In this document: positions 1 to 50,552 of the stretch, one piece after another
Layout: each line of letters starts with the position of its first letter
How positions within the stretch are numbered: position 1 is the first letter of the stretch
Sequence record: NC_019725.1
Source: Escherichia phage ADB-2
Strand: one strand, 5' to 3'
DNA length: 50,552 bases
Made by a program: the position numbers and the translations under genes
Notes under the pieces: generated by a model
What the model was told of the DNA's origin: nothing
Databases searched by the model: none
The model's input: only the letters and a program-made list of their open reading frames with translations

Positions 1-265
1 CTTTGAATGATTTTTTCATTGGGTTGCGATGGTCAAGCCCGGTGCACTTGAGCGTCTTTGTCTTCAGCTCAGTGAACTTCGCGAAGAAGATTTCATCAGA
101 TCCGTGAATCTGTAATTCATCATGCCTTTCAAGTTTTAAATACTTCCCGCATTTTAATTTTACTTCGCGAGTGCCATCATATCGCTCACGACCTTTGTAT
201 AGGTTGTTTACTTCAAATCCTGTGATTTTATCTGCGTAAGTACATTTCAGTTTGATTGATTTCAT
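1..265 (-). CDS. hypothetical protein, partial (3' end beyond window start)
   Basis: Open frame running off the window edge; ATG at 263-265 preceded by the recurring CCAATCAGGAG leader/RBS. Confidence 0.5.
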   Translation of the reverse strand, partial: MKSIKLKCTYADKITGFEVNNLYKGRERYDGTREVKLKCGKYLKLERHDELQIHGSDEIFFAKFTELKTKTLKCTGLDHRNPMKKSFK

Positions 266-345
266 CGCATTAACTCCTGATTGGTTATCTTGAATAAGGC
301 CACTTTATCAAATGACCTTACGGCAATATTAACAAATCGTGCTAT

Positions 346-555
346 TTACCAGGGAATATAATCGTCGTCGTCCTCATCAATATCATCGCCAGGTAACTCG
401 AAGTCTGGATTATATTCGCTTTCTGCATCCATATCCATATTCCCTAGCGCGTCCTCAAGTGTGATTTCTTTATATGCAACCTTGATACACCATTCCGCAC
501 TAAGCCCGGCATCAAGAGCGGCAAAATAACGAGTCCAGAAATTATCCCGTTCCAT
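346..555 (-). CDS. small acidic protein with SSB-C-terminus-like tail (ends ...GDDIDEDDDDYIPW)
   Basis: 69-aa ORF, GGAG RBS 7 nt upstream of ATG; C-terminal half strongly acidic and ends in D-rich tract + IPW, resembling the DDDIPF tip of bacterial SSB. Confidence 0.55.
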   Translation of the reverse strand: MERDNFWTRYFAALDAGLSAEWCIKVAYKEITLEDALGNMDMDAESEYNPDFELPGDDIDEDDDDYIPW

Positions 556-558
556 CAA

Positions 559-783
559 TTAACTCCATGAATTAATGTAAATTGAGCTAGCCTCAAGCGT
601 AGCGCGCACATCAGCATCTGTTGCATTTACTAAGCGAGAGCCTGGCGTGCTGCCGATAACGTTATTACCGTTACGAGTCTTAGTTACCGTCATTGAAATA
701 AAACCGGAAGACTTATCCATTTTGATAACTACACGGCCTTTCGCGTTCAGGTGCTTGATGATATTCTCAACTTTAATGCTCAT
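559..783 (-). CDS. hypothetical protein
   Basis: 74-aa ORF tightly packed with neighbours. Confidence 0.45.
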   Translation of the reverse strand: MSIKVENIIKHLNAKGRVVIKMDKSSGFISMTVTKTRNGNNVIGSTPGSRLVNATDADVRATLEASSIYINSWS

Positions 784-999
784 TTTTAATTCCTTTGTTT
801 GTTTGGTGTTGGAGTAATATACCTTACTCCCTGATGATTGTCTTTAGCTATTCGTGCTATCAGTACTCAGAAATTACTTTGCACTCTTTGATTGTGCCGC
901 CTAGAACTACTTTCTGCATCATTGCTTTTTGGTGGCTATCGTAAACGCGAACATTTTTTACGCTGTTAAATTTGCCAGTATAGAAAGTGTGAATATAAA

Positions 1000-1320
1000 T
1001 CATTTTTTACCGTCCCAAGTTTGATACGCCGTCACCAGGTTGATGCTATGGTCGAACTCATCAATGCTGAGCGATCCGATTCTAACTAATTCTTTGTCAT
1101 GCTTGATATCAATCATGCGGCTATATGGATGACCTGGCTCGTATTTGAACAGTCGCTTGCTGTCGGCAATGTCAGCGTTGATTCCGTAGAATCGACCTAC
1201 CGCAGCCTTCACGCGCTCCATGATGTTTTTTTCGTGAATTGCCGCCGCGTTATTTAGTGCCGCAACCGTGCTTCCGTTAATCTTCGGTGACTTCGTTGTG
1301 ATTTTGTAAGTGTGGTTCAT
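1000..1320 (-). CDS. hypothetical protein
   Basis: ORF with start moved to internal ATG (MNHTYK...) that has a G-rich RBS. Confidence 0.45.
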   Translation of the reverse strand: MNHTYKITTKSPKINGSTVAALNNAAAIHEKNIMERVKAAVGRFYGINADIADSKRLFKYEPGHPYSRMIDIKHDKELVRIGSLSIDEFDHSINLVTAYQTWDGKK

Positions 1321-1336
1321 TATTCCCCCTAACCAG

Positions 1337-1537
1337 TCAGGATAGCTTTCGCGCTTCATCAATGATAACAGGTTCGAGGCGCTCAAGTCGAACGCGGAAC
1401 GTGTTCATAAATCCCTCGTTGTTCTTCAATAATTCGAAGGCGTCCGTAGCTTCAATGGCGCTACTACCCATGTAAGCGATCACTCTCTTCTGTGTCTTGC
1501 GTGAGATCGCCACTACGCGGTAAATGTTATCACTCAT
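1337..1537 (-). CDS. hypothetical protein
   Basis: 66-aa ORF. Confidence 0.4.
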   Translation of the reverse strand: MSDNIYRVVAISRKTQKRVIAYMGSSAIEATDAFELLKNNEGFMNTFRVRLERLEPVIIDEARKLS

Positions 1538-1565
1538 ACAATGCCTCTCTTGTGGATATACGCGA

Positions 1566-1928
1566 TCATAATTTTTCTTCCATGATTTTACGAATACGGT
1601 TTATTGCGTCAATTTTATCACAATCCCACCTGGTCGTTCCTCTATCCGGTCGCTCTTCGAACGCGAGACTAACCTCTTCCAGTAAGTTGTCAATGATATC
1701 CTCCTTTTCGTAATCTTCCAGCTTTCCGAACTCAGCCGATCCGACGCATCTATTTATATAATCGACCATGCCTTGATATTCTTCAGTAGTAAAGATATCC
1801 GTGATACCAATCCCGGTATCGCGCTGAGTGATAATCACTCGATTACCAAAATTGCGATAGTAAATCTCAACGGTGAACCCTTTCTCACTTGCGTTGTCAA
1901 TTGCCGCTTGAAGTTTTGATGAAATCAT
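1566..1928 (-). CDS. hypothetical protein
   Basis: 120-aa ORF preceded by recurring element, hairpin and CCAATCAGGAGA leader. Confidence 0.5.
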   Translation of the reverse strand: MISSKLQAAIDNASEKGFTVEIYYRNFGNRVIITQRDTGIGITDIFTTEEYQGMVDYINRCVGSAEFGKLEDYEKEDIIDNLLEEVSLAFEERPDRGTTRWDCDKIDAINRIRKIMEEKL

Positions 1929-1983
1929 CTCGTCATTCTCCTGATTGGTTGATGTGTTAACTATACCCCGATTCCCTTCGGGC

Positions 1984-2002
1984 GTTTAGCAAAAAGTGCT
2001 AT
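1984..2002 (-). promoter_or_regulatory. conserved intergenic element TAGCAC-N5-TTGCTAAAC (copy 1)
   Basis: reverse complement reads ATAGCACTTTTTGCTAAAC; upstream of minus gene 1566..1928. Confidence 0.6.
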
Positions 2003-2188
2003 TTAGAATTTTACATCCTCAACAAGCTCAACCATTTTGTAACCAAGTCGATAGGAGTCGCCGAACAACAATAATCCCATAAATTCATCTTTGGTTATCG
2101 ACTCCTTACCAACTGTTCTAATCTCTCCGTTGTGAATCACAGTATCGCCGATCTTGATTTCTGATTTATGCACTAATTTCGTTTTCAT
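2003..2188 (-). CDS. hypothetical protein
   Basis: 61-aa ORF. Confidence 0.4.
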   Translation of the reverse strand: MKTKLVHKSEIKIGDTVIHNGEIRTVGKESITKDEFMGLLLFGDSYRLGYKMVELVEDVKF

Positions 2189-2203
2189 TTGTTAGTCCGT
2201 TAA

Positions 2204-2389
2204 TTAAAAGAATGCTACATAGTTTGCAATGCCTTTGGCGTCGTCGTTAGGCATTGCCTTGACAGCCAGGTCGTAACCAGCTTCTACCTTCTGCTTTGCT
2301 GATTCTTCGCTGTACCCCCAAATAACCAGAATTTTAACTACGTTTTCTTTGTTCAGGACTTTAAGGTCTTTAGTGATGCGACGTGCCAT
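2204..2389 (-). CDS. hypothetical protein
   Basis: ORF with start set at ATG (MARRITK...) having GAGGAAA RBS. Confidence 0.45.
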   Translation of the reverse strand: MARRITKDLKVLNKENVVKILVIWGYSEESAKQKVEAGYDLAVKAMPNDDAKGIANYVAFF

Positions 2390-2446
2390 TTTATTTTTCC
2401 TCAATCTCGTTTCGATGAGGTAATTATGACAAATCACACCGATCGA

Positions 2447-2467
2447 GTTTTAACAAAAAGTGCTATT
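2447..2467 (-). promoter_or_regulatory. conserved intergenic element (copy 2)
   Basis: rc = AATAGCACTTTTTGTTAAAAC. Confidence 0.6.
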
Positions 2468-3153
2468 TGCGATCGCTTTGAAAAAACCACGCGGCGACAG
2501 GGATCTTATCAGCTTCGTTTTGGCAGACTTGCCGCCAAGTTTGTTTTGCTGTGCAGAGTACCCGTCAGGCAGATTTACAGGTTTTCTCTCCGGCATGACA
2601 AAATCGTCAGAGGTCCACAGACAAGTTTTCTTCGGGTAAGCATCGCGCGGCGCAATATACATCGGGAACCAGGGGTGTGAGTCATTCTCAGGAAGATAGC
2701 CGCCATACTCCCAGGGATTGAAGGAGTGATTTGGTTTTCTCCACGCAGACGACAGGACGCTTACCGGATTCTCAATGATGTAAGTCACGCCTAGCTATCG
2801 CCAATGTTCGCAGCAATCCGGGCAGTAGCGACAGCCTTCTCCTGGAATAACGGATCGCGTTCACGCTTGCTTGCAAAATGGCGAGCGCCACTAACAGCCA
2901 GGTCAGTGCAAGGAGGGAAAGCCATAATGAAATCCGGCTTGCCATACACACCAGAGATAGCATCACGCTCAAACGCTGCGTCAATGAACACGTTCACATA
3001 CTCAATGTTCGGATGCTCCACTCTGGCATTGTACTTTGCGTAATCTCCGTGATCGGCTCCGTCAAAGTTGAAGCACATCACCTTATGACCTTGCTTTGCC
3101 AGTTCATAACCAGCAATCCCGGAACCGTCGAATAGCGACCAAATTAATTTCAT
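2450..3153 (-). pseudogene. cytosine-C5 DNA methyltransferase-like gene, frame-disrupted near 2790 (possible sequencing indel)
   Basis: N-terminal ORF has LFDGSGIAG (motif I-like) and FPPCTDLAVSG (PC motif IV-like); adjacent ORF in -1 frame begins YIIENPVS (ENV motif VI-like); spacing of motifs matches C5-MTases. Confidence 0.5.
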
Positions 3154-3213
3154 CGTGACTTCCTCTTCTGATTGGTTTATGTGCCGGACTATACCCGATC
3201 TACCCGACCGAGT

Positions 3214-3233
3214 CGTTAGCAAAAAATGCTATT
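3214..3233 (-). promoter_or_regulatory. conserved intergenic element (copy 3, variant TAGCAT)
   Basis: rc = AATAGCATTTTTTGCTAACG; upstream of methyltransferase-like gene. Confidence 0.55.
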
Positions 3234-3854
3234 CCAATAATTGCTCATTATTCCATCAGTGCTGTAATAGGTGGAATAATTTTGATTGTGATTGATTGTG
3301 AATGATGAAACGTGATTATTGCATGGTGTGCAACAGTTGGTTGATTTGTTGCTTAGAATGCAATGATTGTGAGAGGGGGGATTTAGTGTTACCCGGTTCG
3401 CCTGGTGGTCATCTCCATTTTTAGCAAAACGTGCTATCGATTACGGTTACACTTGACCGCGTGTTAACAGTTGTCTACAATTTGCCTGAATCTCAATAGT
3501 AGACAAAATTACACCAAATTACGCCTTATAATATACATATAGATATATGTATATATATAATATATAAGTATTTTTTTATTTGTATATATAGATACTATTA
3601 TCTGTAATATGGTTGTATAGCGTGTCTACTATGTTAATCGTTGGATGCTCTGATTATTGTATTCATGTTTATATATACAGTAGTTTTATCGGCTCATATT
3701 TATATGGGGAAAGCGATTAACACGATTAACACGATTAACCACACTTAAAATCGACCTGCAAGCCTTGACGCAGGCGGGTCGTCGTGTAACACTGCAATTA
3801 GAGACGCGCTGTTACGCGTTAATCATTGTGTATATTGAAAATAAGGAGAAACCT
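3223..3854. promoter_or_regulatory. AT-rich divergent intergenic region with short repeats (candidate regulatory hub / origin)
   Basis: 630 bp without convincing ORF between divergent gene blocks; TATATA-rich; 3 tandem copies of GATTAACAC (3714-3741); inverted TTGTCTAC/GTAGACAA; TGATTG repeats. Confidence 0.5.
3417..3437 (-). promoter_or_regulatory. conserved intergenic element (copy 4)
   Basis: rc = ATAGCACGTTTTGCTAAAAAT; no coding gene directly downstream on minus strand. Confidence 0.55.
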
Positions 3855-4319
3855 ATGAGTTCTTACCAATCAGATGCGGTTCAGGCAGCAATTCAGGCGG
3901 CTTACGAGAAGGCAGGGGTAACGGTTGAGCAGCGCCAGGAGGCTAAGGTGACTGATGTTATCCGGGCCGCTTGCGATCAGCTTTATGGTGATGGCGAGAA
4001 TACTGAGTTCACATTCGACGCTACTCAAATGGCTGAGGCCGCTGTAAGGAAGTCAATGCCAGACGCCGACGATTATGATGTTGTCGAGTGCGCTGGGTCG
4101 TGGTTGTTGGGTAAAACCGAAGAGATTAACGAGAAGTTTAAATCATCATTCATCACCCCGATCGTTTCTCGCCACTTCTCCAAAATCGGCAAATCGGTCA
4201 AGGTGAGCGTGACTATGAACGATGAGAAGTTGCGAGTAGTTACTATCTCAGTGAGTGATGAAGAGGTTCCGGTGAAGAAGCGCCGCAGCCGGAAAAAGTT
4301 AGCTTGGCTGATTGCTTGA
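3855..4319 (+). CDS. hypothetical protein
   Basis: 154 aa from ATG with AAGGAG RBS. Confidence 0.55.
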   Translation: MSSYQSDAVQAAIQAAYEKAGVTVEQRQEAKVTDVIRAACDQLYGDGENTEFTFDATQMAEAAVRKSMPDADDYDVVECAGSWLLGKTEEINEKFKSSFITPIVSRHFSKIGKSVKVSVTMNDEKLRVVTISVSDEEVPVKKRRSRKKLAWLIA

Positions 4320-4434
4320 TTCATTTGATGTTGATGTTAGCAAGCTATCCGATAGCGAGTTAATGGTTCGTGATGTGAATGAGATCGTGCGCCAGATGAA
4401 GGCACATATCGAAAAGTGTGGACTGTAAGGAGAG

Positions 4435-4680
4435 ATGAGTATGAGCAAAATTAAGCATGACGCCCTGAAAGGTATCTTGATGCGACTAAACCCAGGCGAA
4501 GCATTCCAGCTTAACCCCGAGACGTTTGGATTCAATGGTGATTATCGTACAACCTTCGAATTTGTAAGGTATGTAAAGAAAGAGTTTGGATTCGAAGTTA
4601 TTCACGCAGGTCTTATCAATGGCATCCAGACATTCATCTTTAAGCCAAATGAGATTCGTTGCTTCACACTGATGAAATAG
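4435..4680 (+). CDS. hypothetical protein
   Basis: 81-aa ORF, AGGAGAG RBS. Confidence 0.5.
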   Translation: MSMSKIKHDALKGILMRLNPGEAFQLNPETFGFNGDYRTTFEFVRYVKKEFGFEVIHAGLINGIQTFIFKPNEIRCFTLMK

Positions 4681-4695
4681 CACTTTTTGTTAAAG
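4676..4695 (+). promoter_or_regulatory. conserved intergenic element (copy 5)
   Basis: AATAGCACTTTTTGTTAAAG; TAG doubles as stop of upstream ORF. Confidence 0.6.
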
Positions 4696-4752
4696 ACCGG
4701 TCTAGCGGATCGGGTATTATCTTTTCATCGACACGATACAGAGGAAACGAAT

Positions 4753-4947
4753 ATGGAAACGCAAATTGACGTAGTGGTTGTTCAGCGCGACTCAACTCAT
4801 GAAAAGGGTCTGTTCAAGAAAGGAACCGAAATCACGATCGACCTTGAGGATATGGTTGCATATCACTCGGGCCTTACCTGGAACGTGGTGCGCGTAGGCA
4901 GCGACTACAAACTCAAAGGCTTTAACACTTACTTTGCAGAGGTTTAA
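4753..4947 (+). CDS. hypothetical protein
   Basis: 64 aa from ATG with GAGGAAA RBS. Confidence 0.5.
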   Translation: METQIDVVVVQRDSTHEKGLFKKGTEITIDLEDMVAYHSGLTWNVVRVGSDYKLKGFNTYFAEV

Positions 4948-4949
4948 TC

Positions 4950-5420
4950 ATGGCGACAATTACCGTATTCCTGGCTAAAGATGAGATTGATGGCGAAATG
5001 TCATTCTTCGCGTTTGAGCACAAAACCGGATCGCACTGGCATATGTACAGCCACTACACGGTCATCGATATCAACTCATACCGCGCAAACTCACTTACTG
5101 AAAAGCTGAGTTGCTTCATTGGAGCTATCAAGGTGAACAATGGCTGCGAGTGGGAAGATGAGCACGAAGAGCGCCGCATGTGCAATATGATTAACCCGGT
5201 CTATCTTGAGTCGTTCGAGCTTGATGCTGATGTGGCTATTAAGGTGAGAAAGTCGGGTGAGTTGTTGCCAGGGATGCGTGTGCTGACTGGTTACTCAGGT
5301 CGTAAGGTATGGCGCACTGTATCAAAGATTCGCCATCGTTCGGCAACATGCTATAGCGTATTCTTTGATGATGGTTGGAATATGATGTCCGGCAGTGAAG
5401 TAAAGTATCTCACCAAATAG
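4950..5420 (+). CDS. hypothetical protein
   Basis: 156-aa ORF. Confidence 0.5.
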   Translation: MATITVFLAKDEIDGEMSFFAFEHKTGSHWHMYSHYTVIDINSYRANSLTEKLSCFIGAIKVNNGCEWEDEHEERRMCNMINPVYLESFELDADVAIKVRKSGELLPGMRVLTGYSGRKVWRTVSKIRHRSATCYSVFFDDGWNMMSGSEVKYLTK

Positions 5421-5436
5421 CACGAATTGCTAAATC
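5416..5436 (+). promoter_or_regulatory. conserved intergenic element (copy 6)
   Basis: AATAGCACGAATTGCTAAATC; TAG = stop of 4950..5420. Confidence 0.6.
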
Positions 5437-5497
5437 AGCGCAGCAAGGAGGCTGTATATTAAACTAATTGAAACAAACGATTCTAGATGAGGAAAGA

Positions 5498-5758
5498 ATG
5501 AATAAGTCAGAGTTTATTGGAAGGGTAATTGATTGCAATTTAAGATTTGAAGTTAAAAAGGTGAGAGTGAACAAGGATAGAAATTATGGCCTTGACATTC
5601 AAACATACTCCCTCTGGCTGGTTGGCGAGCACAGCTCTGATGATACAATCACAATGGGGATTGATGCGCAGCCTCTTCTTGTAAAGTTTAGAAGCATTGA
5701 TAAAGCAAATAAAGAAGCTGAAAAGTTTAACAGATGGATAGGTAGCACGAATTGTTAA
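5498..5758 (+). CDS. hypothetical protein
   Basis: 86 aa, GAGGAAAGA RBS; C-terminus reads through the next element copy. Confidence 0.5.
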   Translation: MNKSEFIGRVIDCNLRFEVKKVRVNKDRNYGLDIQTYSLWLVGEHSSDDTITMGIDAQPLLVKFRSIDKANKEAEKFNRWIGSTNC

Positions 5759-5762
5759 AAAC
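5742..5762 (+). promoter_or_regulatory. conserved intergenic element (copy 7)
   Basis: GTAGCACGAATTGTTAAAAAC followed by hairpin GGGGTA...TACCCC carrying TATAGT. Confidence 0.6.
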
Positions 5763-5823
5763 GGATCGGGGTATCTTGCTATAGTTACCCCATCAAAACG
5801 AGATACCAATCAGAGGATTAACC

Positions 5824-6054
5824 ATGTCAATCGTCAAGAACCAACAAGCCATCGACTCAACCAGCCACAACCGCTTTGCTATTTTCATCACTCGCGACAA
5901 CAAGCGATTTGCTGTCAGGGCCGTGCCTGGTGGATACAAAACCTATATGGAAAATAACGGAAAATGGGTATGCTGCGACAACCTTGCCAACTTCCTGGTA
6001 TGGAACGCAGACCTGCAAGGATTCGATGATATCAGCACTTTAATTGAGGAATAA
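5824..6054 (+). CDS. hypothetical protein
   Basis: 76-aa ORF after CCAATCAGAGGA leader. Confidence 0.5.
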   Translation: MSIVKNQQAIDSTSHNRFAIFITRDNKRFAVRAVPGGYKTYMENNGKWVCCDNLANFLVWNADLQGFDDISTLIEE

Positions 6055-6060
6055 ATAATC

Positions 6061-6288
6061 ATGCCACGTTACAGTAACCTAACCAAACTAGTCCGCGTAA
6101 ACGGGCACATGATCCCGGCAAAATCTACTCACTGCGCTAAGGGAGCAAAGCACGGATTATATTTCAAGTGGCGCGGTCAGTGGAACTTCACGGCGGTGAG
6201 TAATTTCTACATGCGCGTTCCTGGTGACGATCCGCAATCGGTAGTAGAAAACTCAATCGGCGACAACAAGATCGAGGTACTAAAATGA
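6061..6288 (+). CDS. hypothetical protein
   Basis: 75-aa ORF. Confidence 0.45.
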   Translation: MPRYSNLTKLVRVNGHMIPAKSTHCAKGAKHGLYFKWRGQWNFTAVSNFYMRVPGDDPQSVVENSIGDNKIEVLK

Positions 6289-6395
6289 ACTTCAATACAA
6301 TAGCTCTATGGTCTGCCGTCTGGTTCTTCTGCATGGGTCACGTTATGGTCGGCATCGTGGTAATGCTTCTCCTGTGTGCGGGGGCGTTCGAATGA
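6285..6395 (+). CDS. small hydrophobic (membrane) peptide
   Basis: 36-aa ORF MNFNTIALWSAVWFFCMGHVMVGIVVMLLLCAGAFE; ATGA overlap with upstream stop. Confidence 0.4.
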   Translation: MNFNTIALWSAVWFFCMGHVMVGIVVMLLLCAGAFE

Positions 6396-6565
6396 TGCGA
6401 ATATTGATTTGCATGATGGCGGCGGTCGCCCTGGCTATCCTGGTAGTGTCAGGATGCGGAGAGGTCAGAGATAGCTGTCATAAGACCGGGAACCAGGTTA
6501 CTACGTTTGTGATGGTTGGCAATGTTTTGCTACCAATCACATCAAATGAAATCACTTGCGAATAG
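6392..6565 (+). CDS. small putative lipoprotein
   Basis: MMRILICMMAAVALAILVVSGC... signal peptide with lipobox-like VSGC; ATGA overlap with previous ORF. Confidence 0.4.
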   Translation: MMRILICMMAAVALAILVVSGCGEVRDSCHKTGNQVTTFVMVGNVLLPITSNEITCE

Positions 6566-6573
6566 AGGTTGAT

Positions 6574-6765
6574 ATGGCTGATTTTATGCACCAAATGATT
6601 GCAGTATTCAAAGGCAGTGATGACCAGGAAGTGAAAGAGTGCTTTACTGTCGACAAGACTTATAGTGCATCGCTAACCAGTTTCGGGAATATCTCATTAC
6701 TTGATGATAACGGCGACCCCTGGATATTCGACGAAGACACCGATTGCTTCGAAATTAAAGAATAG
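6574..6765 (+). CDS. hypothetical acidic protein
   Basis: 63 aa from ATG; stop TAG is part of next element copy. Confidence 0.45.
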   Translation: MADFMHQMIAVFKGSDDQEVKECFTVDKTYSASLTSFGNISLLDDNGDPWIFDEDTDCFEIKE

Positions 6766-6781
6766 CACTTTTTGTTAAAAA
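6761..6781 (+). promoter_or_regulatory. conserved intergenic element (copy 8)
   Basis: AATAGCACTTTTTGTTAAAAA then hairpin GGGGTT...AACCCC with TATAGT. Confidence 0.6.
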
Positions 6782-6836
6782 TAAATTCCGGGGTTGCGAT
6801 ATAGTAACCCCATCGACAACGAACGAGGACGAGAAC

Positions 6837-7355
6837 ATGAAAATTAAATTACTTTGCACTGGCGGTTACAAAGGCTTTACCCGAGATCTGGAAGCAGACC
6901 CTATCGTGGTTGATGCGGTGAAGTGTGATTCCAGTACCGGAGGCTACCGCGTTAAGGTTGACGATCTGGTTAAAGCTGGCGTGTACGATCTGGACTATGG
7001 ACTTTCGGTTAGCCCTGTATTTGGTCCGGCTGACTTTAACGAGAATGACGGAACGATGTTCTTCTTCGAATGGGAAGTCCAAGCAAATCCTAAGCCGCGC
7101 AAGGTTCGACTTCTCAGTAATGGCGGCTACCCGCTGCGACAAGGCTATGAGAACCGCACATTCCCAGTTATCGTGGACTTTGAAGAAATTACTAGCAATC
7201 TGGCATACGTTAACGATGAGCAGTTGCGAGCCGTTGGATTTGTCGGTGGGATGAATAAAGAGGCACTTTGCTTCTTCCACTGTAACGCCGAGCCGTTCGA
7301 TATTGAGTGCGAGTTAGTTACTAAGCACGAATTGTTAAAAGGGGATTCGTCCTGA
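6837..7355 (+). CDS. hypothetical protein
   Basis: 172-aa ORF. Confidence 0.5.
   Translation: MKIKLLCTGGYKGFTRDLEADPIVVDAVKCDSSTGGYRVKVDDLVKAGVYDLDYGLSVSPVFGPADFNENDGTMFFFEWEVQANPKPRKVRLLSNGGYPLRQGYENRTFPVIVDFEEITSNLAYVNDEQLRAVGFVGGMNKEALCFFHCNAEPFDIECELVTKHELLKGDSS
7322..7340 (+). promoter_or_regulatory. conserved intergenic element (copy 9)
   Basis: TAAGCACGAATTGTTAAAA; followed by hairpin GGGGATT...AATCCCC. Confidence 0.6.
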
Positions 7356-7356
7356 C

Positions 7357-7365
7357 TGGTATAAT
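7357..7365 (+). promoter_or_regulatory. extended -10-like box TGgTATAAT
   Basis: Perfect TGnTATAAT 31 nt upstream of the ATG at 7396, inside the hairpin following element copy 9. Confidence 0.4.
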
Positions 7366-7395
7366 CCCCACATCAACCACTAAGAGGAAAGCATC

Positions 7396-7902
7396 ATGTT
7401 AAAATTAGAAGACGTAAAATTCCCGATTAAATTTATCAGCCTGGGTCGCGGTGAAATTACATTCACCAGTGAAGATAAAGGCAAGTGGGCCACTGATGAG
7501 GTGTCTCAGCTTAAGTTGGATTGGTTTATCAATCGGCACAATGAAGTAAATCCTGAAAACTCAGCCAAGAAGGATTACCATTACATTATTAGTGGTAGTC
7601 AGGATGCGTACGAAAAGTATGATGGTTGGAAAACTGATCGATCCATCTTCCACCCCGCAAAGCCAGAAATTAAACCGATGTTACAATGCACTCAGATCGA
7701 GAACATGCCATTGAGCGCTACGCTAAAGGGCGTTCAACTTGATAGCGAATCCTGGATCGAGATTACCGCCACACCTAAAACTATTGAGGTGCATGATGAT
7801 GTAGTGATTCTCCTATTGCATTACGGCAGCTTTAAGCACAAAACGGTATCAGGTGAAATAAGCGTTAAGCGCGGAACACTTGTACGCTATGAGGTGAAAT
7901 AA
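7396..7902 (+). CDS. hypothetical protein
   Basis: 168-aa ORF. Confidence 0.5.
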   Translation: MLKLEDVKFPIKFISLGRGEITFTSEDKGKWATDEVSQLKLDWFINRHNEVNPENSAKKDYHYIISGSQDAYEKYDGWKTDRSIFHPAKPEIKPMLQCTQIENMPLSATLKGVQLDSESWIEITATPKTIEVHDDVVILLLHYGSFKHKTVSGEISVKRGTLVRYEVK

Positions 7903-8051
7903 TGGCGGCGTGGATTTTGATTATCTTGATGAGTACCGGGCCAGATCACGTATACATGGAAAGCCAACAATCATGCAACAAGGCTCGGGAAGTAATTGCA
8001 GAAAACAAGCCGTTCGGATACGAAGTAAAAACAATGTGCGTTAAACGATAG
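7902..8051 (+). CDS. small hydrophobic protein (49 aa)
   Basis: ATG overlapping upstream TAA (TAATG); hydrophobic N-terminus MAAWILIILMSTG; stop TAG is part of element copy 10; below the ORF-track size cutoff. Confidence 0.4.
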   Translation: MAAWILIILMSTGPDHVYMESQQSCNKAREVIAENKPFGYEVKTMCVKR

Positions 8052-8066
8052 CACGAATTGCTAAAC
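8048..8066 (+). promoter_or_regulatory. conserved intergenic element (copy 10)
   Basis: ATAGCACGAATTGCTAAAC then hairpin GGCCA...TGGCC with TGATATAGT. Confidence 0.6.
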
Positions 8067-8131
8067 CTTCCGCAAGGCCATTTGATATAGTGGCCTTATT
8101 GAAGCATGGCAACCAATCAGAGGAATCAGTT

Positions 8132-8344
8132 ATGGCTACACGACTAACTCAATGGCAGATTTACGACAAGGCATCTCGCCTTCGTGAATCACTTCGAGGT
8201 CTGACACCGAATGATCGCATGGAAATCATCGGTCATGCATTGCACGAACTCACGCCGCATGAAGTAACCTATCATTCTTGCGGCAATAAATTTTGGAACG
8301 TAACATTCGAGGTGAAGAAAGATGAGCAAGATTCACAAACTTAA
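8132..8344 (+). CDS. hypothetical protein
   Basis: 70 aa from ATG after CCAATCAGAGGA leader. Confidence 0.5.
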   Translation: MATRLTQWQIYDKASRLRESLRGLTPNDRMEIIGHALHELTPHEVTYHSCGNKFWNVTFEVKKDEQDSQT

Positions 8345-8609
8345 GATCAATCCTGTACATTTCATTGGTGTAATGAACGGAACCAAAACGGCAGAGTTCC
8401 GCATCAATGACCGCAACTTCCAGGTTGGTGATATCATTGAGCTACGCGAGTTCGATCGTGACGAGTTTACTGGGTGGGAAGTTCACGCAAGGGTATCCGA
8501 TGTTACCGATGTGACGCCATACATCAATCGCGGGTATGACGATCAGGAATGCGACTTCACGCAATACGTGATGTTATCAATCAAACCTTACAGGAAGGTT
8601 AGACCATGA
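8322..8609 (+). CDS. ASCH/DUF3850-like small protein (PUA-like fold candidate)
   Basis: 95 aa; N-terminal pattern KIHKLKINPVHF...GTKTAEFRINDRNFQVGDIIELRE resembles the DUF3850 family; recalled from memory, not searched. Confidence 0.45.
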   Translation: MSKIHKLKINPVHFIGVMNGTKTAEFRINDRNFQVGDIIELREFDRDEFTGWEVHARVSDVTDVTPYINRGYDDQECDFTQYVMLSIKPYRKVRP

Positions 8610-9007
8610 AATTTGAATGCGTATCAAGTAGCGGATCTGGCTTTAAGTGGGGAAAAATCTACGAAGGCGCTCGAATCAATGACGACAGCTTCGTTGTCGT
8701 GGATGAGAACGGCAGTAACGTGAACATCATCCGTCGTCACGAGTACCAGGAAATTTTCCTGCCGTATTGCGGTAGTTCAAAATATATCTTCCATCGAATC
8801 GTGGATGGTGTTAAATTTAGAGACGTAATCGAAGCAATCAATCAACTGCATAATAAAGAGGTAAAATTTATGAAATTTGAATGTATCAGTGATAATACCA
8901 AAAAATTTACTGTTGGCAAAATCTACGACGTTCCTACTGAGCACGCAAAGCACACTGTAGCGCTTACTGACGATACGCCGTCACCGCATTGCTACCGTAA
9001 CGCATAA
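8606..9007 (+). CDS. hypothetical protein with internal tandem duplication
   Basis: 133 aa; MKFECVSSSGSGFKWGKIYEG and MKFECISDNTKKFTVGKIYDV are repeated modules; the second is preceded by an in-frame AAAGAGG RBS + ATG at 8871. Confidence 0.45.
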   Translation: MKFECVSSSGSGFKWGKIYEGARINDDSFVVVDENGSNVNIIRRHEYQEIFLPYCGSSKYIFHRIVDGVKFRDVIEAINQLHNKEVKFMKFECISDNTKKFTVGKIYDVPTEHAKHTVALTDDTPSPHCYRNA

Positions 9008-9256
9008 TGGCGAAGGTCTGCGATGGAATAGCGGCGGCACTAAGTTTGCAACGTTCGGCAAGAAGCGTAAGCGCACTTTCTGCGTTAAAGGCAAGGTTGC
9101 AGCAAACAAGAACCACAGCGTCAAGCCAATCGAAGTTGATGGTAAAGTCAAGCCTAAGCTGACCAACAAGGACATTGATAATCTGGCGAACCTGGCTATG
9201 GCTACCGTGCTTCTTATTTCTCTTATCGTGCTGTTTTTCGTAGTTTAACTTAAAGT

Positions 9257-9288
9257 GGGAATCGTTCCTGAGCGGTTCCCTATTTTTA
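9257..9288 (+). terminator. rho-independent terminator-like hairpin
   Basis: GGGAATCG-loop-CGGTTCCC followed by TATTTTTA. Confidence 0.55.
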
Positions 9289-9298
9289 TGAGGTGAAT

Positions 9299-9421
9299 AT
9301 GAATAGCTTTATGCCTGACTTTAAGAACTGGAAAAACGAACCTCCATCATTTCAGGAGTTGCTATTCTGCCTCCTGGTCCTGACATTATCTCTTAAGGGT
9401 GTTTTATGGCTACTATCATGA
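9299..9421 (+). CDS. small membrane protein (40 aa)
   Basis: ATG with GAGGTGA RBS; hydrophobic C-terminal half LLFCLLVLTLSL; below ORF-track cutoff. Confidence 0.35.
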   Translation: MNSFMPDFKNWKNEPPSFQELLFCLLVLTLSLKGVLWLLS

Positions 9422-9624
9422 CAGCAGAAGATGCAGCACGTGAAGCAGTGGAAGGAATGCGACCAAATACCTCCAGAATCGCACACTACTACAAATTTGA
9501 CGTATCAGCAGTGCAATTGGTCCATGAAATTTTAAGGCTCCCACAAGTCGATTCAGCGCGCGTGGTGACGTGCTTAAAAAATTATTTTTGCATCACTATT
9601 AAAACGAATAGCACGAATTGCTAA
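9406..9624 (+). CDS. hypothetical protein
   Basis: 72-aa ORF; C-terminus reads through element copy 11. Confidence 0.45.
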   Translation: MATIMTAEDAAREAVEGMRPNTSRIAHYYKFDVSAVQLVHEILRLPQVDSARVVTCLKNYFCITIKTNSTNC

Positions 9625-9627
9625 AAC
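9607..9627 (+). promoter_or_regulatory. conserved intergenic element (copy 11)
   Basis: AATAGCACGAATTGCTAAAAC then hairpin AGGGGAAT...ATTCCCCT. Confidence 0.6.
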
Positions 9628-9681
9628 CTATCAAGGGGAATGCGCTATGATTCCCCTACACCAAAAAACGAGGAAGCACGA

Positions 9682-10128
9682 ATGAAACACCTAATCTGTA
9701 TTGAAGCACCTAACGACGAGTACACTCTGCATGGTTTAGGTATGTTCAAAGGTCACTACATTACAGCTAAGATTCAAGATGACAAGCTGGATGATGGCGA
9801 TCTGGAAATCACATCGAAAGATGTTAATCCTTACATCATGCAGAATCTTGGAAATAACGAATATATGGCCTACGGCTGCAATGCGGTGTACAAGCATGTC
9901 AATATCCGCAAACGCGTTGTTCGAGCGTTCAAGAAAATTGCAATGAAATACTGGAAGATGAGCAAGAAAGATGCCGGGCGCTGGGCGCGTAACGCTGCTG
10001 ATTTATACTTCTATAGCAGCGGAGAGCCAGCCAACTTCCTGATCGATGAAATGATGGAAAATTATAGCGGCACATTCTGCCAAAGTGACTTTGACGCCTG
10101 GGTTGGACGCGAGTTAGATTACTGGTAA
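9682..10128 (+). CDS. hypothetical protein
   Basis: 148 aa from ATG with GAGGAAG RBS. Confidence 0.5.
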   Translation: MKHLICIEAPNDEYTLHGLGMFKGHYITAKIQDDKLDDGDLEITSKDVNPYIMQNLGNNEYMAYGCNAVYKHVNIRKRVVRAFKKIAMKYWKMSKKDAGRWARNAADLYFYSSGEPANFLIDEMMENYSGTFCQSDFDAWVGRELDYW

Positions 10129-10147
10129 TAGCACGAATTACTAAAAC
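10127..10147 (+). promoter_or_regulatory. conserved intergenic element (copy 12)
   Basis: AATAGCACGAATTACTAAAAC then hairpin AAGGGCAT...ATGCCCTT. Confidence 0.6.
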
Positions 10148-10211
10148 TTGCTCAAGGGCATTTGTTAGAATGCCCTTCGTTGAGTTAAGCAACCAATCAG
10201 AGGAATAAATC

Positions 10212-10823
10212 ATGGATAAAATCACAATTTGGGGCCAGACAATCAACCTGTTTCTCGGTACGCGCCGCGTAGCAATCTTTGACTTTGATGGAACACTTAG
10301 CGATGGATCTGGTCGACTTCACCTGCTACCTACAAAGGATTTGCACTTAACTGAAAGCTGGTCCGAGTTTAACCGCGCGGCAATATTTGACAACCCTATC
10401 CAAAGCACGATCGATGTGATGAACTCTATGTTTGCCGCTGGATATCATGTAATAATTTTAACCGGGCGAAGTGATGAGGTGCGTTACGCATCTGAGTTAT
10501 GGCTTAAGCATCACGGCGCTCGATATGATTACCTGATTATGCGACCGCATACCGACAACCGCAAAGACACGGTAATGAAAGAAGAGGCAGTGCGCGCTAT
10601 CGGCATTGATAACATTCTTGCGGCATGGGATGACTCACCGCAAATTATTCCATTATTCCGCTCGCTTGGAATAACAACTTACGCTGTAGTTGACTATGGC
10701 GATAACGTTCACAATCATTTAAAATCTCACGGGGTAGATGAGGTTTGCAATCATGAACCATCTGAGCCGCTACCGCCATTTGGTGAGAAAATTTGCATTA
10801 AGTGCAAGGAGTTATTGAAGTGA
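10212..10823 (+). CDS. HAD-superfamily phosphatase (polynucleotide 3'-phosphatase or nucleotidase-like)
   Basis: AIFDFDGTLSDG (HAD motif I DxDGT), ILTGR (motif II), downstream K and WDDS (motif IV). Confidence 0.6.
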   Translation: MDKITIWGQTINLFLGTRRVAIFDFDGTLSDGSGRLHLLPTKDLHLTESWSEFNRAAIFDNPIQSTIDVMNSMFAAGYHVIILTGRSDEVRYASELWLKHHGARYDYLIMRPHTDNRKDTVMKEEAVRAIGIDNILAAWDDSPQIIPLFRSLGITTYAVVDYGDNVHNHLKSHGVDEVCNHEPSEPLPPFGEKICIKCKELLK

Positions 10824-10931
10824 ACCTATACGAATTTATTGCAGCGCATCCGGTATTAACGGTTATCATTCTGCTAATCATCAATCACACTATCATCAAT
10901 GTAGCAAAATTATTTTTAGGGAGATGCTAAC

Positions 10932-11504
10932 ATGAAAACAGCTATCATTTTAAACGGTGCACCTGGTGCTGGAAAGGACACTATCGGATGCATCCTGGCT
11001 GACACTTACGATCATGTAGCTTTGCGCAGCTTCAAAGCACCAATGTTTGAGATTGCTCGGGCAATCTTGGGTGAAACTAACTACGAGTATTTCATGTTCT
11101 TGTATGAGGACCGTAGTTACAAAGAAGAGCCAGCATCAATCCTGAACGGTAAAAGCCCGCGCCAGTTTATGATCTGGATTAGCGAGGAAGTCATCAAGCC
11201 GCAGTTCGGAAATCGATTCTTCGGTATGCGAGCGGAAAGCAAGGTGAAAGAGTCGCACTCACTTTCGGTATTTACTGACGGGGGATTCAAAGACGAGATC
11301 TTGCAAATGATTGAAGGAGATATCCAGGTCAAGCTATGCCGCATACATCGCAACGGTTGCAACTTCGATAACGACAGTCGCGATTATATCTATCTGGACG
11401 ATATGATCGGGGTTAACGGTTATCAGGAATGTGACTTCTTCTCTGTCGAAGGTCATCCAGAAATTACCGCTCAGCACATAGCCGCTACGTTCATCAACAA
11501 ATAG
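10932..11504 (+). CDS. P-loop nucleotide/nucleoside-monophosphate kinase-like protein
   Basis: N-terminal Walker A ILNGAPGAGKDT, reminiscent of phage dNMP kinases; adjacent to HAD phosphatase. Confidence 0.55.
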   Translation: MKTAIILNGAPGAGKDTIGCILADTYDHVALRSFKAPMFEIARAILGETNYEYFMFLYEDRSYKEEPASILNGKSPRQFMIWISEEVIKPQFGNRFFGMRAESKVKESHSLSVFTDGGFKDEILQMIEGDIQVKLCRIHRNGCNFDNDSRDYIYLDDMIGVNGYQECDFFSVEGHPEITAQHIAATFINK

Positions 11505-11520
11505 CACGAATTGCTAAAAC
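11499..11520 (+). promoter_or_regulatory. conserved intergenic element (copy 13)
   Basis: AAATAGCACGAATTGCTAAAAC; TAG = stop of kinase gene. Confidence 0.6.
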
Positions 11521-11576
11521 GTCGGTGGGGTGATTTGATATAGTTACCTCATCGACAACGAAGAGAGAAAATCGAA

Positions 11577-11786
11577 ATGATGGTATCAACTGATAAGTTT
11601 TTCACTTGCACTAAAACTTCTGAAGTATTCGAACTGGTTCATACTGATAACGGCGATTTCATGCATGACGGTTGCGACGTTTTCATTGAAGTGAAAGAAA
11701 GCGACTATGATGACGGGGTTTATTACAACCCGGCAGTGAACACTCAGTTTTTTACACCGATCGGAGATGAGGGAGAAGAGGCATGA
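11577..11786 (+). CDS. hypothetical protein
   Basis: 69-aa ORF. Confidence 0.45.
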   Translation: MMVSTDKFFTCTKTSEVFELVHTDNGDFMHDGCDVFIEVKESDYDDGVYYNPAVNTQFFTPIGDEGEEA

Positions 11787-12127
11787 TTACGATTAACCTG
11801 TCAGAGAAGCAAGCTCGTGAAATCCTTGATTCGATCGGCGACCAGTTGCATATAAAAGGAGCAGCCGCCGAGTTGCTAAACCAGATCGAAAAACAACTTA
11901 CTCCTGTGTCAACGAATCAAGCTGAGTTTGCAGCCTGGAAAAGCGAGCGAATCCTGCCCAATATCATCAAGGCATGGAAGCGCAAGCATAAAAAAGAAAT
12001 CAATGTTGATGACTTATTTACTGATGAATTAAGCCCTTCAAAGGTTGCTCAATATCAGTTGCGATACATGGAATCAGTTTGCAATCAGGTTTTAGGTGTT
12101 AATTTTTCATTTGGGAGAGGTAAATAA
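11783..12127 (+). CDS. hypothetical protein
   Basis: 114-aa ORF, start overlaps upstream stop. Confidence 0.5.
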   Translation: MITINLSEKQAREILDSIGDQLHIKGAAAELLNQIEKQLTPVSTNQAEFAAWKSERILPNIIKAWKRKHKKEINVDDLFTDELSPSKVAQYQLRYMESVCNQVLGVNFSFGRGK

Positions 12128-12330
12128 TGTTCGGTTTAAGTGAAGCGGAATGGAACGTAGTAAAGCGCGCAGCGAAGGAATTGAATAAATTCGTTAGCGG
12201 AATGAAGAAAGAAGATCGCAAAAACGAAAAGATTATGATTGATGTGATCTCAACTCATCACAAAAAGGTTGAGCTACTCATTGATCGATACAAGTTTGTA
12301 TGGACCGCCGGATATATTGCAGGCGCTTAG
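12127..12330 (+). CDS. hypothetical protein
   Basis: 67-aa ORF. Confidence 0.45.
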   Translation: MFGLSEAEWNVVKRAAKELNKFVSGMKKEDRKNEKIMIDVISTHHKKVELLIDRYKFVWTAGYIAGA

Positions 12331-12355
12331 GTAATAAAGAGGGGGATTACGAATA

Positions 12356-12559
12356 ATGGCTAACTTACCGAAGAAAGGTGATCAGGTTCGATGCATTACA
12401 TCACGCAATAGTGATGCTTTCTCAGCGGGATGCTCTTACGATGTGGAAAAGGTTAGTAAAGCAAAGAGACTCGTATATGTGTACGGCGACGATGGAAACT
12501 TGCATGAGATTGATTACCCGCAGGATATGACTAAGGGGCAATTCGAAATTAATGATTGA
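12356..12559 (+). CDS. hypothetical protein
   Basis: 67-aa ORF with AGGGGGA RBS. Confidence 0.5.
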   Translation: MANLPKKGDQVRCITSRNSDAFSAGCSYDVEKVSKAKRLVYVYGDDGNLHEIDYPQDMTKGQFEIND

Positions 12560-12723
12560 CCTGAATCGCTGAGCGGTGATAGTATTAATCCCGTAGACAA
12601 ACGAGGCGCAAAGAAGCGCAACGCGTGAGATGATTCTCACACTTTCAGCTAAAAAGCTCGGTTGCATAGTGGTTAAGCAACGCCGCAGACCCGTAAGCGG
12701 CAACAATTCCAGAGGATTGCATA

Positions 12724-12885
12724 ATGCAAAATATCAAAGACGAATCAGTCAAAATCGAAATTAAAGTAACTCGCAACGGCAAAACTACTCGTTATAAAAA
12801 GCGGTTAAATCCTGGAGAGGCCGTTATTGGTCGCATCGATGGCGTTATGATTAAGGCGCAAGAAGATGAAGCGATTCAAAGTTAA
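12724..12885 (+). CDS. small basic protein (53 aa)
   Basis: ATG-initiated ORF MQNIKDESVKIEIKVTRNGK...; weak RBS; below ORF-track cutoff. Confidence 0.3.
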   Translation: MQNIKDESVKIEIKVTRNGKTTRYKKRLNPGEAVIGRIDGVMIKAQEDEAIQS

Positions 12886-13051
12886 ATTAATCATTCGAAA
12901 GATGGGGATGTTTTGCCAATCATGCAAACAATCTTTCGAGACTGAATTATCAGCAACCAGTCAGGCAGAAGCCATCACGAAAGCCAAAAAACTTTCAGGC
13001 GCTAACCTCGACACTCACAAAATAAACATTGAATTAATTAAGGAGATTTAA
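12866..13051 (+). CDS. hypothetical protein (possible CxxC protein)
   Basis: 61-aa ORF; alternative start at 12902 (MGMFCQSC). Confidence 0.35.
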   Translation: MKRFKVKLIIRKMGMFCQSCKQSFETELSATSQAEAITKAKKLSGANLDTHKINIELIKEI

Positions 13052-13052
13052 C

Positions 13053-13280
13053 ATGACAGTTTTTTTATTGATTATCGCTGGTGTCATTATTTTTGGTGCT
13101 GGTTTGTTTGCTGGATTCGCGCTTGTTGCGGCGGCAATTGCGATGGACGCGAAGGATAAAACGGGTGTATGGCTTACCTACTCACCAAAGAAGGACCAAT
13201 GGGAAATGACTGGCGATCTTGCTCACTGCTACGCTAAAGCGCAGACTCACCCTAAAGGCATTAAACGACGATTATCGTGA
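13053..13280 (+). CDS. small membrane protein
   Basis: 75 aa with N-terminal hydrophobic helix MTVFLLIIAGVIIFGAGLFAGFALVAAAIA. Confidence 0.5.
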   Translation: MTVFLLIIAGVIIFGAGLFAGFALVAAAIAMDAKDKTGVWLTYSPKKDQWEMTGDLAHCYAKAQTHPKGIKRRLS

Positions 13281-13287
13281 TAAACAC

Positions 13288-13311
13288 TAACCCGCTTCGG
13301 CGGGTTTTTTT
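13288..13311 (+). terminator. rho-independent terminator
   Basis: CCCGCTTCGGCGGG hairpin + TTTTTTT. Confidence 0.8.
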
Positions 13312-13323
13312 ATGCCTGCAATA

Positions 13324-13332
13324 TGGTAAAAT
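13324..13332 (+). promoter_or_regulatory. extended -10-like box TGgTAAAAT
   Basis: Directly after terminator and overlapping start of element copy 14. Confidence 0.35.
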
Positions 13333-13349
13333 AGCACTAAATGTTAAAC
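13329..13349 (+). promoter_or_regulatory. conserved intergenic element (copy 14)
   Basis: AAATAGCACTAAATGTTAAAC immediately followed by RBS AAGAGGA and the terminase small subunit ATG. Confidence 0.6.
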
Positions 13350-13364
13350 AAAGAGGATGGATTT

Positions 13365-13888
13365 ATGACTGAACCTAAGAACGCCCCCGTTGTCCAGGGA
13401 GGTAATTTCAAAGAGCTATACAAGAAAAAGTTCGGCACTGTTCTTGCGAAGAATCGGGCAATGACTCCTGAGCAATTATTCGATCTGTCAGTGAAGTATT
13501 TTGAGTGGGCCGAAGATAATGCGATCAAGCGTCAGAATCAGCCAGCTTCCAGGGTGGCGTTTACGAGTCACTTGTTCATAAGCCGCGCGTCTTCACTTGG
13601 ACCGGATACCGACTATTCATAGGAGCAAGCGAGGCCGCAATCATTAAATGGAAACGAGAGGAAGAATACAGTGAGGTTATGGAGTTCGTGGAATCTGTAA
13701 TCAACGAGCAAAAATTCCAGCTTGCTGCCAACGGTGTGATTAACGCTTCCTTTATCGGTAAGGATTTGGGAATCGATAAGCCAGCCTCAATCAATATCGA
13801 AAACTCGTCAGCTTCCGCATCGACAGTAGTCGCCACTACTGAGGATGCAATGAAAGAGGCAGTAAACAGCATTCTTGATATGCTTTAA
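13365..13888 (+). CDS. terminase small subunit (frame disrupted near 13545-13600)
   Basis: N-terminal part (frame of 13365) and C-terminal part (...PRVFTWTGYRLFIGASEAAIIKW...) lie in frames offset by -1; first gene of the packaging/head cluster. Confidence 0.55.
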
Positions 13889-13926
13889 CGTTAGGGGCGC
13901 GCAAGCGCCCATACAGGAGAATTGAT

Positions 13927-15501
13927 ATGATTCAATGGGAAGAACTCGACGCAACTCAGAAGTTAGCGATCAAGAAAATGAGCGAGGCCAATTTCGAAAA
14001 AATGATTCGGATCTGGTTCCAGCTTATGCAGGCGCAGCAGTTCCAGCCTAACTGGCATCACCTTTACCTATGCCACGAAGTGGAGGAAATCATTGCAGGC
14101 CGACGCGGGAATACTATCTTTAACGTCACGCCCGGTTCCGGTAAGACTGAGGTGTTCTCAATCCACCTTCCGGTTTACGCGATGCTCAAGTGTAAGAAGG
14201 TGCGAAACCTTAACGTGTCGTTTGCCGATAGTCTGGTTAAGCGTAACAGTAAGCGAGTGCGTGAGATTATCAGTAGCAACGAGTTCCAGGAGCTATGGCC
14301 CTGTAAGTTCGGCACATCAAAAGACGAAGAGATGCAAGTCCTTAACAGCGACGGTAAGGTCTGGTTCGAACTAATCTCCGCAGCGGCTGGCGGTCGAATT
14401 ACAGGTTCGCGTGGCGGCTACATGACGCCAGGATTCTCCGGGATGGTAATGCTCGACGATATAGACAAGCCTGACGATATGTTCTCAAAGGTTAAGCGTG
14501 AGCGTACTCACATGCTATTGAAGAACACCATACGATCCCGTCGTATGCACAACGAGACGCCAATTATTGCAATCCAGCAGCGACTGCACGCGCAGGATTC
14601 AACTTGGTTTATGATGAATGGAGGTATGGGTATTGAGTTTGACCAGATCTCGATCCCGGCGCTGGTGACTGAAGAATACGGAAAGACACTTCCTGATTGG
14701 TTGCAGCCTTACTTTGAGCGTGATGTTTTAGCGTCTGAGTATGTAGAATTGGATGGTGTTAAGCATTACTCTTTTTGGCCCAGCAAGGAAAGCGTTCACG
14801 ACCTGTTAGCGTTACGAGAAGCAGATCAGTATACCTTTGATTCTCAGTATCAGCAGAAACCGATCGCGCTGGGTGGCTCCGTGTTTAACTCGGAGTGGTG
14901 GACTTATTACGGAAGCAGCCTTGACGCTGACGAGCCAGATCCTGGTAAATATGATTACCGTTTTATCACCGCTGATACCGCTCAGAAGACAGGTGAGCTA
15001 AACGACTACACAGTCTTTTGTTTGTGGGGTAAGAAAAACGATAAGGTTTACTTTATCGACGGCATTCGCGGTAAGTGGGAAGCGCCGGATATGGAGAAAC
15101 AATTTACCGCCTTTGTGAATCAGGCATGGAGGCACAATAAATCAATGGGCGTGCTTCGCAAAATCTACGTGGAAGATAAAGCGAGCGGAACGGGCTTGAT
15201 TCAGAACTTAAGGAAAAAGACTCCGATCTCTATCACTCCGTTGCAGCGTAACAAAGACAAAGTTACCCGCGCGATGGATGCTCAGCCAGTAATCAAGGCT
15301 GGGCGCGTAGTTCTTCCAGAAGAGCACCCTATGCTCGCGGAAATCATCGCAGAACATAGCGCGTTCACTTACGATGACACGCATCCGCACGACGATATTG
15401 TCGATAACTTCATGGACGCTGCAAACATTGAACTACTGACAATTGACGATCCTATCGAGAGAATGAAGCGACTCGCGGGATGGTTAAGCGGTAATAAATG
15501 A
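13927..15501 (+). CDS. terminase large subunit
   Basis: 524 aa; Walker A-like TPGSGKT near N-terminus; acidic nuclease-like C-terminal half; position before portal. Confidence 0.85.
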   Translation: MIQWEELDATQKLAIKKMSEANFEKMIRIWFQLMQAQQFQPNWHHLYLCHEVEEIIAGRRGNTIFNVTPGSGKTEVFSIHLPVYAMLKCKKVRNLNVSFADSLVKRNSKRVREIISSNEFQELWPCKFGTSKDEEMQVLNSDGKVWFELISAAAGGRITGSRGGYMTPGFSGMVMLDDIDKPDDMFSKVKRERTHMLLKNTIRSRRMHNETPIIAIQQRLHAQDSTWFMMNGGMGIEFDQISIPALVTEEYGKTLPDWLQPYFERDVLASEYVELDGVKHYSFWPSKESVHDLLALREADQYTFDSQYQQKPIALGGSVFNSEWWTYYGSSLDADEPDPGKYDYRFITADTAQKTGELNDYTVFCLWGKKNDKVYFIDGIRGKWEAPDMEKQFTAFVNQAWRHNKSMGVLRKIYVEDKASGTGLIQNLRKKTPISITPLQRNKDKVTRAMDAQPVIKAGRVVLPEEHPMLAEIIAEHSAFTYDDTHPHDDIVDNFMDAANIELLTIDDPIERMKRLAGWLSGNK

Positions 15502-15511
15502 GATATAATCA

Positions 15512-15539
15512 GGGCTGTCAATTGACGGCCCTTTTTATT
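15512..15539 (+). terminator. hairpin + T-run between terminase and portal (attenuator/terminator-like)
   Basis: GGGCTGTCAA/TTGACGGCCC stem (1 mismatch) + TTTTTATT. Confidence 0.45.
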
Positions 15540-15548
15540 GGAGGAAAC

Positions 15549-16831
15549 ATGAAAATTGTTAAGCATGATGGATATAACGATATCTTTAACGGCGGCGCGG
15601 ACGGATCGCCTAAGCCATTCTTTATGTCTGATGCATCATATCACGTCGGTTCTTTCTACAACGACAACGCAACCGCGAAGCGAATTGTGGATGTTATCCC
15701 GGAAGAGATGGTGACGGCTGGATTTAAAATGTCAGGTGTTAAGGATGAAAAAGAGTTCAAATCTTTATGGGATAGCTACAAACTTGATTCAAGTCTGGTG
15801 GATCTTCTTTGTTGGGCGCGACTTTACGGTGGCGCGGCGATGGTGGCAATCATCAACGACAACCGGATGTTAACCAGTCAGGCAAAGCCTGGAGCTAAAC
15901 TTGAAGGCGTCCGAGTTTACGATCGATTTGCTATCACTGTTGAAAAGCGAGTCACCAATGCAAGATCCCCTCGCTATGGTGAGCCTGAAATTTACAAGGT
16001 ATCCCCTGGCGACAATATGCAGCCGTATCTGATTCATCACTCAAGAGTCTTTATTGCTGATGGTGAACGAGTAACGCAACAGGCAAGAAAGCAGAATCAA
16101 GGATGGGGGCGTCGGTATTGAACAAGTCACTGATTGATGCAATCTGTGACTATGATTACTGTGAATCTCTGGCCACTCAGATCTTGCGACGTAAGCAACA
16201 GGCTGTATGGAAGGTCAAAGGTCTTGCCGAAATGTGTGATGATGATGATGCTCAGTATGCCGCTCGACTGCGACTTGCTCAGGTTGATGATAACTCCGGC
16301 GTAGGTCGTGCGATCGGTATCGATGCTGAGACTGAGGAATATGACGTTCTCAACTCTGATATCAGCGGAGTTCCTGAGTTCTTATCAAGCAAGATGGACC
16401 GCATCGTCTCCCTGTCAGGGATTCATGAGATTATCATCAAGAATAAGAACGTAGGTGGCGTATCAGCGAGCCAAAACACAGCGCTTGAGACTTTCTATAA
16501 GCTAGTCGACCGCAAGCGTGAGGAAGACTACAGGCCGCTTCTTGAGTTCTTGTTACCGTTCATTGTTGAAGAGGAAGAGTGGTCTATCGAGTTTGAGCCT
16601 TTGTCTGTTCCTAGCAAGAAAGAGGAATCAGAGATCACGAAGAATAACGTTGAGTCAGTCACAAAGGCTATCACTGAGCAAATCATCGATCTGGAAGAAG
16701 CTCGCGACACGTTGCGATCTATTGCCCCTGAGTTCAAACTCAAGGATGGAAATAACATCAACATTCGCGAACCTGAAGAAACAACCGAGCCGGAGCCTGG
16801 ATTAGGGGAGAAGTTAGAAGATGAAAATTAA
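15549..16831 (+). CDS. portal protein (frame disrupted at G-run ~16104-16110)
   Basis: Two adjacent ORFs offset by -1 at GGGGG run; combined ~430 aa with acidic C-terminus, directly downstream of terminase large subunit; GGAGGA RBS before ATG 15549. Confidence 0.7.
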
Positions 16832-17582
16832 TGGCGTTGCAACACAGTGGCGCTATCCTGAAATGAGCGAGCGCGCAATGTCGCGCTCCCTACAGGATGT
16901 TGCAGCCAAACTAACTGAGAAAATGCGTGACGAATTAAAGCCGATGAAATTTGACGCTACTGACGAAGAGATAGATCAGACAGAAAGGTCATTGCTTGAT
17001 TACGTCGAATCACTCATCGCGCCGATTATCGGTTCTCTATCATCCGTTGCGCTAACGATCTATAAATTCAACTCTAAGCAGTGGCTGCGTATCGCTCGCA
17101 ATGCTGGAGGCAAGAAGAATCAAGCCGTAATGCTACTTGCCCTGATTGGTCCTACCGCTGCCGAAAGCTGGTACTCAGTACAATATAATCTGTGGCGATC
17201 GCAGGTGACTACTTCTATCAGGAAATTTGCTGCCAACATGGTTACTGATTTCACTGATAAACTTCGTGCTGCATCCGGTCAGGGTAAAAGCAAGGATTTT
17301 GTTGTTGAAATTGCTAAGGAGCGATTTGGTATTTACCGTAGCTGGGCCAAAAATAGAGCTTCGGGAATTGTCGGAACCTGGAACAGCAGACTGATGCGGC
17401 AGCGCATAAAAGACGCTGGTGTATCTTACTATTTCTGGCGCGGGGTGATGGATTTACGCGAACGTGAAAAACATGTAAGATGGGAAGGTAAGCGCATAGC
17501 GGTAGATTCAGATCACGTATTCCCGGGTGAAGAATACAACTGCCGCTGTTGGGCTGTTCCAGACTTTTCTACAGGAGATTAA
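16821..17582 (+). CDS. head morphogenesis protein (SPP1 gp7 / Mu F-like)
   Basis: 253 aa following portal; C-terminal CRCW motif typical of this family. Confidence 0.6.
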   Translation: MKINGVATQWRYPEMSERAMSRSLQDVAAKLTEKMRDELKPMKFDATDEEIDQTERSLLDYVESLIAPIIGSLSSVALTIYKFNSKQWLRIARNAGGKKNQAVMLLALIGPTAAESWYSVQYNLWRSQVTTSIRKFAANMVTDFTDKLRAASGQGKSKDFVVEIAKERFGIYRSWAKNRASGIVGTWNSRLMRQRIKDAGVSYYFWRGVMDLREREKHVRWEGKRIAVDSDHVFPGEEYNCRCWAVPDFSTGD

Positions 17583-17584
17583 AA

Positions 17585-18697
17585 ATGAAGGCAAAGCAAA
17601 GATTCGATTCAGTAAAAATCAAGGCTCACTTTGATGATAACGGTTTTTTAGTTGACCGCCCAATCGTGGCGCGAATCGGCGCTCAGGTTTACAAAACGCC
17701 GCACGGCGATCGAGTTGAGTTCCGTCCGGCGTCCGAAGTTTTCAAGCAAGATTCCTTGCAAAGTTTTGCAGGCAAGCCGATCACAGTCGGTCACGTAACG
17801 GTGACACCCCAAAATGCTAAGGACGTTGTTGTTGGATCGTGTGCTGGCGCTGGTATTGCTTCAGGGGTTGGCGTTGAAGTTCCTTTGAGTATTTACAGCG
17901 ACTACGCGATCAGCAAAGCTAAAGCGAAGGAGGCCGGGGAATTATCTGTAGGGTATACGTCGGTAGATATTGATAAGCCCGGCTGGGGTTCAAATGAGAC
18001 TGGAGAATATATCTTCGAAGAGGATATGAAACAGGACGAAGCGCCGCCTGAAGGTTGGGTGAAATTCGACGCGGTACAAACTAATATCAAGGTCAACCAT
18101 ATTGCCCTAGTTTTTAAAGGTCGTGCGGGAATTGCTAAATTAAATCTTGATGCCGAGCAGGAGTTCCCGTATGATAATAACGTTCAATTAACTAACGAGG
18201 ACAAGCAAATGAAAAAAATTAAGATCGACTCAGTTGATGTGGAAGTAACCGAAGACGTTGCGAACCATATAGAAAAATTAACCGCGCAGATTGCCACCAT
18301 TCAGGGGAAGGCTGATGGCTTCGAAGCTGAGCGAGATGCGCTGAAGGTTAAGGTTGACTCTCTGCCGGAACTTGTGAAGGCCGAGGTAGAGAAGCAAAAA
18401 GCCGATGCCGCCGCACGCGCAGAAGTTACCGCAGTAGCAGAAACCGCAGGCGTCAAACATGATGGTCTTGATATCAAAGACGTCAAGATTGCCGTAGTTA
18501 AAGCCATGCTTGATAAAGATGTTAGTGAAAAATCAGACGCATATATCGACGCTATGTTTGATGTTGCTAAAGATTCTGATATCATGGCTATTCAGCGTAA
18601 AGCAGTAAAAGGCGACTCTATCGAAGGCGGTAAGCCGGAAGAGAAAAACGACGCCGCGCCTGTTACGCCAAATTCACGTTTAAGCAAAGTAATGTAA
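17585..18697 (+). CDS. scaffold protein (possibly with N-terminal prohead protease-like domain)
   Basis: 370 aa; C-terminal half is charged and predicted coiled-coil (KAEVEKQKADAAARAEV...); lies between morphogenesis and capsid genes. Confidence 0.55.
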   Translation: MKAKQRFDSVKIKAHFDDNGFLVDRPIVARIGAQVYKTPHGDRVEFRPASEVFKQDSLQSFAGKPITVGHVTVTPQNAKDVVVGSCAGAGIASGVGVEVPLSIYSDYAISKAKAKEAGELSVGYTSVDIDKPGWGSNETGEYIFEEDMKQDEAPPEGWVKFDAVQTNIKVNHIALVFKGRAGIAKLNLDAEQEFPYDNNVQLTNEDKQMKKIKIDSVDVEVTEDVANHIEKLTAQIATIQGKADGFEAERDALKVKVDSLPELVKAEVEKQKADAAARAEVTAVAETAGVKHDGLDIKDVKIAVVKAMLDKDVSEKSDAYIDAMFDVAKDSDIMAIQRKAVKGDSIEGGKPEEKNDAAPVTPNSRLSKVM

Positions 18698-18708
18698 GGG
18701 GGAATATC

Positions 18709-19185
18709 ATGGCACAAATTAATGCATCTTATCAGCGAGATATGGCGATTGCGCTTCCGGGTATGGTTGCGGATACTTCAAAGTACAATATTGACGGCGC
18801 TTGTGTCGTTAATGAAGGTGATGTTCTTGTTGGCGCTGCCGTACAGGTCGTTCAAGCTCAGGCGGTTGATGGTCATAAGTTGGTTAAGGCTCTTACTACC
18901 GGAACCACTCCTTACGGCGTGGCAATCCGATCTCACTGGCAGACTGTTAACGCTCAAAATCAGATGATTTACGAAGATGGCGGCGCTATCAACGTGATGA
19001 CTTCAGGCCGAGTATGGATGCTTTCCAAATCCACCGAAGCACCAACTTTCGGCTCTGCCGTTAAACTTGATGTTGATGGTCAGGAAAAATCTGATGGCAC
19101 GATTGAAACAACCTGGACCTACGCTGGCGGTTGGACTAAATACAAAGATATTCAGCTTGTTGAGGTTCAGTTGCATCAACTGTAA
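18709..19185 (+). CDS. capsid-associated protein (decoration/cement-like), paralog A
   Basis: 158 aa; shares DTSxYNIDGACV...GAAVQVV...TPYG...EAP...GGWTKxxDxxLVEVQ pattern with next gene. Confidence 0.45.
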   Translation: MAQINASYQRDMAIALPGMVADTSKYNIDGACVVNEGDVLVGAAVQVVQAQAVDGHKLVKALTTGTTPYGVAIRSHWQTVNAQNQMIYEDGGAINVMTSGRVWMLSKSTEAPTFGSAVKLDVDGQEKSDGTIETTWTYAGGWTKYKDIQLVEVQLHQL

Positions 19186-19201
19186 TTAGCGTTTAATATG
19201 G

Positions 19202-19232
19202 GGACTATCCTTTTTTGGATAGTCCTTTTTTT
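19202..19232 (+). terminator. rho-independent terminator
   Basis: GGACTATCC-TTTTTT-GGATAGTCC hairpin + T-run. Confidence 0.8.
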
Positions 19233-19246
19233 ATGGAGAAATCATT

Positions 19247-20014
19247 ATGGCTTACGAAAATTTAATGTTGCGCCCGGCGTGTCCGGGAAATCTTTCTGAT
19301 ACTTCAACCTACAATATTGATGGCGCTTGCGTGGCTCAAGGTGACATTGAGTTCGGCGCGGCGGTTCAGGTTGTCGGCATCGTTGATGGTGTAAAAGTCG
19401 TCAAAGTACTTTCTGATGGCGGGACTCCTTACGGTATCGCTTTCCGTTCTCAATATGAACACCTGAGCGGTAAAATTCTCGACGGCGAAGTTTGCAACGT
19501 CGTTTCTCACGGTCGCATGTGGGCGCTTACTTCTCTTGATGAGGCTCCCGGCTTGTTCTCAAAGTTGCAGTTTGGATCTGGTGGAGTTGTTACTGGTGGG
19601 TCTGGTTCCGCAGGATGGACCTTTGCTGGCGGCTTTGTTAAGCATGAAGATGGCTACATTATTGAGGTTCAGGTGAAACAAAATGCTTTCATTGTTCCAC
19701 CGCCGCCGCCCCCTGTCGTTCTTGTTGAATCCGCTACAATCACCACTGACAAGGAAAGCCCTCAGCCAAACAACGTTACGATCCAGTGTGTAGCTAATGT
19801 TATTCCAGCTAATGCAACTGATAAGACTGGCAAGTGGTCAATAGACGCTACCAATATCGCTACTATCGATCCTGACTCAGGTCTTGTAACTCCTGCTGGT
19901 GGAGAATCGGTCGGTGATTTCAATATCACATGGACGGCTAACGATGCCAGCAAGACGACGGCAACCATTGCTTATCGCGTAGAAGCAGTGCCAGAGCCAG
20001 AGGTTGATGCATAA
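19247..20014 (+). CDS. capsid-associated protein paralog B with C-terminal Ig-like (Big_2-type) domain
   Basis: 255 aa; N-terminal 150 aa paralogous to 18709..19185; PPPPPP linker; C-terminal NVTIQCVANVIPANATDKTGKWSIDATNIATIDPDSGLVTPAGGESVGDFNITWT matches bacterial Ig-like pattern. Confidence 0.55.
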   Translation: MAYENLMLRPACPGNLSDTSTYNIDGACVAQGDIEFGAAVQVVGIVDGVKVVKVLSDGGTPYGIAFRSQYEHLSGKILDGEVCNVVSHGRMWALTSLDEAPGLFSKLQFGSGGVVTGGSGSAGWTFAGGFVKHEDGYIIEVQVKQNAFIVPPPPPPVVLVESATITTDKESPQPNNVTIQCVANVIPANATDKTGKWSIDATNIATIDPDSGLVTPAGGESVGDFNITWTANDASKTTATIAYRVEAVPEPEVDA

Positions 20015-20042
20015 CATAAAAACACTTTGACGCTTTAACAAA

Positions 20043-20063
20043 AAGTGCTATTATTGAAGCCGT
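20043..20063 (-). promoter_or_regulatory. conserved intergenic element (copy 15, antisense to late genes)
   Basis: rc = TAATAGCACTTTTTGTTAAAG; located between plus-strand late genes. Confidence 0.5.
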
Positions 20064-20067
20064 GAAC

Positions 20068-20096
20068 ATAATCACGGCTTTTTTATTAACTACGGA
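20068..20096 (+). terminator. rho-independent terminator
   Basis: AGCCGTGA-loop-TCACGGCT + TTTTTT. Confidence 0.8.
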
Positions 20097-20105
20097 GAAG
20101 TAATC

Positions 20106-21065
20106 ATGACTACTAAAAAATTTGATGAAGCAGATAAAAGCAATGTTGAAATGTATCTGATCCAGGCTGGCGTAAAACAGGATGCAGCCGCAACGATGGG
20201 TATCTGGACCGCTCAGGAACTACACCGCATTAAAAGCCAGTCCTATGAAGAAGACTACCCGGTCGGCTCCGCTCTACGCGTATTCCCGGTTACAACCGAT
20301 CTTTCTCCGACTGATAAGACGTTTGAATACATGACCTTTGACAAGGTTGGTACGGCTCAGATTATCGCAGACTACACCGACGATCTTCCGCTGGTTGACG
20401 CCCTGGGTACTTCTGAGTTTGGCAAGGTGTTCCGTCTGGGTAACGCGTATCTGATCTCAATTGACGAAATCAAAGCAGGTCAGGCAACTGGTCGCCCACT
20501 ATCAACCCGTAAGGCAAGTGCGTGCCAGTTGGCTCATGATCAGCTTGTTAACCGCCTGGTGTTCAAAGGTTCCGCGCCGCACAAGATTGTGTCCGTGTTC
20601 AATCATCCGAACATCACCAAAATTACCTCCGGTAAGTGGATGGATGGCGCAACTCAGAAACCGGAAACGGCTGAAGCGGAATTGACTCAGGCGATCGAAA
20701 CCATTGAGACGATTACTCGAGGCCAGCACCGAGCTACCAACATTCTGATCCCGCCGTCCATGCGTAAGGTGCTGGCGATTCGTATGCCTGAGACTACCAT
20801 GTCTTATCTGGACTATTTCAAGTCTCAGAACTCAGGTATCGAAATCGACTCTATCGCAGAGCTTGAGGATATTGACGGCGCAGGCACCAAAGGCGTACTG
20901 GTGTACGAAAAGAATCCGATGAACATGTCCATCGAGATCCCTGAAGCATTTAACATGCTGCCAGCACAGCCGAAAGACTTGCACTTCAAAGTGCCTTGCA
21001 CCTCTAAGTGTACTGGTCTTACAATTTATCGCCCGATGACTATTGTCTTAATTACTGGCGTGTAA
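20106..21065 (+). CDS. major capsid protein
   Basis: 319 aa; position after scaffold/decoration genes; flanked by strong terminators suggesting high expression. Confidence 0.65.
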   Translation: MTTKKFDEADKSNVEMYLIQAGVKQDAAATMGIWTAQELHRIKSQSYEEDYPVGSALRVFPVTTDLSPTDKTFEYMTFDKVGTAQIIADYTDDLPLVDALGTSEFGKVFRLGNAYLISIDEIKAGQATGRPLSTRKASACQLAHDQLVNRLVFKGSAPHKIVSVFNHPNITKITSGKWMDGATQKPETAEAELTQAIETIETITRGQHRATNILIPPSMRKVLAIRMPETTMSYLDYFKSQNSGIEIDSIAELEDIDGAGTKGVLVYEKNPMNMSIEIPEAFNMLPAQPKDLHFKVPCTSKCTGLTIYRPMTIVLITGV

Positions 21066-21071
21066 TATTAT

Positions 21072-21099
21072 AGGGGCTAACTTAGTTAGTCCCTTTTTT
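21072..21099 (+). terminator. rho-independent terminator
   Basis: GGGGCTAAC-TTA-GTTAGTCCC hairpin + TTTTTT. Confidence 0.7.
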
Positions 21100-21114
21100 A
21101 TTGGAGAAATCAAA

Positions 21115-21402
21115 ATGGCTAAAGAAAAAACTGTTGTTATCGTAAACGTTGGTGTAGCTCTTCAGATGTTCCGTCTTGAAGATGGCTCCTTTGCTAAAGT
21201 TCTTCCAGATGAAGAGGTCACGCTTCCGGCGTCCGTTCTTGATTTGCCTGGCCTGCGTTGCTTAATTGCTCGCGAAGAAATCGAAGTTAAAGACGACAGT
21301 GCAACCAACCGCAAAATCCGTGCTGAAATGGCAAAGATCACGAAGCCAGATCCGTGGGATAGCAAAAGCGTTAAAGAGCTTGAGGACGGCGGCGAATATT
21401 AA
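21115..21402 (+). CDS. hypothetical structural-region protein
   Basis: 95-aa ORF between two terminators; GGAGAAA RBS. Confidence 0.5.
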   Translation: MAKEKTVVIVNVGVALQMFRLEDGSFAKVLPDEEVTLPASVLDLPGLRCLIAREEIEVKDDSATNRKIRAEMAKITKPDPWDSKSVKELEDGGEY

Positions 21403-21408
21403 TCATCA

Positions 21409-21433
21409 AGGCGCTCATGTAGCGCCTTTTTTA
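21409..21433 (+). terminator. rho-independent terminator
   Basis: AGGCGCT-CATGT-AGCGCCT + TTTTTT. Confidence 0.8.
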
Positions 21434-21445
21434 TGGGGGTAATTT

Positions 21446-21856
21446 ATGAATCAAGAAACTTTAATTGCAGTTGTTGAGCAAATGCGAAAGCTGGTTCCGG
21501 CACTTCGTAAGGTTCCAGATGAAACGCTTTATGCGTGGGTAGAAATGGCTGAGCTTTTTGTATGCCAGAAGACCTTTAAAGACGCATACGTCAAAGCGCT
21601 CGCTCTTTATGCATTGCACCTTGCTTTCCTTGACGGGGCGCTAAAAGGTGAAGATGAGGATCTGGAATCGTACTCACGACGAGTTACGTCATTCTCCCTG
21701 AGCGGTGAATTTAGCCAGACTTTCGGAGAGGTTACAAAGAACCAGTCAGGGAACATGATGCTTTCGACGCCGTGGGGTAAGATGTTCGAACAGCTTAAAG
21801 CGCGACGCCGTGGTCGATTCGCATTAATGACAGGACTCCGTGGAGGATGCCACTAA
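21446..21856 (+). CDS. head-tail connector/adaptor-like protein
   Basis: 136 aa; position between capsid and tail genes. Confidence 0.4.
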   Translation: MNQETLIAVVEQMRKLVPALRKVPDETLYAWVEMAELFVCQKTFKDAYVKALALYALHLAFLDGALKGEDEDLESYSRRVTSFSLSGEFSQTFGEVTKNQSGNMMLSTPWGKMFEQLKARRRGRFALMTGLRGGCH

Positions 21857-22662
21857 TGAACTACTCACAGATTGAAAGTATGGCTCGTAAAGGTGTGGCT
21901 TTCTTCACCGATCCGTCAAGACCTATGAACCTGATAAAGCAAGGTGAATACGGATATGATGAAAACGGATTCGAGATCCCACCGATGGAACAGGTTATTC
22001 CAATATCCGGCGCGACGCGAAGACCGAACGCGCGTGAGATTGACGGGGAAACCATACGCGCCTCAGATATTTTGGGGATCTTCAATAATGATCATGAAAT
22101 AAACGAAGGTGACTATATAGAGATTGATGGCATTCGTCATGTTGTCGTTGATGCTCGCCCGGTTCAGGCGTCACTGGAACCAGTTGCTATCGTCCAGTAT
22201 TGCGGAGGGTATCAGTCGGTGGCTAATTATCAGATTCGTAGATTTCAAGGCGAGATTGATGCGTGGATTAAGGCCGCTGAAAGCACGTTAGAACATGCCA
22301 TTGAAATATTCGTAAGGGATGTTCACGACGCTCTTGTTAGCCGCTCCCCTGTTGATACAGGTCGATTCAAGGGTAACTGGCAGATAACTTTTAACGAAAT
22401 CCCTAACCACGCATTAAACCGATACGATAAAACTGGCGGTGTCGTCAGAGGTGAGGAGCAGGCCAAAACTTATGGCATGTTCAGCCGTGGAGGTGCGATA
22501 ACATCAGTTCACTTTTCAAACATGTTGATTTATGCAAACGCTCTTGAGTACGGTCATTCACAGCAAGCGCCGAGCGGCGTTGTCGGTCTTGTGGCGTTAA
22601 GGCTGAGATCATATATGGCTGACGCAATCAAGCAGGCAAGGAGACAGCAAAATGCACTATGA
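21847..22662 (+). CDS. neck protein (head closure + HK97 gp10-like tail-completion domains)
   Basis: 271 aa; C-terminal TGRFKGNWQ motif typical of HK97 gp10-like proteins. Confidence 0.45.
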   Translation: MPLMNYSQIESMARKGVAFFTDPSRPMNLIKQGEYGYDENGFEIPPMEQVIPISGATRRPNAREIDGETIRASDILGIFNNDHEINEGDYIEIDGIRHVVVDARPVQASLEPVAIVQYCGGYQSVANYQIRRFQGEIDAWIKAAESTLEHAIEIFVRDVHDALVSRSPVDTGRFKGNWQITFNEIPNHALNRYDKTGGVVRGEEQAKTYGMFSRGGAITSVHFSNMLIYANALEYGHSQQAPSGVVGLVALRLRSYMADAIKQARRQQNAL

Positions 22663-23050
22663 GTTATCAGCGGCGGCGCGAGCCGCTTTTCTATCAAAGT
22701 ACAGAGACTTTCCTCACTACATGGAAAACAGAAATTTCACACCGCCGAAGGATGGCGGGATGTGGCTGAGGTTCAACTACATTGAAGGGGATACGCTTTA
22801 TCTATCCATTGACAGAAAGTGTAAATCTTACATCGCAATCGTTCAGATCGGCGTAGTGTTCCCTCCAGGCTCCGGCGTTGACGAAGCAAGATTGAAAGCA
22901 AAAGAGATTGCTGATTTTTTCAAAGATGGTAAAATGCTTAACGTTGGTTATATTTTCGAGGGTGCAATCGTGCATCAAATTGTTAAACATGAAAGCGGGT
23001 GGATGATTCCGGTTCGCTTTACAGTACGAGTAGACACAAAGGAGACTTAA
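22652..23050 (+). CDS. hypothetical tail-region protein (tail terminator/completion candidate)
   Basis: 132-aa ORF immediately upstream of major tail protein. Confidence 0.35.
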   Translation: MHYELSAAARAAFLSKYRDFPHYMENRNFTPPKDGGMWLRFNYIEGDTLYLSIDRKCKSYIAIVQIGVVFPPGSGVDEARLKAKEIADFFKDGKMLNVGYIFEGAIVHQIVKHESGWMIPVRFTVRVDTKET

Positions 23051-23052
23051 TT

Positions 23053-23720
23053 ATGCACTTACCAAATGGCGCACAAATTTTCGTGGAAACCTCTCGAGGG
23101 GTAGAGGTTGAGGCAACCGCTGTCACTAACGCAGAAAATCCTGTTGCTACAGTTGCATCTAAGGGTGACTTGGCAAAAGGTGATTACGTTATTGTAACTC
23201 AGTCAACTTGGGCAAAGATGGTTAGTCGAGTGCTAATTGTTACTGACGCTCAGGAAACAAGTATCACTCTTGCTGGAATTGACACCTCTGATACTCTTGT
23301 TTTCCCGACTGGCGGCACAATGAGCTTCGCAAAAATTACTGGATGGACTGAGATCCCTTGCGTACAGGAGATTGGTCAGGACGGCGGTGAGCAGCAGTAT
23401 TACACTTATCAGTGTTTGTCCGACGATAAAGAGCAGCAGATCCCAACGTTTAAATCTGCGATCTCGCTAACGTACACTTTCGCGCACGAATTTGATAACC
23501 CGATCTACCCTATTCTGCGTAAGCTGGATTCTTCTGGTCAGGTAACTGCGGTTCGGATGTATGTTCCAAAAGCGAACGAGATGCGCATGTGGCTGGTATC
23601 TTGTCTTTTAACGACATTCCATCTACGCAAGTAAACGAAATGGAAACGGTACAACTCGCCGTATCCCTGAAGGGTGATTTCACTTTCGTTTCATCCGCTC
23701 TGGCATCACCTGGTGCCTAA
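23053..23720 (+). CDS. major tail protein (frame disrupted near 23585)
   Basis: Starts at ATG 23053; the -1 frame continues as ...AHVAGILSFNDIPSTQVNEMETVQLAVSLKGDFTFVSSALASPGA to a stop at 23718-23720, followed by GC hairpin. Confidence 0.6.
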
Positions 23721-23733
23721 ATCATATCCACAG

Positions 23734-23760
23734 GGGGCTTGCGCCCCCTTATTCATTTCT
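23734..23760 (+). terminator. terminator-like GC hairpin
   Basis: GGGGGC-TTGC-GCCCCC followed by T-rich TTATTCATTTCT. Confidence 0.5.
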
Positions 23761-23792
23761 GTAAAATCATCGTATCAACTTTATTCGATTAA

Positions 23793-23813
23793 CTTTTAAC
23801 AAAAAATGCTATC
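23793..23813 (-). promoter_or_regulatory. conserved intergenic element (copy 16, antisense orientation)
   Basis: rc = GATAGCATTTTTTGTTAAAAG; lies just upstream of plus-strand chaperone gene but in opposite orientation. Confidence 0.5.
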
Positions 23814-23833
23814 AACCAATCAGGAGAAACATC

Positions 23834-24151
23834 ATGGCTAAATTCAATTTCGTGTTGGGCCAGCTTCCAGACTTCAAACTTCCGGTGACGTTCACCATGC
23901 CAAACGGCGAGGATGCAACTATTATTTTTACAGTGCGCCACCTTTCCAGTAAAGAAGTGCAAGATATGTATGCGAAGCAGGGCGAAATGAATGATAGCGA
24001 TTTCATCACTAAGATCGCGTCAGGCTGGAATCTGGAAGAAGAATTTAACGAAGAGAATACGCGTAAACTGGTACAGTATTATCCTTCCGCAGCGTACAAC
24101 CTGACGGCAACTTACATCAAGGCGCTTGCCGGACACCGCGCAAAAAACTAA
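23834..24151 (+). CDS. tail assembly chaperone (lambda G-like)
   Basis: 105 aa between major tail protein and tape measure; ends with slippery A_AAA_AAC. Confidence 0.7.
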   Translation: MAKFNFVLGQLPDFKLPVTFTMPNGEDATIIFTVRHLSSKEVQDMYAKQGEMNDSDFITKIASGWNLEEEFNEENTRKLVQYYPSAAYNLTATYIKALAGHRAKN

Positions 24152-24468
24152 AAAGGGCGGTTTATCTGTTATATCAGAAACCGCCGACAGAAGAGCAATT
24201 ACGATCGGTTGGCCTCAGTCTTTCTGACTATGAAGACGAGGAGCCGGAAACGATAATCGGCGATACTGAAATGGTGAAGGCGTGGAATGTTTTTACGTCA
24301 ATGCTCACTCAGTGGAGAAGTTCAGGCGCTGGAGCTTATGGTCTTGACTATAATGTTTTGCCTATGTTGTTCAAAATCTATAAAATAGAAGATGAAGAAC
24401 TGGCATTGCAGGACGTTAGAATCATGGAAGCGAAAGCGCTTGAAATGATTGCTAAGCAAAACAACTAA
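23834..24468 (+). CDS. tail assembly chaperone frameshift product (GT-like), via -1 shift at 24142-24148
   Basis: -1 frame is open from the slippery heptamer through 24468 (ORF 24271..24468 is its 3' part). Confidence 0.65.
24142..24148 (+). other. programmed -1 ribosomal frameshift slippery heptamer A_AAA_AAC
   Basis: X_XXY_YYZ heptamer in 0 frame (GCA AAA AAC TAA) at the 3' end of the chaperone gene. Confidence 0.7.
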
Positions 24469-24490
24469 GCCGCCGTTTGGCGGTTTTTTC
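24469..24490 (+). terminator. rho-independent terminator
   Basis: CCGCC-GTTT-GGCGG + TTTTTT. Confidence 0.7.
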
Positions 24491-24506
24491 GTATATAGGG
24501 GGTTAT

Positions 24507-27380
24507 ATGGTTGATAAGGTAGCAGGTCTGTCGCTTGACGTTGATGTGTCAACAGTGCAGCGCGCCGTCAAGTCACTGAAAGAGTTTTCAAAGGCCAACG
24601 ACCAGGCTGCTGATTCTATGGGTTCTTTAATCAATGAGTCAGAGGTTGCAAAACAGAAGGCCAAAGAACACGCTGAACAACTCAAGCGCCAGAGAAAAGA
24701 GTATGAGGCCGTGGAGAAGGCAATCGATCCTACAGTATCAAAAATGGAAAGGTTGAAGATTGCGTCTCAGCAGCTTGATAAACTCTGGCAGCAGGGAGTC
24801 GTTCCAGATGAGACATTTTTCCGTTTGGGTGAAATGCTGGATCTGCAAAACGCAAAACTTGCTCGTAGCCGGGCTATGCTTACGGAAGAAGGTCAGGCGG
24901 CATTGCAGGAAGCGAAAGCAAAAGAGCAGGCGGCAGCACGAAGCAAGGCGTTCATGGATGCCCTGAATGGTCAAGTTAACGCGATCGGCAAGACTCATGC
25001 TGAATTGATGGAACTGAAAGCGGCTGAGCTTGGTTTATCGAAAGAAGCAGCACCACTAATCGCAAAACTTAAAGATCAAGGCCGGGCTATGAATGCAGCA
25101 GGTATTAGCGCCGGGGAATACAGGCAAGCAATGCGAATGCTTCCTGCACAGATTACCGACGTCGTTACATCTCTTGCGTCCGGCATGCCAGTTTGGATGG
25201 TTGCCATCCAGCAAGGCGGTCAAATCAAGGACTCGTTCGGCGGGATTGGTAATACGTTTAAAGTGTTGCTGAGTTATATTAATCCAGTCACAGCAGGTAT
25301 TGGCGTTCTTGTTGGTTCTTTAGGTCTTCTGGCGAAAGCTGGTTATGACTCTTACAAGTCAATAACTGATATTCAGAATGCGCTTATTGAGACTGGCGGT
25401 TATGCGGGTGTTACGGCTGAAGAGCTTGATTCAGTGTCTAAAAAGATCGCGCAGACAAGCAACTCAACCATTGGGAGTATTCGCGAGATTGTAACGGAGT
25501 TGGCAAGTTCTGGTAAGTACACCCGAGAGCAGATCCAGAACATCACTAAGGCTACCGCAGAGTGGTCAGCGTCAACAGGAAAATCAGCAAGTCAAATTAT
25601 TGCTGAGTTCGACAAAATCGCAAGTGATCCGGTAAAAGGTCTGAAGAAGTTAAACGAGCAATATAATTTCCTTGAAAAAGGGCAGCTTACCTATATCGAT
25701 ACATTAAGCCGGACGAAAGGAGAAACTGAGGCTGTATCAGAGGCTACCAAACTATTCGCAGACGTAATGGAAAAGCGAATGAAGTCGATCGCGGATAACG
25801 CTACTCCTCTGGAAAAGATGTGGAGCGATATTAAACAATGGGCTTCGGACGCGTGGGGATGGGTTGGTGATCATACGCTTGGTGCGCTAAACCTGATTAT
25901 CGACGTTGTTCAGGGTACAGTGATTCAGGTTAAAATGATTCTTGCGAAGGGTGATGAGTACATCTCAAATTTTATCGCCTCAGCCATAAAGGCAACTCAG
26001 TCACTGCCTGGAATGAGTGATTTCGGCGCTGATGTGCTGAAGGAGCAGGAGAACATTGTAAAAAGTTCTCGCGACAACTACGATCAGTTAGCTTCAGAGC
26101 TTGACGCTATTAACGCTCGCGTAGAAAAAGGCGAGATGGGATACGTTGAAGCGATGAAGCAGCGTCGCACTCTTGAAAAGCAGTACAGCGAGGAAACTAA
26201 GGAAGCAATAAGGAAAGAAGCAGAAGAGATCGAGAAGCGAAACCGAGAACGAAATAAGCAGTCGAAAATTGTGCGCTCACCGACAGAGCAATTCGACAAG
26301 GAGTTAATTTCACTCAAGGCTCAACTTAAGGTATTGCAGGAGCACAAGGAGATCGGTCAAAAACTTTCCGCGCAGAGAAAAGCGCTGTTTACGACCGAGG
26401 CGACGATTGCTGTTCTTCGTGAAGCCAGTTCCAAGCGTCAGTTGTCTGCGGAAGAAAAAGCATTGTTGGCAAGTCAGGAGAAGGTTGTAGAACTTGCTAA
26501 ACAGAAGGCTGAGATTGGCGATCAGATTGTCAAGCAACAGCAGTTGAACGCACTTACCGACAAATCACTGAAGTTTGTCAATGAGATGACGGCGGCGACG
26601 GAACAGCTTAACGCTTCACGAGGTCTTAGTACTCGCGACATGGAACGACAAGCTGAACTAGCTAAAATCACCACTGATTACATCAACTCCGGCGGCGGTG
26701 AAGGAGACGAAAAACTCCAGAACATGATTAAGGCGCAAAATGATTACTACGCTGCGGAAGATGCCAAGCGAGCTGACTGGTTGGCAGGTGCTGAAAGTGC
26801 TTTTGCTGATTACGGTGATGCAGCAATGGATATGTACGGCAATGTTAACGAGATCGCGTCAAGTGCCCTTAACGGAATGTCAGATATGATGGTTCAATTT
26901 CTGACCACAGGAAAAGCGAACTTTGAGGACTTTGCGAAAAATATAATCGGCATGATTATAAAGATGATTGCTCAGATGGTAATCTTCAATACGATCTCAG
27001 GCATGATGGGCGGTAAGACGTGGAGCTTTGCTGGAGGGGCGTCGTCTGGTGCTTCTGCGGCATCACAGGCAACCCCTACGCCTGCCGTCTCTGGTTTTAG
27101 GTCTTTATCTTCAGGCGTCGCTGTTACCTCGCTTGCTGCCGCTGCGGGTAGTGTTGCAACATCTGGATTTAACGCATCTAAATCAGCACCGAAGGCAGTA
27201 AACCAATCAGCAGGCGGGACGGTCGTTGATGTTAGGGGTATGGAGGTTAAGGTTGATAACGGTTCAGATCCGAGAGGAATTTCTCAGGGCGTAGAAATTA
27301 TGTTCAAAAAAATGATTCGCGAGTCTTGTTCGCAGGGCGGTGAGGTTTATAATTACATTCAGGAAAAAACAGGAGGCTAA
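24507..27380 (+). CDS. tail tape measure protein
   Basis: 957 aa, long helical/coiled-coil regions, hydrophobic segment, position after G/GT chaperones. Confidence 0.85.
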
Positions 27381-27382
27381 TA

Positions 27383-27736
27383 ATGGCGACACTTGACACT
27401 TTCGGTTGGTGTACGCAGGTTCAAGGGGGCGGTGGCTCCCTTACCACTACCAATAATGACCGCTCCATCCAGTTTGGTAACGGCTACATGCAGCTTGCAT
27501 CATCTGGATTTAACACCACTCGACGCGAGTATTCAGTTGTCTATGCTGGGGAAGATTTCATGGCTGTTTACGACTTCTGCAACTCTCACCGCATTAAACC
27601 GTTCGCATGGACGCCGCCGGACGGGAAGATCGGAATATGGGTTGTCAAGCCCAACAGTTTGGGAGCGAAGCCAGTATCACGCGACGTGATGGAGATTAAC
27701 GTTACGTTTATGGAGCAGTTTACATCTATGGAGTAA
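27383..27736 (+). CDS. minor tail protein (lambda M-like)
   Basis: 117 aa immediately after tape measure, before L/K/I/J-like genes. Confidence 0.6.
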   Translation: MATLDTFGWCTQVQGGGGSLTTTNNDRSIQFGNGYMQLASSGFNTTRREYSVVYAGEDFMAVYDFCNSHRIKPFAWTPPDGKIGIWVVKPNSLGAKPVSRDVMEINVTFMEQFTSME

Positions 27737-27749
27737 CGACATATAACAA

Positions 27750-27775
27750 AAGCCCGCCTTGCGCGGGTTTTTTTG
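27750..27775 (+). terminator. rho-independent terminator
   Basis: CCCGCCTTGCGCGGG + TTTTTTT; followed by TGtAGAAT box. Confidence 0.8.
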
Positions 27776-27815
27776 TAGCTGTAGAATGGTTGCAGGTAAA
27801 CAAGAGGAAAAATCA

Positions 27816-28597
27816 ATGAGCGAAAACAAAAAACTTTATGATGAAGAAAGTGGAAGAAGCCTGTTTCACAACTGCCTACAATCACTGTATCCTGGTGAGA
27901 TAATCACCCTTATTGAGGTTGATGGTAGTAAGTTCGGCGCCAGGTGTACCGATTCCACGGTGAGAATATCCAGTACACTCCAGAAGAAATCATGCAGGCC
28001 CAGCAAACTGGAACGCTACCGCCGAAAGAAATTACATTCCGCGGCGAGAAATACGGGGCGCGACCTTTCGGTATATCCGGGATCTCATTTGACAGTTCAG
28101 GCAAGGCAACAAAACCACAATTAACGGTGGCAAACATTGATAGTCGCGTATCTGCGATGATTCGTGCATATAACGGACTAATGCAAGCTAAGGTGACTAT
28201 CTGGATAACTCAGCGTGATCTTATTAGCTCCGATGGCTCAATCGCTGATGGAGCTTACCGCAAACTGGTATACTATATCGAGCGTCCGAACTATGTTGAT
28301 AAAAGCGTTGCGCGGTTCGATCTCACATCACCTTACGATATGGACGGCATCATGATTCCGTCTCGACTCACGCAAAGCGTATGCTATTGGGCGCAGCGTG
28401 GATGGTATAAGACCGGGAAGGGCTGCGGATATAACGGGCAAAACGGTTACTTTGATAAAGACAATAATCCGGTAGATGATCCTTCACTGGACTTTTGCCC
28501 GGGTACGGTAACGTCCTGCCGCCTGAGATTCGGCGCAAACAATGAATTGGATTTTGGCGGTTGCGCTGTCGCTTCACTACAGAGGAAAAATCAATGA
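27816..28597 (+). CDS. minor tail protein (lambda L-like), frame disrupted near 27935-27945
   Basis: N-terminal ...IITLIEVDGSKFGA and continuation YRFHGENIQYTPEE...ITFRGEKYGARPFGISGISF...PQLTVANIDSRVSAM align to lambda gpL but in frames offset by -1. Confidence 0.65.
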
Positions 28598-29328
28598 TTA
28601 GTGCAAAAATTAAACTTGAAATTATGACTCACGCTCAGGAAGAATACCCCCGCGAATGCTGCGGGGTAGTCACCCAAAAGGGCCGCGTGCAAAAATACCA
28701 TCGCGTTGATAATGTACATCGCGATCCTGAGAATCACTTCATGATGGACGCAGTGCAATACGCATGTATTGAGGACGATGCGGAATCAACTACGATCGCA
28801 ATTGTTCATAGTCATACAGGAGACGGGGCTACAACTCTACCAAGCGCTCACGATACGTGCATGTGCAACGAGATGGAAGTTACCTGGATCATTGTTAGCG
28901 TGCCTGAAGGAGATATGCGATTTGTGAAGCCAGAGAAATTACCTCTGATTGGTCGTCCGTGGTCATTAGGATCATTCGACTGTTACGGTCTTGTTATGGC
29001 GTGGCACAAAGAGCACGGCGTAGAGTTACGCGATCGCCGATTGAATTTTGAATGGTGGAAACCGGAGTACGGAATTAATCTCTATCAGGATTATTACAAG
29101 CAAGATGGATTCGTTGAGATTCCAGATCAGAATAACCCATCATTCGGGGATATGGTAATCATGCAGATAGGGCAAAATGTTCCGGTATGGAACCACGCAG
29201 GCATTTACCTGGGTGATAATCAGATCTTGCATCACGCCTTTGGCAAACTTTCGCGACGCGATATCTATTCCGGCTGGTATCAGGATCATACTGTTTTAAT
29301 TGTTCGCCATAAGGATCTTAAATTATGA
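28594..29328 (+). CDS. tail protein (lambda K-like): JAB/MPN metalloprotease + NlpC/P60 domains
   Basis: JAMM motif HSHTGDGATTLPSAHD; C-terminal NlpC/P60-like FDCYGLV...H; ATGA overlap with upstream gene. Confidence 0.8.
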   Translation: MISAKIKLEIMTHAQEEYPRECCGVVTQKGRVQKYHRVDNVHRDPENHFMMDAVQYACIEDDAESTTIAIVHSHTGDGATTLPSAHDTCMCNEMEVTWIIVSVPEGDMRFVKPEKLPLIGRPWSLGSFDCYGLVMAWHKEHGVELRDRRLNFEWWKPEYGINLYQDYYKQDGFVEIPDQNNPSFGDMVIMQIGQNVPVWNHAGIYLGDNQILHHAFGKLSRRDIYSGWYQDHTVLIVRHKDLKL

Positions 29329-29924
29329 ATGATGTAAAAGTAATCAAATTATCAGGTTCACTTGGAAGGCGCTTCGGCGTCTTTCACAGATTCGCCGTTG
29401 ACTCTTACCCGGAAGCTATCCGGGCGCTATCCAGTCAGGTGGATGGATTCAAAGAATACATGCAAAGCGAGATAGGATCTCGTAGCAAGTTTGCAATATT
29501 TGTGGATGGCGTTAACGTTGGACACCATGAAGAGGAAAAATTCAAGTGCGCGAAAGAGATAAGAATCGTACCGATCCCTACTGGCTCTAAGACAGGAGGT
29601 CTATTCCAGGTTGTATTGGGCGCGGCAATAATGGTTGCAGCATTCTATACTGGCGGCGCGTCTCTGGCTTTAATGGGCACAATGTCCTCGTCTCTGTTTA
29701 TGATGGGCGGCGCTATGGTGCTGGGCGGCGTGATGCAGATGATTTCACCGCAGCCGGGTGGCGCAAACTTTGAAGTTCAATCAAGCAAGAATAAACCTTC
29801 GTACGCGTTCGGCGGTGCTGTCAATACGACGGCAGCGGGATACCCTCTCCCGGTCCCGTATGGATATCGCGCCGGAGGTGGCGCAACTTTCTCAGCAGGT
29901 TCTTATGCCGAGGATATGAGTTAA
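29325..29924 (+). CDS. tail assembly protein (lambda I-like)
   Basis: 199 aa; hydrophobic Gly/Ala-rich C-terminal half; position between K-like and J-like genes. Confidence 0.65.
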   Translation: MNDVKVIKLSGSLGRRFGVFHRFAVDSYPEAIRALSSQVDGFKEYMQSEIGSRSKFAIFVDGVNVGHHEEEKFKCAKEIRIVPIPTGSKTGGLFQVVLGAAIMVAAFYTGGASLALMGTMSSSLFMMGGAMVLGGVMQMISPQPGGANFEVQSSKNKPSYAFGGAVNTTAAGYPLPVPYGYRAGGGATFSAGSYAEDMS

Positions 29925-29929
29925 AATTA

Positions 29930-29953
29930 ACCCGCCTTGCGCGGGTTTTTTTT
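29930..29953 (+). terminator. rho-independent terminator
   Basis: CCCGCCTTGCGCGGG + TTTTTTTT. Confidence 0.8.
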
Positions 29954-29957
29954 CGCC

Positions 29958-29965
29958 TGTATAAT
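29958..29965 (+). promoter_or_regulatory. extended -10-like box TGtATAAT
   Basis: Immediately after terminator, 13 nt upstream of element copy 17 and 37 nt upstream of the J-like ATG. Confidence 0.4.
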
Positions 29966-29977
29966 GAGTCCACCGAT

Positions 29978-29998
29978 AAATAGCACAAAAAGGTAAAC
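29978..29998 (+). promoter_or_regulatory. conserved intergenic element (copy 17, degenerate)
   Basis: AAATAGCACAAAAAGGTAAAC. Confidence 0.45.
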
Positions 29999-30001
29999 AT
30001 C

Positions 30002-33000
30002 ATGATTCAAAAAGTGATAAGCGGATCTAAAGGCGGGTCACAGAAGCCTCATAACCCAGTTGAGATGGAGGACAATCTAATCTCAATCAACAAAATCAAG
30101 ATCCTGTTAGCTGTATCTGATGGTGAAATTGACGAAACATTCAGCCTGAAGCAGTTGATGTTTAACTCAGTTCCGGTGCAAAACGAGGATGGATCGTTCA
30201 ACTTTGAAGGGGTAAAGGCTGAGTTCAGCCGGGTACGCAGACTCAGGAATATATCAAGGGAATGGAAGATAGCTCTAGTGAGGTAACTGTAAATCGTGAG
30301 GTTACTACCGATAACCCATACACGATCTCAGTAACCAACAAAACGCTGTCGGCAATCCGTATAAAAATGTTCATGCCTCGCGGCGTACGAATTGAAAGTA
30401 ACGGCGATAAAAACGGCGTTCGCGTTGAGTACGAGGTGCAACAAGCTGTTGATGGTGGCTCGTTTGAGACGGTGCTCACCGATGTAATCGAAGGCAAAAC
30501 AATGTCAGGTTACGATAGAAGCCGTCGCGTAAACCTTCCGAACTTCAACAATCAGGTAATATTCAGAGTTGTTCGAAAGACTCCTGACTCCAGTGACTCG
30601 AATGTCGTTGATGCAATTCAGGTGAAAAGCTATGCCGAGGTGATTGATGCCAAATTCCGTTATCCTCTGACTGGTCTTCTTTTTGTCGAGTTTGATTCGA
30701 AAATGTTCCCAAATCAGCTACCTACGATCTCAATTCGTAAGCGCTGGAAGATTGTAAACGTTCCATCAAACTACGATCCGGAATCGCGAACCTACAACGG
30801 CAATTGGATGGGACTTTCAAGAAGGCGTGGACTAACAACCCGGCATGGGTTCTATACGACCTGATGATTAATCAGCGATACGGGCTGGATCAGAAGGAGC
30901 TTGGAATCTCCGTCGATAAATGGGCGCTTTATGAGGCGGCGCAATATTGCGACCAGATGGTTCCCGACGGGAAAGGTGGTACGGAGCCTCGCTACCTTTG
31001 CGACGTGATAATTCAGTCACAGACTGATGCGTACAAGGTGATTCGAGATATTTGCTCAATCTTTCGAGGTATGAGCTTTTGGAATGGCGAAAGCATTTCG
31101 GTAATCATCGACAGGCCGCGTGAACCTGCGTACATCTTCACTAACGACAACGTTGTTAATGGTGACTTCTCATATACGTTCGCAAGCGAAAAGAGTATGT
31201 ACACGACGTGTAACGTGATGTTTGATGATGAACAAAACATGTATCAGCAGGACGTTGAGCCAGTATTCGATCGTGAGGCTACTCTACGGTTTGGTAACAA
31301 CGTAACGAGTATTACGGCGATCGGATGCACGCGTCGAAGCGAGGCTAACCGACGAGGACGATGGATTCTGAAAACCAACCTCCGCAGCACTACGGTAAAC
31401 TTCGCGACCGGGCTTGAGGGCATGATCCCGACAATAGGTGATGTTGTGGCAATAGCCGACAACTTCTGGTCAAGCAACTTAACTATGAACCTATCAGGGC
31501 GCTTGCTTGAAGTGTCTGGAAGCCAGATTTTCTTGCCGTTCCGTGTGGATGCGCGCGCAGGTGACTTTATTATCGTAAATAAGCCCGACGGCAAGCCCGT
31601 GAAGCGCACAATCTCAAGTGTTAGTGCGGATGGTAAGACTATAGAGGTTAACATTGGCTTTGGCTTTCCTGTGAAGCCTAACACGGTATTCGCTATCGAC
31701 CGCACCGACATTGCGCTACAACAGTACGTCGTGACAAAAATCGATAAGGGCGATGATGACGAGGAATTTACCTACAAAATCACGGCGGTGGAGTACGATC
31801 CTAACAAGTACGACGAGATTGATTACGGTGTGAACATCGACGACCGACCGACGAGTATCGTTGAACCAGACCAAATCCCTAGACCGGAAAACGTGCAAGT
31901 GTCATCTGAGTCACGAATCGTCCAGGGGATGAGCGTAGAGACGATGATTGTTAGCTGGGATAAAGTTCCGTACGCTGTTTTCTATGACGTGCAGTGGCGA
32001 AAAGATAACGGAAACTGGCAAAATGTACCTCAGACGGCAAACAAAGAGGTTTACGTTGAGGGTATTTACGCTGGCAACTATCAGGTTCGCGTGCGCTCCG
32101 TCGCTGGTTCGGGTACGACTTCGGGCTGGTCAAATATCGTCGCGGCAACGTTGACGGGTAAACAGGGTGAACCGGGACGACCGATTAACCTTACAGCTAC
32201 GGATGATGTTGTTTTTGGTATCCGTACAAAATGGGGGTTCTCTGATGGTTCTGGAGATACGGCATATACAGAGTTGCAACAGTCACCAGATGGAACAGTG
32301 GATAACGCAAGTTTGCTTTCTTTGATTCCATACCCGCAGCATGAGTATTATCACTCACCGATGCCGGGAGGGAATATTGTGTGGTATCGGGTAAGGACGG
32401 TTGACAGGATCGGTAACGTGTCTCAGTGGACTGATTTTGTCAGAGGCATGGCATCAACAAACGTTGACGATATCATTGGGGAGATTTCTGTCGATATCGA
32501 AAACTCGCCGGGTTACGAGTGGCTTGTTGATAACGCAACCGACAACGCGGCGCAGAACGCAGCGAACGCAGAGGCAGCAATTGAGAACGCACTAGCTAAT
32601 GACAAAGACGCGATCTACATGAAGAAGGAGAACGGAAAACGAAAAGCAGAGTACACCAAATCACTGCAACTAATTGCTGATGAGACTCAGGCGCGAGTAA
32701 CAGCAGTCGAGCAATTGAAGGCAAGTTTTGGAGATCAGATTAGCGCAAGCAACAGCGAATTGCGTGAAGTTATCGCAACTGAAACTGAGGCTTTATCGAG
32801 TGAGATTGATCAGCTTAAGGCTCAGATTGGTGACGATATTCAGGCGAGTTTGACCGATATCCGCAAGGCTATCGCAAATGAAACTGAGGCGAGAACGCAA
32901 GCCGACTTGGCGTTAAGTGCGAGGCTTGGGGATAATGAGGCGGCGCTTGCTCAAAAATTAGACTCTTGGAGCAATGCCAGTTCTACCGGGGCAATGTACG

Positions 33001-33419
33001 GCGTCAAGCTGGGTCTGAAATACAACGGGCAGGAATATAGCGCAGGCATGGCTATGTCTCTGATTGGTTCCGGCGCAGCTGTTAAGGCGCAAATTCTATT
33101 CGAGGCGTCACGATTTGCAATCATGACAGGGATGAACGGTCAGACTCAGTATCCTTTCGTTGTTGAAGGTAATCAGGTGATTCTTAATAGCGCCATCATT
33201 AAGAACGGATTCATCACGAATGCGATGATTGGTAATGTTATTCAATCGAATAACTATGTCGTTAACAAGGCTGGCTGGAGACTTGACAAGGGTGGAACAT
33301 TCGAAAACTACGGAAGTGACGGTGAGGGTGCAATGAAACAAACTAACACCACAATATCTGTTAGGGATGCGAATGGTCGCCTGAGGGTTCAGATTGGCAG
33401 GTTGACTGGCTCATGGTAA
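30002..33419 (+). CDS. central tail fibre / host specificity protein (lambda J-like), two frame disruptions (~30232 and ~30808)
   Basis: Three consecutive ORFs in frames each offset by -1; segments align colinearly to lambda gpJ (e.g. SRTYNGNW|DGTFKKAWTNNPAWVLYDLM vs lambda QYSGIWDGTFKPAYSNNMAWCLWDML; DKWALYEAAQYCDQMVPDGKGGTEPRY). Confidence 0.8.
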
Positions 33420-33425
33420 TATCAA

Positions 33426-33450
33426 GGGCATCGAGAGATGCCTTTTTTTG
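33426..33450 (+). terminator. rho-independent terminator
   Basis: GGCATC-GAGA-GATGCC + TTTTTTT. Confidence 0.8.
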
Positions 33451-33461
33451 GAGGATTTATT

Positions 33462-33766
33462 ATGGCGTACGGTATATCAACTTGGGACGCAAATGGCGTT
33501 TATAATAACTATGGAATTAAGCCCGTTACGGTTGTTGGTTGGAACTTCTTGTCAGCAGGCCAGAATTCAGCATCGTTCAGCTATCAAGTGCCTCCTGGTA
33601 TGCATGTGACTACGTTATAAGCCTTGACGATGGCGCCATTAGTGGGCCTGGCAGGAAAATTATTGCTAGCGGTAATACGATAACAGTAACGCCAACAAAC
33701 TCACCTGGGCCAAACGTGTACCCATCATCAAACTGCTACTTAATAGCATATCTGGAGAATGATTAA
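33462..33766 (+). CDS. hypothetical tail-associated protein (frame disrupted ~33608), paralog of next gene
   Basis: MAYGISTWDANG... N-terminus similar to MSYGAFIDVNGN... of 33766..34455; two ORF pieces offset by -1. Confidence 0.4.
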
Positions 33767-34455
33767 TGTCATACGGTGCTTTTATAGATGTAAACGGAAA
33801 CCCATTCATAACCCCGTTATCCACGCCATTCGCCTTATATGCGAGAGGGGAAATTCAATCAGTAAATGTTAGTGGTTCACAGGTTGCGGAGAGATATGTT
33901 CGGATACCTACAGGTGTTCCGGTTATAGCTTTTTGCAAAACAACAAACACGCAGCAGGGGACCGCGCTTTCAGCCTTTACTTTCAGAAGCGGACCCAATG
34001 TTGGAACTGTTTATATAAGGGGGACAAATCCAGCAAACCAATCATACACGCTAACATATTACATATTTGCCATATTTGAGCAGTCACTACCGAGCTGGGG
34101 TATGGCAATATGGGATGCGTCAGGAAAGCTAGTGCTGACAAATGAGACAAAAGTCCTTAGTGATTTGGTTACAATCGGCACTCCTGGGTACGCTGGCGGT
34201 GGGCTAAACATAGACGCAACACTCAGCGGAAGCTACGCAGTTGTCCCAACTATACTTGGCAACTATCAAGTTGTTATCGGCAGATTGCCAACTGGGCAAC
34301 CCATAATAGGAAACTCGACAGCAGGCAGTTCATGCAGATACAACGGGAGCACAACGAGAATAAATGCAGCAGCAACCACTGCGGCAGGTCAGATAATGAA
34401 CACTACGAATAATGGAAATATTATAACAGCAATAAAAACGGCAGCATACGACTAA
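33766..34455 (+). CDS. hypothetical tail-associated protein (possible receptor-binding accessory)
   Basis: 229 aa, Gly/Thr/Asn-rich; last gene of tail block. Confidence 0.45.
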   Translation: MSYGAFIDVNGNPFITPLSTPFALYARGEIQSVNVSGSQVAERYVRIPTGVPVIAFCKTTNTQQGTALSAFTFRSGPNVGTVYIRGTNPANQSYTLTYYIFAIFEQSLPSWGMAIWDASGKLVLTNETKVLSDLVTIGTPGYAGGGLNIDATLSGSYAVVPTILGNYQVVIGRLPTGQPIIGNSTAGSSCRYNGSTTRINAAATTAAGQIMNTTNNGNIITAIKTAAYD

Positions 34456-34480
34456 GCCCCTTTCGGGGCTTTTCTTTTAC
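34455..34480. terminator. terminator hairpin between convergent genes
   Basis: AGCCCC-TTTC-GGGGCT + TTTCTTTT. Confidence 0.65.
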
Positions 34481-34704
34481 ATCGAGCAATCGTGAGACTT
34501 GAAGTTATTCTCTGATACGTAATGGAATGAGAATGGATACCCAGCACGTAACAGCATCTCATCACCGCGCATCTTTGATCCAAAAACGGAAACCAAGTAC
34601 TCTGCGTCACCTGATTCATAAATCGCAGTACAAGTGCGCTCAGGCATCGATGAGCAACCAGTCAGGATGAATGCCGCAGCAATAATGGTGATTAATTTTT
34701 TCAT
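34477..34704 (-). CDS. small lipoprotein, candidate superinfection-exclusion protein (Cor/Llp-like)
   Basis: MKKLITIIAAAFILTGC... lipoprotein signal with lipobox LTGC; 75 aa; located directly after tail genes on opposite strand as in T1/phi80/T5. Confidence 0.6.
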   Translation of the reverse strand: MKKLITIIAAAFILTGCSSMPERTCTAIYESGDAEYLVSVFGSKMRGDEMLLRAGYPFSFHYVSENNFKSHDCSM

Positions 34705-34770
34705 TTGCACGTCCTCGTCGTTAGTGTGATTGCATTGTATGTCGCATTTACTTTTATTGCAATAGCGCAA

Positions 34771-35230
34771 TTACAATTTTTTCGTGTAACGGGTGTCTAT
34801 TTTTGTAATCGGAGATGGTGTTACAAAATCCACCCCATCAGAACGCAGGTAGATATGATAAAAACTCTATATAATATATATAGATAGATAATATTTAATT
34901 TTAGCTTTATATATATAATTATTGTTGTGTAACAGTTGTCTATCATGTAACAGGTGATTTGATTGATTCGTCAAATTTCTATCATATATGTTCAAAATTT
35001 AATCAATCTTGATTCTATTCATGGATATCTGTGTATTTCTAAGAAAAAGCGGTTACAAGTATTACGAAATAGACACCACATAAAAACAGGATTAAGCCAT
35101 TGATTCTGTTGATGCTGATTGTAACTTGAACGATATAGACACGCTATTACACACCAATTACATGTATCCGATTGACTAAACGCTGTTAATGGCTATAATG
35201 GATTCATCGTAAACGAAGGAGATAAGCGCA
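34771..35230. promoter_or_regulatory. second AT-rich repeat-rich intergenic region
   Basis: No convincing ORF; shares GTGTCTAY/ATAGACAC, TAACAGTTGTCTA and GATTGATTG words with region 3223..3854. Confidence 0.5.
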
Positions 35231-36295
35231 ATGTTCCAGGTATTCACATCAAGTCAGCTTTCTAATGACGAGTATCATAGCAACGAAGGTTGGGCGGCAG
35301 AGTATGTAAGCGGATCGAGCCTTGCAGAAATTTATCAAACTTGCCCGGCTAACTGGCGATTCAAGAAGAACGAGACTACTAAAGCGCTGGAGTTCGGTAC
35401 TCAGTCGCACACTAACTTTGAGAGTCGAGATCTGTTTACTGCAACGTATGCGCGTTGTCCTGCTCCGTCAGAGTTTAAAGATCTTATTACTTCGCAAACG
35501 GCACTGGCAGCAAAATTAAAATCTTTTGGCCTGAAAGGTACATCCGGTAAGCAGTACCCTGACCTCATCAAAATGATGGTTGATTGCGGTGAAGATCTCA
35601 ATGTTCAATATCTTATTGAACTGATTGCTGAAGCTGAGGCGCGCGCTGAAGGAAAGCAACTGGTTGACGCTGATAAATATGATGCCTGTATGAAGATGAG
35701 GGCCATTCTTGAGCAAAATCCCGATCATGAAGCGTGCATCAATAGCGAAACTGCGCAGCGTGAGATCTCAATCTTCGGTGAGATATCCGGCGTCAAGGTT
35801 AAGGTTAGACTTGACCATCTGGACTACAAAGAGAATGTACCAGGTCGTGTGCTGACTGGTTATGATGAGAATGGAGATCCGGTATTCGAAGACGTTATTT
35901 TCCCGGAAGCACTGATTATCACCGACTTCAAAACAACGATGAGCGCAAATCCGTTGGAGTTCCCGCGCCTTGCATATAATCACGGGTATTATCTGAAAAT
36001 GGCCTTGCAGCATGATCTGCTACGACGCGCAATCCAGGCTGGCGCTTTTGAAGGCAACTTCCCTGAAGATATCCCGATCGTAGTTAGATTGCTTGCGCAG
36101 GAGAAAAAAGAGCCTTATATCGCACTGGCTTACCGTATGACTATGGAGCAAATCAGGATCGGTCGTAACCAGTACATTAGCGTAGTCCACACTTACAAGG
36201 CTTGCTCTGAAATGGATGTTTGGCCTGGGTACGCTGGCGACGCAAGCGAGATCGAACTTGAAACGCCATCATGGGTGCGTTACCAAAATAAGTAA
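35231..36295 (+). CDS. PD-(D/E)XK-family recombination exonuclease
   Basis: 354 aa; RLDHLDY...ITDFKTT resembles D...(D/E)xK nuclease core; first gene of exonuclease-Erf-SSB module. Confidence 0.6.
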   Translation: MFQVFTSSQLSNDEYHSNEGWAAEYVSGSSLAEIYQTCPANWRFKKNETTKALEFGTQSHTNFESRDLFTATYARCPAPSEFKDLITSQTALAAKLKSFGLKGTSGKQYPDLIKMMVDCGEDLNVQYLIELIAEAEARAEGKQLVDADKYDACMKMRAILEQNPDHEACINSETAQREISIFGEISGVKVKVRLDHLDYKENVPGRVLTGYDENGDPVFEDVIFPEALIITDFKTTMSANPLEFPRLAYNHGYYLKMALQHDLLRRAIQAGAFEGNFPEDIPIVVRLLAQEKKEPYIALAYRMTMEQIRIGRNQYISVVHTYKACSEMDVWPGYAGDASEIELETPSWVRYQNK

Positions 36296-36369
36296 ACGGC
36301 ACAAATAGCTAAACAAATAATTAATGAGGTGTTATAATGCACCTCATACACCAATCAGGAGAAGTTAAG

Positions 36370-37017
36370 ATGCAATTATCACCAGAAACAAACGAAATCC
36401 TTCCGGCTCTGTTCAACGCTCGCAACAAATTTGCTAAAGCAAAGAAGGATGCAAAAAACAATCACCTGAAAAATTCATACGCAACGCTTGATGCGATGAT
36501 GGCGGCAGTAAGCCCAGCGCTAACCGATAACGATATCATGATCCTGCAATCAATGCTGGATACAAGCACGGAAACGACCTTCCACCTTGAAACTATGCTG
36601 ATTCACAAATCCGGGCAGTGGGCCAAATTCTTCATGATGATGCCTATTGCAAAACGCGATCCGCAAGGCGTAGGATCTGCAATGACTTACGCTCGACGCT
36701 ACTCACTCGCTGCGGCGTTGGGGATTAGTCAGAGTGATGACGATGCTCAGCTTGCAGTGAAATCTGTAAAGGACTGGAAAAAAGAACTTGATGCGTGTGA
36801 AGACATCGAATCACTGAAAGATGTGTGGGCCAACGCTTACCGACAGACGGACACGGCGAGCAAGTCAATCATTCAGGATCACTACAACGCACTTAAGGCT
36901 AAGTTTGAGATCGGTAAAGCTCGTGGCATTCGCCCAGCGCAACCGGAACAGAAAAAACAGGTTGAAGCAACGAGCGCGAAGACTGTACAATCTCAATCAA
37001 TCACCAACTTCGAATAA
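36370..37017 (+). CDS. erf: ERF-family single-strand annealing protein
   Basis: GSAMTYARRYSLAAALGI hallmark of ERF superfamily; preceded by CCAATCAGGAGA leader. Confidence 0.75.
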   Translation: MQLSPETNEILPALFNARNKFAKAKKDAKNNHLKNSYATLDAMMAAVSPALTDNDIMILQSMLDTSTETTFHLETMLIHKSGQWAKFFMMMPIAKRDPQGVGSAMTYARRYSLAAALGISQSDDDAQLAVKSVKDWKKELDACEDIESLKDVWANAYRQTDTASKSIIQDHYNALKAKFEIGKARGIRPAQPEQKKQVEATSAKTVQSQSITNFE

Positions 37018-37062
37018 TCACCAGGCGACTTCGGTCGCCCATAAATTTTAGGAGAGAAAATC

Positions 37063-37479
37063 ATGCATATTATCACTGGCGAGATCAGAAAAGAACCTAA
37101 GATTCTGGAACGTAACGGCGGGAATACTTATATCATCGAACTGGCAGAAAGCTACAAGCCTCGTGATGGCGATCGCGAATACACAAACTATACATTCTTT
37201 TTTAGTGACGGTGGAAAGCCCGGACTTGCTGACTGGTATCGTGATGCATTCCAAGTTGGTAGAGTGATCTCAGTATCTTGCGAGACGTTGAAGATCTCAT
37301 CCCGCGAGCACAACGGAACGGTTTACAATTCATTGCAGGCTGCTGATTTTCCTAAGTTGGTATTCAGCCAACGAGGGCAAGGTAATCAACAACACCGAGC
37401 ACCTCAGCAACAACAAAGCGCCCAGCAACAGCCACAACCAAATCCTCAGTCAACTTTTGACGATGATATCCCATTCTGA
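37063..37479 (+). CDS. ssb: single-stranded DNA-binding protein
   Basis: 138 aa; Gln/Pro-rich linker and canonical C-terminal tip DDDIPF. Confidence 0.85.
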   Translation: MHIITGEIRKEPKILERNGGNTYIIELAESYKPRDGDREYTNYTFFFSDGGKPGLADWYRDAFQVGRVISVSCETLKISSREHNGTVYNSLQAADFPKLVFSQRGQGNQQHRAPQQQQSAQQQPQPNPQSTFDDDIPF

Positions 37480-37484
37480 CAACA

Positions 37485-37508
37485 AAAAGGGGCCAACTGG
37501 CCCCTTTC
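37485..37508. terminator. bidirectional terminator between convergent ssb and tail-fibre genes
   Basis: AGGGGCCAACTGGCCCCT hairpin; T-run on the minus strand side. Confidence 0.7.
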
Positions 37509-37510
37509 AT

Positions 37511-39373
37511 CTACCCTCTCAATTCTGAAATTATCTCCTTGAGTTCTTCAATTTCTGCCGCCATTCTCTTACATTCACGAATCGCATATTGTGCGCACCC
37601 CATCAAGTCCATCACGATAGGGTTAACGTCTACCGATGGACGGTCGCGCGTCTTACCCCCGACGATGGCGTTAGTCTCGGGGTCCACCTCCACATCGTAC
37701 GTCTCCTCACGGTGTTTGATGTATTGAGGTGCAATCTCTTCGGCCTCTTCGGCAATTATGCCGAAGCGGACGCGCTCCTGCACATCGTCCTTATATACGT
37801 AGTGCACCATGCGCATTTGTTCAATGCGTGCAACCGCTTCTGTAACGTCTGCATCGGAGATATCTTTCTTAAAGTCCCGCCCCGATGTGCCTTGCAAGGC
37901 AAGAACACCACCAGATGAAGGCCAATTGACCGTAAAGCCAGTGCCGTCGCCCTTCTCAAAATATTTATAGATGAGGTTACTATTGATGTTAACCGTATCC
38001 CACATCGTACGAAAGTTACCAGCCGGTACTGACTCTTTCCCGTTGTTTAGGACGAAAGACAACACTGAAGCTGTCGCTGTTGGGCGGACCGTGATATCTC
38101 GATGACAAACCAGGCCGCTCACCCCCGATCCAGAGATCTCCATAAAGGTATCGCGGTACGCGCCCGACGCGTCATATGCGTGCCACTTAAAATTACCCGC
38201 GGCGTCGTTAATCCCCATGCGCCAGCGTACTTTATCGGCGGAATCAGCCCAACATACGCCACCAAAGCCCGACCCGCTCTGCTTAAGGATTAATCCATCT
38301 TGGGAGTCTCCGTTAGATTTGAATTGGCGGAACTCGGCGACGTTATCGACGCGCCCGGTGCCACCTGATCCAATCGGCAGCGGAATAGCTTTTCCGCTGG
38401 CATTATCCCAAGCCCCCCAATCACTATTATCTTTTATGTAAATCCATTTTGATTTAGATTTTGTTTTTACCTGCGTCTCTCCGTTATTCTCAGATTGAAC
38501 AAACCTATCTACACCTAAATTCTCCACTGCCGCACCAATACTTGATAAGTCGCTTAGGTTGGCATTCTTCTTAAGAAGATTGGATGCATCAACGCTATTT
38601 GCTGCGTCTTTAGCTTCCTGTGCGCTGACTGCCGCTGCATCTTTTGCGCTAACCGCTGTATCACGCGCCGACTGTGCATCATTTTTTGCTGAGGTTGCAG
38701 TTTGCGCAGCCGTCTGAGCATTGTTAACGTAGACTGACAGATCGCCTTTTGCGTCATTGATTGCCTGAATTGCCGCCGCCTCTTCTGTGTCGATGTGCGC
38801 AACCGCCGCTGATTCTTTAGCGCCTACATCTGTGATAGCTTGGTCTTTTGCTGCATTGATGCTACCGACCGCTCCGTCAACAATTTGCTGTACCTGACCT
38901 TTAGTGGCATTAGCCTCGTCACGCGCTGCATTCGCTGAGTCGCGAGCAAGTTCAGCTTGATTCTGTGCAGATTCAGCGGCTGATTTGTTAGCCTTAATTT
39001 CTTCAACGATGCGGTTAAGGTTATCCATATCCAGGCTCGCAATGATATCCATTGCCCCTGCAATCTCAGTCTCTTTGCTTTGATAGTACCGAAGCGTCTC
39101 GGCAACGTTTTGAGCCAATCCGTTAACAGTCAGTGAATCGTTAAGCAAGATCACATACTTTCCGTCAGCGGCAGTCTGACCATCAGTAGAGATAGCCTTT
39201 AACTCTGTGTCGCTCACGATGTCGCTGATTACCGCCAGCTTAATCGGTTGCTCTAGGAATACGATAGTTGCACCGACTCTAATCAGAGCAAGCTGATCTT
39301 TCCATTTTGTGTCGGTTCCGTGAACCGTTCCGTCTGCATCCATTGATGCTGTGCCGCGTCTATATAAAGCCAT
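37511..39373 (-). CDS. tail fibre protein with C-terminal intramolecular-chaperone (peptidase S74-like) domain
   Basis: 620 aa; Ala/Asp/Gln-rich repetitive shaft; C-terminal ...RFGIIAEEAEEIAPQYI... resembles the self-cleaving chaperone domains of T5 L-shaped fibre/endosialidases; AAGGAG RBS. Confidence 0.7.
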   Translation of the reverse strand: MALYRRGTASMDADGTVHGTDTKWKDQLALIRVGATIVFLEQPIKLAVISDIVSDTELKAISTDGQTAADGKYVILLNDSLTVNGLAQNVAETLRYYQSKETEIAGAMDIIASLDMDNLNRIVEEIKANKSAAESAQNQAELARDSANAARDEANATKGQVQQIVDGAVGSINAAKDQAITDVGAKESAAVAHIDTEEAAAIQAINDAKGDLSVYVNNAQTAAQTATSAKNDAQSARDTAVSAKDAAAVSAQEAKDAANSVDASNLLKKNANLSDLSSIGAAVENLGVDRFVQSENNGETQVKTKSKSKWIYIKDNSDWGAWDNASGKAIPLPIGSGGTGRVDNVAEFRQFKSNGDSQDGLILKQSGSGFGGVCWADSADKVRWRMGINDAAGNFKWHAYDASGAYRDTFMEISGSGVSGLVCHRDITVRPTATASVLSFVLNNGKESVPAGNFRTMWDTVNINSNLIYKYFEKGDGTGFTVNWPSSGGVLALQGTSGRDFKKDISDADVTEAVARIEQMRMVHYVYKDDVQERVRFGIIAEEAEEIAPQYIKHREETYDVEVDPETNAIVGGKTRDRPSVDVNPIVMDLMGCAQYAIRECKRMAAEIEELKEIISELRG

Positions 39374-39392
39374 AGTATAAACTCCTTAAGTA

Positions 39393-39412
39393 AATAGCAC
39401 GAATTGCTAAGC
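39393..39412 (+). promoter_or_regulatory. conserved intergenic element (copy 18, plus-oriented between minus-strand genes)
   Basis: AAATAGCACGAATTGCTAAGC. Confidence 0.5.
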
Positions 39413-39452
39413 ATAGATTTTATCATTGTGATACACGCCTTGCAATGGGCAA

Positions 39453-39474
39453 TAAAAAACCGCCCGAAGGCGGT
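39453..39474 (-). terminator. rho-independent terminator after primase gene
   Basis: minus strand reads ACCGCCTTCGGGCGGT + TTTTTTATT. Confidence 0.75.
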
Positions 39475-40409
39475 TAGAGTAGGTCACTTGCTGAGAATAA
39501 CTTGGATTGCATTCCTGAGCGGTATCCTCCAGGGTTCGGGATTATTATTTTTAATTGTCGGTCGTCTGCCATGTATAAAGTCTCCTTGTCCGAAGGTTCG
39601 CACGCCACTCTTACTTCTCGATCACCTTTATACCTGTACGCAACCATTTCTAAGTTTTCAGGAGTGAAGCAGGCCCATACCTCTTGCTTTGTGTGAAATG
39701 CAATATGCTGAGCATCAATCCAATTAAGGCATAAGTAGATCGCCTTCTCAGTTTTACCAGTCACGGCAACCGAGCAACTCGTATATTTCTTCGCGTAAAA
39801 TGATTCTCTTCCTTCCTCATCAATAATCAAAATATTGCAAAACTCATCATCAAGCCCGTCCTCATGCACAAGTTGACACGGAATGGTGTGAAACACGCTC
39901 TCCCCGCCATCTTCTCGACGTTTTACGCCAACGTCGAATGATTCAGTGGGTAGTGACTCAAAAATACTTAGGGGTGTGTTTACGCGCTTCTCTGTACGCT
40001 CCATAACTTTCATTACCGCCTCATGATCTGCCATCATGACATTGACACCTGATACCGGAGTTCGGCGCGCTTTCTTGTTTGCCTTGACAATGTATTCCTG
40101 CGGAACCTTGCCGAGAAATCTACCCAGGATATTTATGCATTCGCTATACGGCATACCAGTTAATTTCATCAACCAACCTATCCCGGAGTCGTTACCGCAT
40201 GAGTTGCAGATCGCGCCGCCGTCGCCTGGAGTGTTAAGATTGTCAGTCCAGCGAAAGCGGTCCTTACCTCCGCAGTTAGGGCAGGGCTGGTGTTTCTTGT
40301 TGAATACCTCGTTCGGCAACCCGCAGACTGACTGAAAAGCATCGCGCCATAAACCTTTCATGTACGGCAAAACATCCTCTTTCTGAAACATCATAAATTC
40401 TTCGTTCAC
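39474..40409 (-). CDS. DNA primase (zinc-ribbon + Toprim-type)
   Basis: 311 aa; CPNCGGKDRFRW...CNSCGN zinc-binding motif typical of phage primases; GGAGA RBS before GTG start. Confidence 0.65.
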   Translation of the reverse strand: MNEEFMMFQKEDVLPYMKGLWRDAFQSVCGLPNEVFNKKHQPCPNCGGKDRFRWTDNLNTPGDGGAICNSCGNDSGIGWLMKLTGMPYSECINILGRFLGKVPQEYIVKANKKARRTPVSGVNVMMADHEAVMKVMERTEKRVNTPLSIFESLPTESFDVGVKRREDGGESVFHTIPCQLVHEDGLDDEFCNILIIDEEGRESFYAKKYTSCSVAVTGKTEKAIYLCLNWIDAQHIAFHTKQEVWACFTPENLEMVAYRYKGDREVRVACEPSDKETLYMADDRQLKIIIPNPGGYRSGMQSKLFSASDLL

Positions 40410-40431
40410 TTCCAGATCTCCAAAATAAAAA

Positions 40432-40462
40432 ACGCGTAGAAGGATGTTAACCCGCTACGCGT
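40432..40462 (-). terminator. hairpin with flanking T-run between regulator-like gene and primase (attenuator-like)
   Basis: ACGCGTAG...CTACGCGT 8-bp stem, 15-nt loop; T-rich on minus strand after stem. Confidence 0.35.
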
Positions 40463-40467
40463 CGTTT

Positions 40468-40488
40468 GTTTTAACTAAAAATGCTATT
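40468..40488 (-). promoter_or_regulatory. conserved intergenic element (copy 19)
   Basis: rc = AATAGCATTTTTAGTTAAAAC; overlaps stop of 40471..40923. Confidence 0.55.
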
Positions 40489-40923
40489 AGTCGTTCCGAT
40501 ATCTTCCTTCTTCACGACGCGCATAAATTTCTTGTTCTTGCATCGCTTCTCAAGGCACTTGCCGTTACCGTCAAACTTCAGGTCGAATCGCAACCATGCG
40601 GCCCTAAACCCTTTACACCCCTGTCGGCGGTAAGCGCGATGCGCAGCTTCAGCACCTTGCCATGAAATCATATTGCGTTCTTTCCAGCCTTGCACCGTCT
40701 GATTGCTAACTTTTAGAGCCTTTGCGCAGGCCGCTGGGCCACCGTAATATTCGATAAGAGCATCAAGTCGCGCTCGCAGTCCGGCGCGTGTTTCTTCTTT
40801 ATGAATATAGAACCCACATCTCTGGCGAGGCCTTTTGTCTTTACCTCGTCGCGTTCCGTTGTTACCATTAATGTGACGTTTATCGATTTCACCAGTTGAC
40901 TCTGCGATACGTTGCATATTCAT
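40471..40923 (-). CDS. putative DNA-binding regulator (HTH-like segment, Cys-rich C-terminus)
   Basis: 150 aa from ATG with AGGAGAA RBS; segment GGPAACAKALKVSNQTVQGWKERN resembles Cro/YdaS-type HTH; basic; transcribed divergently from helicase. Confidence 0.4.
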   Translation of the reverse strand: MNMQRIAESTGEIDKRHINGNNGTRRGKDKRPRQRCGFYIHKEETRAGLRARLDALIEYYGGPAACAKALKVSNQTVQGWKERNMISWQGAEAAHRAYRRQGCKGFRAAWLRFDLKFDGNGKCLEKRCKNKKFMRVVKKEDIGTTNSIFS

Positions 40924-40935
40924 CTCAATTCTCCT

Positions 40936-40956
40936 GTAGCACTTTTTGCTAAAAAC
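40936..40956 (+). promoter_or_regulatory. conserved intergenic element (copy 20)
   Basis: GTAGCACTTTTTGCTAAAAAC, 15 nt upstream of TGtATTAT box (40972-40979). Confidence 0.6.
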
Positions 40957-41017
40957 GTTTACTGTATGTCGTGTATTATAGCGTAAACGATACAACGATT
41001 CAAAGGATTAAATAGCC

Positions 41018-43035
41018 GTGACAATTAACATCAAAAAGCAAATCGCATTACTTGGCGATGACTACATAAAACGCACTCAAGATCGATTCACTGTCGGCGA
41101 GGTCGTTCCTTACCCGTACCAAGTTGTTGCTTATGCCGAGATCGCGAAACGCCTATCAAATTATGAGCATCCATTCTTCGTTAAAGCGTCTGTATCAGCA
41201 GGTAAGACAATCATCTTCGCTATGGTGGCAAAGCAGTGTCAGAAAATGGGCTTAAAAATGCTCGTTCTTGCTCGTCAGGGTGAGATTGTCGATCAGGATA
41301 GTGAGGAGATTGACAACTTCGGGGTAACTAATTCCATATTCTCAGCCTCATTAGGTATTAAGTCCTGCTACTTCCCGATCGTGTTGGATCTGAGGGTACG
41401 GTTGCAAATGGCCTAGATAATGAGTTGGCTGACTTCGTCCCGCATGTAATTGGGATCGACGAATGTCATCAGGTGGATTGGGAAGACCTTGCGCAAGCCA
41501 TTGATGGCAAGGAAACAATGGAACAAATGAGGGGCGAGAAAGGGAAAATTATCATGGACGGAGATATTCCTCTGATTGGTAATGATGGAAAACCTCTTCT
41601 TGGAACTAAGCGCAGCCAGTACACTATAGTAATCATGGAAATGATGCGACGCTGTAAAGAGGTTCACGGGCACGATCTTAGAATATTTGGTATGACTGGA
41701 TCTGAATTTCGTGGCGTAGTTCCTATTCTGGTAGAGAATCCGAAAGCATTGGGATTCTGGCGTGAGCGAGTAACTGATATCGACACAAACTATCTGATTG
41801 AGTTCGGCTCTGTCGTTCCGACTATATTCGGATCAACAGACGGAGTTCATTACGATCTGGATAAGTTCAAGGCGTCGAGCGAGGACGGAGTGCAGGACTT
41901 TACAGAGAAAGACATGAAGGCTATGGAAGATGAGATCCTTCATGATAAATCTCTTACTCAGCGAATCATGCAAATGGTTGCCAAAAAGGCTGAAGAGCGT
42001 AACGCGGTACTGATTACATGCGCCGGGGTGCGTCACTGTAAAGAGGCGGCGGCTGCACTTCCACCTGGAAGTACCTATGCAATTATCACTGGCGAAACAG
42101 ACACCAAAACGCGCAAGAAGATTCTGGACGATGTAAGGGCAGGAAAAATTAAATACACCTTTCAGGTAATGGCGCTCACTACTGGCGTTAACGTTCCAAA
42201 TTGGGATTTCAGTGTCATACTCCGCAAGATAGGGTCGCTAACACTGTTGATTCAACTTTTGGGTAGGGGTATGCGTCTGCTTAAATCATGGCAGGTTGCT
42301 GAGGGAATGGTTAAGCAGGACCATCTGGTATGGGATTTCGCAGGTACGATGGATGAGTTGGGTCAGCTTTATTTCGATCCGATACTTGAGCAGGCGCAAT
42401 TCCAAAAGCGTTTTGAAAACGGAAAAGACCCGAAAACGTGTCCGAAGTGTGGTTGCGTAAATAGCTTCTACGCTCGCAGATGCATTAACGTCATCGACGG
42501 CGAGCGTTGCGATCATTTCTGGACTTCTCAGATTTGTGAGGACCAGGTTGACGAGCGCACAGGAAAAATCCTTGTTAAAGGATGCGGTGCAGAGAATGAC
42601 GTTGTGGCCCGAGTCTGTCGTTGTTGTGATGTTTCGCTTGTCGATCCTAACCTGAAGTTATCCGGTAAGGCGTACACTAAGAATGACTGGTATGAAGTAA
42701 AGAATTTTGAGGTTACGCTAACCAAAAACCAGAAAGGCATAATATACAAATACACGCTGATTAACGACGATGGTGATGAGTTCAAGGCGTATGAAAAATT
42801 CTTCCCCGAGTCAGACTCTAAGATTTGCGGTACGCTATGGAAAACGAAAGGTGTATTACCTCATGTGTCAGATCCTAAAATGCGTCGCTACTTTATCGGA
42901 ATGAAGAACGCTATCAAGATCGTGCAATACTCTCATCATATAGCGCATCCGGTACGCGTTACTCATAGGCGCAACCAGAAGAAGGAAGATATTATTTCAC
43001 GCAAAGATTTCGGTATGGAGGATATCCCGGAATGA
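41018..43035 (+). CDS. superfamily-2 DNA helicase with C-terminal zinc-ribbon (frame disrupted near 41365-41400)
   Basis: N-terminal ORF has Walker A SAGKT; continuation in -1 frame has DExH box GIDECHQ and later CPKCGC/CRCCD zinc-ribbon motifs. Confidence 0.75.
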
Positions 43036-43448
43036 TTACAGATAAAGGCGATTACCTAGAGTTTTACGAGCGAGATCCTAGCGATACGCGAAAGGAGGAC
43101 GCTCATCAAGTAGACTGCGTGTCTTGGTTGAAATACAATTTTCCTCAGCTTCTATTTTGGCACACAGTTAACGAAGGTGAAAAAACAATCACTTCGGCAC
43201 TTAGGGATGAGCAGGCTGGATTGCTTAAAGGCGTATCAGACTTCGTTATCCTGATAGGTGTAAACTCACGCTACCCGTTTGCAGCTATCGAACTCAAGCG
43301 AGTTAATAAGTCCGGAAAAGGAAAGGCATCACCAGTCAGCGATAAGCAAAGGGAGTTTCTCAAAAAGGTTCGGGATCGCGGTGGATTCTCTGCCGTTGCA
43401 TACGGATTTGAGCAATTCAAGCTGGCGATATACGATTTAACTAAATAG
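43032..43448 (+). CDS. VRR-NUC domain nuclease
   Basis: 138 aa; VSDFVILIG...AIELKR (D...E-x-K) pattern; immediately downstream of helicase. Confidence 0.65.
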   Translation: MITDKGDYLEFYERDPSDTRKEDAHQVDCVSWLKYNFPQLLFWHTVNEGEKTITSALRDEQAGLLKGVSDFVILIGVNSRYPFAAIELKRVNKSGKGKASPVSDKQREFLKKVRDRGGFSAVAYGFEQFKLAIYDLTK

Positions 43449-43464
43449 CACTTTTTGTTAAAAC
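43443..43464 (+). promoter_or_regulatory. conserved intergenic element (copy 21)
   Basis: AAATAGCACTTTTTGTTAAAAC; TAG = stop of VRR-NUC gene. Confidence 0.6.
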
Positions 43465-43515
43465 TGCCGGAATGGAATCTGGCATTATTATCTCACCGAA
43501 ACGAGAGGATTAAAA

Positions 43516-44229
43516 ATGAAAGACTTTAATGATATCGAAACAATCGACTTTGCAGAAACTGGGTGCTCATTCACTCGCGAAGCAATAGCATCAGGAGGTT
43601 ATTATCAAGCATTGAAAACGCCAACCTGCAAAGAGATTTCAGGACGTCGATACAAGGGAACCAATACACCTGACGCAGTTCGTGATTTATGGTCAACCCC
43701 ACGCGAGGTTATCGCATACCTTGAGGGTCGCTACGGAAAATATGATCTCGACGCTGCGGCAAGCGAAGAAAATAAAGTTTGCGAGAAGTTTTATTCCCAG
43801 GAAACAAACTGCTTAAAACGTTGGTGGGGTAAAAATAAGCACGTATGGTTAAATCCTCCTTACAGTCGACCTGATATATTCGTCAAGAAAGCGATTGAGC
43901 AAATGGAGCACAACAACCAGATCGATATTCTTTTACCTGCCGATAACTCGACGGCGTGGTTTACTGAGGCTCGACAGCACGCGGCTGAAATCATCTGGAT
44001 TGAAGCTGATTTGACTGAGGATATTGACGGCAATGAATACGCACGATCCGGTCGTCTAGCTTTCATATCCGGTGAAACTGGAAAAGCCGTAGACGGCAAT
44101 AACAAAGGTTCGGTTATTTTTATTATGCGCGAACTTAAAGAAGGTGAGACGCAACAGACTCACTACATCCCAATCACAAGTATTTGTCCTTCCGTTAAAA
44201 ACAAACGAGCAAAGGTGAGAAAAGTATGA
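43516..44229 (+). CDS. dam: DNA N6-adenine methyltransferase (phage Dam type)
   Basis: DLDAAAS and NPPYS motifs characteristic of phage Dam MTases. Confidence 0.75.
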   Translation: MKDFNDIETIDFAETGCSFTREAIASGGYYQALKTPTCKEISGRRYKGTNTPDAVRDLWSTPREVIAYLEGRYGKYDLDAAASEENKVCEKFYSQETNCLKRWWGKNKHVWLNPPYSRPDIFVKKAIEQMEHNNQIDILLPADNSTAWFTEARQHAAEIIWIEADLTEDIDGNEYARSGRLAFISGETGKAVDGNNKGSVIFIMRELKEGETQQTHYIPITSICPSVKNKRAKVRKV

Positions 44230-44477
44230 TGAGCGAAAAAATGGTTCCTGTTAAATTAACTGATCAAGGGTTATGGCTTCTTTATCGCGCTACGTGCTGC
44301 GAAATTATGGAGCGAAACGGATTAACTAAAGATGTTATTGGTTGCGATTTATGGGAGTTTACAAGTTCTCTTGATATGTCGTTCGATGAGATAAAGAATA
44401 AACACATCGAGCATTGGCCTTCAATCATTCAGAAAGACGTAGAAGAACTTAAATCCGACACGATCTTACAGCACTAA
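44226..44477 (+). CDS. hypothetical protein
   Basis: 83-aa ORF overlapping upstream stop; C-terminus reads into element copy 22. Confidence 0.45.
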   Translation: MMSEKMVPVKLTDQGLWLLYRATCCEIMERNGLTKDVIGCDLWEFTSSLDMSFDEIKNKHIEHWPSIIQKDVEELKSDTILQH

Positions 44478-44487
44478 TTGCTAAAAC
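44468..44487 (+). promoter_or_regulatory. conserved intergenic element (copy 22)
   Basis: ACAGCACTAATTGCTAAAAC followed by hairpin TACCCG...CGGGTA and TATAGT. Confidence 0.55.
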
Positions 44488-44543
44488 TACCCGGCGAAAG
44501 TCGGGTATAGTTATTTCATCAAAACGAAATGAGGAATAAGAAG

Positions 44544-44753
44544 ATGGCACGCATTAACGCAAACTTTTTCAATATCGCTCAACAGTCCGCAAAAATGGCT
44601 GTTCATATCACTGACAAGAAAGGCGGTAACTTTGATTGGGATATTGCTATGAACTTCCTTAAAATGGCTTATTACCTCTGCTCAGTCAAAGATGTTGAGT
44701 GTTTTATTGAAAGCGTGGAGAAACTAACCAATGCTGATAAAAAAACAAGGTAA
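44544..44753 (+). CDS. hypothetical protein
   Basis: 69 aa from ATG with GAGGAAT RBS. Confidence 0.5.
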   Translation: MARINANFFNIAQQSAKMAVHITDKKGGNFDWDIAMNFLKMAYYLCSVKDVECFIESVEKLTNADKKTR

Positions 44754-45003
44754 ACGAGAGGTTTGGGAGCACGCGAAGGAATGCGGAATCTCAGACGATA
44801 TAGCACTAATAGCGAAATATTTCGATATAAAGGATGTTAGCATTATCTCAAATGGCAAGATTTCATTTATGGAAGATATGCCGAGAAAAATGCATAGAGT
44901 GCCAGCAACTCCGTCACTTGAGTTTTATCGTGAAGAGGGAAAGAGAATTGAGAGAGAACGAAAAGCAGCAAAGAACAACAAGCCTTCCAGGCTTAAACAT
45001 TAA
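44731..45003 (+). CDS. hypothetical protein
   Basis: 90-aa ORF. Confidence 0.45.
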   Translation: MLIKKQGKREVWEHAKECGISDDIALIAKYFDIKDVSIISNGKISFMEDMPRKMHRVPATPSLEFYREEGKRIERERKAAKNNKPSRLKH

Positions 45004-45235
45004 CGAAGACGATTACCAGACCATATGGATCGGAAAGAAGCAGGTTAAGAAAATACCTTTCTCTGATTGGTTGCCTCCTGACTTCGCAAACGTGCTGTGT
45101 ACCATAGGGATCGATCAGGAGTTGCATATAGGTTATTACTCACCTGGTAGAAACAGTATGATGCTTGAGGTTGACGGAAAGCTGGTTGAGTTTAAATCGT
45201 CAGATCTAGGATTCTGGTTAAAGGCTGTGGCATGA
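44948..45235 (+). CDS. hypothetical protein (TTG start proposed; alternatively fused to upstream ORF)
   Basis: Open frame ...LNINEDDYQTIWIGKK...; GAGGGA RBS 8 nt before TTG at 44948; no ATG available. Confidence 0.3.
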   Translation: MRENEKQQRTTSLPGLNINEDDYQTIWIGKKQVKKIPFSDWLPPDFANVLCTIGIDQELHIGYYSPGRNSMMLEVDGKLVEFKSSDLGFWLKAVA

Positions 45236-45313
45236 ATCTTTATTTTGCTGTAGTATTAACACCGCTAATTTCATTTTCAGTAATGTATTTCATTATCATG
45301 TAAGGATTAAAAT

Positions 45314-46465
45314 ATGTCACAAGCTAAAATCACTACCGAGCAACTTATCGAAGAGCGCATGAGCGGCCTTACACTTCGCGAGATCGCGGAAAAGTACGGT
45401 ATGCACATCCGCACAGTTGAAGCGCGTCACGCCAAACTTGCAAAAGAAGGTCACTTCCACGGTAACGAGCATGTTGCTAAGAACGTACCGGAAGGATTCA
45501 TGGTAAAAGGCACATCAACGATGATTCGCGGCGATGGGACCGAGGTAGTGCGATGGGTTAAGACCGATCAGGACCGTGAGAAGATTGCGGCAATGATGGA
45601 AGCAGCGCGTATTGCATTCTGTGAAGACTTGCCGAGAGCAAAACCAACTGAGCTACTCACATCGCAAGGGCTTACAACCGCTATTGGCAAGCTGGCACTC
45701 TACCCGGTGTTCGATCTTCACATTGGCGCGCTTGCTCACAAGCATGAATGCGGAGAGAACTACTCTACAGACGTAGCGGAAAAAGTGCTGAATGACTTCT
45801 TTAGCTACGCGATCGATATTGCCCCGAGCGCAGAGAAGGCTGTTCTGTTAATCGGCGGCGACTTCCTTCACTCAGACGGTCTTGATGCTGTTACCCCGGC
45901 AAGCGGTCACGTTCTGGATCAGGATTCACGATATGCGAAATTGGTGCATGTGGCTATTCGATCGGTGCGACGAGCTATCGACAAAATGCTGACTAAACAC
46001 AAAGAGGTCGAAGTTCAGGTTATCGAAGGGAACCACGACCAGGCCGGAATGATTTGGCTACGCGCTGCAATGGCTGCATACTATGAGGACGAGCCGCGAG
46101 TATTCGTTGACGTTAGTCCTATGATTCTGCATAAGACCCGCTGGGGAAATACCTTGTTGGGATACACTCACGGTCACACGATGAAAAAGGCAGACACGCG
46201 ACTTGCAGCGATGGCAGCAGACTTCCGTGCAGACTTCGGTGAAAGCAAATACGTGTATACTCACAGTGGACACTGGCACCATCAAACAATCACAGAACAC
46301 TCGTTAGGTATTGATGAGGTTCACGGGCAGTTAGGCGCGAAAGACGCATATGCTGCGCGCGGAGGGTGGAGATCATATCGCCAGGCTGCGGTAATCATTT
46401 ACGATAAGCAGTTTGGTGAAATCGGTCGATTCATCTATCGTCCAGAAATGACAGGATCGCACTAA
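45314..46465 (+). CDS. calcineurin-like metallophosphoesterase with N-terminal HTH-like segment
   Basis: 383 aa; GDFLHSD, GNHD, GHTH/GHWHH metal-binding motifs; N-terminal LTLREIAEKYGMHIRTVEARHAKL looks like a helix-turn-helix. Confidence 0.65.
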   Translation: MSQAKITTEQLIEERMSGLTLREIAEKYGMHIRTVEARHAKLAKEGHFHGNEHVAKNVPEGFMVKGTSTMIRGDGTEVVRWVKTDQDREKIAAMMEAARIAFCEDLPRAKPTELLTSQGLTTAIGKLALYPVFDLHIGALAHKHECGENYSTDVAEKVLNDFFSYAIDIAPSAEKAVLLIGGDFLHSDGLDAVTPASGHVLDQDSRYAKLVHVAIRSVRRAIDKMLTKHKEVEVQVIEGNHDQAGMIWLRAAMAAYYEDEPRVFVDVSPMILHKTRWGNTLLGYTHGHTMKKADTRLAAMAADFRADFGESKYVYTHSGHWHHQTITEHSLGIDEVHGQLGAKDAYAARGGWRSYRQAAVIIYDKQFGEIGRFIYRPEMTGSH

Positions 46466-46476
46466 TCGCCAAAAAC
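46456..46476 (+). promoter_or_regulatory. conserved intergenic element (copy 23, degenerate)
   Basis: ATCGCACTAATCGCCAAAAAC followed by hairpin CCCGAA..TTCGGG and TATATT. Confidence 0.45.
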
Positions 46477-46528
46477 TCCCGAAGGGATTCGGGTATATTG
46501 ACCACATAGAAAACAAAGAGGGTATTTC

Positions 46529-46705
46529 ATGAAACGAGTTAAGTGCATCCGAAATGATTCCAAAACTCTTCCATTCCGCGTAAATCAGATCTATAGTGTT
46601 GGTTATGATTTCGGTGGTGGATTGTTTGAGATTTACGATGGCAGAGGTTCAACAATCCAAGCCCCTCTGAACGGTCATTACCTGGAATTTATTGAGCTAG
46701 ATTAA
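46529..46705 (+). CDS. small hypothetical protein (58 aa)
   Basis: ATG with AGAGGG RBS; below ORF-track cutoff. Confidence 0.4.
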   Translation: MKRVKCIRNDSKTLPFRVNQIYSVGYDFGGGLFEIYDGRGSTIQAPLNGHYLEFIELD

Positions 46706-46823
46706 CAATATCATTCATAACCTTACGGGCTGGCATGGTTTACATGCTGGCCTTTTTGCGTTGTATCAAGTAAACTTGAAGGTTAAAATCAACTCACTTG
46801 TTCAAAAAATATATGGTGATATT

Positions 46824-47039
46824 ATGAAAGAATTTTTAACAGCGGCTACGTCAAGCACGGGCGGCGCTTCATTGGTAGGGGCGGCGACAGGGCAACTTTA
46901 TATTGCTGGCGCTACATTCATTTGCTTTCTGCTTTTTGGTGCATGGGGCGCATACTGGAAGTATCGTGACAGTAAGGCAATTCAGGAAGCGTTAAACGAT
47001 GGCGATCTAAATAAGGCGCTTAAGATTAGGGGGAGATAA
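46824..47039 (+). CDS. putative holin
   Basis: 71 aa with hydrophobic segment [21 protein letters not shown] and charged C-terminus; immediately upstream of endolysin. Confidence 0.5.
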
Positions 47040-47527
47040 TGAGTTTAAAAAATAACGTTATAGGCGCATCGATCGGGGCCGCTTTGACGTTGACACCTAC
47101 TCTACTGGAACGAATCGAAGGTATAGAGTACGAGGTGTATTACGATATCGCCGGAGTACCTACCGTATGCAGCGGAATAACCGGGCCTGACGTAATACCT
47201 GGTAAGAAATACACTAAGCGAGAATGCGATGCATTGCTGATAAAACATATCGGAGTCGCTCAGCGATACGTTGACAAAAAGGTGAATGTTGATATTCCGG
47301 TAACGATGCGCGCGTCACTGTACAGCTTCACTTTCAACGTTGGTACTGGCGCGTTCGGATCTTCTACAATGCTTAAGCTAATAAATCAGAGTAAGCACAA
47401 GGAAGCGTGCAATCAGTTATGGCGATGGGTATACTACTACAACCCAAAAACCAAAAAGCGAGAAGTGTCTAGAGGACTCAAGAACCGACGCGCTGAAGAA
47501 TACGCGTATTGCGTTAAGGAATTATGA
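47039..47527 (+). CDS. endolysin, GH24 lysozyme with N-terminal signal-anchor-release (SAR)-like domain
   Basis: N-terminal Gly/Ala-rich weakly hydrophobic segment [17 protein letters not shown] followed by catalytic E...D...T pattern ([22 protein letters not shown]). Confidence 0.75.
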
Positions 47528-47927
47528 TGAAACTGAAGAAAATGTGCATTGCGATTACAGTGGCTGTTGGTGTTATTTCTCTATCCGGTTGCTCGACGGC
47601 ATCTGCCTGAGCGGTTTAATCGGATCTAAACCGGAAGTTACAGCACAAATCGGAGAGGAGAACACAAAGCAATTAGCAGGAGTAACCGCAAAATCCGAAG
47701 ATAAGCGAGATGTTAAAGTTGAGAAGTCCAACGTGGGAAAGATTGACTCTTCCTTGAAGAAGTCAATTGAAGTGTCAACCATTCAGGCTAACACGGTTAA
47801 CGCTGAAAGCATCACAGTAACAAAACCGGAAAACTGGTACGATGCAATTGTAGGATGGACTCTCGTTTTCATTGGCCTGTTGCTGGTTTATTTTTCAATT
47901 CGTAAGGACGAAAAAAAGGAGGCGTAA
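47524..47927 (+). CDS. unimolecular spanin candidate: lipoprotein signal + C-terminal membrane anchor (frame disrupted ~47605)
   Basis: [22 protein letters not shown] lipobox signal in one frame; remainder in -1 frame ends with hydrophobic [15 protein letters not shown] + KDEKKEA; last gene of lysis cassette. Confidence 0.5.
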
Positions 47928-47942
47928 GCCTCCTTTTCTTTT
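47910..47942. terminator. bidirectional terminator between convergent genes
   Basis: AGGAGGCGTAAGCCTCCT hairpin flanked by A-run upstream and T-rich tract downstream. Confidence 0.7.
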
Positions 47943-48156
47943 ATGCATCAGCCCACATGTAACTTTCGTTCGTGAGTTTTGCGTATTCGCGAACTTCAAT
48001 TTCACAGGTGTCTCCGTACATCTCAGCGACCTTTTTCTCATTCGCTACCGCTGATTCCTCGGTCCATCCATCAGCTTTGCTGTATAGGGTAGGAATTTCA
48101 CTGCTAGTGCCGTCAGAGTGATTGTAAACGCGAACTACTAAAAATTTGTTAGCCAT
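47941..48156 (-). CDS. hypothetical protein
   Basis: 71 aa from ATG with GAAGGA RBS; downstream of element copy 24. Confidence 0.45.
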   Translation of the reverse strand: MANKFLVVRVYNHSDGTSSEIPTLYSKADGWTEESAVANEKKVAEMYGDTCEIEVREYAKLTNESYMWADA

Positions 48157-48216
48157 GATGATTTCCTTCATGTCGTTTCATTTCGATAAAACAAATATAC
48201 CCGATACGAGATCGGC

Positions 48217-48238
48217 GTTTTAACAAAAAGTGCTATTT
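48217..48238 (-). promoter_or_regulatory. conserved intergenic element (copy 24)
   Basis: rc = AAATAGCACTTTTTGTTAAAAC; its TAG is the stop of minus ORF 48233..48436. Confidence 0.6.
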
Positions 48239-48344
48239 GTATCTTTTGACATGGAGAAGTAACTCACCTTCCTGGTCGCAAAGATTGTGCTCACTGTCGT
48301 TGTTGGCCCTCATCGAAGTGAGCAGTAGGCTAAGTAATCCTTGC

Positions 48345-48752
48345 TCAAATTCTTCTTTCGTAAGCTGGAGCCTTGCGCACAATTCGACGTTCCGATCTAT
48401 CAACGTTTCTACGTTCGCCAAACAATTCTTCATCACTCATTTCTCCAATGTGCATCATTTCCCACGTATATCGATTGTTGTAGCCATCAATACACATCAG
48501 CTTCATCATTACCGGGCGCTTGATCTTTCCCTTGCACCAGTAAACTCCATCCTTGCGATCTAAGTAACCCTCAGTCACGCAACGAGCGCAAAACTCCTTA
48601 GATAGCGAGCTTGTAAATTCACGGCGAGTCATTCCAGCAGCCTTAGCAAATCGCTCACTTTCCTTGTGGGCGTATATAAATTTCGCTATGTGCTGTCGTG
48701 TGTATTTGTCGTAACCTTCGCAGAACCTGAACAGATCTAAAAGAAGAAGCAT
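48345..48752 (-). CDS. hypothetical protein
   Basis: 135-aa ORF; downstream ORF 48233..48436 overlaps in another frame and may be its continuation or a separate small gene. Confidence 0.4.
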   Translation of the reverse strand: MLLLLDLFRFCEGYDKYTRQHIAKFIYAHKESERFAKAAGMTRREFTSSLSKEFCARCVTEGYLDRKDGVYWCKGKIKRPVMMKLMCIDGYNNRYTWEMMHIGEMSDEELFGERRNVDRSERRIVRKAPAYERRI

Positions 48753-48756
48753 ATTA

Positions 48757-50325
48757 TTAACCCATCAGTCGAGGGTTTATGAAAACAATATCATCAATCC
48801 GGCAAGTGTAGTTCATCTCTTCGAGCGTGATCAGCAGGCTGTCGATTCTCTCAGATACTTTCTGTTGACCGTTGAACGGCGTAACATTCCGGCACTTTGC
48901 AACAATGCTATGAATCGGAGCGCGCCCTTTGTTCTTCTTTGCGATCTCAGTGATAACATCAATCAGCTTACGAGATTCAGCCTCATCACCAGCATACCCG
49001 GCAGCGCTGGCAGACGACAGATAAGTCCTGGAAAGCTCATTGAAGATCATGATTGCTTCCTGCATCGTTTCAAGGTCAATCTCACGGTTGGAACGGTTCG
49101 GTGATTCACCCTCCCAATTCTTGATCGTGTGGAGAACTGAAGCAATACGCAAGGCGTGCTTATCGAACTTGCCGAGATGACCGCGTAGCATTGAGTGAGA
49201 GTATTTCCCACCTGCGGCGAAATCCGGTTCCATCGCCTGACGCGCAAGGTTTAATTCACGCATAGCATTACGGCTTACAGAGAGAACAACGTTTTCCTCC
49301 TTCATAATGTTGTGCACGAGTCGATAATATTTACTCACCAATCCTCGATCGACTTCCTTATACAGCGCATCACCATTTTCATCACAAAGAATACGAGTAC
49401 CTAAAAGCGGTTCCTCACGAACTAAAAGGAAACGCTCAGATACGCCGATGCCTCGTTGGCCTGCGTCCATGATACCCTTGATTGTTTCATCCTGCGCAAT
49501 AACGCAGATGGAACCGACCGGGCAAAGTGATAGGTTGTTATCCTGGTTGGAACGCGCTACCTCCATGTGGTTTTTATCCCACGCCTTAAGGATAAGTTCA
49601 CTGTTTGACTTCTTGTCTGAACCGCCATAAGTCAGGCCGAGCAATGTGTTGATTGCTGTCGCCTCATCAGAGATTACGGAGAAGTGACCTTGAACAGCCG
49701 CCACCTTCGCAAGACCTTCAGGTGTAGGATCTGATACCGCGAAAACAATATCAGCCATCTTCTTGATCTTCTCTTCCAGTTTTTCTTTGTCCTCGTACAG
49801 CGCCGCCGTCGTGTTACCCTTCGGGTCGTTTTTAATTTCCTTCTCGACCTGACGTAGCTGACTGGTTAATCGGGTGCGTTCCTTTTTGCGCTCTTCATTC
49901 AGTCGCTGAATTTCTGCACGCATAGGCGTAATCGCTGCGGAGTTAATCGCAGATTTACCTGTTGAAGGTGGCTGGCTGATTACCATGTAAAGAGCGGTAG
50001 GTTGTTCTTCTCCGTGATATTGAACCCAAAACTTCCCGAGCATCGCGGCTGAGATGCACCCAATGAAATGAGCGTAAGCAGACGAAACAGGAAACTGTAC
50101 AGACTCAGCCTTTGCCTTTGCATATTCGAATACCAGGTTATCGCCACCTAACGAAATCAGAGGGAACTTATCGTTGCCGCTATTGATATCGATCGGATCT
50201 TGCCAAAATGAAACTGAGTCACCATAGCTGTTTTCACGAATTGCGATCGCCACCGGATTAACTCCAGTGCTATTGGCGATCTCAATAATCTGTTGGTAAT
50301 TCAGTTTTGGCTTAATATTAAACAT
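48757..50325 (-). CDS. putative P-loop ATPase (DUF3987-like, replication-associated?)
   Basis: 523 aa from ATG with AAGGAG RBS; Walker A-like PPSTGKS and possible Walker B VISDEA. Confidence 0.4.
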   Translation of the reverse strand: MFNIKPKLNYQQIIEIANSTGVNPVAIAIRENSYGDSVSFWQDPIDINSGNDKFPLISLGGDNLVFEYAKAKAESVQFPVSSAYAHFIGCISAAMLGKFWVQYHGEEQPTALYMVISQPPSTGKSAINSAAITPMRAEIQRLNEERKKERTRLTSQLRQVEKEIKNDPKGNTTAALYEDKEKLEEKIKKMADIVFAVSDPTPEGLAKVAAVQGHFSVISDEATAINTLLGLTYGGSDKKSNSELILKAWDKNHMEVARSNQDNNLSLCPVGSICVIAQDETIKGIMDAGQRGIGVSERFLLVREEPLLGTRILCDENGDALYKEVDRGLVSKYYRLVHNIMKEENVVLSVSRNAMRELNLARQAMEPDFAAGGKYSHSMLRGHLGKFDKHALRIASVLHTIKNWEGESPNRSNREIDLETMQEAIMIFNELSRTYLSSASAAGYAGDEAESRKLIDVITEIAKKNKGRAPIHSIVAKCRNVTPFNGQQKVSERIDSLLITLEEMNYTCRIDDIVFINPRLMG

Positions 50326-50377
50326 CACAATAAACTCCTTAGTTGACGGTGTAAATGATACACTGCCAATGGTATAC

Positions 50378-50398
50378 GCTTTTTGCAAAAGTGCTATT
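50378..50398 (-). promoter_or_regulatory. conserved intergenic element (copy 25, variant)
   Basis: rc = AATAGCACTTTTGCAAAAAGC; immediately after stop of partial gene. Confidence 0.5.
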
Positions 50399-50400
50399 GG

Positions 50401-50552
50401 TTATAAGTATTTGGCCTCAAAGGTTGTGCCGTCAGCTATGCTAAAGCCGATCTCTTCGCGAAACAATGTCCAACGGCAACCATCCTCATCAAAAATATAA
50501 CCAGCTACGCCGCCGAGAGCGCGACCGCTTTCAACCTGGTAACGCTTGCCAA
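50401..50552 (-). CDS. hypothetical protein, partial (5' end beyond window)
   Basis: Open minus-strand frame ending ...EAKYL-TAA at 50401-50403. Confidence 0.4.
   Translation of the reverse strand, partial: GKRYQVESGRALGGVAGYIFDEDGCRWTLFREEIGFSIADGTTFEAKYL

What the first reader, a model, noticed from the sequence alone, without database searches (positions are those of the whole stretch)
4676..11580. Stereotyped early-gene cassette: element, short GC hairpin carrying a TATAGT/TATAAT box, conserved leader, then ATG
Downstream of most plus-strand early copies there is a 5-8 bp GC-rich hairpin whose loop or 3' arm contains TATAGT, TATAAT or TATTAT, often with an upstream TG (e.g. GGGGATTCGTCCTGACTGGTATAATCCCC at 7341-7369; GGCCATTTGATATAGTGGCC at 8075-8094). 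This is followed by a conserved leader ATCGACAACGA or CCAATCAGAGGA that ends in the RBS. The same architecture occurs on the minus strand at 1930-2005 and 3160-3235. A -10 box embedded in a hairpin suggests structure-dependent promoter activity or an mRNA processing/stability module. Each small gene having its own copy implies cassette-wise gene gain.
Basis: seen in the sequence. Interest (0 to 1): 0.7.

Follow-up and report, generated by a model that had tools for sequence, protein, structure and literature searches.

The report
Marbox promoter-hairpin cassettes in T1-like phage
The repeated unit between the small early genes of this T1-like phage is a compact promoter whose upstream box matches, in sequence and in spacing, the E. 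coli binding site for the stress regulators MarA/SoxS/Rob; it is wrapped in an RNA hairpin that marks the end of the preceding gene, and new genes are swapped in and out at these units.

Summary
The window is a T1-like phage (Drexlerviridae). It carries 23 copies of aaATAGCAC-N4-TGYTAAAA, 9 of them in 4676-11580. In most copies TGnTATAAT follows 18 bp later, then a conserved C-A start, a short leader, an SD and ATG.

The "element" is the 21-nt T1/TLS direct repeat, whose function is described as unknown. Here it proves identical to the E. coli MarA ChIP-seq consensus marbox (GCACTAATTGCTAAA). It lies forward, in the same register to the -10 as the class II promoter micF. No AraC-type protein was detected in the phage sequences examined. 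The best reading is therefore about 20 extended -10 promoters served by host Rob/MarA/SoxS/RamA. This is inferred from sequence and is untested.

The hairpin is also real:
- Mean MFE is -10.5 against -3.9 kcal/mol in controls.
- Compensatory changes occur among orthologues.
- It favours G·T over A·C and is stronger when a co-directional gene ends at the box.
- It mostly lacks a U-tract.

It most likely acts on read-through RNA as a 3' stabiliser or leaky terminator, not as a structure-dependent promoter.

Homology breakpoints fall at the boxes. One box-flanked 308-bp insertion carries a T4-like gene.

The parts
4677..4752 (+). Cassette 1. Marbox 4677-4696 (its TAG at 4678-4680 is the stop codon of the upstream gene). 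Hairpin 4697-4713, upstream of the -10. -10 TATTAT at 4715-4720. Predicted +1 at 4727. Leader ATCGACACGA. ATG at 4753.
   Evidence: The terminator-like scan flags 4697-4713 followed by GTATTATCTT. Fold z is -1.3.
5417..5497 (+). Cassette 2, the left boundary of the insertion. Marbox 5417-5436. Weak hairpin 5440-5455. -10 TATATT at 5455-5460. Predicted +1 at 5467. ATG at 5498.
   Evidence: Fold z is -1.0. Homology to JMPW1 ends inside this marbox.
5435..5742 (+). 308-bp insertion relative to JMPW1-type relatives, flanked by direct marbox repeats. It carries gene 5498-5755 (86 aa, AT-rich), whose closest homologues are in T4-like Dhakavirus phages.
   Evidence: L009 has a single marbox where the window has two. 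tblastn gives 63% identity to MX01 ORF233 in the frd.1-frd.2 region.
5742..5823 (+). Cassette 3. Marbox 5742-5761. Hairpin 5764-5794 encloses TGcTATAGT. -10 at 5780-5785. Predicted +1 at 5792. ATG at 5824.
   Evidence: Fold -13.4 kcal/mol, z -2.4. Homology to T1 begins exactly here (H36 query_from 1068).
6762..6836 (+). Cassette 4. Marbox 6762-6781, an exact MarA consensus match. Hairpin 6790-6811 (GGGGTTGC/GTAACCCC). -10 TATAGT at 6800-6805. Predicted +1 at 6812. Leader ATCGACAACGA. ATG at 6837.
   Evidence: Fold z is -4.0. Orthologues show GGGGTT/AACCCC, GGGCTT/AAGCCC and GTGGTT/AACCAC.
7322..7395 (+). Cassette 5. Marbox 7322-7341, with TAG mutated to AAG so the upstream ORF runs on to 7355. 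Hairpin 7341-7369. TGgTATAAT with -10 at 7360-7365. Predicted +1 at 7372. ATG at 7396.
   Evidence: Orthologues show GGGGATT/AATCCCC, GGGCATT/AATGCCC and GGTCAT/ATGACC.
8048..8131 (+). Cassette 6. Marbox 8048-8067. Hairpin 8067-8104 (inner stem 8074-8097) encloses TGaTATAGT. -10 at 8086-8091. Predicted +1 at 8098. Leader ends in CCAATCAGAGGA. ATG at 8132.
   Evidence: Fold -16.0 kcal/mol, z -2.7. The inner helix is 99% paired, with 4 of 9 pairs changed on both sides. This cassette alone matches over 200 distant Drexlerviridae at 88-98% identity.
9608..9681 (+). Cassette 7. Marbox 9608-9627. Hairpin 9634-9657 (AGGGGAAT/ATTCCCCT). -10 TATGAT at 9646-9651. Predicted +1 at 9658. ATG at 9682.
   Evidence: Fold z is -4.0.
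10128..10211 (+). Cassette 8. Marbox 10128-10147. Hairpin 10147-10189. -10 TAGAAT at 10166-10171, the same hexamer as micF. Predicted +1 at 10178. Leader CCAATCAGAGGA. ATG at 10212 (polynucleotide kinase/phosphatase).
   Evidence: Fold -18.6 kcal/mol, z -4.1.
11501..11576 (+). Cassette 9. Marbox 11501-11520. 15-bp hairpin 11521-11556 with four G·U pairs, whose 3' arm includes the leader CATCGAC. -10 TATAGT at 11539-11544. Predicted +1 at 11551. ATG at 11577.
   Evidence: Fold -22.4 kcal/mol, z -6.5..
271..345 (-). Minus-strand cassette. Marbox 345-326. Hairpin 328-286. -10 TAAAGT at 307-302. ATG at 270.
   Evidence: Fold z is -3.9.
784..860 (-). Minus-strand cassette. Marbox 860-841. Hairpin 830-811. 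-10 TATATT at 821-816. ATG at 783.
   Evidence: Fold z is -3.6.
1929..2002 (-). Minus-strand cassette. Marbox 2002-1983, an exact consensus match. Hairpin upstream of the -10. -10 TATAGT at 1965-1960. ATG at 1928.
2390..2466 (-). Minus-strand cassette. Marbox 2466-2447. Hairpin 2447-2406. TGtCATAAT with -10 at 2428-2423. ATG at 2389.
3154..3232 (-). Minus-strand cassette. Marbox 3232-3213. Hairpin 3213-3192. -10 TATAGT at 3193-3188. Leader CCAATCAGAAGAGGA. ATG at 3153.
40936..40990 (+). Cassette upstream of the helicase region. Marbox 40936-40955. Hairpin 40956-40989. -10 TATTAT at 40974-40979.
43445..43515 (+). Cassette. Marbox 43445-43464. Hairpin upstream of the -10. TGgCATTAT with -10 at 43483-43488. 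ATG at 43516.
44468..44528 (+). Cassette. The marbox 15-mer at 44471-44485 equals the published consensus gcactaattgctaaa. Hairpin CCCGGCGAAAGTCGGG is followed by TATAGTTATTT. ATG at 44529.
48172..48236 (-). Cassette. Marbox 48236-48217. Hairpin upstream of the -10. -10 TATATT. ATG at 48171.
13331..13350 (+). Marbox with no -10 at the fixed distance. Its 15-mer is identical to the E. coli pheP MarA site. It lies just after terminator 13289-13306, at the start of the next gene.
20027..20087 (+). Region upstream of the major capsid gene. TTGACG-N16-TGcTATTAT lies at 20027-20054, and its spacer is a backward marbox (20051-20032 on the minus strand). A canonical terminator follows at 20059-20087.
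   Evidence: The arrangement is conserved in T1 and in the distant locus L101.
23758..23812 (-). Marbox 23812-23793 with a conserved extended -10 (TGaTACGAT at 23774-23769), directed antisense into the late operon and towards bidirectional terminator 23733-23750.

Best explanation
Each cassette is a compact intergenic module of T1-like phages that does four jobs in about 75 bp.

1. **Upstream box.** The 20-bp repeat aATAGCACnnWTTGYTAAAA is a consensus marbox, the asymmetric site bound by the monomeric host activators MarA, SoxS, Rob and, in Klebsiella and Salmonella, RamA. It is forward-oriented, occupies -50 to -31 and replaces the -35 hexamer. Its TAG or TAA usually also serves as the stop codon of the upstream gene.

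2. **Core promoter.** Eighteen bp downstream lies an extended -10 (TGnTATAAT-like), and 7 nt after that a conserved C-A start. This is the class II MarA/SoxS/Rob geometry of micF. Host sigma-70 RNA polymerase is proposed to start here. The helper would be constitutively present Rob in unstressed cells, and MarA, SoxS or RamA under antibiotic, oxidative or bile stress.

3. **Hairpin.** A GC-rich stem is fitted into the sequence-free positions of the promoter, namely the spacer (-30 to -17) and the discriminator plus start (-6 to +6). The TG and -10 therefore fall in the loop or just 3' of the stem. The promoter's own transcript starts at or after the 3' arm, so only RNA reading through from the upstream gene can fold the hairpin. 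There it acts as a 3'-end stabiliser or processing mark. In the subset where the U-rich -10 follows the stem, it acts as a leaky terminator.

4. **Recombination point.** The roughly 20 identical boxes per genome are sites at which promoter-gene units are gained, lost and exchanged.

Shown here: the sequence identity to the marbox, the geometry, selection on hairpin pairing, and breakpoints at the boxes.

Inferred: binding and activation by host factors, the start site, and what the RNA hairpin does.
For: **Marbox identity**
- The published MarA consensus is GCAHWWWWTGYYAAA (PMC6900184), also given as gcactaattgctaaa (PMC5684230).
- The window has 11 exact matches against 0.04 expected. The other copies differ only by G at the fifth position, as in the real ibpA and tolC sites.
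- The consensus of 404 phage boxes is GCACTAATTGCTAAA, identical to the consensus of 30 E. coli ChIP sites. Mean column correlation is 0.93, against a maximum of 0.60 for any other window of the cassette.
- Phage boxes score a median of 18.4 bits on the E. coli matrix, higher than the E. coli sites themselves at 13.7.

**Geometry**
- Class II means a forward marbox overlapping the -35 (PMC12052159). RamA binds at about -41 on micF.
- In the Rob-RNAP-micF structure, Rob contacts -47G, -45A, -38G and -37T.
- In natural micF, the start of GCAC lies 35 nt before the start of the -10, and the gap from box to -10 is 18 bp. Both values are the same in the cassette consensus.

**Promoter core**
- TG, the TATAAT-like hexamer and C-A sit at fixed positions.
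- 274 of 364 boxes have at least 4 of 6 matches to the -10 at the exact position.

**No phage AraC-type protein detected**
- tblastn with MarA against the window and 950 kb of relatives gives a best E of 3.2.
- 30 early proteins have no AraC HTH in Pfam.

**Hairpin**
- MFE and z-scores.
- In a single fixed register, 53.3% of positions pair, against 46.7 ± 0.6% in shuffles. 66 cassettes form full helices, against 14 expected.
- Orthologue covariation score is 0.22 against 0.087, with 0 of 500 shuffles reaching it.
- G·T outnumbers A·C by 58:5 raw and by 30:5 as independent events.
- The hairpin is stronger when an ORF of at least 60 codons ends at the box: -12.7 against -8.1 kcal/mol, p = 9e-8.
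- The box supplies the stop codon: of the 277 boxes with an upstream ORF of at least 40 codons, 133 use the TAG and 39 the TAA.
- The 3' arm ends at -1 in 66 of 147 cassettes.

**Modularity**
- Homology islands in other phages start at boxes 5743, 6762 and 7323 and end at the next cassette.
- HSP ends are enriched threefold in cassettes.
- One insertion is flanked by boxes and carries a T4-like gene.
Against: - No binding, transcription or start-site data exist for any T1-like phage in the searched literature.
- Extended -10 promoters can work without any activator, so the box may only modulate expression.
[quoted passage not shown] Yet T1 grows fast in such cells.
- The box has partial dyad symmetry (TAGCA-N5-TGCTA), which a phage dimer could use.
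- Once pairs touching the constrained TG/-10 bases are excluded, the G·T over A·C bias falls to 14:5 independent events (p = 0.06).
- Five of the 14 window cassettes folded have weak hairpins, with z above -1.5.
Confidence: 0.6

Rival explanations
1. The repeat is bound by a phage-encoded protein rather than by host MarA/SoxS/Rob. One candidate is the Cro-like regulator at 40471-40995, the T1 gp23 homologue; another is an unrecognised early protein. The protein would act as a middle-gene activator, as MotA does in T4, or as a stoperator-type repressor. On this view the likeness to the marbox is coincidental or convergent.
For: - The box contains the dyad TAGCA-N5-TGCTA.
- The phage encodes an HTH protein with a weak P22_Cro match, below Pfam's cut-off.
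- The TLS authors proposed stoperators or enhancer sites.
- A canonical sigma-70 promoter at 3453-3481 could drive an immediate-early activator gene.
Against: - Conservation is asymmetric. G3 is invariant, while its dyad partner at position 13 is C in only 56% of boxes. The flanks, AAT on one side and AAAA on the other, are not symmetric. This fits a monomer with two different HTH motifs.
- Fifteen of 15 consensus positions equal the E. coli marbox, including the degenerate A/T spacer and the Y positions.
- The base-pair register to the -10 equals that of micF. That amounts to more than 22 bits plus the spacing arising by coincidence.
Confidence: 0.2
2. The hairpin works at the DNA level. The inverted repeat around the -10 extrudes or breathes under supercoiling, or on activator-induced distortion, and so gates promoter opening.
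For: - The inverted repeat is centred on the upstream edge of the -10 (centre at position 37.5 in 71 cassettes).
- The discriminator is GC-rich.
- MarA can activate transcription by distorting base pairing next to its site (PMC12781870).
Against: - Stems of 5-9 bp with loops of 6-15 nt are poor cruciform formers (established knowledge).
- G·T wobbles are tolerated on the sense strand, while A·C, which would be G·T on the other strand, is rare: 30:5, or 14:5 with the strict filter.
- A third of the hairpins lie wholly upstream of the -10.
- Hairpin strength tracks the presence of an upstream co-directional ORF. A promoter-intrinsic role does not predict that.
Confidence: 0.1
3. The hairpins are ordinary Rho-independent terminators that end each upstream transcription unit. 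The promoter merely overlaps them, giving the terminator-promoter 'transcriptons' described for T1.
For: - WebGeSTer and TransTermHP call six of them terminators in phage SA12KD.
- In hairpins upstream of the -10, the U-rich -10 and discriminator serve as a tail: 28% have at least 5 T in 8 nt. The scan flags 4697-4713.
- The T1 literature speaks of modules flanked by terminators.
Against: - The main class, which encloses the -10 (n = 147), has on average 1.2 T in the 8 nt after the stem. Only 2% reach 5 T.
- Where the phage uses canonical terminators, at 9257-9280, 13289-13306 and 20059-20087, they have clear U-tracts.
- The T1 RefSeq record annotates none of the cassette hairpins as terminators.
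Confidence: 0.2
4. The boxes are not promoter elements. They would be decoys that soak up host MarA/SoxS/Rob, or UP-like contacts for the alpha subunit, or simply recombination sites with no role in transcription.
For: - About 20 near-optimal boxes per genome, multiplied by replication, would titrate a scarce regulator.
- Some boxes have no -10 at the fixed distance: 3437-3418, 13331-13350 and 39394-39413.
- UP-element and enhancer roles were suggested for TLS.
Against: - The spacing from box to -10 is fixed at 18 ± 1 bp in about 75% of boxes, and orientation is strictly co-directional. Neither is needed for a decoy or a recombination site.
- The box is not A/T-only, unlike UP elements.
Confidence: 0.1

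Closest known systems
Class II MarA/SoxS/Rob/RamA-dependent promoters of Enterobacteria (micF, lpxC P2, lpxL P1, rfaY P1)
   Same: - Box sequence GCAC-WWWT-TG-YY-AAA.
- Forward orientation.
- The box overlaps or replaces the -35.
- The same 18-bp gap to the -10 as micF.
- A sigma-70 -10.
   Different: - Found on a virulent phage genome, about 20 times, with boxes closer to consensus than most chromosomal sites.
- Combined with an extended -10 and an overlapping inverted repeat.
- The box doubles as a stop codon.
- Binding and activation are untested.
21-nt direct repeat of phage TLS (aaATAGCACnnnTTGnTAAAA), also noted in T1, Rtp and Rogue1 (PMC11447400)
   Same: This is the same element. Its consensus, copy number (21 in TLS, 23 here), co-directionality with genes and distance of about 76 nt to start codons all agree.
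   Different: The paper leaves the function open, suggesting stoperator, enhancer or UP element. It found only three sigma-70-like promoters. It does not link the repeat to a fixed extended -10, to the hairpin or to the marbox.
PeSL/PmSL cassettes of T4-like phages (promoter-early or promoter-middle stem-loops; PMC4122927)
   Same: - Small composite promoter plus stem-loop units between small non-essential genes.
- They sit at indel boundaries and mediate modular gene shuffling.
- PmSLs pair an activator box (the Mot box) with a -10.
- Here a T4-like gene sits between two boxes.
   Different: - A different phage family and different sequences.
- PeSLs have a near-consensus -35/N17/-10, and their stem-loops are described as effective terminators.
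- Here the -35 is replaced by a host-type activator box, and the -10 lies inside or next to a stem that mostly lacks a U-tract.
T4 middle promoters (MotA box at -30 plus -10, sigma appropriation)
   Same: An activator box substitutes for the -35 and is combined with a good -10, and this arrangement is used for many phage genes.
   Different: The MotA box is centred at -30 and needs phage MotA and AsiA. Here the box is centred at about -40 and matches a host regulator's site. No MotA- or AsiA-like protein was found.
Intercistronic RNA hairpins that shape polycistronic mRNAs (T7 early RNase III sites; REP stabilisers in E. coli operons)
   Same: Stable stem-loops lie just after stop codons in tandem gene arrays, lack a U-tract and are sense-strand specific. 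Comparison from general knowledge.
   Different: The T1-like stems are shorter, at 6-15 bp. No cleavage data exist. They overlap a promoter.
Phage N4 virion-RNAP hairpin promoters
   Same: A promoter sequence associated with a short GC hairpin.
   Different: N4 promoters have a stem of 5-7 bp and a 3-nt loop recognised by a phage single-subunit RNAP. Here the loops are 6-15 nt and hold a sigma-70 extended -10, and no phage RNAP is encoded.

Membership tests
Class II MarA/SoxS/Rob-dependent promoter | A marbox matching GCAHWWWWTGYYAAA (AYnGCACnnWnnRYYAAAY). | tested here: met
   11 exact matches in the window against 0.04 expected. The phage consensus equals the E. coli ChIP consensus, with column correlation 0.93 and a median of 18.4 bits. 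The consensus is taken from PMC6900184 and PMC5684230.
Class II MarA/SoxS/Rob-dependent promoter | The marbox is in forward orientation relative to transcription. | tested here: met
   All full cassettes read GCAC...AAA towards the downstream -10, SD and ATG. The rule is from PMC12052159.
Class II MarA/SoxS/Rob-dependent promoter | The marbox overlaps the -35 position, centred at about -41. | tested here: met
   The start of GCAC lies 35 nt before the start of the -10, and the gap is 18 bp. Both values are identical in natural micF and in the cassette consensus. They are consistent with the Rob contacts at -47, -45, -38 and -37. Positions relative to +1 rest on a predicted start.
Class II MarA/SoxS/Rob-dependent promoter | The box is bound by MarA, SoxS or Rob, and transcription depends on the activator. 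| not testable with these tools
   Needs EMSA or footprinting, in vitro transcription and host mutants. No such data were found in the literature.
Extended -10 sigma-70 promoter | TGn immediately upstream of a TATAAT-like hexamer, with a purine start about 7 nt downstream. | tested here: met
   G at -14 in 78% and TG in 44.5% of boxes. The hexamer shows T 68%, A 81% and final T 81%. C-A occurs at -1/+1 in 64% and 75%. A standard -35/-10 scan does not pick the cassettes up, because no -35 lies at 16-18 bp.
Rho-independent terminator | A GC-rich stem-loop followed directly by a U-tract. | tested here: not met
   The stem is present, but in the main class only 2% have at least 5 T in the next 8 nt (mean 1.2). 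In the class upstream of the -10, 28% do. A minority may therefore qualify.
PeSL/PmSL-type shuffling cassette | A composite promoter plus stem-loop located at the boundaries of gene indels between related phages. | tested here: met
   An insertion is flanked by boxes. Homology islands begin at boxes. HSP ends fall in cassettes 38 times against 12.9 expected.
PeSL/PmSL-type shuffling cassette | A sigma-70 -35/N17/-10 early promoter, or a Mot box, of T4-like phages. | tested here: not met
   There is no -35 at N17, the box is a marbox, and the phage is a member of the Drexlerviridae. The cassette is analogous to PeSLs, not a member of that family.
T1/TLS 21-nt direct repeat | Consensus aaATAGCACnnnTTGnTAAAA, co-directional with genes, about 76 nt upstream of start codons, about 20 copies per genome. 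| tested here: met
   ATG lies at cassette positions 55-84.
Cruciform- or structure-gated promoter | Strand-symmetric pairing with a short loop, so that both strands can extrude. | tested here: not met
   G·T outnumbers A·C by 30:5 independent events, or 14:5 with the strict filter. Loops are mostly 4-15 nt.
N4-type hairpin promoter | A hairpin with a 3-nt loop recognised by a phage-encoded virion RNAP. | tested here: not met
   Loop sizes do not fit. No RNAP gene is reported for T1 or TLS.

The most novel reading that the evidence does not exclude
T1-like phages may have wired almost their whole non-structural transcription programme to the host's MarA/SoxS/Rob/RamA stress regulators.

- About 20 forward, near-optimal marboxes would make the early and middle promoters class II targets.
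- A backward marbox forms the spacer of the near-consensus promoter upstream of the major capsid gene (20027-20054). A marbox overlapping the promoter spacer is the arrangement through which MarA and SoxS repress E. coli pbpG.
- The same host factor would then switch early genes on and hold a late promoter off. Replication multiplies the boxes and could titrate the factor, giving a built-in early-to-late timer.
- Phage gene expression, and hence phage susceptibility, would depend on antibiotic, oxidative and bile stress.
Probability: 0.2. Interest if true: 0.9.

Novelty: new variant of a known kind. Interest (0 to 1): 0.7.

Why it matters
The 21-nt repeat of T1-like phages has been described with no assigned function, and these phages appeared to have almost no recognisable promoters. 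Reading the repeat as a class II marbox with an extended -10 supplies about 20 promoters per genome and names a testable host factor.

If this holds, a classic group of virulent coliphages, widely considered for therapy against E. coli, Klebsiella, Shigella and Salmonella, depends on or listens to the same regulators that drive intrinsic multidrug resistance. Salicylate, bile, paraquat, or mar, ram and rob mutations in clinical strains could then change phage gene expression. Phage DNA could in turn sequester these regulators.

The cassettes also show how a promoter, an RNA 3' hairpin and a stop codon can be packed into one portable unit of about 75 bp. That unit moves genes between phages as different as T4-like and T1-like.

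Tried and rejected
- **Sigma-54 promoter.** TGGCAC-N5-TTGCW resembles TAGCAC-N3-TTGCT. Rejected because the spacer is 2 bp short and GG is AG (reasoning from the known consensus).
- **IHF, CRP and FNR sites.** Their consensus sequences do not fit in register (from knowledge).
- **TTGYTA as a -35.** It lies 22 bp from the -10, which is too far. No -10 sits 17 bp downstream.
- **Known RNA family.** No Rfam hit at gathering threshold anywhere in the window.
- **Phage-encoded MarA-like protein.** tblastn and Pfam scans of 30 proteins were negative. The remaining roughly 50 ORFs were not scanned.
- **Antisense terminator.** Read on the other strand, the hairpin is followed by UUUUA from the box. 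Considered unlikely because the wobble pairs become A·C mismatches on that strand.
- **Spread outside T1-like phages.** Single matches in viral contigs of 85-320 kb are intragenic and lack the -10 geometry.
- **Experimental start-site or RNA-seq data for Drexlerviridae.** None found.
- **T1 genome paper (Virology 2004).** Not held, so I could not check what it says about 'enhancers'.
- **Hairpins in cassettes without an upstream gene.** Whether they lack hairpins was tested. They are weaker but not absent, and this class is contaminated by short upstream ORFs.

Full report
**What the window is.** Megablast of 4676-11580 finds 318 phage records, all T1-like (Drexlerviridae). The best is Escherichia phage LeonhardEuler at 91% identity over 92% of the query. 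The window equals a 50,552-bp IMG/VR viral genome. Genes left of about 3440 run on the minus strand and genes right of about 3850 run on the plus strand. They diverge from an AT-rich region that holds a canonical sigma-70 promoter, TTGACC-17-TACAAT, at 3453-3481.

**Checking the observation.**
- The pattern TAGCACNWWTTRYTAA, with up to one mismatch, occurs 23 times against 0.12 expected. Nine copies are plus-strand copies inside the finding, and five are minus-strand copies in 300-3240.
- The quoted hairpins are at 7341-7369 (exact) and 8076-8095 (one base off).
- RNA folding of the 47 nt after each repeat gives z-scores of -2.4 to -6.5 for 6 of the 9 in-range cassettes and for 2 of the 5 minus-strand ones. 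The others are weaker.
- There are 9 cassettes for roughly 21 ORFs in the range, so "each small gene has its own copy" is too strong.

**Bringing in relatives.** A scan of viral contigs for ATAGCACNNNTTGNTAAAA returned 120 stretches. Nearly all contigs with several hits are 39-52 kb T1-like genomes. Single hits in much larger contigs are intragenic chance matches. I added T1 itself and collected 404 unique cassettes with at most one mismatch.

Numbering the T of TAGCAC as position 1, the position-specific profile is sharp well beyond the repeat:
- T/G at 35/36, with G in 78%.
- A hexamer at 38-43: T 68%, A 81%, T 66%, A 57%, A/G, T 81%.
- C-A at 49/50, in 64% and 75%.

This is exactly TGnTATAAT followed 7 nt later by a pyrimidine-purine start. 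The fixed linear spacing holds even though the hairpin changes place and size. That argues that the repeat and the -10 are read together on DNA. A standard -35/N16-18/-10 scan does not call these sites, because nothing -35-like lies at the right distance. The TTGYTA inside the repeat is 22 bp from the -10.

**What the repeat is.**
- The TLS re-annotation paper describes this same 21-nt direct repeat: aaATAGCACnnnTTGnTAAAA, 21 copies, co-directional, about 76 nt before start codons, and also present in T1, Rtp and Rogue1. It leaves the function open (stoperator, enhancer or UP element) and reports only three sigma-70-like promoters (PMC11447400).
- Comparing the repeat with host regulator sites, it fits the marbox. 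The published MarA consensus is 5'-GCAHWWWWTGYYAAA-3' (PMC6900184). The ChIP-seq consensus is gcactaattgctaaa, and bound sites include gcactaaatgttaaa (pheP), gcattttttgctaaa and gcacgaaacgttaaa (PMC5684230).
- The window has 11 exact matches to the IUPAC consensus against 0.04 expected. The 15-mer at 44471-44485 equals the ChIP consensus, and the one at 13334-13348 equals the pheP site. The remaining copies have only a G at the fifth position.
- The majority consensus of the 404 phage boxes is GCACTAATTGCTAAA, letter for letter the consensus of 30 E. coli ChIP sites. Mean column correlation is 0.93, and no other window of the cassette exceeds 0.60.
- On the E. coli log-odds matrix the phage boxes score a median of 18.4 bits, better than the E. 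coli sites' own median of 13.7. The best of 100,000 random 15-mers scores 13.1.

**Geometry.**
- Class II MarA-type promoters carry a forward marbox overlapping the -35 (PMC12052159; PMC6900184). RamA sits at about -41 on micF (PMC8811837). In the Rob-RNAP-micF cryo-EM complex, Rob contacts -47G, -45A, -38G and -37T and displaces sigma region 4 from the -35 (PMC9178005).
- I fetched natural micF from an E. coli chromosome. GCACTGAATGTCAAA is followed by 20 nt and then TAGAAT, so the start of GCAC lies 35 nt before the start of the hexamer and the 20-bp box is 18 bp from it.
- The phage consensus has exactly the same numbers, with GCAC at position 3 and the hexamer at 38. With +1 at the conserved A, GCAC falls at -47 to -44, TG at -39/-38 and AAA at -35 to -33.
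- All sequence-testable criteria for a class II marbox promoter are therefore met. Binding and activation cannot be tested here.
- No AraC/XylS-type protein was detected in the phage sequences examined. Pfam scans of 30 early-region proteins show no AraC HTH. The only regulator-like protein is the T1 gp23 homologue, with a sub-threshold Cro-like HTH.
- Conservation within the box is asymmetric, with an invariant G3 against 56% C at its dyad partner. This fits a monomer with two different HTH motifs better than a symmetric dimer.
- I found no paper that connects marboxes with T1-like phages.

**The hairpin is real and selected.**
- Across the family the 44 nt after the box fold at a mean of -10.5 kcal/mol, against -3.9 for a same-length coding control, with mean z of -2.2.
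- There are two designs. In the larger class (n = 147) the stem encloses the TG and -10. It is centred at position 37.5-39.5, and its 3' arm ends at -1 in 66 cases. In the other class (n = 98) the stem sits in the spacer and the -10 follows it.
- Covariation is clear. In one fixed register, over 282 cassettes not selected for structure, 53.3% of cells pair against 46.7 ± 0.6% in shuffles and 38-45% in slid controls. 66 cassettes pair at 6 or more of 7 positions with their own 3' arm, against 14 with another cassette's arm.
- Within orthologous families the arms change together. Examples are AAGGCCA/TGGCCTT, AACGTCA/TGGCGTT and AAGCCCA/TGGGCTT; GGGGATT/AATCCCC, GGGCATT/AATGCCC and GGTCAT/ATGACC; and GGGGTT/AACCCC, GGGCTT/AAGCCC and GTGGTT/AACCAC.
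- For the family of the cassette at 8049, the 9-bp helix is 99% paired, 4 of 9 pairs change on both sides, and the covariation score is 0.22 against 0.087, with 0 of 500 shuffles reaching it.

**At which level does the hairpin act?**
- A strand-symmetric stem search finds 58 G·T and 5 A·C internal mismatches. Collapsed to independent events this is 30 against 5 (p = 2e-5).
- Many of the wobbles involve the fixed T and G of the -10. Excluding those leaves 14 against 5 (p = 0.06). The bias is therefore suggestive rather than conclusive.
- Independently, among cassettes with a good -10, the hairpin is much stronger when a co-directional ORF of at least 60 codons ends at the box: -12.7 against -8.1 kcal/mol, p = 9e-8.
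- The box itself supplies the stop codon. Of the 277 boxes with an upstream ORF of at least 40 codons, 133 use the TAG and 39 the TAA.
- Stems of 5-9 bp with loops of 6-15 nt are poor cruciform formers.
- The promoter's own RNA begins at or beyond the 3' arm, so only read-through RNA can fold the structure.
- The main class has no U-tract: mean 1.2 T in the 8 nt after the stem, with 2% reaching 5 T. In the spacer class the U-rich -10 and discriminator follow the stem, and 28% reach 5 T. Annotators of phage SA12KD called six of these hairpins terminators using tools that tolerate weak tails. The phage's canonical terminators at 9257-9280, 13289-13306 and 20059-20087 have clear U-runs.
- My reading is that the hairpin belongs to the 3' end of the upstream message. 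It acts as a stabiliser or processing mark in most cassettes and as a leaky terminator in a minority. It is squeezed into the promoter positions that carry no sequence constraint, which is why the -10 ends up in the loop. The exact RNA function is inferred, not shown.

**Modularity.**
- Homology between the window and other phages repeatedly starts at a box and ends at the next cassette. T1 homology begins at 5743. ECO104 4-5-2 homology begins at 6761. LF82-11 shares only 6762-7398. XT34 shares only 7324-8124. More than 200 distant Klebsiella and Escherichia phages share only 8048-8120, the cassette itself.
- Ends of local alignments fall in cassette spans 38 times against 12.9 expected.
- Relative to JMPW1, the window has a 308-bp insertion (5435-5742) flanked by two boxes where JMPW1 has one. 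Its AT-rich gene is 63% identical to an ORF in the frd.1-frd.2 hyperplastic region of T4-like Dhakavirus phages and has no closer relative among T1-like phages.
- This is the behaviour described for PeSL/PmSL cassettes of T4-like phages (PMC4122927). It is found here in another family with another promoter type.

**Verdict.**
- The repeat and the hairpins have been seen before, in the TLS paper and in terminator annotations. The cassette concept has a precedent in PeSLs.
- What appears new is that the repeat is a consensus marbox in exact class II register with an extended -10. This gives these phages about 20 promoters and implicates host Rob/MarA/SoxS/RamA.
- That step rests on sequence and geometry only, and it needs the binding, transcription and host-mutant experiments listed under next steps.

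Noticed in passing
window 20027-20087 (+), marbox 20051-20032 (-): Upstream of the major capsid gene, the + strand reads TTGACG-N16-TGcTATTAT. This is a near-consensus sigma-70 promoter whose spacer is a backward consensus marbox. It is followed at once by a canonical terminator whose 5' arm contains the predicted start. The arrangement is conserved in T1 and in a 66%-identical relative. In E. coli pbpG, a marbox overlapping the promoter spacer mediates repression by MarA and SoxS (PMC12052159).
   Followed up: partly
window 23733-23812 (-): A marbox with a conserved extended -10 (TGaTAnnAT, conserved across distant genera) points antisense into the late operon, between the major tail gene and the next gene. 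It would produce an RNA of about 45 nt ending in the bidirectional terminator GGGGGCTTGCGCCCCC.
   Followed up: partly
window 5498-5755 (+): An AT-rich 86-aa ORF inside the box-flanked insertion has its best homologues (63% aa identity) in T4-like Dhakavirus phages, in the frd.1-frd.2 hyperplastic region. This indicates gene flow between T4-like and T1-like phages.
   Followed up: partly
window 13331-13350 (+): A marbox identical to the E. coli pheP MarA site lies immediately after strong terminator 13289-13306 and overlaps the start region of the next gene at the entry to the late genes. It has no -10 at the fixed distance and is conserved in relatives (cluster 10).
   Followed up: no
all marboxes, e.g. 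window 4677-4683: The reverse complement of the box's 5' end, ATAGCAC, is GTGCTAT, which reads TGnTAT. Every box therefore carries the first half of an extended -10 on the opposite strand. With the usual AAA upstream, this gives TGcTATTTT.
   Followed up: no
window 3437-3850: An AT-rich, repeat-laden divergent region (tatatacatatagatatatgtatatatataa...) lies between the two early arms. It holds a canonical promoter, TTGACC-17-TACAAT, at 3453-3481, and a box without a -10 at 3437-3418. It may be the immediate-early control region or an origin.
   Followed up: no
window 7322-7355: In the cassette at 7323 the box's TAG is AAG, and the upstream ORF (6837-7355) reads through the box and into the hairpin for 10 extra codons. 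This natural variant shows that the box normally supplies the stop codon.
   Followed up: no
window 4753-4944 (+): The first cassette-driven gene in the range matches Pfam PF25180, 'Phage antiviral trigger protein Gp54' (E = 2.6e-36).
   Followed up: no
window 39394-39470 (+): A box followed by a poor -10 (TACACG) faces the bidirectional terminator of the convergent primase gene. Like the site at 23796, it could give a short antisense RNA, but the -10 lacks the final T in all relatives (cluster 11).
   Followed up: no

What the first reader, a model, noticed from the sequence alone, without database searches (positions are those of the whole stretch)
10212..11504. Adjacent HAD phosphatase and P-loop kinase genes: split polynucleotide kinase-phosphatase or nucleotide salvage pair
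10212..10823 carries HAD motifs (FDFDGTL, LTGR, WDDS) and 10932..11504 begins with Walker A GAPGAGKDT. Together they resemble the two halves of T4-type polynucleotide kinase/3'-phosphatase, which repairs tRNAs cut by host anticodon nucleases, but no RNA ligase is visible in the window. Alternatively they form a dNMP kinase plus nucleotidase pair for nucleotide pool manipulation. A 36-codon hydrophobic ORF (10820-10931) sits between them.
Basis: partly seen in the sequence, partly recalled or inferred. Interest (0 to 1): 0.5.

Follow-up and report, generated by a model that had tools for sequence, protein, structure and literature searches.

The report
Phage 3'-phosphatase and dNMP kinase cassette
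A T1-like phage carries a linked phosphatase gene and nucleotide-kinase gene that most likely help turn degraded host DNA into building blocks for phage DNA; both families are already known, so the finding is fairly ordinary apart from how tightly the two genes are coupled.

Summary
The window is a T1-like phage (Drexlerviridae, Tunavirus). It has a 203-aa HAD phosphatase (10212-10823), a genuine 36-aa membrane peptide (10820-10930, not 10931) and a 190-aa P-loop kinase (10932-11504).

No RNA ligase is present, so "split Pnkp for tRNA repair" is not supported. The two genes are nonetheless functionally coupled. The order is phosphatase then kinase in 58 of 80 related loci, with overlapping stop and start codons in about 30. 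Natural phosphatase-kinase fusion proteins exist. A metallophosphoesterase annotated "DNA repair exonuclease" recurs beside them in three phage lineages.

Best reading: a nucleotide-scavenging module of nuclease, 3'-phosphatase and dNMP kinase. The phosphatase substrate remains inferred.

The parts
10129..10147 (+). Upstream copy of the 19-nt repeated motif TAGCACGAATTACTAAAAC (5-bp hairpin TAGCA/TAcTA region). It marks the left boundary of the cassette, 65 nt before the HAD ATG.
   Evidence: 11 copies in the window against 0.05 expected; the 17-mer is exactly conserved in 51 of 89 fetched loci.
10212..10823 (+). Stand-alone T4-Pnkp-type HAD (DxDxT) phosphatase, 203 aa. Annotated in relatives as 'polynucleotide kinase', although it has no kinase domain.
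10281..10295 (+). HAD motif I, D24-F-D26-G-T28 (nucleophile and general acid/base). It aligns with T4 Pnkp D165-V-D167-G-T169.
   Evidence: alignment. Residue roles from PMC3592404.
10743..10820 (+). Optional 26-aa C-terminal CxH-x14-CxxC tail of the HAD protein. It looks like a zinc knuckle, is modelled at low confidence, is absent from phage T1 itself, and is present once or twice in some relatives.
   Evidence: alignment; pLDDT about 44-69 over this stretch.
10820..10930 (+). 36-aa single-pass hydrophobic peptide gene. GTG start overlaps the HAD stop, and AAGGAG lies 8 nt upstream.
   Evidence: annotated as bas13_0075 in LeonhardEuler; codon-position bias of substitutions; hydropathy.
10932..11504 (+). 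gp1/DNK-family deoxynucleoside monophosphate kinase, 190 aa. Walker A is G9-APGAGKDT17; the LID is R140-x-G-x2-F-x2-DSR150.
11502..11520 (+). Downstream copy of the 19-nt motif TAGCACGAATTGCTAAAAC. It overlaps the kinase stop codon and marks the right boundary of the cassette.
45314..46465 (+). Unlinked third member of the wider module: a calcineurin-like metallophosphoesterase ('DNA repair exonuclease', phrog_704) with an N-terminal HTH-like segment. In many relatives it lies immediately upstream of the HAD-kinase pair.
   Evidence: tblastn, 44% identity to Kagunavirus TE3_019 and LIMEzero ORF27; phrog_704, 1.3e-156. DxH / GD / GNHD / HGH / GHWHH motifs; contiguity with HAD and kinase in 28 of 80 loci.

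Best explanation
The two genes form a conserved, co-translated phage cassette. It pairs a stand-alone Pnkp-type 3'-phosphatase with a gp1/DNK-type dNMP kinase. It is not a split polynucleotide kinase-phosphatase.

Shown: family membership of both proteins, their conserved order, their translational coupling, and natural fusion proteins.

Shown elsewhere for orthologues: the kinase converts dNMPs to dNDPs.

Inferred: together with the phage's Mre11/SbcD-like metallophosphoesterase, the cassette feeds phage DNA synthesis from degraded host DNA. The nuclease releases 5'-dNMPs. The HAD enzyme removes 3'-phosphates from DNA ends, oligonucleotides or 3'-phosphorylated nucleotides that would otherwise block or escape that flow. 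The kinase makes dNDPs, which host Ndk converts to dNTPs. The 36-aa membrane peptide between the genes is a lineage-specific insert with unknown function.
For: Identity of the phosphatase.

Identity of the kinase. The annotators of phage fTaEco03 reported HHpred 99.55% to T4 deoxynucleotide kinase.

Experimental anchor: preprint 10.1101/2024.12.20.629578. Phage DNKs phosphorylate dAMP, dGMP, dCMP and dTMP. A K15A mutant is inactive. The DNKs of the Drexlerviridae phages KarlJaspers and vB_KpnS-VAC2 trigger Kongming. KarlJaspers has HAD bas06_0071 upstream of P-loop protein bas06_0076, which is 46% identical to the window kinase.

Coupling: HAD lies upstream on the same strand in 58 of 80 loci, and the genes overlap or abut in about 30. 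Fusion proteins P0216 (403 aa) and P0234 (461 aa) exist. P0216 was found on contigs from two samples.

Metallophosphoesterase (MPE) association: the MPE is contiguous with the pair in 28 of 80 loci. MPE-kinase without HAD occurs in 6. The arrangement also occurs in Kagunavirus and Aeromonas phage CF7, and directly after the fusion gene.

Other nucleotide context: in LIMEzero the HAD is coupled to a MazG-like dATP/dGTP diphosphohydrolase.

Biology: T1 and TLS degrade the host chromosome and reuse its nucleotides, and the enzymes responsible are unassigned (PMC11447400). [quoted passage not shown]
Against: No substrate of the HAD enzyme was tested, and no T1 nuclease is known to leave 3'-phosphates.

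In the proposed pathway the phosphatase and kinase steps are not consecutive, so fusion is not obviously required.

Two dNMP-contacting residues of gp1 are replaced in this subfamily (K37 to F39, R177 to G118), so its acceptor preferences may differ from gp1.

Deleting dnk in phage Rao1 had no apparent fitness cost, so the module is dispensable under laboratory conditions.

The MPE gave no significant Pfam or PDB sequence hit. Its nuclease role rests on motifs and the PHROG name.

I did not verify that the KarlJaspers DNK tested in the preprint is bas06_0076. It is simply the only candidate in the half of that genome I inspected (24-51.5 kb).
Confidence: 0.55

Rival explanations
1. Split Pnkp-like end-healing enzyme. 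The HAD removes 3'-phosphates or 2',3'-cyclic phosphates, and the gp1-like kinase has been recruited to phosphorylate 5'-OH ends. This would repair nicked phage DNA (sealed by host LigA) or cleaved tRNA.
For: The HAD is a bona fide Pnkp-type phosphatase. HAD-kinase fusions exist in the same domain order as mammalian PNKP (domain order from memory). In podovirus-like contigs the kinase sits between an MPE and an ATP-dependent DNA ligase. That is the same set of activities as bacterial Pnkp (from memory). E. coli has no DNA 5'-kinase of its own (from memory).
Confidence: 0.12
2. dNMP kinase plus a Dmp-like 5'-nucleotidase. The HAD would dephosphorylate particular 5'-(d)NMPs, such as dAMP, dIMP or dUMP. 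This would shape nucleotide pools or blunt nucleotide-based immunity such as Kongming, which the phage's own DNK triggers.
Against: The HAD belongs to the Pnkp 3'-phosphatase clade by sequence and fold. The Kongming preprint reports that having a DNK correlates with sensitivity, and that Rao1 needs T5 Dmp supplied in trans for protection. I could not confirm that Rao1 carries this HAD, nor that the HAD-carrying Drexlerviridae in that panel are sensitive. A kinase and a 5'-nucleotidase fused in one polypeptide would form a futile cycle.
Confidence: 0.15
3. The two genes have unrelated functions and are neighbours only because both are early genes.
For: In TLS and several other Drexlerviridae, 0.4-1.5 kb of small genes separate them. 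The kinase occurs without the HAD in 22 of 80 loci, and the HAD occurs without the kinase in LIMEzero and JK004.
Against: The order and strand are the same in all 58 loci that have both genes. ATGA-type overlaps occur in about 30. Two independent fusion proteins exist. The same pairing recurs in Drexlerviridae, Guernseyvirinae and Autographiviridae.
Confidence: 0.08

Closest known systems
T4 polynucleotide kinase-phosphatase (Pnkp, pseT), C-terminal DxDxT phosphatase domain; also Pnkp1 of the bacterial Pnkp1-Rnl-Hen1 system
   Different: It is stand-alone, with no Pnk-type kinase domain and no partner RNA ligase. It has about 14 extra, nearly invariant residues after motif I (RLHLLPTKDLHLTESWSEFN). 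This copy also has an optional Cys/His tail. Its partner kinase is of the gp1 type and lies downstream, or C-terminal in the fusions, which is the opposite order to T4 Pnkp.
T4 gp1 deoxynucleotide kinase (PDB 1DEK/1DEL) and phage DNKs (T5 Dnk, Rao1 gp58) that trigger the Kongming defence
   Same: Same PHROG (phrog_139). The profile and fold match run the full length. The P-loop is GKDT. Equivalents of gp1 R132, M135, W152, D175, E181, R197 and R68 are conserved. Drexlerviridae orthologues behave as DNKs in the Kongming assays.
   Different: It is shorter (190 against 241 aa) and lacks a roughly 36-residue insert. gp1 K37, R177 and H206 are replaced by F39, G118 and R150. Identity to gp1 is only 12%. 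No Pfam or NCBIfam model reaches significance.
T4 gp46/gp47 (Mre11/Rad50-type nuclease) plus gp1 pathway for reusing host DNA; T5 Dmp/Dnk pair
   Same: The logic matches: a metallophosphoesterase nuclease is associated with a dNMP kinase in lytic phages that destroy the host chromosome (from memory for T4).
   Different: Here the three activities form one compact cassette in many relatives. The cassette includes a 3'-phosphatase rather than a 5'-nucleotidase. No Rad50-like partner was seen. In this window the nuclease gene is unlinked.
Mammalian/fission-yeast PNKP (phosphatase-kinase order) and yeast Tpp1 (stand-alone DNA 3'-phosphatase)
   Same: The phosphatase-then-kinase order matches the natural fusions. 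There is precedent for a stand-alone DNA 3'-phosphatase of this HAD clade (from memory).
   Different: The PNKP kinase domain belongs to the Pnk clade, not the gp1 clade. No homology beyond the HAD core was tested here.

Membership tests
Pnkp-type HAD 3'-phosphatase (Pfam PF25109 HAD_PNKP; DxDxT acylphosphatase) | Profile score above the curated threshold | tested here: met
   61 bits against a cut-off of 27.6, E=1.8e-16, profile positions 3-141 of 143.
Pnkp-type HAD 3'-phosphatase (Pfam PF25109 HAD_PNKP; DxDxT acylphosphatase) | DxDxT nucleophile and acid-base, motif II Ser/Thr, motif III Lys, motif IV Asp-Asp (Mg2+) | tested here: met
   D24, D26, T28, T84, K123, D140 and D141 align with T4 D165, D167, T169, S211, K258, D277 and D278. 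They are invariant or nearly so in 25 homologues. Residue roles from PMC3592404.
Pnkp-type HAD 3'-phosphatase (Pfam PF25109 HAD_PNKP; DxDxT acylphosphatase) | Fold closest to solved Pnkp phosphatase domains | tested here: met
Pnkp-type HAD 3'-phosphatase (Pfam PF25109 HAD_PNKP; DxDxT acylphosphatase) | Hydrolysis of polynucleotide or nucleotide 3'-phosphate (and 2',3'-cyclic phosphate) | not testable with these tools
   Needs enzyme assays.
Bifunctional T4-type Pnkp / RNA-repair system (kinase + phosphatase + ligase) | Pnk-clade P-loop 5'-OH kinase, as a domain or an adjacent gene | tested here: not met
Bifunctional T4-type Pnkp / RNA-repair system (kinase + phosphatase + ligase) | Conserved general-base Asp (and Arg) just after strand beta2 of the kinase | tested here: not met
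   the residues after beta2 are S33-F34-K35, with no conserved acidic residue there. The roles of T4 D35/R38 are recalled from memory.
Bifunctional T4-type Pnkp / RNA-repair system (kinase + phosphatase + ligase) | Partner RNA ligase encoded by the same genome | tested here: not met
   no ligase in the fully annotated relative EF3-1; the window is collinear with EF3-1 apart from eight unmatched stretches of 183-1399 bp; in the two largest of these (1399 bp and 1059 bp) the ORFs are a 229-aa ORF and a tail-fibre allele.
gp1/DNK dNMP kinase family (phrog_139; PDB 1DEK) | Family profile match over the same span as T4 gp1 | tested here: met
   E=1e-46, profile positions 82-260. T4 gp1 E=1.8e-65, profile positions 83-261; hhalign covers 175 columns, probability 91%.
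gp1/DNK dNMP kinase family (phrog_139; PDB 1DEK) | Two-lobed fold of 1DEK with a GKDT P-loop | tested here: met
gp1/DNK dNMP kinase family (phrog_139; PDB 1DEK) | dNMP phosphate, sugar and base contacts of gp1 (K37, R68, R132, R177, M135, W152, D175, E181) | tested here: inconclusive
   Kept: R77 (=R132, 155/155), R61 (=R68, 140/155), M80, F97, D116, E122. Replaced: K37 by F39 and R177 by G118. Possible substitutes are K35 and R150. The alignment around the gp1 insert is ambiguous.
gp1/DNK dNMP kinase family (phrog_139; PDB 1DEK) | ATP-dependent dNMP to dNDP activity | not testable with these tools
   The support is indirect. Preprint 10.1101/2024.12.20.629578 shows activity for Rao1 DNK and Kongming triggering by the KarlJaspers and VAC2 DNKs. 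The KarlJaspers orthologue is 46% identical.
Mre11/SbcD-like metallophosphoesterase nuclease (window 45314-46465) | Calcineurin-like motif set DxH, GD, GNH(D/E), H, GHxH | tested here: met
   D134-x-H136, GGDFLHSD, GNHD, H286-G-H288 and GHWHH in the phrog_704 members.
Mre11/SbcD-like metallophosphoesterase nuclease (window 45314-46465) | Significant match to a curated nuclease family or a solved nuclease structure | tested here: not met
   no Pfam hit for the window protein; no PDB sequence or profile hit. Only the PHROG name 'DNA repair exonuclease' applies.

The most novel reading that the evidence does not exclude
The metallophosphoesterase, Pnkp-type 3'-phosphatase and gp1-type kinase form a previously unrecognised three-enzyme machine, sometimes literally fused. 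It would work as a dedicated host-DNA scavenging pipeline, which would account for the long-unassigned host-chromosome degradation and reuse function of T1-like phages. Alternatively, it would be a non-canonical end-healing system in which a dNMP-kinase fold acts on nucleic-acid 5' ends.
Probability: 0.2. Interest if true: 0.55.

Novelty: new member of a known kind. Interest (0 to 1): 0.3.

Why it matters
The work corrects a widespread database label. The gene annotated 'polynucleotide kinase' in T1-like phages is a phosphatase-only protein, and its neighbour is the real kinase, which acts on dNMPs.

It also shows that the two genes are coupled across several phage families, often together with a metallophosphoesterase, and are sometimes fused. 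That gives a concrete and testable candidate for how T1-type phages recycle host DNA.

The kinase family is the trigger of the Kongming immune system. Knowing its constant companions could help explain how such phages manage nucleotide pools under immune pressure.

Beyond that, both enzymes belong to well-known families.

Tried and rejected
1. Sequence searches of the kinase against Pfam, NCBIfam and PDB, single sequence and profile, returned only P-loop noise. Structure and PHROG or profile-profile methods were needed.

2. I looked for an RNA ligase in the relative's full annotation, in the collinearity comparison and in the window-specific segments. None was found, so tRNA repair was rejected.

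3. I tested whether LIMEzero ORF31, downstream of its HAD, is the kinase. It is not. It is a MazG-like dATP/dGTP diphosphohydrolase.

4. The CRISPRi-ART fitness data for PTXU04 did not help. The paper mentions neither these kinases nor Drexlerviridae, and PTXU04's gene content did not look T1-like.

5. The 'phage phosphatases' that counter aRES are Macro-domain enzymes, unrelated to this HAD.

6. I could not establish the taxonomy or sequence of phage Rao1. The link to the biochemically assayed DNK therefore rests on KarlJaspers and VAC2.

7. PDB profile search of the metallophosphoesterase found nothing.

8. The sigma-70 promoter and terminator scan around the cassette was no better than shuffled sequence.

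9. The structure of a fusion protein or a complex could not be predicted under the tool restrictions and caps.

Full report
**What is there.** The window is a near-complete T1-like phage genome. The 2.6 kb around the finding is 90-94% identical to Tunavirus and other Drexlerviridae phages such as IME167, JMPW1, LeonhardEuler and ISF002. The whole window is collinear with Escherichia phage EF3-1 apart from eight unmatched stretches of 183-1399 bp. On the + strand lie a 203-aa ORF (10212-10823), a 36-aa ORF (10820-10930) and a 190-aa ORF (10932-11504). The only correction is that the small ORF ends at 10930, not 10931. Each gene has a Shine-Dalgarno sequence: GAGGA before the HAD gene, AAGGAG 8 nt before the GTG of the small ORF, and GGGAG before the kinase.

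The small ORF is a real gene. Among 10 distinct relatives, 13 of 22 variable sites fall at third codon positions and most changes are synonymous. Its hydropathy indicates a transmembrane helix. It is annotated in LeonhardEuler.

**The phosphatase.** The first protein passes Pfam HAD_PNKP (61 bits against a 27.6 cut-off) and phrog_415. phmmer aligns it only with the phosphatase domains of Pnkp1 (4xrp) and T4 Pnkp (1ltq, 5uj0). In that alignment D24, D26, T28, T84, R86, D119, K123, D140 and D141 correspond to T4 D165, D167, T169, S211, R213, D254, K258, D277 and D278. The roles of D165, D167, S211, K258 and D278 are described in PMC3592404. These residues are invariant or nearly so in 25 homologues.

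A 155-sequence family profile aligns with gp1 over 175 columns, but with the T4 Pnk kinase domain over only 26 P-loop columns.

I used the gp1 active-site table in PMC10653934 to compare contact residues. The family keeps equivalents of R132 (R77, 155/155), M135 (M80), W152 (F97), D175 (D116), E181 (E122), R197 (R140) and R68 (R61, 140/155). It replaces K37, R177 and H206 with F39, G118 and R150. It is thus a distinct subfamily of the gp1/DNK superfamily. The family is large, with 4381 clusters at 50% identity and 1421 phage records.

Experimental support comes from the Kongming preprint (10.1101/2024.12.20.629578). Phage DNKs phosphorylate dAMP, dGMP, dCMP and dTMP, and a K15A mutant is dead. 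The DNKs of KarlJaspers and vB_KpnS-VAC2, both Drexlerviridae, trigger the system. KarlJaspers encodes a HAD (bas06_0071) upstream of a P-loop protein (bas06_0076). These are 57% and 46% identical to the window's proteins. That bas06_0076 is the tested DNK is my inference.

**Are the two genes linked in function?** Yes. I examined 80 viral contigs that encode a kinase homologue. In 58 of them the HAD gene lies upstream on the same strand. In about 30 the HAD stop overlaps or abuts the kinase start, typically as ATGA. In the window's close kin the 108-nt gap holds the membrane peptide. T1 proper has a 164-aa insert at that position. Other relatives have 0.4-1.5 kb of small genes, often hydrophobic ones.

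Two natural fusion proteins have an N-terminal HAD and a C-terminal kinase: P0216 (403 aa) and P0234 (461 aa). P0216 was found on contigs from two different samples.

A third partner recurs: a calcineurin-like metallophosphoesterase (MPE) annotated 'DNA repair exonuclease' (phrog_704 or phrog_221). Among the 80 loci the arrangements are as follows:
- MPE-HAD-kinase contiguous in 28.
- MPE-kinase without HAD in 6.
- HAD-kinase without an MPE in the flank in 30.
- Kinase alone in 16.

The trio also occurs in Kagunavirus fTaEco03, where its annotators noted HHpred 99.55% to T4 deoxynucleotide kinase. It occurs in Aeromonas phage CF7 of the Autographiviridae. It also lies directly downstream of the fusion gene. 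The window's own copy is unlinked, at 45314-46465, and carries the DxH / GD / GNHD / HGH / GHxH motif set. The KanT1 paper already noted that 'PNK' and 'dNMP kinase' often follow the exonuclease gene in Drexlerviridae, and suggested a role in nucleotide supply. Many of the 80 loci come from one metagenome and are related, so these counts are not independent events. The recurrence across three phage families and the fusions carry more weight.

**Mechanism.** T1 and TLS are known to degrade the host chromosome and reuse its nucleotides, and the enzymes responsible are unassigned (PMC11447400). The most economical model is a scavenging module. The MPE nuclease releases 5'-dNMPs. The Pnkp-type HAD removes 3'-phosphates from ends, oligonucleotides or nucleotides. 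The DNK makes dNDPs for host Ndk.

Family assignments, gene linkage and fusions are shown here. Kinase chemistry is shown by others for orthologues. The phosphatase substrate, the nuclease activity and the pathway itself are inferred.

The tRNA-repair reading is unlikely for three reasons. The kinase is not of the Pnk type. No RNA ligase is encoded. Host RtcB uses, rather than suffers from, 3'-phosphate ends (from memory).

A Dmp-like 5'-nucleotidase role, possibly anti-Kongming, cannot be excluded. It fits poorly with the clade assignment and with the reported link between carrying a DNK and sensitivity to Kongming. I could not confirm that sensitivity for HAD-carrying phages.

**Novelty and score.** Both proteins belong to known families and are already annotated, one of them misleadingly. 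The kinase family has recent experimental characterisation. What this analysis adds is the evidence that the pair is a coupled, sometimes fused unit, and part of an MPE-HAD-kinase triad spread over several phage families. That is a useful refinement and a testable hypothesis for T1 host-DNA recycling, but it is not a surprise for specialists.

Noticed in passing
window 841-, 3418-, 5418+, 5743+, 7323+, 8049+, 9609+, 10129+, 11502+, 39395+, 44469+: A 19-nt motif, TAGCACGAATTGCTAAAAC (5-bp hairpin TAGCA/TGCTA followed by AAAAC), occurs 11 times against 0.05 expected. Most copies sit at gene ends in the early region, and two of them bracket the HAD-kinase cassette. The 17-mer is exactly conserved in 51 of 89 fetched loci, including phages whose kinase is only about 45% identical. 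It is therefore more conserved than the genes around it. It could be a regulatory, RNA-processing or module-boundary recombination element.
   Followed up: partly
window 10743-10820 (HAD residues 178-203): The HAD has an optional C-terminal CxH-x14-CxxC tail that looks like a zinc knuckle. It is absent from T1 (176 aa), present in LeonhardEuler and others, and duplicated in P0134. It is modelled at low confidence.
   Followed up: partly
window 10820-10930; L014, L016, L021, L029-L033 between HAD and kinase: The slot between the HAD and kinase genes repeatedly holds small hydrophobic ORFs. Examples are the 36-aa peptide here and unrelated 60-62-aa peptides starting MIWLLVFLVVFF... or MLTAFLIFLVIV... 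elsewhere. Their function is unknown.
   Followed up: partly
window 45314-46465: The 'DNA repair exonuclease' metallophosphoesterase (phrog_704) has an N-terminal segment of about 50 aa that looks like a helix-turn-helix. It gives no Pfam or PDB sequence hit despite a complete calcineurin-like motif set.
   Followed up: partly
L006 6424-6918 and L007 7504-7998 (T1-type relatives): A 164-aa ORF is inserted between the HAD and kinase genes in place of the membrane peptide. It is probably the HNH homing endonuclease drawn between PNK and dNMP kinase in the KanT1 paper's figure.
   Followed up: no
L086 (Pantoea phage LIMEzero) 4986-6022: In this phage the HAD phosphatase is translationally coupled (4-nt overlap) to a MazG-like dATP/dGTP diphosphohydrolase (PF18909, E=8.7e-32) instead of the kinase. 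It still lies downstream of the metallophosphoesterase.
   Followed up: partly
L038 4635-7363; L064 5632-8770: In podovirus-like contigs the kinase homologue lies between a phrog_221 metallophosphoesterase and an ATP-dependent DNA ligase, with no HAD. This is the same set of activities as bacterial Pnkp.
   Followed up: partly
The cause is either sequencing errors or a decaying copy.
   Followed up: no
window 33766-34455 (+): A 229-aa ORF lies in a 1.4-kb segment with no counterpart in EF3-1, where a minus-strand membrane protein and the cor lipoprotein sit. It was not characterised.
   Followed up: no

Follow-up and report, generated by a model that had tools for sequence, protein, structure and literature searches.

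In the papers on the phages TLS (PMC11447400) and Stevie (PMC4319613), the published Drexlerviridae repeat, aaATAGCAC-N3-TTGYTAAAA, is given as aaATAGCACnnnTTGnTAAAA and VWATAGCAYKWWTTGYTAAAAV, respectively, and is described as co-directional with transcription, with no function assigned. About 20 copies of the repeat have been reported in T1. In promoters of the CRP/FNR class II type and the Mor/C promoters of phage Mu, which lack a -35, the activator site has its centre near -41.5. In lambdoid phages, which use a cooperative operator array, CI at PRM/PR represses one promoter and activates the divergent promoter that overlaps it, and the stoperators of mycobacteriophage L5 are short, asymmetric, numerous, intergenic and mostly in one orientation. 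Here, we analysed the copies of the repeat in a window of 50,552 nt, i.e. the whole stretch of Escherichia phage ADB-2 under study, which is that of a T1-like phage (Tunavirus).

Copy number and orientation of the repeat

The published repeat is the element behind all three reversed copies described below, and 14 matches to it with at most three mismatches were observed in the window, against 0.25 expected. Searching with TAGCAY-N3-TTGYTAA at no more than one mismatch gave 24 copies, 20 of which read TAGCAC to TTGYTAA along the direction of the gene downstream of the copy. Three copies, at 20035, 23796 and 39394, have the opposite orientation, and the remaining one, at 3422, lies in a divergent intergenic region (two-sided binomial P ~5e-4 for the orientation bias across the 24 copies). 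An earlier, sequence-only reading of this DNA had singled out these three copies as pointing against local transcription, and this was confirmed; all three are intergenic and match the core without mismatch. Its intervals for the second and third copies (23793-23813 and 39393-39412) were right, while that for the first (20043-20063) is displaced about 8 nt rightward and covers half of the copy.

As in the 21-22-nt repeat of T1-like phages, the copies are many per genome and mainly intergenic; the sequence is identical and the copy number similar, and the centres TTT, GAA and AAA found here are spacer subtypes named in the TLS paper (PMC11447400). Read along the flanking genes, the reversed copies appear as TTARCAA..GTGCTA, within or after sigma-70 promoters, in contrast to the co-directional repeat of the TLS and Stevie papers. 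The element sequence is constant among phages of Escherichia, Klebsiella, Cronobacter and Vibrio. Its core is a near-palindrome, TAGCA-N5-TGCTA, so that three things alone set the orientation: C or A at core position 6, the choice between TGCTA and TGTTA, and the flanks.

Table 1. Coordinates of the element copies and neighbouring features in the window.
Feature	Position	Strand	Sequence or remark
Forward copy at the small terminase gene (terS)	13332..13346	+	abuts TGgTAAAAT extended -10
Major capsid gene sigma-70-type promoter	20027..20054	+	TTGACG, 16 nt, TATTAT; TG before -10
Reversed copy 1 (capsid)	20035..20051	-	+ strand TTAACAAAAAGTGCTAT; minus strand TAGCACTTTTTGTTAA
Terminator hairpin and T-run	20056..20088	+ only	directly after capsid -10; hairpin 20056-20081
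Major tail protein terminator	23732..23749	+ only	terminator call
Chaperone/tape measure sense promoter	23739..23767	+	TTGCGC, 17 nt, TAAAAT; read from sequence
Antisense extended -10	23769..23777	-	TGaTACGAT; 22 nt past the element's TTGTTA
Reversed copy 2 (chaperone)	23796..23812	-	+ strand TTAACAAAAAATGCTAT; minus strand TAGCATTTTTTGTTAA
Degenerate forward copy (J-like gene)	29981..29995	+	TAGCACAAAAAGGTA; 15 nt past TGtATAAT
Tail-fibre gene	39373..37511	-	
Reversed copy 3 (fibre)	39394..39410	+	+ strand ATAGCACGAATTGCTAA (= TAGCACGAATTGCTAA); gene on minus strand
Tail-fibre sigma-70-type promoter	39417..39445	-	TTGCAA, 17 nt, TAAAAT; TG; 9/12
Primase gene terminator	39458..39475	- only	terminator call
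pir gene (T1 orf23/ST23 homologue)	40471..40923	-	150-aa Cro-like DNA-binding regulator (predicted)
Reference copy, pir/helicase divergent region	40936..40952	+	
pir sigma-70-type promoter	40975..41003	-	TTGAAT, 17 nt, TATAAT

Promoters of the forward copies and of the pir/helicase region

About 20 forward copies share one arrangement, namely the element, 22 nt and a -10 hexamer, without a -35. Among the 24 best copies, 18 have TAnnnT 21-23 nt past TTGYTA, against a background of 0.0155 per position (binomial P ~1e-19), and CATAAT or CATTAT stands at 22 nt in two further copies. This fixed spacing is absent from the accessible portions of the TLS and Stevie descriptions (PMC11447400, PMC4319613). 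A -35/-10 scan of positions 1-13400 passed only one of about 15 forward-copy promoters. Start sites, and element positions relative to them, were inferred from the -10 hexamers throughout; the 22-nt spacing then puts the site close to -42, a placement known from activator-dependent promoters. The forward copies thus have the layout of the CRP/FNR class II and Mu Mor/C promoters, except that the candidate binder considered below has a predicted Cro fold; no homology to CRP, Mor or C was found. Among the reversed copies, a -10 at the spacing that would put the site about 41-42 bp before the start, as in class II promoters, is present on the antisense strand at 23796 and absent at 20035 and 39394, so that the capsid and fibre copies depart from that layout.

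The reference copy between pir and the helicase gene serves two divergent promoters. Seen from the helicase gene, the copy is in forward orientation, at about -42 of TATTAT (40974-40979). Seen from pir, it is reversed and spans about +17 to +33, and the pir -10 overlaps the helicase -10 of the opposite strand. This copy is kept in seven further genera. The order sigma-70 promoter, reversed element, RBS, pir was found in more than seven genera (among them Tunavirus, Henuseptimavirus, Webervirus, Kyungwonvirus, Rogunavirus, Veterinaerplatzvirus and Jhansiroadvirus). Moreover, the promoter-embedded forward copy at 13332 was found only in the ADB-2 stretch and T1, and the degenerate copy at 29981 overlaps the RBS of the J-like tail tip gene and is kept in Warwickvirus and Henuseptimavirus. 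Of the copies within or after promoters, those at terS and the J-like gene are in forward orientation, while the capsid, chaperone, fibre and pir genes have reversed ones. The sequence-only reading had offered, as one of two options, that the orientation of the element is irrelevant to its action on DNA; with promoter-linked copies in both orientations, this would fit an operator role.

Reversed copies at the capsid, chaperone and fibre genes

At the capsid gene, the reversed copy fills the spacer between -35 and -10 and supplies the TG and the first two bases of the -10. This promoter was the top sigma-70 match of the promoter scan in 19000-24500 (10/12), and a promoter is annotated at the equivalent capsid site in the SA30RD record. 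Its start is predicted at ~20061, with the element at about -27 to -11, and would fall within the 5' arm of the hairpin that follows; relatives carry a hairpin of different sequence at the equivalent position after the -10. Among 60 related loci, in which capsid protein identity goes as low as 57%, 55 keep the order -35, 2 nt, element, -10, although such loci share ancestry, so that this and the other conservation counts given here do not represent independent events. Fourteen spacer bases are constant in the capsid loci, while the -35, the -10, the flanks and the downstream hairpin vary in sequence. The reversed capsid copy is likewise present in a contig of 49,902 bp (L040), which has the length of TLS.

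The second reversed copy has the terminator of the major tail protein gene before it and the RBS of the tail chaperone gene after it; relative to the sense promoter it spans ~+23 to +39. It is kept in Tunavirinae and most Tempevirinae. The -35 of this promoter sits in the terminator loop, and TTGCnn, 17 nt, TA(A/G/C)AAT was present in all related chaperone-site sequences compared. The antisense -10, on the minus strand, and the sense -10 are back to back, and the former points into the major tail protein gene at its 3' end. At the same antisense offset, 22 of 23 distinct relatives have TAnnnT, most of them with the TG as well, and the spacer between the copy and this -10 is not conserved among them. 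At the fibre gene, the element begins 6 nt past the promoter -10, at about +1 to +17, and ends 5 nt ahead of the RBS; its position and orientation are shared by Tunavirus, Warwickvirus and Henuseptimavirus, and the promoter motif caaTGnTAnnAT is conserved in relatives.

Taken together, each reversed site has a sense -35/-10 pair with 16-18 nt spacing, with the reservation that the chaperone -35 matches just 3/6, because of which that promoter is missing from the scan list. In all three, the element lies between about -35 and +40 of the promoter. In this they resemble repressor operators that overlap a core promoter or follow it: one copy occupies the spacer, one the inferred start and one the DNA transcribed soon after it.

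The sequence-only reading had suggested that promoters in these copies could drive antisense RNAs across structural genes. One site agrees with this: the 23796 copy reproduces, on the minus strand, the complete pattern of a forward copy, and it is the sole reversed copy with a conserved predicted antisense promoter. At the other two, an antisense -10 at the required offset was found in only 2 of 39 related sequences (capsid) and 0 of 17 (fibre). A weak minus-strand match at 20035 (TTGTTA, 17 nt, TATGTT) falls under the scan threshold, and relatives read TGTGTT there; the capsid and fibre copies belong instead to strong sense promoters. That all three copies are promoters, or parts of promoters, for antisense RNAs is in our judgement improbable. 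The same reading had neighbouring hairpins terminate transcription on both strands, which was not confirmed: those at 20056-20081, 23732-23749 and 39475-39458 were each called as terminators on one strand, namely the sense strand of the upstream gene, and have no T-run on the opposite strand.

A candidate operator, its possible binder and the alternatives

On balance, and with confidence only a little above even, we favour the interpretation that the element is the operator of a dimeric regulator, likeliest Pir (T1 gp23), which would activate from -42 and block late promoters. Pir homologues were found in 823 phage records across the family, those of Orf65 in only 63. The structure model of Pir (pLDDT 81.6) has an all-helical Cro fold, with Xfaso 1 Cro and N15 Cro as its best matches (target-normalised TM ~0.7), and Cro proteins bind as dimers to operators of such size and symmetry. 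In published T1 reporter data, Pir represses its own promoter fragment, in which the element lies downstream of the promoter, and activates the dam fragment, in which a forward copy at about -42 is the only notable motif. The pir promoter fragment is also repressed by Orf65, and the orf65 forward-copy promoter is activated by Orf65, which is the pattern that the layout predicts. Several observations speak against Pir as the binder: the T1 orf65 promoter, although a typical forward copy, is unresponsive to Pir; the Pir-responsive T1 hol and recE promoters are without a full copy; and in Vibrio phage Vc1 the element is unchanged although the predicted recognition helix of Pir differs. Moreover, repression of structural-gene promoters by Pir, which is reported to promote lysis, is counter-intuitive.

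If the element is such an operator, the regulator bound near -42 at forward copies would activate the -10-only promoters of early and middle genes. The reversed copies would be a second use of the operator, in or just past the sigma-70-type sense promoters of late operons, where a regulator bound in the capsid spacer, at +23 to +39 or at +1 to +17 could occlude or block RNA polymerase. An activator of early and middle genes would thereby also hold down late structural promoters, in the arrangement found at pir, whose promoter is autorepressed. Binding at the chaperone site may shift polymerase from the sense to the back-to-back antisense promoter, mirroring pir/helicase. Both regions would then resemble PRM/PR in serving two back-to-back promoters from one site, and the predicted Cro-like fold of the candidate binder resembles lambdoid regulators; unlike the lambdoid arrays, however, each promoter here has one isolated operator, and the phage is virulent, with about 25 sites distributed along its genome. 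A wider claim, which we advance tentatively and consider rather unlikely as a whole, is that Pir and the 17-bp site run the entire transcription programme of the T1 family, with ~20 early and middle promoters lacking a -35 being activated and every late sigma-70 promoter braked. The braked promoters would then be those of terS, capsid, chaperone/tape measure, the J-like gene and tail fibre; the pir/helicase and chaperone switches would redirect RNA polymerase, the latter yielding RNA antisense to the major tail protein gene at its 3' end; and late genes would be freed once replicated genomes, with ~25 sites each, titrate the autorepressed regulator.

Three other explanations were weighed against the operator reading. 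The reversed sites might bind no protein, their sequence being either good promoter sequence (spacer and TGnTA) kept by descent or a 5'-leader RNA hairpin; at the capsid site, GTGCTAT does provide the TG and open the -10, and the GAATT-centre RNA of 39394-39410 could fold a 5-bp stem just before the RBS. Promoter spacers are normally not conserved, however, and the 14 capsid spacer bases are kept amid a varying -35, -10 and flanks; the chaperone and fibre copies lie outside the -10. As to an RNA hairpin, the stem of the TTTTT-centre reversed copies would contain an A-C mismatch, the copies show no compensatory changes, and an Rfam search gave no match. We consider this explanation very improbable. 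Little more credence can be given to stoperator-like elongation blocks, as opposed to operators acting on initiation, that would silence late operons in the carrier (pseudolysogenic) state. Such a state has been reported for T1, four of the copies (chaperone, fibre, J-like gene and pir) come after inferred starts, and the general features of L5 stoperators listed above recur here. We know of no temperate-type repressor, however, and L5 stoperators act in one orientation to transcription, whereas the copies in transcribed DNA here have both; the capsid copy sits in a core promoter, outside transcribed DNA; and the strict 22-nt distance to a -10 in most copies, which sets them apart from L5 stoperators, is a promoter property. 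The analogy itself is proposed in the Stevie and TLS genome papers (PMC4319613, PMC11447400).

The binder might also be a host protein, specifically the global regulator Lrp, starting early promoters and holding late ones from injection. Compared with the E. coli Lrp consensus, yAGhAwATTwTdCTr, the 15-bp core agrees in 11-14 of its 15 positions (mean 12; 12-13 for the three reversed copies), a score of 12 being reached by just 0.14% of 15-mers in the window. A host factor would explain how promoters without a -35 could fire ahead of any phage protein, and the constancy of the element across hosts, also where the predicted Pir recognition helix differs, is in line with one. The arms TAGCA/TGCTA fit those of the consensus, but the centre differs; both the C that is invariant at core position 6 and the centre GAA conflict with the consensus. 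Lrp sites are usually clustered and cooperative, whereas the copies here are single and isolated at each promoter. We regard a host protein such as Lrp as an unlikely binder, though somewhat less improbable than the two preceding explanations; the dam and pir reporters respond to Pir in uninfected E. coli.

Reversed copies of the T1-family repeat

Between 19000 and 24000, across genes annotated as decoration, major capsid and major tail proteins, the DNA of phage ADB-2 has 96.5% identity to coliphage T1, and the gene order of the window is that of T1. Therefore, ADB-2 is a Tunavirus of the family Drexlerviridae. The repeat TAGCAY-N3-TTGYTAA is itself already published. In the text available to us, the 2024 genome paper on phage TLS (PMC11447400) describes 18 intergenic copies of aaATAGCACnnnTTGnTAAAA, all along the direction of transcription, mentions similar repeats in T1, Rtp and Rogue1, and counts the function of the repeat among the open questions; the genome announcement of phage Stevie (PMC4319613) calls the same repeat asymmetric and of a single orientation, with about 20 copies in T1. 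The available text of these two papers discusses neither reversed copies nor a fixed relation to a -10 box, and our literature search found no T1 transcriptomics or start-site maps. As far as we could find, the specific architecture and its link to Pir, the Cro-like phage regulator, are new, while the kind of system is familiar.

With up to three mismatches allowed, the motif had 14 matches against 0.25 expected, and 24 copies in the window lay within one mismatch of TAGCAY-N3-TTGYTAA. The core itself, TAGCA-N5-TGCTA, is nearly palindromic; a few asymmetric positions define its orientation, but they do so consistently. We found that 20 of the 24 copies are forward, reading from TAGCAC to TTGYTAA toward the following gene, and one (at 3422) lies in a divergent intergenic region; the other three, at the capsid gene (site 1), the tail chaperone gene (site 2) and the tail-fibre gene (site 3), read the opposite way. 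These reversed copies, which the sequence-only reading had noticed, are real, although it had placed the first about 8 nt too far right; its other two intervals were correct. It had also suggested that the copies could drive antisense RNAs or else work on DNA in either orientation, and that two of them stand beside terminator hairpins active on both strands. The comparative evidence supports an antisense promoter at site 2, and we rejected one at sites 1 and 3; all three hairpins were called on a single strand, the opposite strand having no T-run, which does not support bidirectional action. Our reading is that the reversed copies belong to the late promoters as conserved, probably functional components and are not strays.

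Features at the reversed copies and at related sites in the window
Feature	Position	Strand	Details
Reversed copy, site 1	20035-20051	-	plus strand reads TTAACAAAAAGTGCTAT
Reversed copy, site 2	23796-23812	-	plus strand reads TTAACAAAAAATGCTAT
Reversed copy, site 3	39394-39410	+	plus strand reads ATAGCACGAATTGCTAA
Terminator hairpin	20056-20081	+	directly after capsid promoter
Tail-protein terminator	23732-23749	+	
Predicted sense promoter, chaperone gene	23739-23767	+	TTGCGC (in terminator loop), 17 nt, TAAAAT
Primase terminator	39475-39458	-	upstream of tail-fibre promoter
Forward copy, small terminase gene (terS)	13332-13346		upstream of gene, abuts extended -10 TGgTAAAAT; Tunavirus only
Degenerate forward copy, J-like tail tip gene	29981-29995		15 nt after TGtATAAT, over ribosome-binding site
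Early-region sigma-70 match	3453-3481		TTGACC, 17 nt, TACAAT
Gene starts with CCAATCAGGAG or CCAATCAGAGG (examples)	23816-23826, 1940-1950, 5800-5812, 8100-8112		

Promoter settings of the three sites

On the plus strand, the copy at site 1 lies within the capsid promoter (TTGACG, 16 nt, TATTAT with TG), which scored highest among the sigma-70 matches of 19000-24500; phage SA30RD carries annotations for both this promoter and the terminator. We compared 60 related loci, whose capsid protein identity to that of the window ranged from 100% down to 57%. The order -35, 2 nt, TTARCAA-N3-RTGC, TAnnnT was exact in 55 of them, and the other five deviated by one base or one indel. Fourteen spacer bases are kept while the -35 (TTGACG, TTGCAC, TTGAAC or TTGACC), the -10 (TATTAT, TATCAT, TATATT or TATTCT) and the hairpin vary; the sequence of the hairpin differs among relatives, and Webervirus has an upstream terminator instead. 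Given that promoter spacers are normally unconserved, something probably reads these spacer bases. MerR-type activation from the spacer was rejected because at 16 nt it is not overlong. An antisense -10 at the offset seen in forward copies was present in 2 of 39 distinct sequences.

At site 3, the tail-fibre promoter follows the primase terminator on the minus strand (TTGCAA, 17 nt, TAAAAT with TG), and its -10 is followed by 6 nt, the element, the ribosome-binding site and the ATG at 39373, so that the element would cover about +1 to +17. This order and orientation are kept in other Tunavirus isolates, Warwickvirus and Henuseptimavirus, with caaTGnTAnnAT conserved, while none of 17 distinct relatives had an antisense -10 at the forward-copy offset.

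At site 2, the chaperone promoter was absent from the output of the scan tool because its -35 is only a weak match (3 of 6); nevertheless, TTGCnn, 17 nt and TA(A/G/C)AAT are kept in all related sequences having the site 2 copy. The element would occupy about +23 to +39 of this sense promoter, directly before the ribosome-binding site. On the minus strand, TGaTACGAT stands 22 nt past TTGTTA, and TAnnnT recurs at exactly this offset in 22 of 23 distinct relatives, usually with TG, while the three middle -10 bases and the whole 22-nt spacer vary. From this comparison, the putative antisense hexamer bears the signature of a -10 box under selection. The predicted antisense promoter would read into the 3′-terminal part of the major tail protein gene. 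A single base separates the two -10 boxes, which lie on opposite strands, so both promoters would not be occupied together. A small protein as the product of the antisense promoter was rejected, only unconvincing short ORFs lacking ribosome-binding sites being present, and the 203-nt antisense RNA had an unexceptional fold (z = -1.85) and no clear terminator.

The major tail protein gene (22999-23720) is one base short in the window at 23590-23591 compared with T1 and three other relatives. Therefore, its frame breaks at about 23590, and the C-terminal part resumes in the ORF 23589..23720; the break reflects a sequencing error or else a genuine frameshift. A common motif, CCAATCAGGAG or CCAATCAGAGG, makes up the ribosome-binding region of many genes, and Webervirus has it too.

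Forward copies and the pir/helicase arrangement

A TAnnnT hexamer stands 21-23 nt after TTGYTA, nearly always 22, in 18 of the 24 best copies, against a background of 0.0155 per position (binomial P ~1e-19); in two others, CATAAT or CATTAT takes its place, at 22 nt. No -35 was found at 16-18 nt from the forward-copy -10 boxes. A standard -35/-10 scan of 1-13400 gave 33 promoters versus 26.8 +/- 4.7 in shuffled sequence, which is no excess, and flagged only one forward-copy promoter. Taking the start as 6-8 nt past the -10, the 15-bp core would be centred near -42, and this predicted layout, a -42 site with no -35, is that of activator-dependent promoters. TTGYTA as the -35 was rejected, since the spacing is 22 nt and hairpin extrusion would leave about 6 nt, not 17. 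Hairpins lie between the element and the -10, or enclose the -10, for example at 5743-5800, 6763-6815, 8049-8100, 9609-9660 and 44469-44520; their stem sequences vary among copies, their G-T pairs function on the sense strand only, and several are annotated as terminators in the T1 record. Many forward-copy promoters are followed by a CATCGAAACGA-like leader.

Both settings meet at pir. T1 orf23 (ST23), which encodes Pir and stands between the primase and helicase genes, has the annotation transcriptional regulator; the homologue in the window runs 40923..40471, minus strand. Downstream of the pir promoter (TTGAAT, 17 nt, TATAAT), a reversed element would lie at about +17 to +33, followed by the ribosome-binding site. 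Seen from the opposite strand, this element is in forward orientation and 22 nt away from TATTAT, the predicted -10 of the helicase promoter, which overlaps the pir -10. This layout is kept in Henuseptimavirus, Webervirus, Kyungwonvirus, Rogunavirus, Veterinaerplatzvirus and Jhansiroadvirus, and site 2 mirrors it.

Laganenka et al. (2019) worked in uninfected E. coli with gfp fusions to T1 promoter fragments of at most 150 bp. They reported that Pir repressed its own and the recE promoter and activated the dam and hol promoters; Orf65, a second T1 regulator, repressed the pir promoter and activated its own, and the orf65 promoter was unresponsive to Pir. The pir promoter is the only experimentally autoregulated promoter of the family, and its layout is that of an element in or after an ordinary promoter. 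The sole notable motif of the T1 dam fragment is a forward copy (about -42), a copy lies downstream of the promoter in the pir fragment, the orf65 fragment has a forward copy, and the hol and recE fragments lack a full copy. A model of activation at -42 and repression from downstream fits two Pir results and both Orf65 results. However, the absence of a Pir effect at the orf65 promoter conflicts with it, and two Pir results are left unexplained.

The recE promoter (TTGACT, 16 nt, TATAAT) holds only a half-site, cTGTTAA, in its spacer, which may bear on the reported repression by Pir; farther features upstream of recE include AT-rich short repeats in a tract (tatatataatatatatagatagataata...), tract and promoter falling within 34860-34935 and 35163-35192. 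Upstream of holin itself lie TTGTAT, 17 nt, TAAAAT but no full copy, and at ~46455-46505, upstream of the small gene preceding holin, a degenerate forward copy (TCGCACTAATCGCCAAAA) is followed by a hairpin and TATATT. Within 40409-40486 on the minus strand, another copy overlaps the pir stop codon, and the loop of the hairpin that terminates pir holds a -10-like TAACAT 22 nt downstream of this copy. The arrangement would amount to a promoter embedded in a terminator, and transcripts from it would miss the 5′ arm of the hairpin and could extend into primase.

Candidate binding proteins and proposed operator position

We propose, as the most likely mechanism, that a single regulator has its operator in two kinds of position; Pir is the leading candidate for that regulator. 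That the operator works within promoters in this way is somewhat probable, and Pir as the binding protein is a tentative assignment. Pir homologues occur in 823 phage records, in all Drexlerviridae host groups. The protein has weak P22_Cro and YdaS matches, its PHROG is annotated as transcriptional regulator, and its AlphaFold model (pLDDT 81.6) is an all-helical Cro fold, best matching Xfaso 1 Cro and N15 Cro (target-normalised TM ~0.7). One point against Pir is that the Vibrio phage Vc1 group has a different predicted recognition helix, whereas the element of Vc1 is the same. Across the family, Pir is most strongly conserved in a basic motif at the N-terminus, STGEIDKR..NGNNGTRRGKDKKPRKR, modelled with low confidence; the recognition helix of the helix-turn-helix is less conserved.

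Orf65, by comparison, has homologues in 63 records, nearly all Tunavirus, while the element is also found in Webervirus, Warwickvirus and a Vibrio phage. Therefore, Orf65 was rejected as the family-wide binder, but it may act in Tunavirus; its model is unusable (pLDDT 49) and it has no Pfam match. Similarity between Pir and Orf65 was undetectable, and paralogy was rejected. A division of labour, with Pir on TTTTT centres and Orf65 on GAATT, was rejected because the subtype at orthologous sites changes from genus to genus: at the capsid site it is TTTTT except in Webervirus, which has GAATT, and at the fibre site Tunavirus carries GAATT where Warwickvirus carries TTTTT. Moreover, Webervirus has GAATT copies and no Orf65. 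A second point against Pir is that the core agrees with the E. coli Lrp consensus at 11-14 of 15 positions, while 12 is reached by only 0.14% of the 15-mers of the window; a host factor, with Lrp as the candidate, is a real rival. A role of the element at the RNA level was rejected, with no compensatory changes and no Rfam match.

Not every copy placed within or after a promoter is reversed. Those of terS and the J-like gene are in the late region, forward and not of the -42 type, and the J-like copy is kept in Warwickvirus and Henuseptimavirus. Therefore, orientation appears constrained for copies that would activate and unconstrained for copies that would block, as would be expected of a dimer on a near-palindrome that contacts RNA polymerase from one side. 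The reversed copies are thus informative exceptions, placing one site in two settings, at -42 of promoters without a -35 and in or after structural-operon promoters, and they bear on gene timing in T1, a classic coliphage. They turn an unexplained repeat into a specific, cheaply testable hypothesis with a candidate protein, defined sites and predicted starts on both strands, and give rules for reading promoters in the several hundred Drexlerviridae genomes being sequenced for phage therapy. The copy at 3422-3436, in a large divergent intergenic region (3421-3481), would be centred near -60 of the best sigma-70 match of the early region, which has its -35 16 nt downstream of the copy.

What the first reader, a model, noticed from the sequence alone, without database searches (positions are those of the whole stretch)
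34477..34704. Cor/Llp-like lipoprotein gene placed after the tail genes on the opposite strand
The 75-aa product has a classic lipoprotein signal (MKKLITIIAAAFILTGC). Its location directly downstream of the J-like region on the opposite strand matches where T1, phi80 and T5-like phages place outer-membrane lipoproteins that block their own receptor. Which receptor it would mask cannot be read from sequence.
Basis: partly seen in the sequence, partly recalled or inferred. Interest (0 to 1): 0.45.

Follow-up and report, generated by a model that had tools for sequence, protein, structure and literature searches.

The report
T1-type Cor exclusion lipoprotein gene
This is the ordinary, already described cor gene of a T1-like coliphage: a small outer-membrane lipoprotein that very probably switches off the phage's own receptor, FhuA, so that infected cells and their debris no longer take up FhuA-dependent phages.

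Summary
The ORF is real. It lies at 34704..34477 on the minus strand and encodes 75 aa with a signal peptide and lipobox (LTG|C17).

It is the orthologue of phage T1 cor:
- 88% aa identity to T1 Cor and 98.7% to vB_Henu5_2 Cor.
- Full-length match above the curated cut-off to NCBIfam NF047972 "phage exclusion lipoprotein Cor", and to PHROG 1119.
- dN/dS of 0.13 against T1.

The window is a Tunavirus (about 93% nt identity to T1) with T1 gene order: J, two small tail-tip genes, then cor convergent on the other strand.

The linked cassette is the FhuA type of T1, phi80 and HK022. Sister tunaviruses such as SH6 carry an Rtp45/LptD-type lipoprotein with a different RBP at the same site. That swap junction falls exactly on the lipobox Cys codon.

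Verdict: already known, low interest.

The parts
34477..34704 (-). cor coding sequence (75 aa precursor, stop included): superinfection-exclusion lipoprotein Cor
   Evidence: ORF. PHROG 1119, E 7e-30, full length. NCBIfam NF047972, 55.9 bits against a cut-off of 31. 88% identity to T1 Cor. dN/dS 0.13.
34654..34704 (-). Signal peptide (codons 1-16) plus the lipobox cysteine codon 17 (34656..34654). This is the conserved 'backbone' part of the gene.
   Evidence: LPAM_1 matches residues 1-18. The 17 residues are identical to those of the unrelated SH6 gp50 lipoprotein. Nucleotide homology to SH6 ends at 34654.
34477..34653 (-). Mature Cor domain (residues 18-75), with invariant C25 and C73 and the A-G-Y-P-F motif
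34712..34716 (-). Shine-Dalgarno GAGGA, 7 nt before the ATG
   Evidence: Read from the sequence. Invariant in T1, Henu5_2 and SH6.
34734..34762 (-). Sigma-70-like promoter candidate TTGCAA-17 nt-TACAAT for cor
   Evidence: Consensus scan, 9 of 12 matches, not significant on its own. Fully conserved in T1, Henu5_2 and SH6.
34454..34471 (.). GC-rich hairpin between the convergent tail-tip genes and cor. It is a good intrinsic terminator for the + strand (tail TTTTCTTTT) and has only a weak T tail for the cor strand.
   Evidence: Conserved in T1 and Henu5_2, with one loop substitution in T1.
33766..34455 (+). 229-aa tail-tip cassette protein. The BASEL analysis treats it as a bona fide RBP-locus gene; databases annotate it 'membrane associated protein'.
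   Evidence: 97% identity to the T1 protein. About 52% identity to phi80 gp23 and its HK022 homologue. No Pfam family.
33438..33766 (+). Small cassette gene (phi80 gp22 / T1 101-aa homologue). In this window it is split by a 1-nt deletion at about 33609.
   Evidence: ORFs 33438..33620 and 33539..33766. Indel against T1, Henu5_2 and CLB_P3.
30002..33419 (+). J-like tail tip gene, broken into three ORFs by 1-nt deletions at about 30228 and 30806. The last ~55 codons (from 33254) belong to the exchangeable receptor module.
33254..34653 (.). Exchangeable receptor-specificity module: J C-terminus, two cassette genes and the mature Cor domain. In SH6-type tunaviruses an LptD-type module replaces it.
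   Evidence: blastn of the window against SH6: homology runs 28765..33253 and 34654..35801 only. SH6 carries PF24052 plus DUF6453 there.

Best explanation
The gene is the cor orthologue of a Tunavirus (T1-like, virulent siphophage).

Proposed mechanism:
1. It is transcribed by host RNA polymerase from its own conserved sigma-70-like promoter.
2. The 75-aa precursor is exported, diacylglyceryl-modified on Cys17 and cleaved by signal peptidase II.
3. [quoted passage not shown]
4. The 59-residue mature domain is a small beta-barrel-like fold, probably clamped by a C25-C73 disulfide. It binds the periplasmic side of the TonB-dependent transporter FhuA, the receptor of T1-type phages.
5. As T5 Llp does, it locks FhuA in a conformation that its receptor-binding proteins cannot use. 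This excludes superinfecting FhuA-dependent phages and keeps progeny from being wasted on debris.

Shown here: gene reality, family membership, lipoprotein signal, purifying selection, T1 synteny, Llp-like predicted fold, and linkage to the FhuA-type tail-tip cassette.

Inferred: expression timing, outer-membrane localisation, the disulfide, direct FhuA binding and the allosteric mechanism.
For: - Family membership: PHROG 1119 'Cor superinfection exclusion protein', E 7e-30, full length. NCBIfam NF047972 (equivalog), 55.9 bits against a cut-off of 31. 88% identity to annotated T1 cor and 33% to phi80 cor.
- Phage identity and gene order: the window is about 93% identical to T1 over 20 kb and has the same gene order.
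- Conserved residues: C17, C25, C73 and G55-Y56-P57 are invariant across 29 homologues down to 33% identity.
- Selection: dN/dS of 0.13.
- Link to FhuA: the neighbouring 229-aa gene is 97% identical to T1's and about 52% to those of phi80 and HK022.
- Literature: Cor inactivates FhuA and excludes FhuA-dependent phages. Llp binds FhuA from the periplasm, and Cor is expected to act alike (PMC9586334; bioRxiv 10.64898/2026.03.26.714494). An AF3 model of a T1-like Cor docks on the periplasmic side of FhuA with ipTM 0.84, and the three-gene cor cassette tracks FhuA use in BASEL phages (PMC13164509).
Against: - No experiment exists on this protein. As far as the papers I read show, the functional work was done on Cor of temperate phages (phi80, N15, HK022, mEp167), not on T1 Cor itself.
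- The Foldseek E-values against the PDB are not significant. The best is 0.05 and Llp scores 0.16, although Llp has the best TM-score and rmsd.
- Llp lacks the AGYPF motif that is nearly invariant in Cor, so the contact surface may differ.
- The title of Arguijo-Hernandez et al. [quoted passage not shown] The paper itself was not available to me. This suggests the mechanism may not be a simple one-to-one copy of Llp.
- The promoter call is a weak consensus match (9 of 12).
Confidence: 0.85

Rival explanations
1. Cor does block FhuA-dependent phages, but not in the Llp manner. It would act through, or need, other outer-membrane proteins (for example porins or OmpA), or alter FhuA indirectly, rather than bind the periplasmic face of FhuA one-to-one.
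For: [quoted passage not shown] The Cor-specific AGYPF motif is absent from Llp.
Against: The fold and cysteine pair are shared with Llp. A published AF3 model of T1-like Cor on the periplasmic side of FhuA has ipTM 0.84 (PMC13164509). The mature domain is exchanged together with the receptor-binding cassette, which argues for receptor-specific recognition.
Confidence: 0.1
2. It is a superinfection-exclusion lipoprotein aimed at another receptor (LptD, BtuB, YncD and so on) rather than FhuA.
For: Small siphophages carry analogous lipoproteins for other receptors. Sister tunaviruses have an Rtp45-type (LptDE-binding) lipoprotein at this very site, with the identical signal peptide (PMC12685063). 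Cor-like proteins are reported in BtuB-using phages (PMC13164509).
Against: The window's protein matches PF24052 (Rtp45 family) only over the signal peptide, at 15.2 bits against a cut-off of 27, and matches 9RPS_D only over residues 3-23. It is 88% identical to Cor of T1, the classical FhuA (tonA) phage. Its linked cassette is 97% T1-like.
Confidence: 0.03
3. It is a lysis lipoprotein (an outer-membrane spanin component), not an exclusion protein. One database record (vB_EcoS_Chapo) labels the homologous gene 'u-spanin'.
For: Weak PHROG hits to Rz-like spanins, E 0.011 to 0.39. The annotation under hit H192.
Against: Those hits cover only the signal peptide, residues 1-25. The gene is not in the lysis cassette: in the related phage CLB_P3, holin and lysin lie about 12 kb from cor. 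There is no i-spanin partner. T1-type phages are described as using a unimolecular spanin in the lysis module (PMC13164509).
Confidence: 0.01
4. It is a decaying, functionless relic of temperate-phage lysogenic conversion carried by a virulent phage.
For: Cor was defined in temperate phages, and the original T1 record calls it a 'lysogenic conversion protein' (H177). The window has many frameshifts nearby.
Against: dN/dS is 0.13, with 17 synonymous changes against T1. The gene is intact in all tunaviruses examined. Promoter and RBS are conserved. The frameshifts are genome-wide isolated 1-nt deletions typical of sequencing error, and none lies in cor. The virulent phage T5 uses Llp in the same way (PMC9586334).
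Confidence: 0.02

Closest known systems
Cor of coliphage T1 (Tunavirus T1; QEG04368.1, annotated 'super-infection exclusion protein, cor')
   Same: 88% aa identity over all 75 residues, with the same length. The promoter, RBS and hairpin are the same, as is the position after J and two cassette genes on the opposite strand.
   Different: Nine amino-acid substitutions, eight of them in the mature domain. Nothing is different in kind.
Cor of temperate FhuA-dependent phages phi80, N15, HK022 and mEp167 (NCBIfam NF047972 'phage exclusion lipoprotein Cor')
   Same: The same family by a curated threshold. They share the lipobox, the two internal cysteines and the AGYPF motif. They have the same three-gene cassette after J: phi80 gp22, gp23 and cor.
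   Different: Only about 33-38% identity. phi80-type Cor has a 3-residue insertion before the first internal Cys. In phi80, cor is co-oriented with J and is expressed from a prophage. Here it is convergent and sits in a virulent phage.
Llp, lytic conversion lipoprotein of phage T5 (PDB 8A60 chain B, 7QJF)
   Different: It is not detected by single-sequence search and is not a member of NF047972. It lacks AGYPF. Its partner RBP is pb5 (oad), which was not among the hits of the 229-aa cassette-protein search, and the two genes are divergent.
Rtp45 / PF24052 'Phage lipoprotein family' (LptDE-directed exclusion protein; PDB 9RPS chain D), e.g. SH6 gp50
   Same: It occupies the identical genomic slot in sister tunaviruses. 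The promoter, RBS and 17-residue signal peptide are identical. It has the same general role, as an exclusion lipoprotein matched to the phage's receptor (PMC12685063).
   Different: The mature domain is unrelated. It targets LptDE, not FhuA. It is co-transcribed with a DUF6453 RBP on the same strand.

Membership tests
Cor exclusion lipoproteins (NCBIfam NF047972 / PHROG 1119) | Full-length match to the curated family profile above its cut-off | tested here: met
   NF047972: 55.9 bits against a cut-off of 31, residues 1-74 on profile positions 1-77 of 78. PHROG 1119: E 7e-30, residues 1-74.
Cor exclusion lipoproteins (NCBIfam NF047972 / PHROG 1119) | Lipoprotein signal peptide with lipobox Cys and a non-Asp residue at +2 (outer-membrane sorting) | tested here: met
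   MKKLITIIAAAFILTG|C17-S18. LPAM_1 at 20.2 bits against a cut-off of 20. Actual lipidation and localisation were not tested.
Cor exclusion lipoproteins (NCBIfam NF047972 / PHROG 1119) | Conserved pair of internal cysteines and the (A)GYPF motif in a mature domain of about 58 aa | tested here: met
   C25, C73, G55, Y56 and P57 are invariant in 29 sequences down to 33% identity. They are also present in phi80 Cor.
Cor exclusion lipoproteins (NCBIfam NF047972 / PHROG 1119) | Encoded just after the J-like tail-tip gene, together with the two-gene FhuA-type cassette | tested here: met
   The order J, small gene, 229-aa gene, cor is the same as in T1, Henu5_2 and phi80. The small gene carries an apparent sequencing frameshift.
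Cor exclusion lipoproteins (NCBIfam NF047972 / PHROG 1119) | Expression excludes FhuA-dependent phages and inactivates FhuA transport | not testable with these tools
   This needs plating, adsorption and ferrichrome or albomycin assays. It is reported for Cor of temperate phages (cited in bioRxiv 10.64898/2026.03.26.714494).
T5 Llp (lytic conversion lipoprotein) | Recognisable sequence similarity to Llp | tested here: inconclusive
   phmmer against PDB finds no Llp hit. The Cor profile hits 8A60_B at E 1e-4, but over residues 1-44 including the signal peptide. hhalign gives 95.6% probability and E 1.3e-8 over 71 columns. Llp does not match NF047972. This indicates a remote homologue, not a family member.
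T5 Llp (lytic conversion lipoprotein) | Llp fold (small beta structure with an intramolecular disulfide) | tested here: met
T5 Llp (lytic conversion lipoprotein) | Paired with, and divergently transcribed from, a pb5 (oad)-type receptor-binding gene | tested here: not met
   In T5, llp is divergent from oad. Here the neighbours are the T1/phi80-type 229-aa and small cassette genes, and they are convergent.
Rtp45 / PF24052 phage lipoprotein (LptDE-directed) | Match of the mature domain to PF24052 / 9RPS_D | tested here: not met
   PF24052 at 15.2 bits against a cut-off of 27, residues 3-25 only. 9RPS_D at E 1.5, residues 3-23 only. The positive control, SH6 gp50, gives 87.3 bits and E 1.1e-9 to 9RPS_D.
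Spanin outer-membrane lipoprotein (Rz1-like / u-spanin) | Profile match beyond the signal peptide, and location in the lysis cassette | tested here: not met
   PHROG spanin hits have E of 0.011 or worse and cover residues 1-25 only. Holin and lysin lie elsewhere in the related genome CLB_P3.

The most novel reading that the evidence does not exclude
Tunaviruses may use the conserved promoter, RBS and signal-peptide coding segment of the exclusion lipoprotein as one homology arm, and the J gene as the other, for swapping whole receptor modules. A module comprises the J C-terminal ~55 aa, the RBP gene(s) and the mature exclusion domain. The right-hand junction sits exactly on the lipobox cysteine codon. 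One generic export and lipidation signal therefore serves unrelated mature domains: Cor for FhuA and Rtp45-type for LptD. This would make receptor specificity and its matching self-exclusion function a single portable cassette. It would also suggest a ready design rule for retargeting T1-like phages. Modular RBP loci are already described (BASEL, PMC8594841). The codon-precise junction inside the lipoprotein gene is something I did not find stated in the papers I read.
Probability: 0.5. Interest if true: 0.35.

Novelty: already known. Interest (0 to 1): 0.1.

Why it matters
For this window it matters little. The gene is the known cor of T1-like phages, correctly annotated in many GenBank records. 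Its practical value is predictive. Together with the adjacent cassette, it marks this phage as FhuA-dependent. It also predicts that infected cells, or cells expressing the gene, become refractory to T1, T5, phi80 and other FhuA-dependent phages, and probably to FhuA-dependent uptake of ferrichrome, albomycin and colicin M. The side observation that the Cor-type and Rtp45-type mature domains are exchanged behind an identical signal peptide is a tidy illustration of receptor-module shuffling. It could guide engineering of phage host range.

Tried and rejected
- Single-sequence search of PDB sequences returned only designed armadillo-repeat proteins (4RV1, 4HXT). No individually significant stretch was present, so the hits are spurious.
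- The exhaustive representative search (14 hits) included long repetitive proteins P0040, P0046 and P0048 that match through many weak repeats. P0040 and P0046 were inspected and dismissed. P0048 was not inspected and is dismissed by analogy.
- Pfam has no Cor family. Only LPAM_1 and a sub-threshold signal-peptide match to PF24052 were found.
- Spanin reading: rejected.
- I tried to identify the source genome. NC_019725 (ADB-2, the same length of 50,552 bp according to Table 1 of PMC10373560) is not in the collection. SH6 has the same length but a different cassette.
- The Rtp paper by Wietzorrek et al. (PMC1367250) is not held.
- Searches of the BASEL main text for 'cor' and 'LeonhardEuler' found nothing usable.
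- Rfam at gathering threshold: no RNA family anywhere in the window.
- The gapped motif GTAAC-N4-GTCTAT is not enriched genome-wide beyond chance. Only the clustering of the 8-mer GTGTCTAT is notable.
- I could not measure the C25-C73 distance because model coordinates are not exposed.

Full report
**1. The observation**

The minus strand carries an ORF with ATG at 34704 and its stop codon at 34479..34477.

The mechanical ORF list extends it upstream to a TTG at 34770. The ATG is the credible start for two reasons. It is preceded by GAGGA (34716..34712) with a 7-nt spacer. It also gives a textbook lipoprotein precursor: MKK, a hydrophobic core, lipobox L-T-G-C17, then Ser at +2. Pfam LPAM_1 matches residues 1-18 at 20.2 bits against a cut-off of 20.

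Two + strand genes (33438..33766 and 33766..34455) and a GC-rich hairpin (34454..34471) lie between J (ending at 33419) and this gene.

**2. It is a real, conserved gene**

- tblastn finds homologues in 194 phage records, from 98.7% down to about 29% identity.
- Against T1 the gene has 17 synonymous and 10 non-synonymous differences, giving dN/dS of 0.13.
- It has no indels against T1 or vB_Henu5_2, although the window carries many single-base deletions elsewhere.

**3. What the window is**

Positions 22000-42000 are about 93% identical at the nucleotide level to T1 and to many other Tunavirus genomes. The gene order around the finding is that of T1 and vB_Henu5_2:

1. J-like tail tip gene
2. 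a gene of about 100 aa
3. a gene of 229 aa
4. cor, on the opposite strand
5. exonuclease VIII, Erf-like recombinase and SSB

The T1 record annotates the homologous gene as 'super-infection exclusion protein, cor'.

**4. Family membership**

- The protein matches PHROG 1119 'Cor superinfection exclusion protein' over its full length, E 7e-30.
- It matches the curated NCBIfam equivalog NF047972 'phage exclusion lipoprotein Cor' at 55.9 bits against a cut-off of 31.
- It is 88% identical to T1 Cor over all 75 residues, and about 33% (tblastn) to 38% (alignment) identical to phi80 Cor.
- In an alignment of 29 homologues down to 33% identity, the invariant positions are M1, G16, C17, C25, V38, G55, Y56, P57, F68 and C73. 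These cover the lipobox cysteine, two further cysteines and a GYP(F) motif.

**5. Relationship to T5 Llp**

- A single-sequence search of PDB sequences does not find Llp. Its only hits are spurious designed repeat proteins.
- Llp does not match NF047972.
- A profile of the Cor family hits Llp (8A60_B) at E 1e-4, partly through the signal peptide.
- Profile-profile comparison gives 95.6% probability, E 1.3e-8, over 71 columns. C25 and C73 align to the two internal Llp cysteines. PMC9586334 states that the intramolecular disulfide is shared between Llp and Cor.
- An AlphaFold2 model built from the 29-sequence alignment has mean pLDDT 85, with block means of 94-96 over residues 21-70 of the mature domain.
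- Foldseek E-values are not significant, but Llp has the best TM-score and rmsd.
- Among predicted viral structures, the nearest are a Dhillonvirus exclusion protein and 'receptor-blocking' lipoproteins of T5-like phages.

So the protein is a Cor by membership and Llp-like by fold. This agrees with two recent papers that reached the same view for T1 and KanT1 Cor (bioRxiv 10.64898/2026.03.26.714494; PMC13164509).

**6. Which receptor**

It can be read with fair confidence, on three lines of evidence.

(a) The protein is 88% identical to Cor of T1, the classical FhuA phage.

(b) The adjacent 229-aa gene is 97% identical to T1's. It is about 52% identical to the corresponding genes of phi80, HK022 and the mEp phages. 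The BASEL study showed that allelic variants of this locus downstream of gpJ match the terminal receptor without exception (PMC8594841). PMC13164509 reports that the full three-gene cor cassette occurs in FhuA-using BASEL phages.

(c) There is a natural negative control. Shigella phage SH6 and many other tunaviruses share this backbone but carry a different lipoprotein at the same site.
- SH6 gp50 matches PF24052 at 87.3 bits.
- SH6 gp50 matches the LptDE-binding exclusion protein Rtp45 (9RPS_D) at E 1e-9.
- A DUF6453 protein is encoded next to it (PMC12685063).
- The window's protein matches PF24052 and 9RPS_D only over its signal peptide.

**7. A neat detail of the swap**

The signal peptides of the window's Cor and SH6 gp50 are identical: MKKLITIIAAAFILTGC. 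Nucleotide identity between the window and SH6 runs through the promoter, RBS and signal-peptide codons. It stops exactly at the Cys17 codon (34656..34654). On the other side, homology resumes at 33253, about 55 codons before the end of J.

The exchanged module is therefore 33254..34653. It holds the J C-terminus, the cassette genes and the mature lipoprotein domain.

The 177-bp promoter and signal segment is found at 88-99% identity in 59 Tunavirus records. Some of these are annotated Cor and others 'lipoprotein'. The co-transfer of the mature exclusion domain with the receptor-binding genes is itself evidence that the mature domain is receptor-specific.

**8. Expression signals**

A sigma-70-like TTGCAA-17-TACAAT (34762..34734) lies upstream. 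It is a weak consensus match in its own right but is invariant in T1, Henu5_2 and SH6.

The hairpin at 34454..34471 is a good terminator for the incoming + strand tail genes. It has only a poor T tail in the cor direction.

In SH6 the same promoter is the only conserved promoter candidate upstream of the lipoprotein and the RBP gene that follows it on the same strand. It is therefore probably not restricted to the earliest phase of infection. This point is an inference.

**9. Mechanism**

The following steps are inferred from established lipoprotein biogenesis rules and from the solved FhuA:Llp complex (PMC9586334):

1. Export and lipidation at C17.
2. Cleavage by signal peptidase II.
3. [quoted passage not shown]
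4. Binding to the periplasmic face of FhuA.
5. Allosteric closure of the extracellular loops, so that FhuA-dependent phages cannot adsorb or inject productively and progeny are not lost on debris.

None of this was or could be tested here. As far as I could read, the functional work on Cor was done with temperate-phage proteins. The authors of the recent Llp preprint state that the molecular mechanism of Cor is still not elucidated.

The main mechanistic rival is an indirect action involving other outer-membrane proteins. This is suggested by the title of Arguijo-Hernandez et al. 2018, cited.

**10. Verdict**

It can be sharpened to: cor orthologue of T1, directed at FhuA. The finding is already known and of low interest. 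The only mildly new item is the codon-precise module junction at the lipobox cysteine.

**11. Other things seen**

- **Apparent sequencing errors.** J is split into three ORFs, and the small cassette gene into two, by isolated 1-nt deletions. Such deletions occur all over the window relative to CLB_P3, mostly in short homopolymers. They look like sequencing errors.
- **Possible source genome.** The window length of 50,552 bp equals that listed for phage ADB-2, which is absent from the searchable collection.
- **Clustered motif.** The 525-bp AT-rich region between cor and the exonuclease gene is highly conserved. It holds all three genome-wide copies of GTGTCTAT and three of the five copies of TGTTACA. 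These are plausibly operator sites in a divergent promoter region.

Noticed in passing
window 33254..34653, compared with L004 (SH6, NC_047785 28992..30353): The receptor module is exchanged as a block between tunaviruses. It comprises the last ~55 codons of J, the cassette genes and the mature lipoprotein domain. The right junction falls exactly on the lipobox Cys codon (34656..34654). As a result, unrelated mature domains (Cor versus the Rtp45/PF24052 type) share an identical promoter, RBS and 17-residue signal peptide. 59 Tunavirus records share the promoter and signal segment, with either type of lipoprotein behind it.
   Followed up: partly
window about 30228, 30806 and 33609 (and, for example, 7320, 12321, 13530, 15477, 22188, 23593, 41384, 47608): Isolated single-base deletions relative to T1, Henu5_2 and CLB_P3 split J into three ORFs (30002..30286, 30262..30864, 30804..33419). 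They also split the small tail-tip gene into two (33438..33620, 33539..33766). The same kind of uncompensated 1-nt deletion, mostly in short homopolymers, is scattered over the whole window. They are probably sequencing or assembly errors rather than pseudogenes.
   Followed up: partly
whole window (1..50552): The window length of 50,552 bp equals the genome length listed for Tunavirus ADB-2 (NC_019725) in Table 1 of PMC10373560. That accession is missing from the phage collection. SH6 and ISF001 have the same listed length but carry the LptD-type cassette. The window is probably the complete ADB-2-like genome.
   Followed up: partly
window 34705..35230: This is the 525-bp AT-rich, highly conserved region between cor and the exonuclease VIII gene, which are divergently transcribed. 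It contains all three genome-wide copies of GTGTCTAT (34793, 35069, 35135) and three of the five copies of TGTTACA. It also has a long TATATA-rich palindromic stretch (34871..34919) and a strong + strand promoter match, TTGACT-16-TATAAT (35172..35199). It looks like a regulated divergent promoter or operator region. No regulator was identified.
   Followed up: partly
phage collection hits: Homologues of the 229-aa cassette protein occur in 111 Klebsiella phage records at about 33% identity, but only 2 Klebsiella records have a detectable Cor. Either their exclusion lipoprotein is too diverged to detect, or that cassette works without one.
   Followed up: no
hits H15, H62, H113 (Campylobacter phage A14b, A15b, A131): Several records labelled Campylobacter jejuni phages (7 to 8 per search) carry T1-like cor, cassette or Rtp45-like genes typical of Enterobacteriaceae Drexlerviridae. 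This suggests mislabelled or contaminating coliphages in those deposits.
   Followed up: no
hit H192 (vB_EcoS_Chapo, MT682715) and H177 (T1, AY216660): Annotation of the homologous gene is inconsistent across GenBank. It appears as 'u-spanin', 'lysogenic conversion protein', 'hypothetical protein', 'lipoprotein' and 'Cor'. The u-spanin label is almost certainly wrong.
   Followed up: no
L005 (phi80) 3456..3689, L006 (T5) 2501..2734: The orientation of the exclusion gene relative to the receptor-binding genes differs between lineages. It is co-directional in phi80, divergent in T5 and convergent in T1-type Cor cassettes. In the SH6-type cassette it is upstream of the RBP gene on the same strand (probably one operon).
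   Followed up: yes
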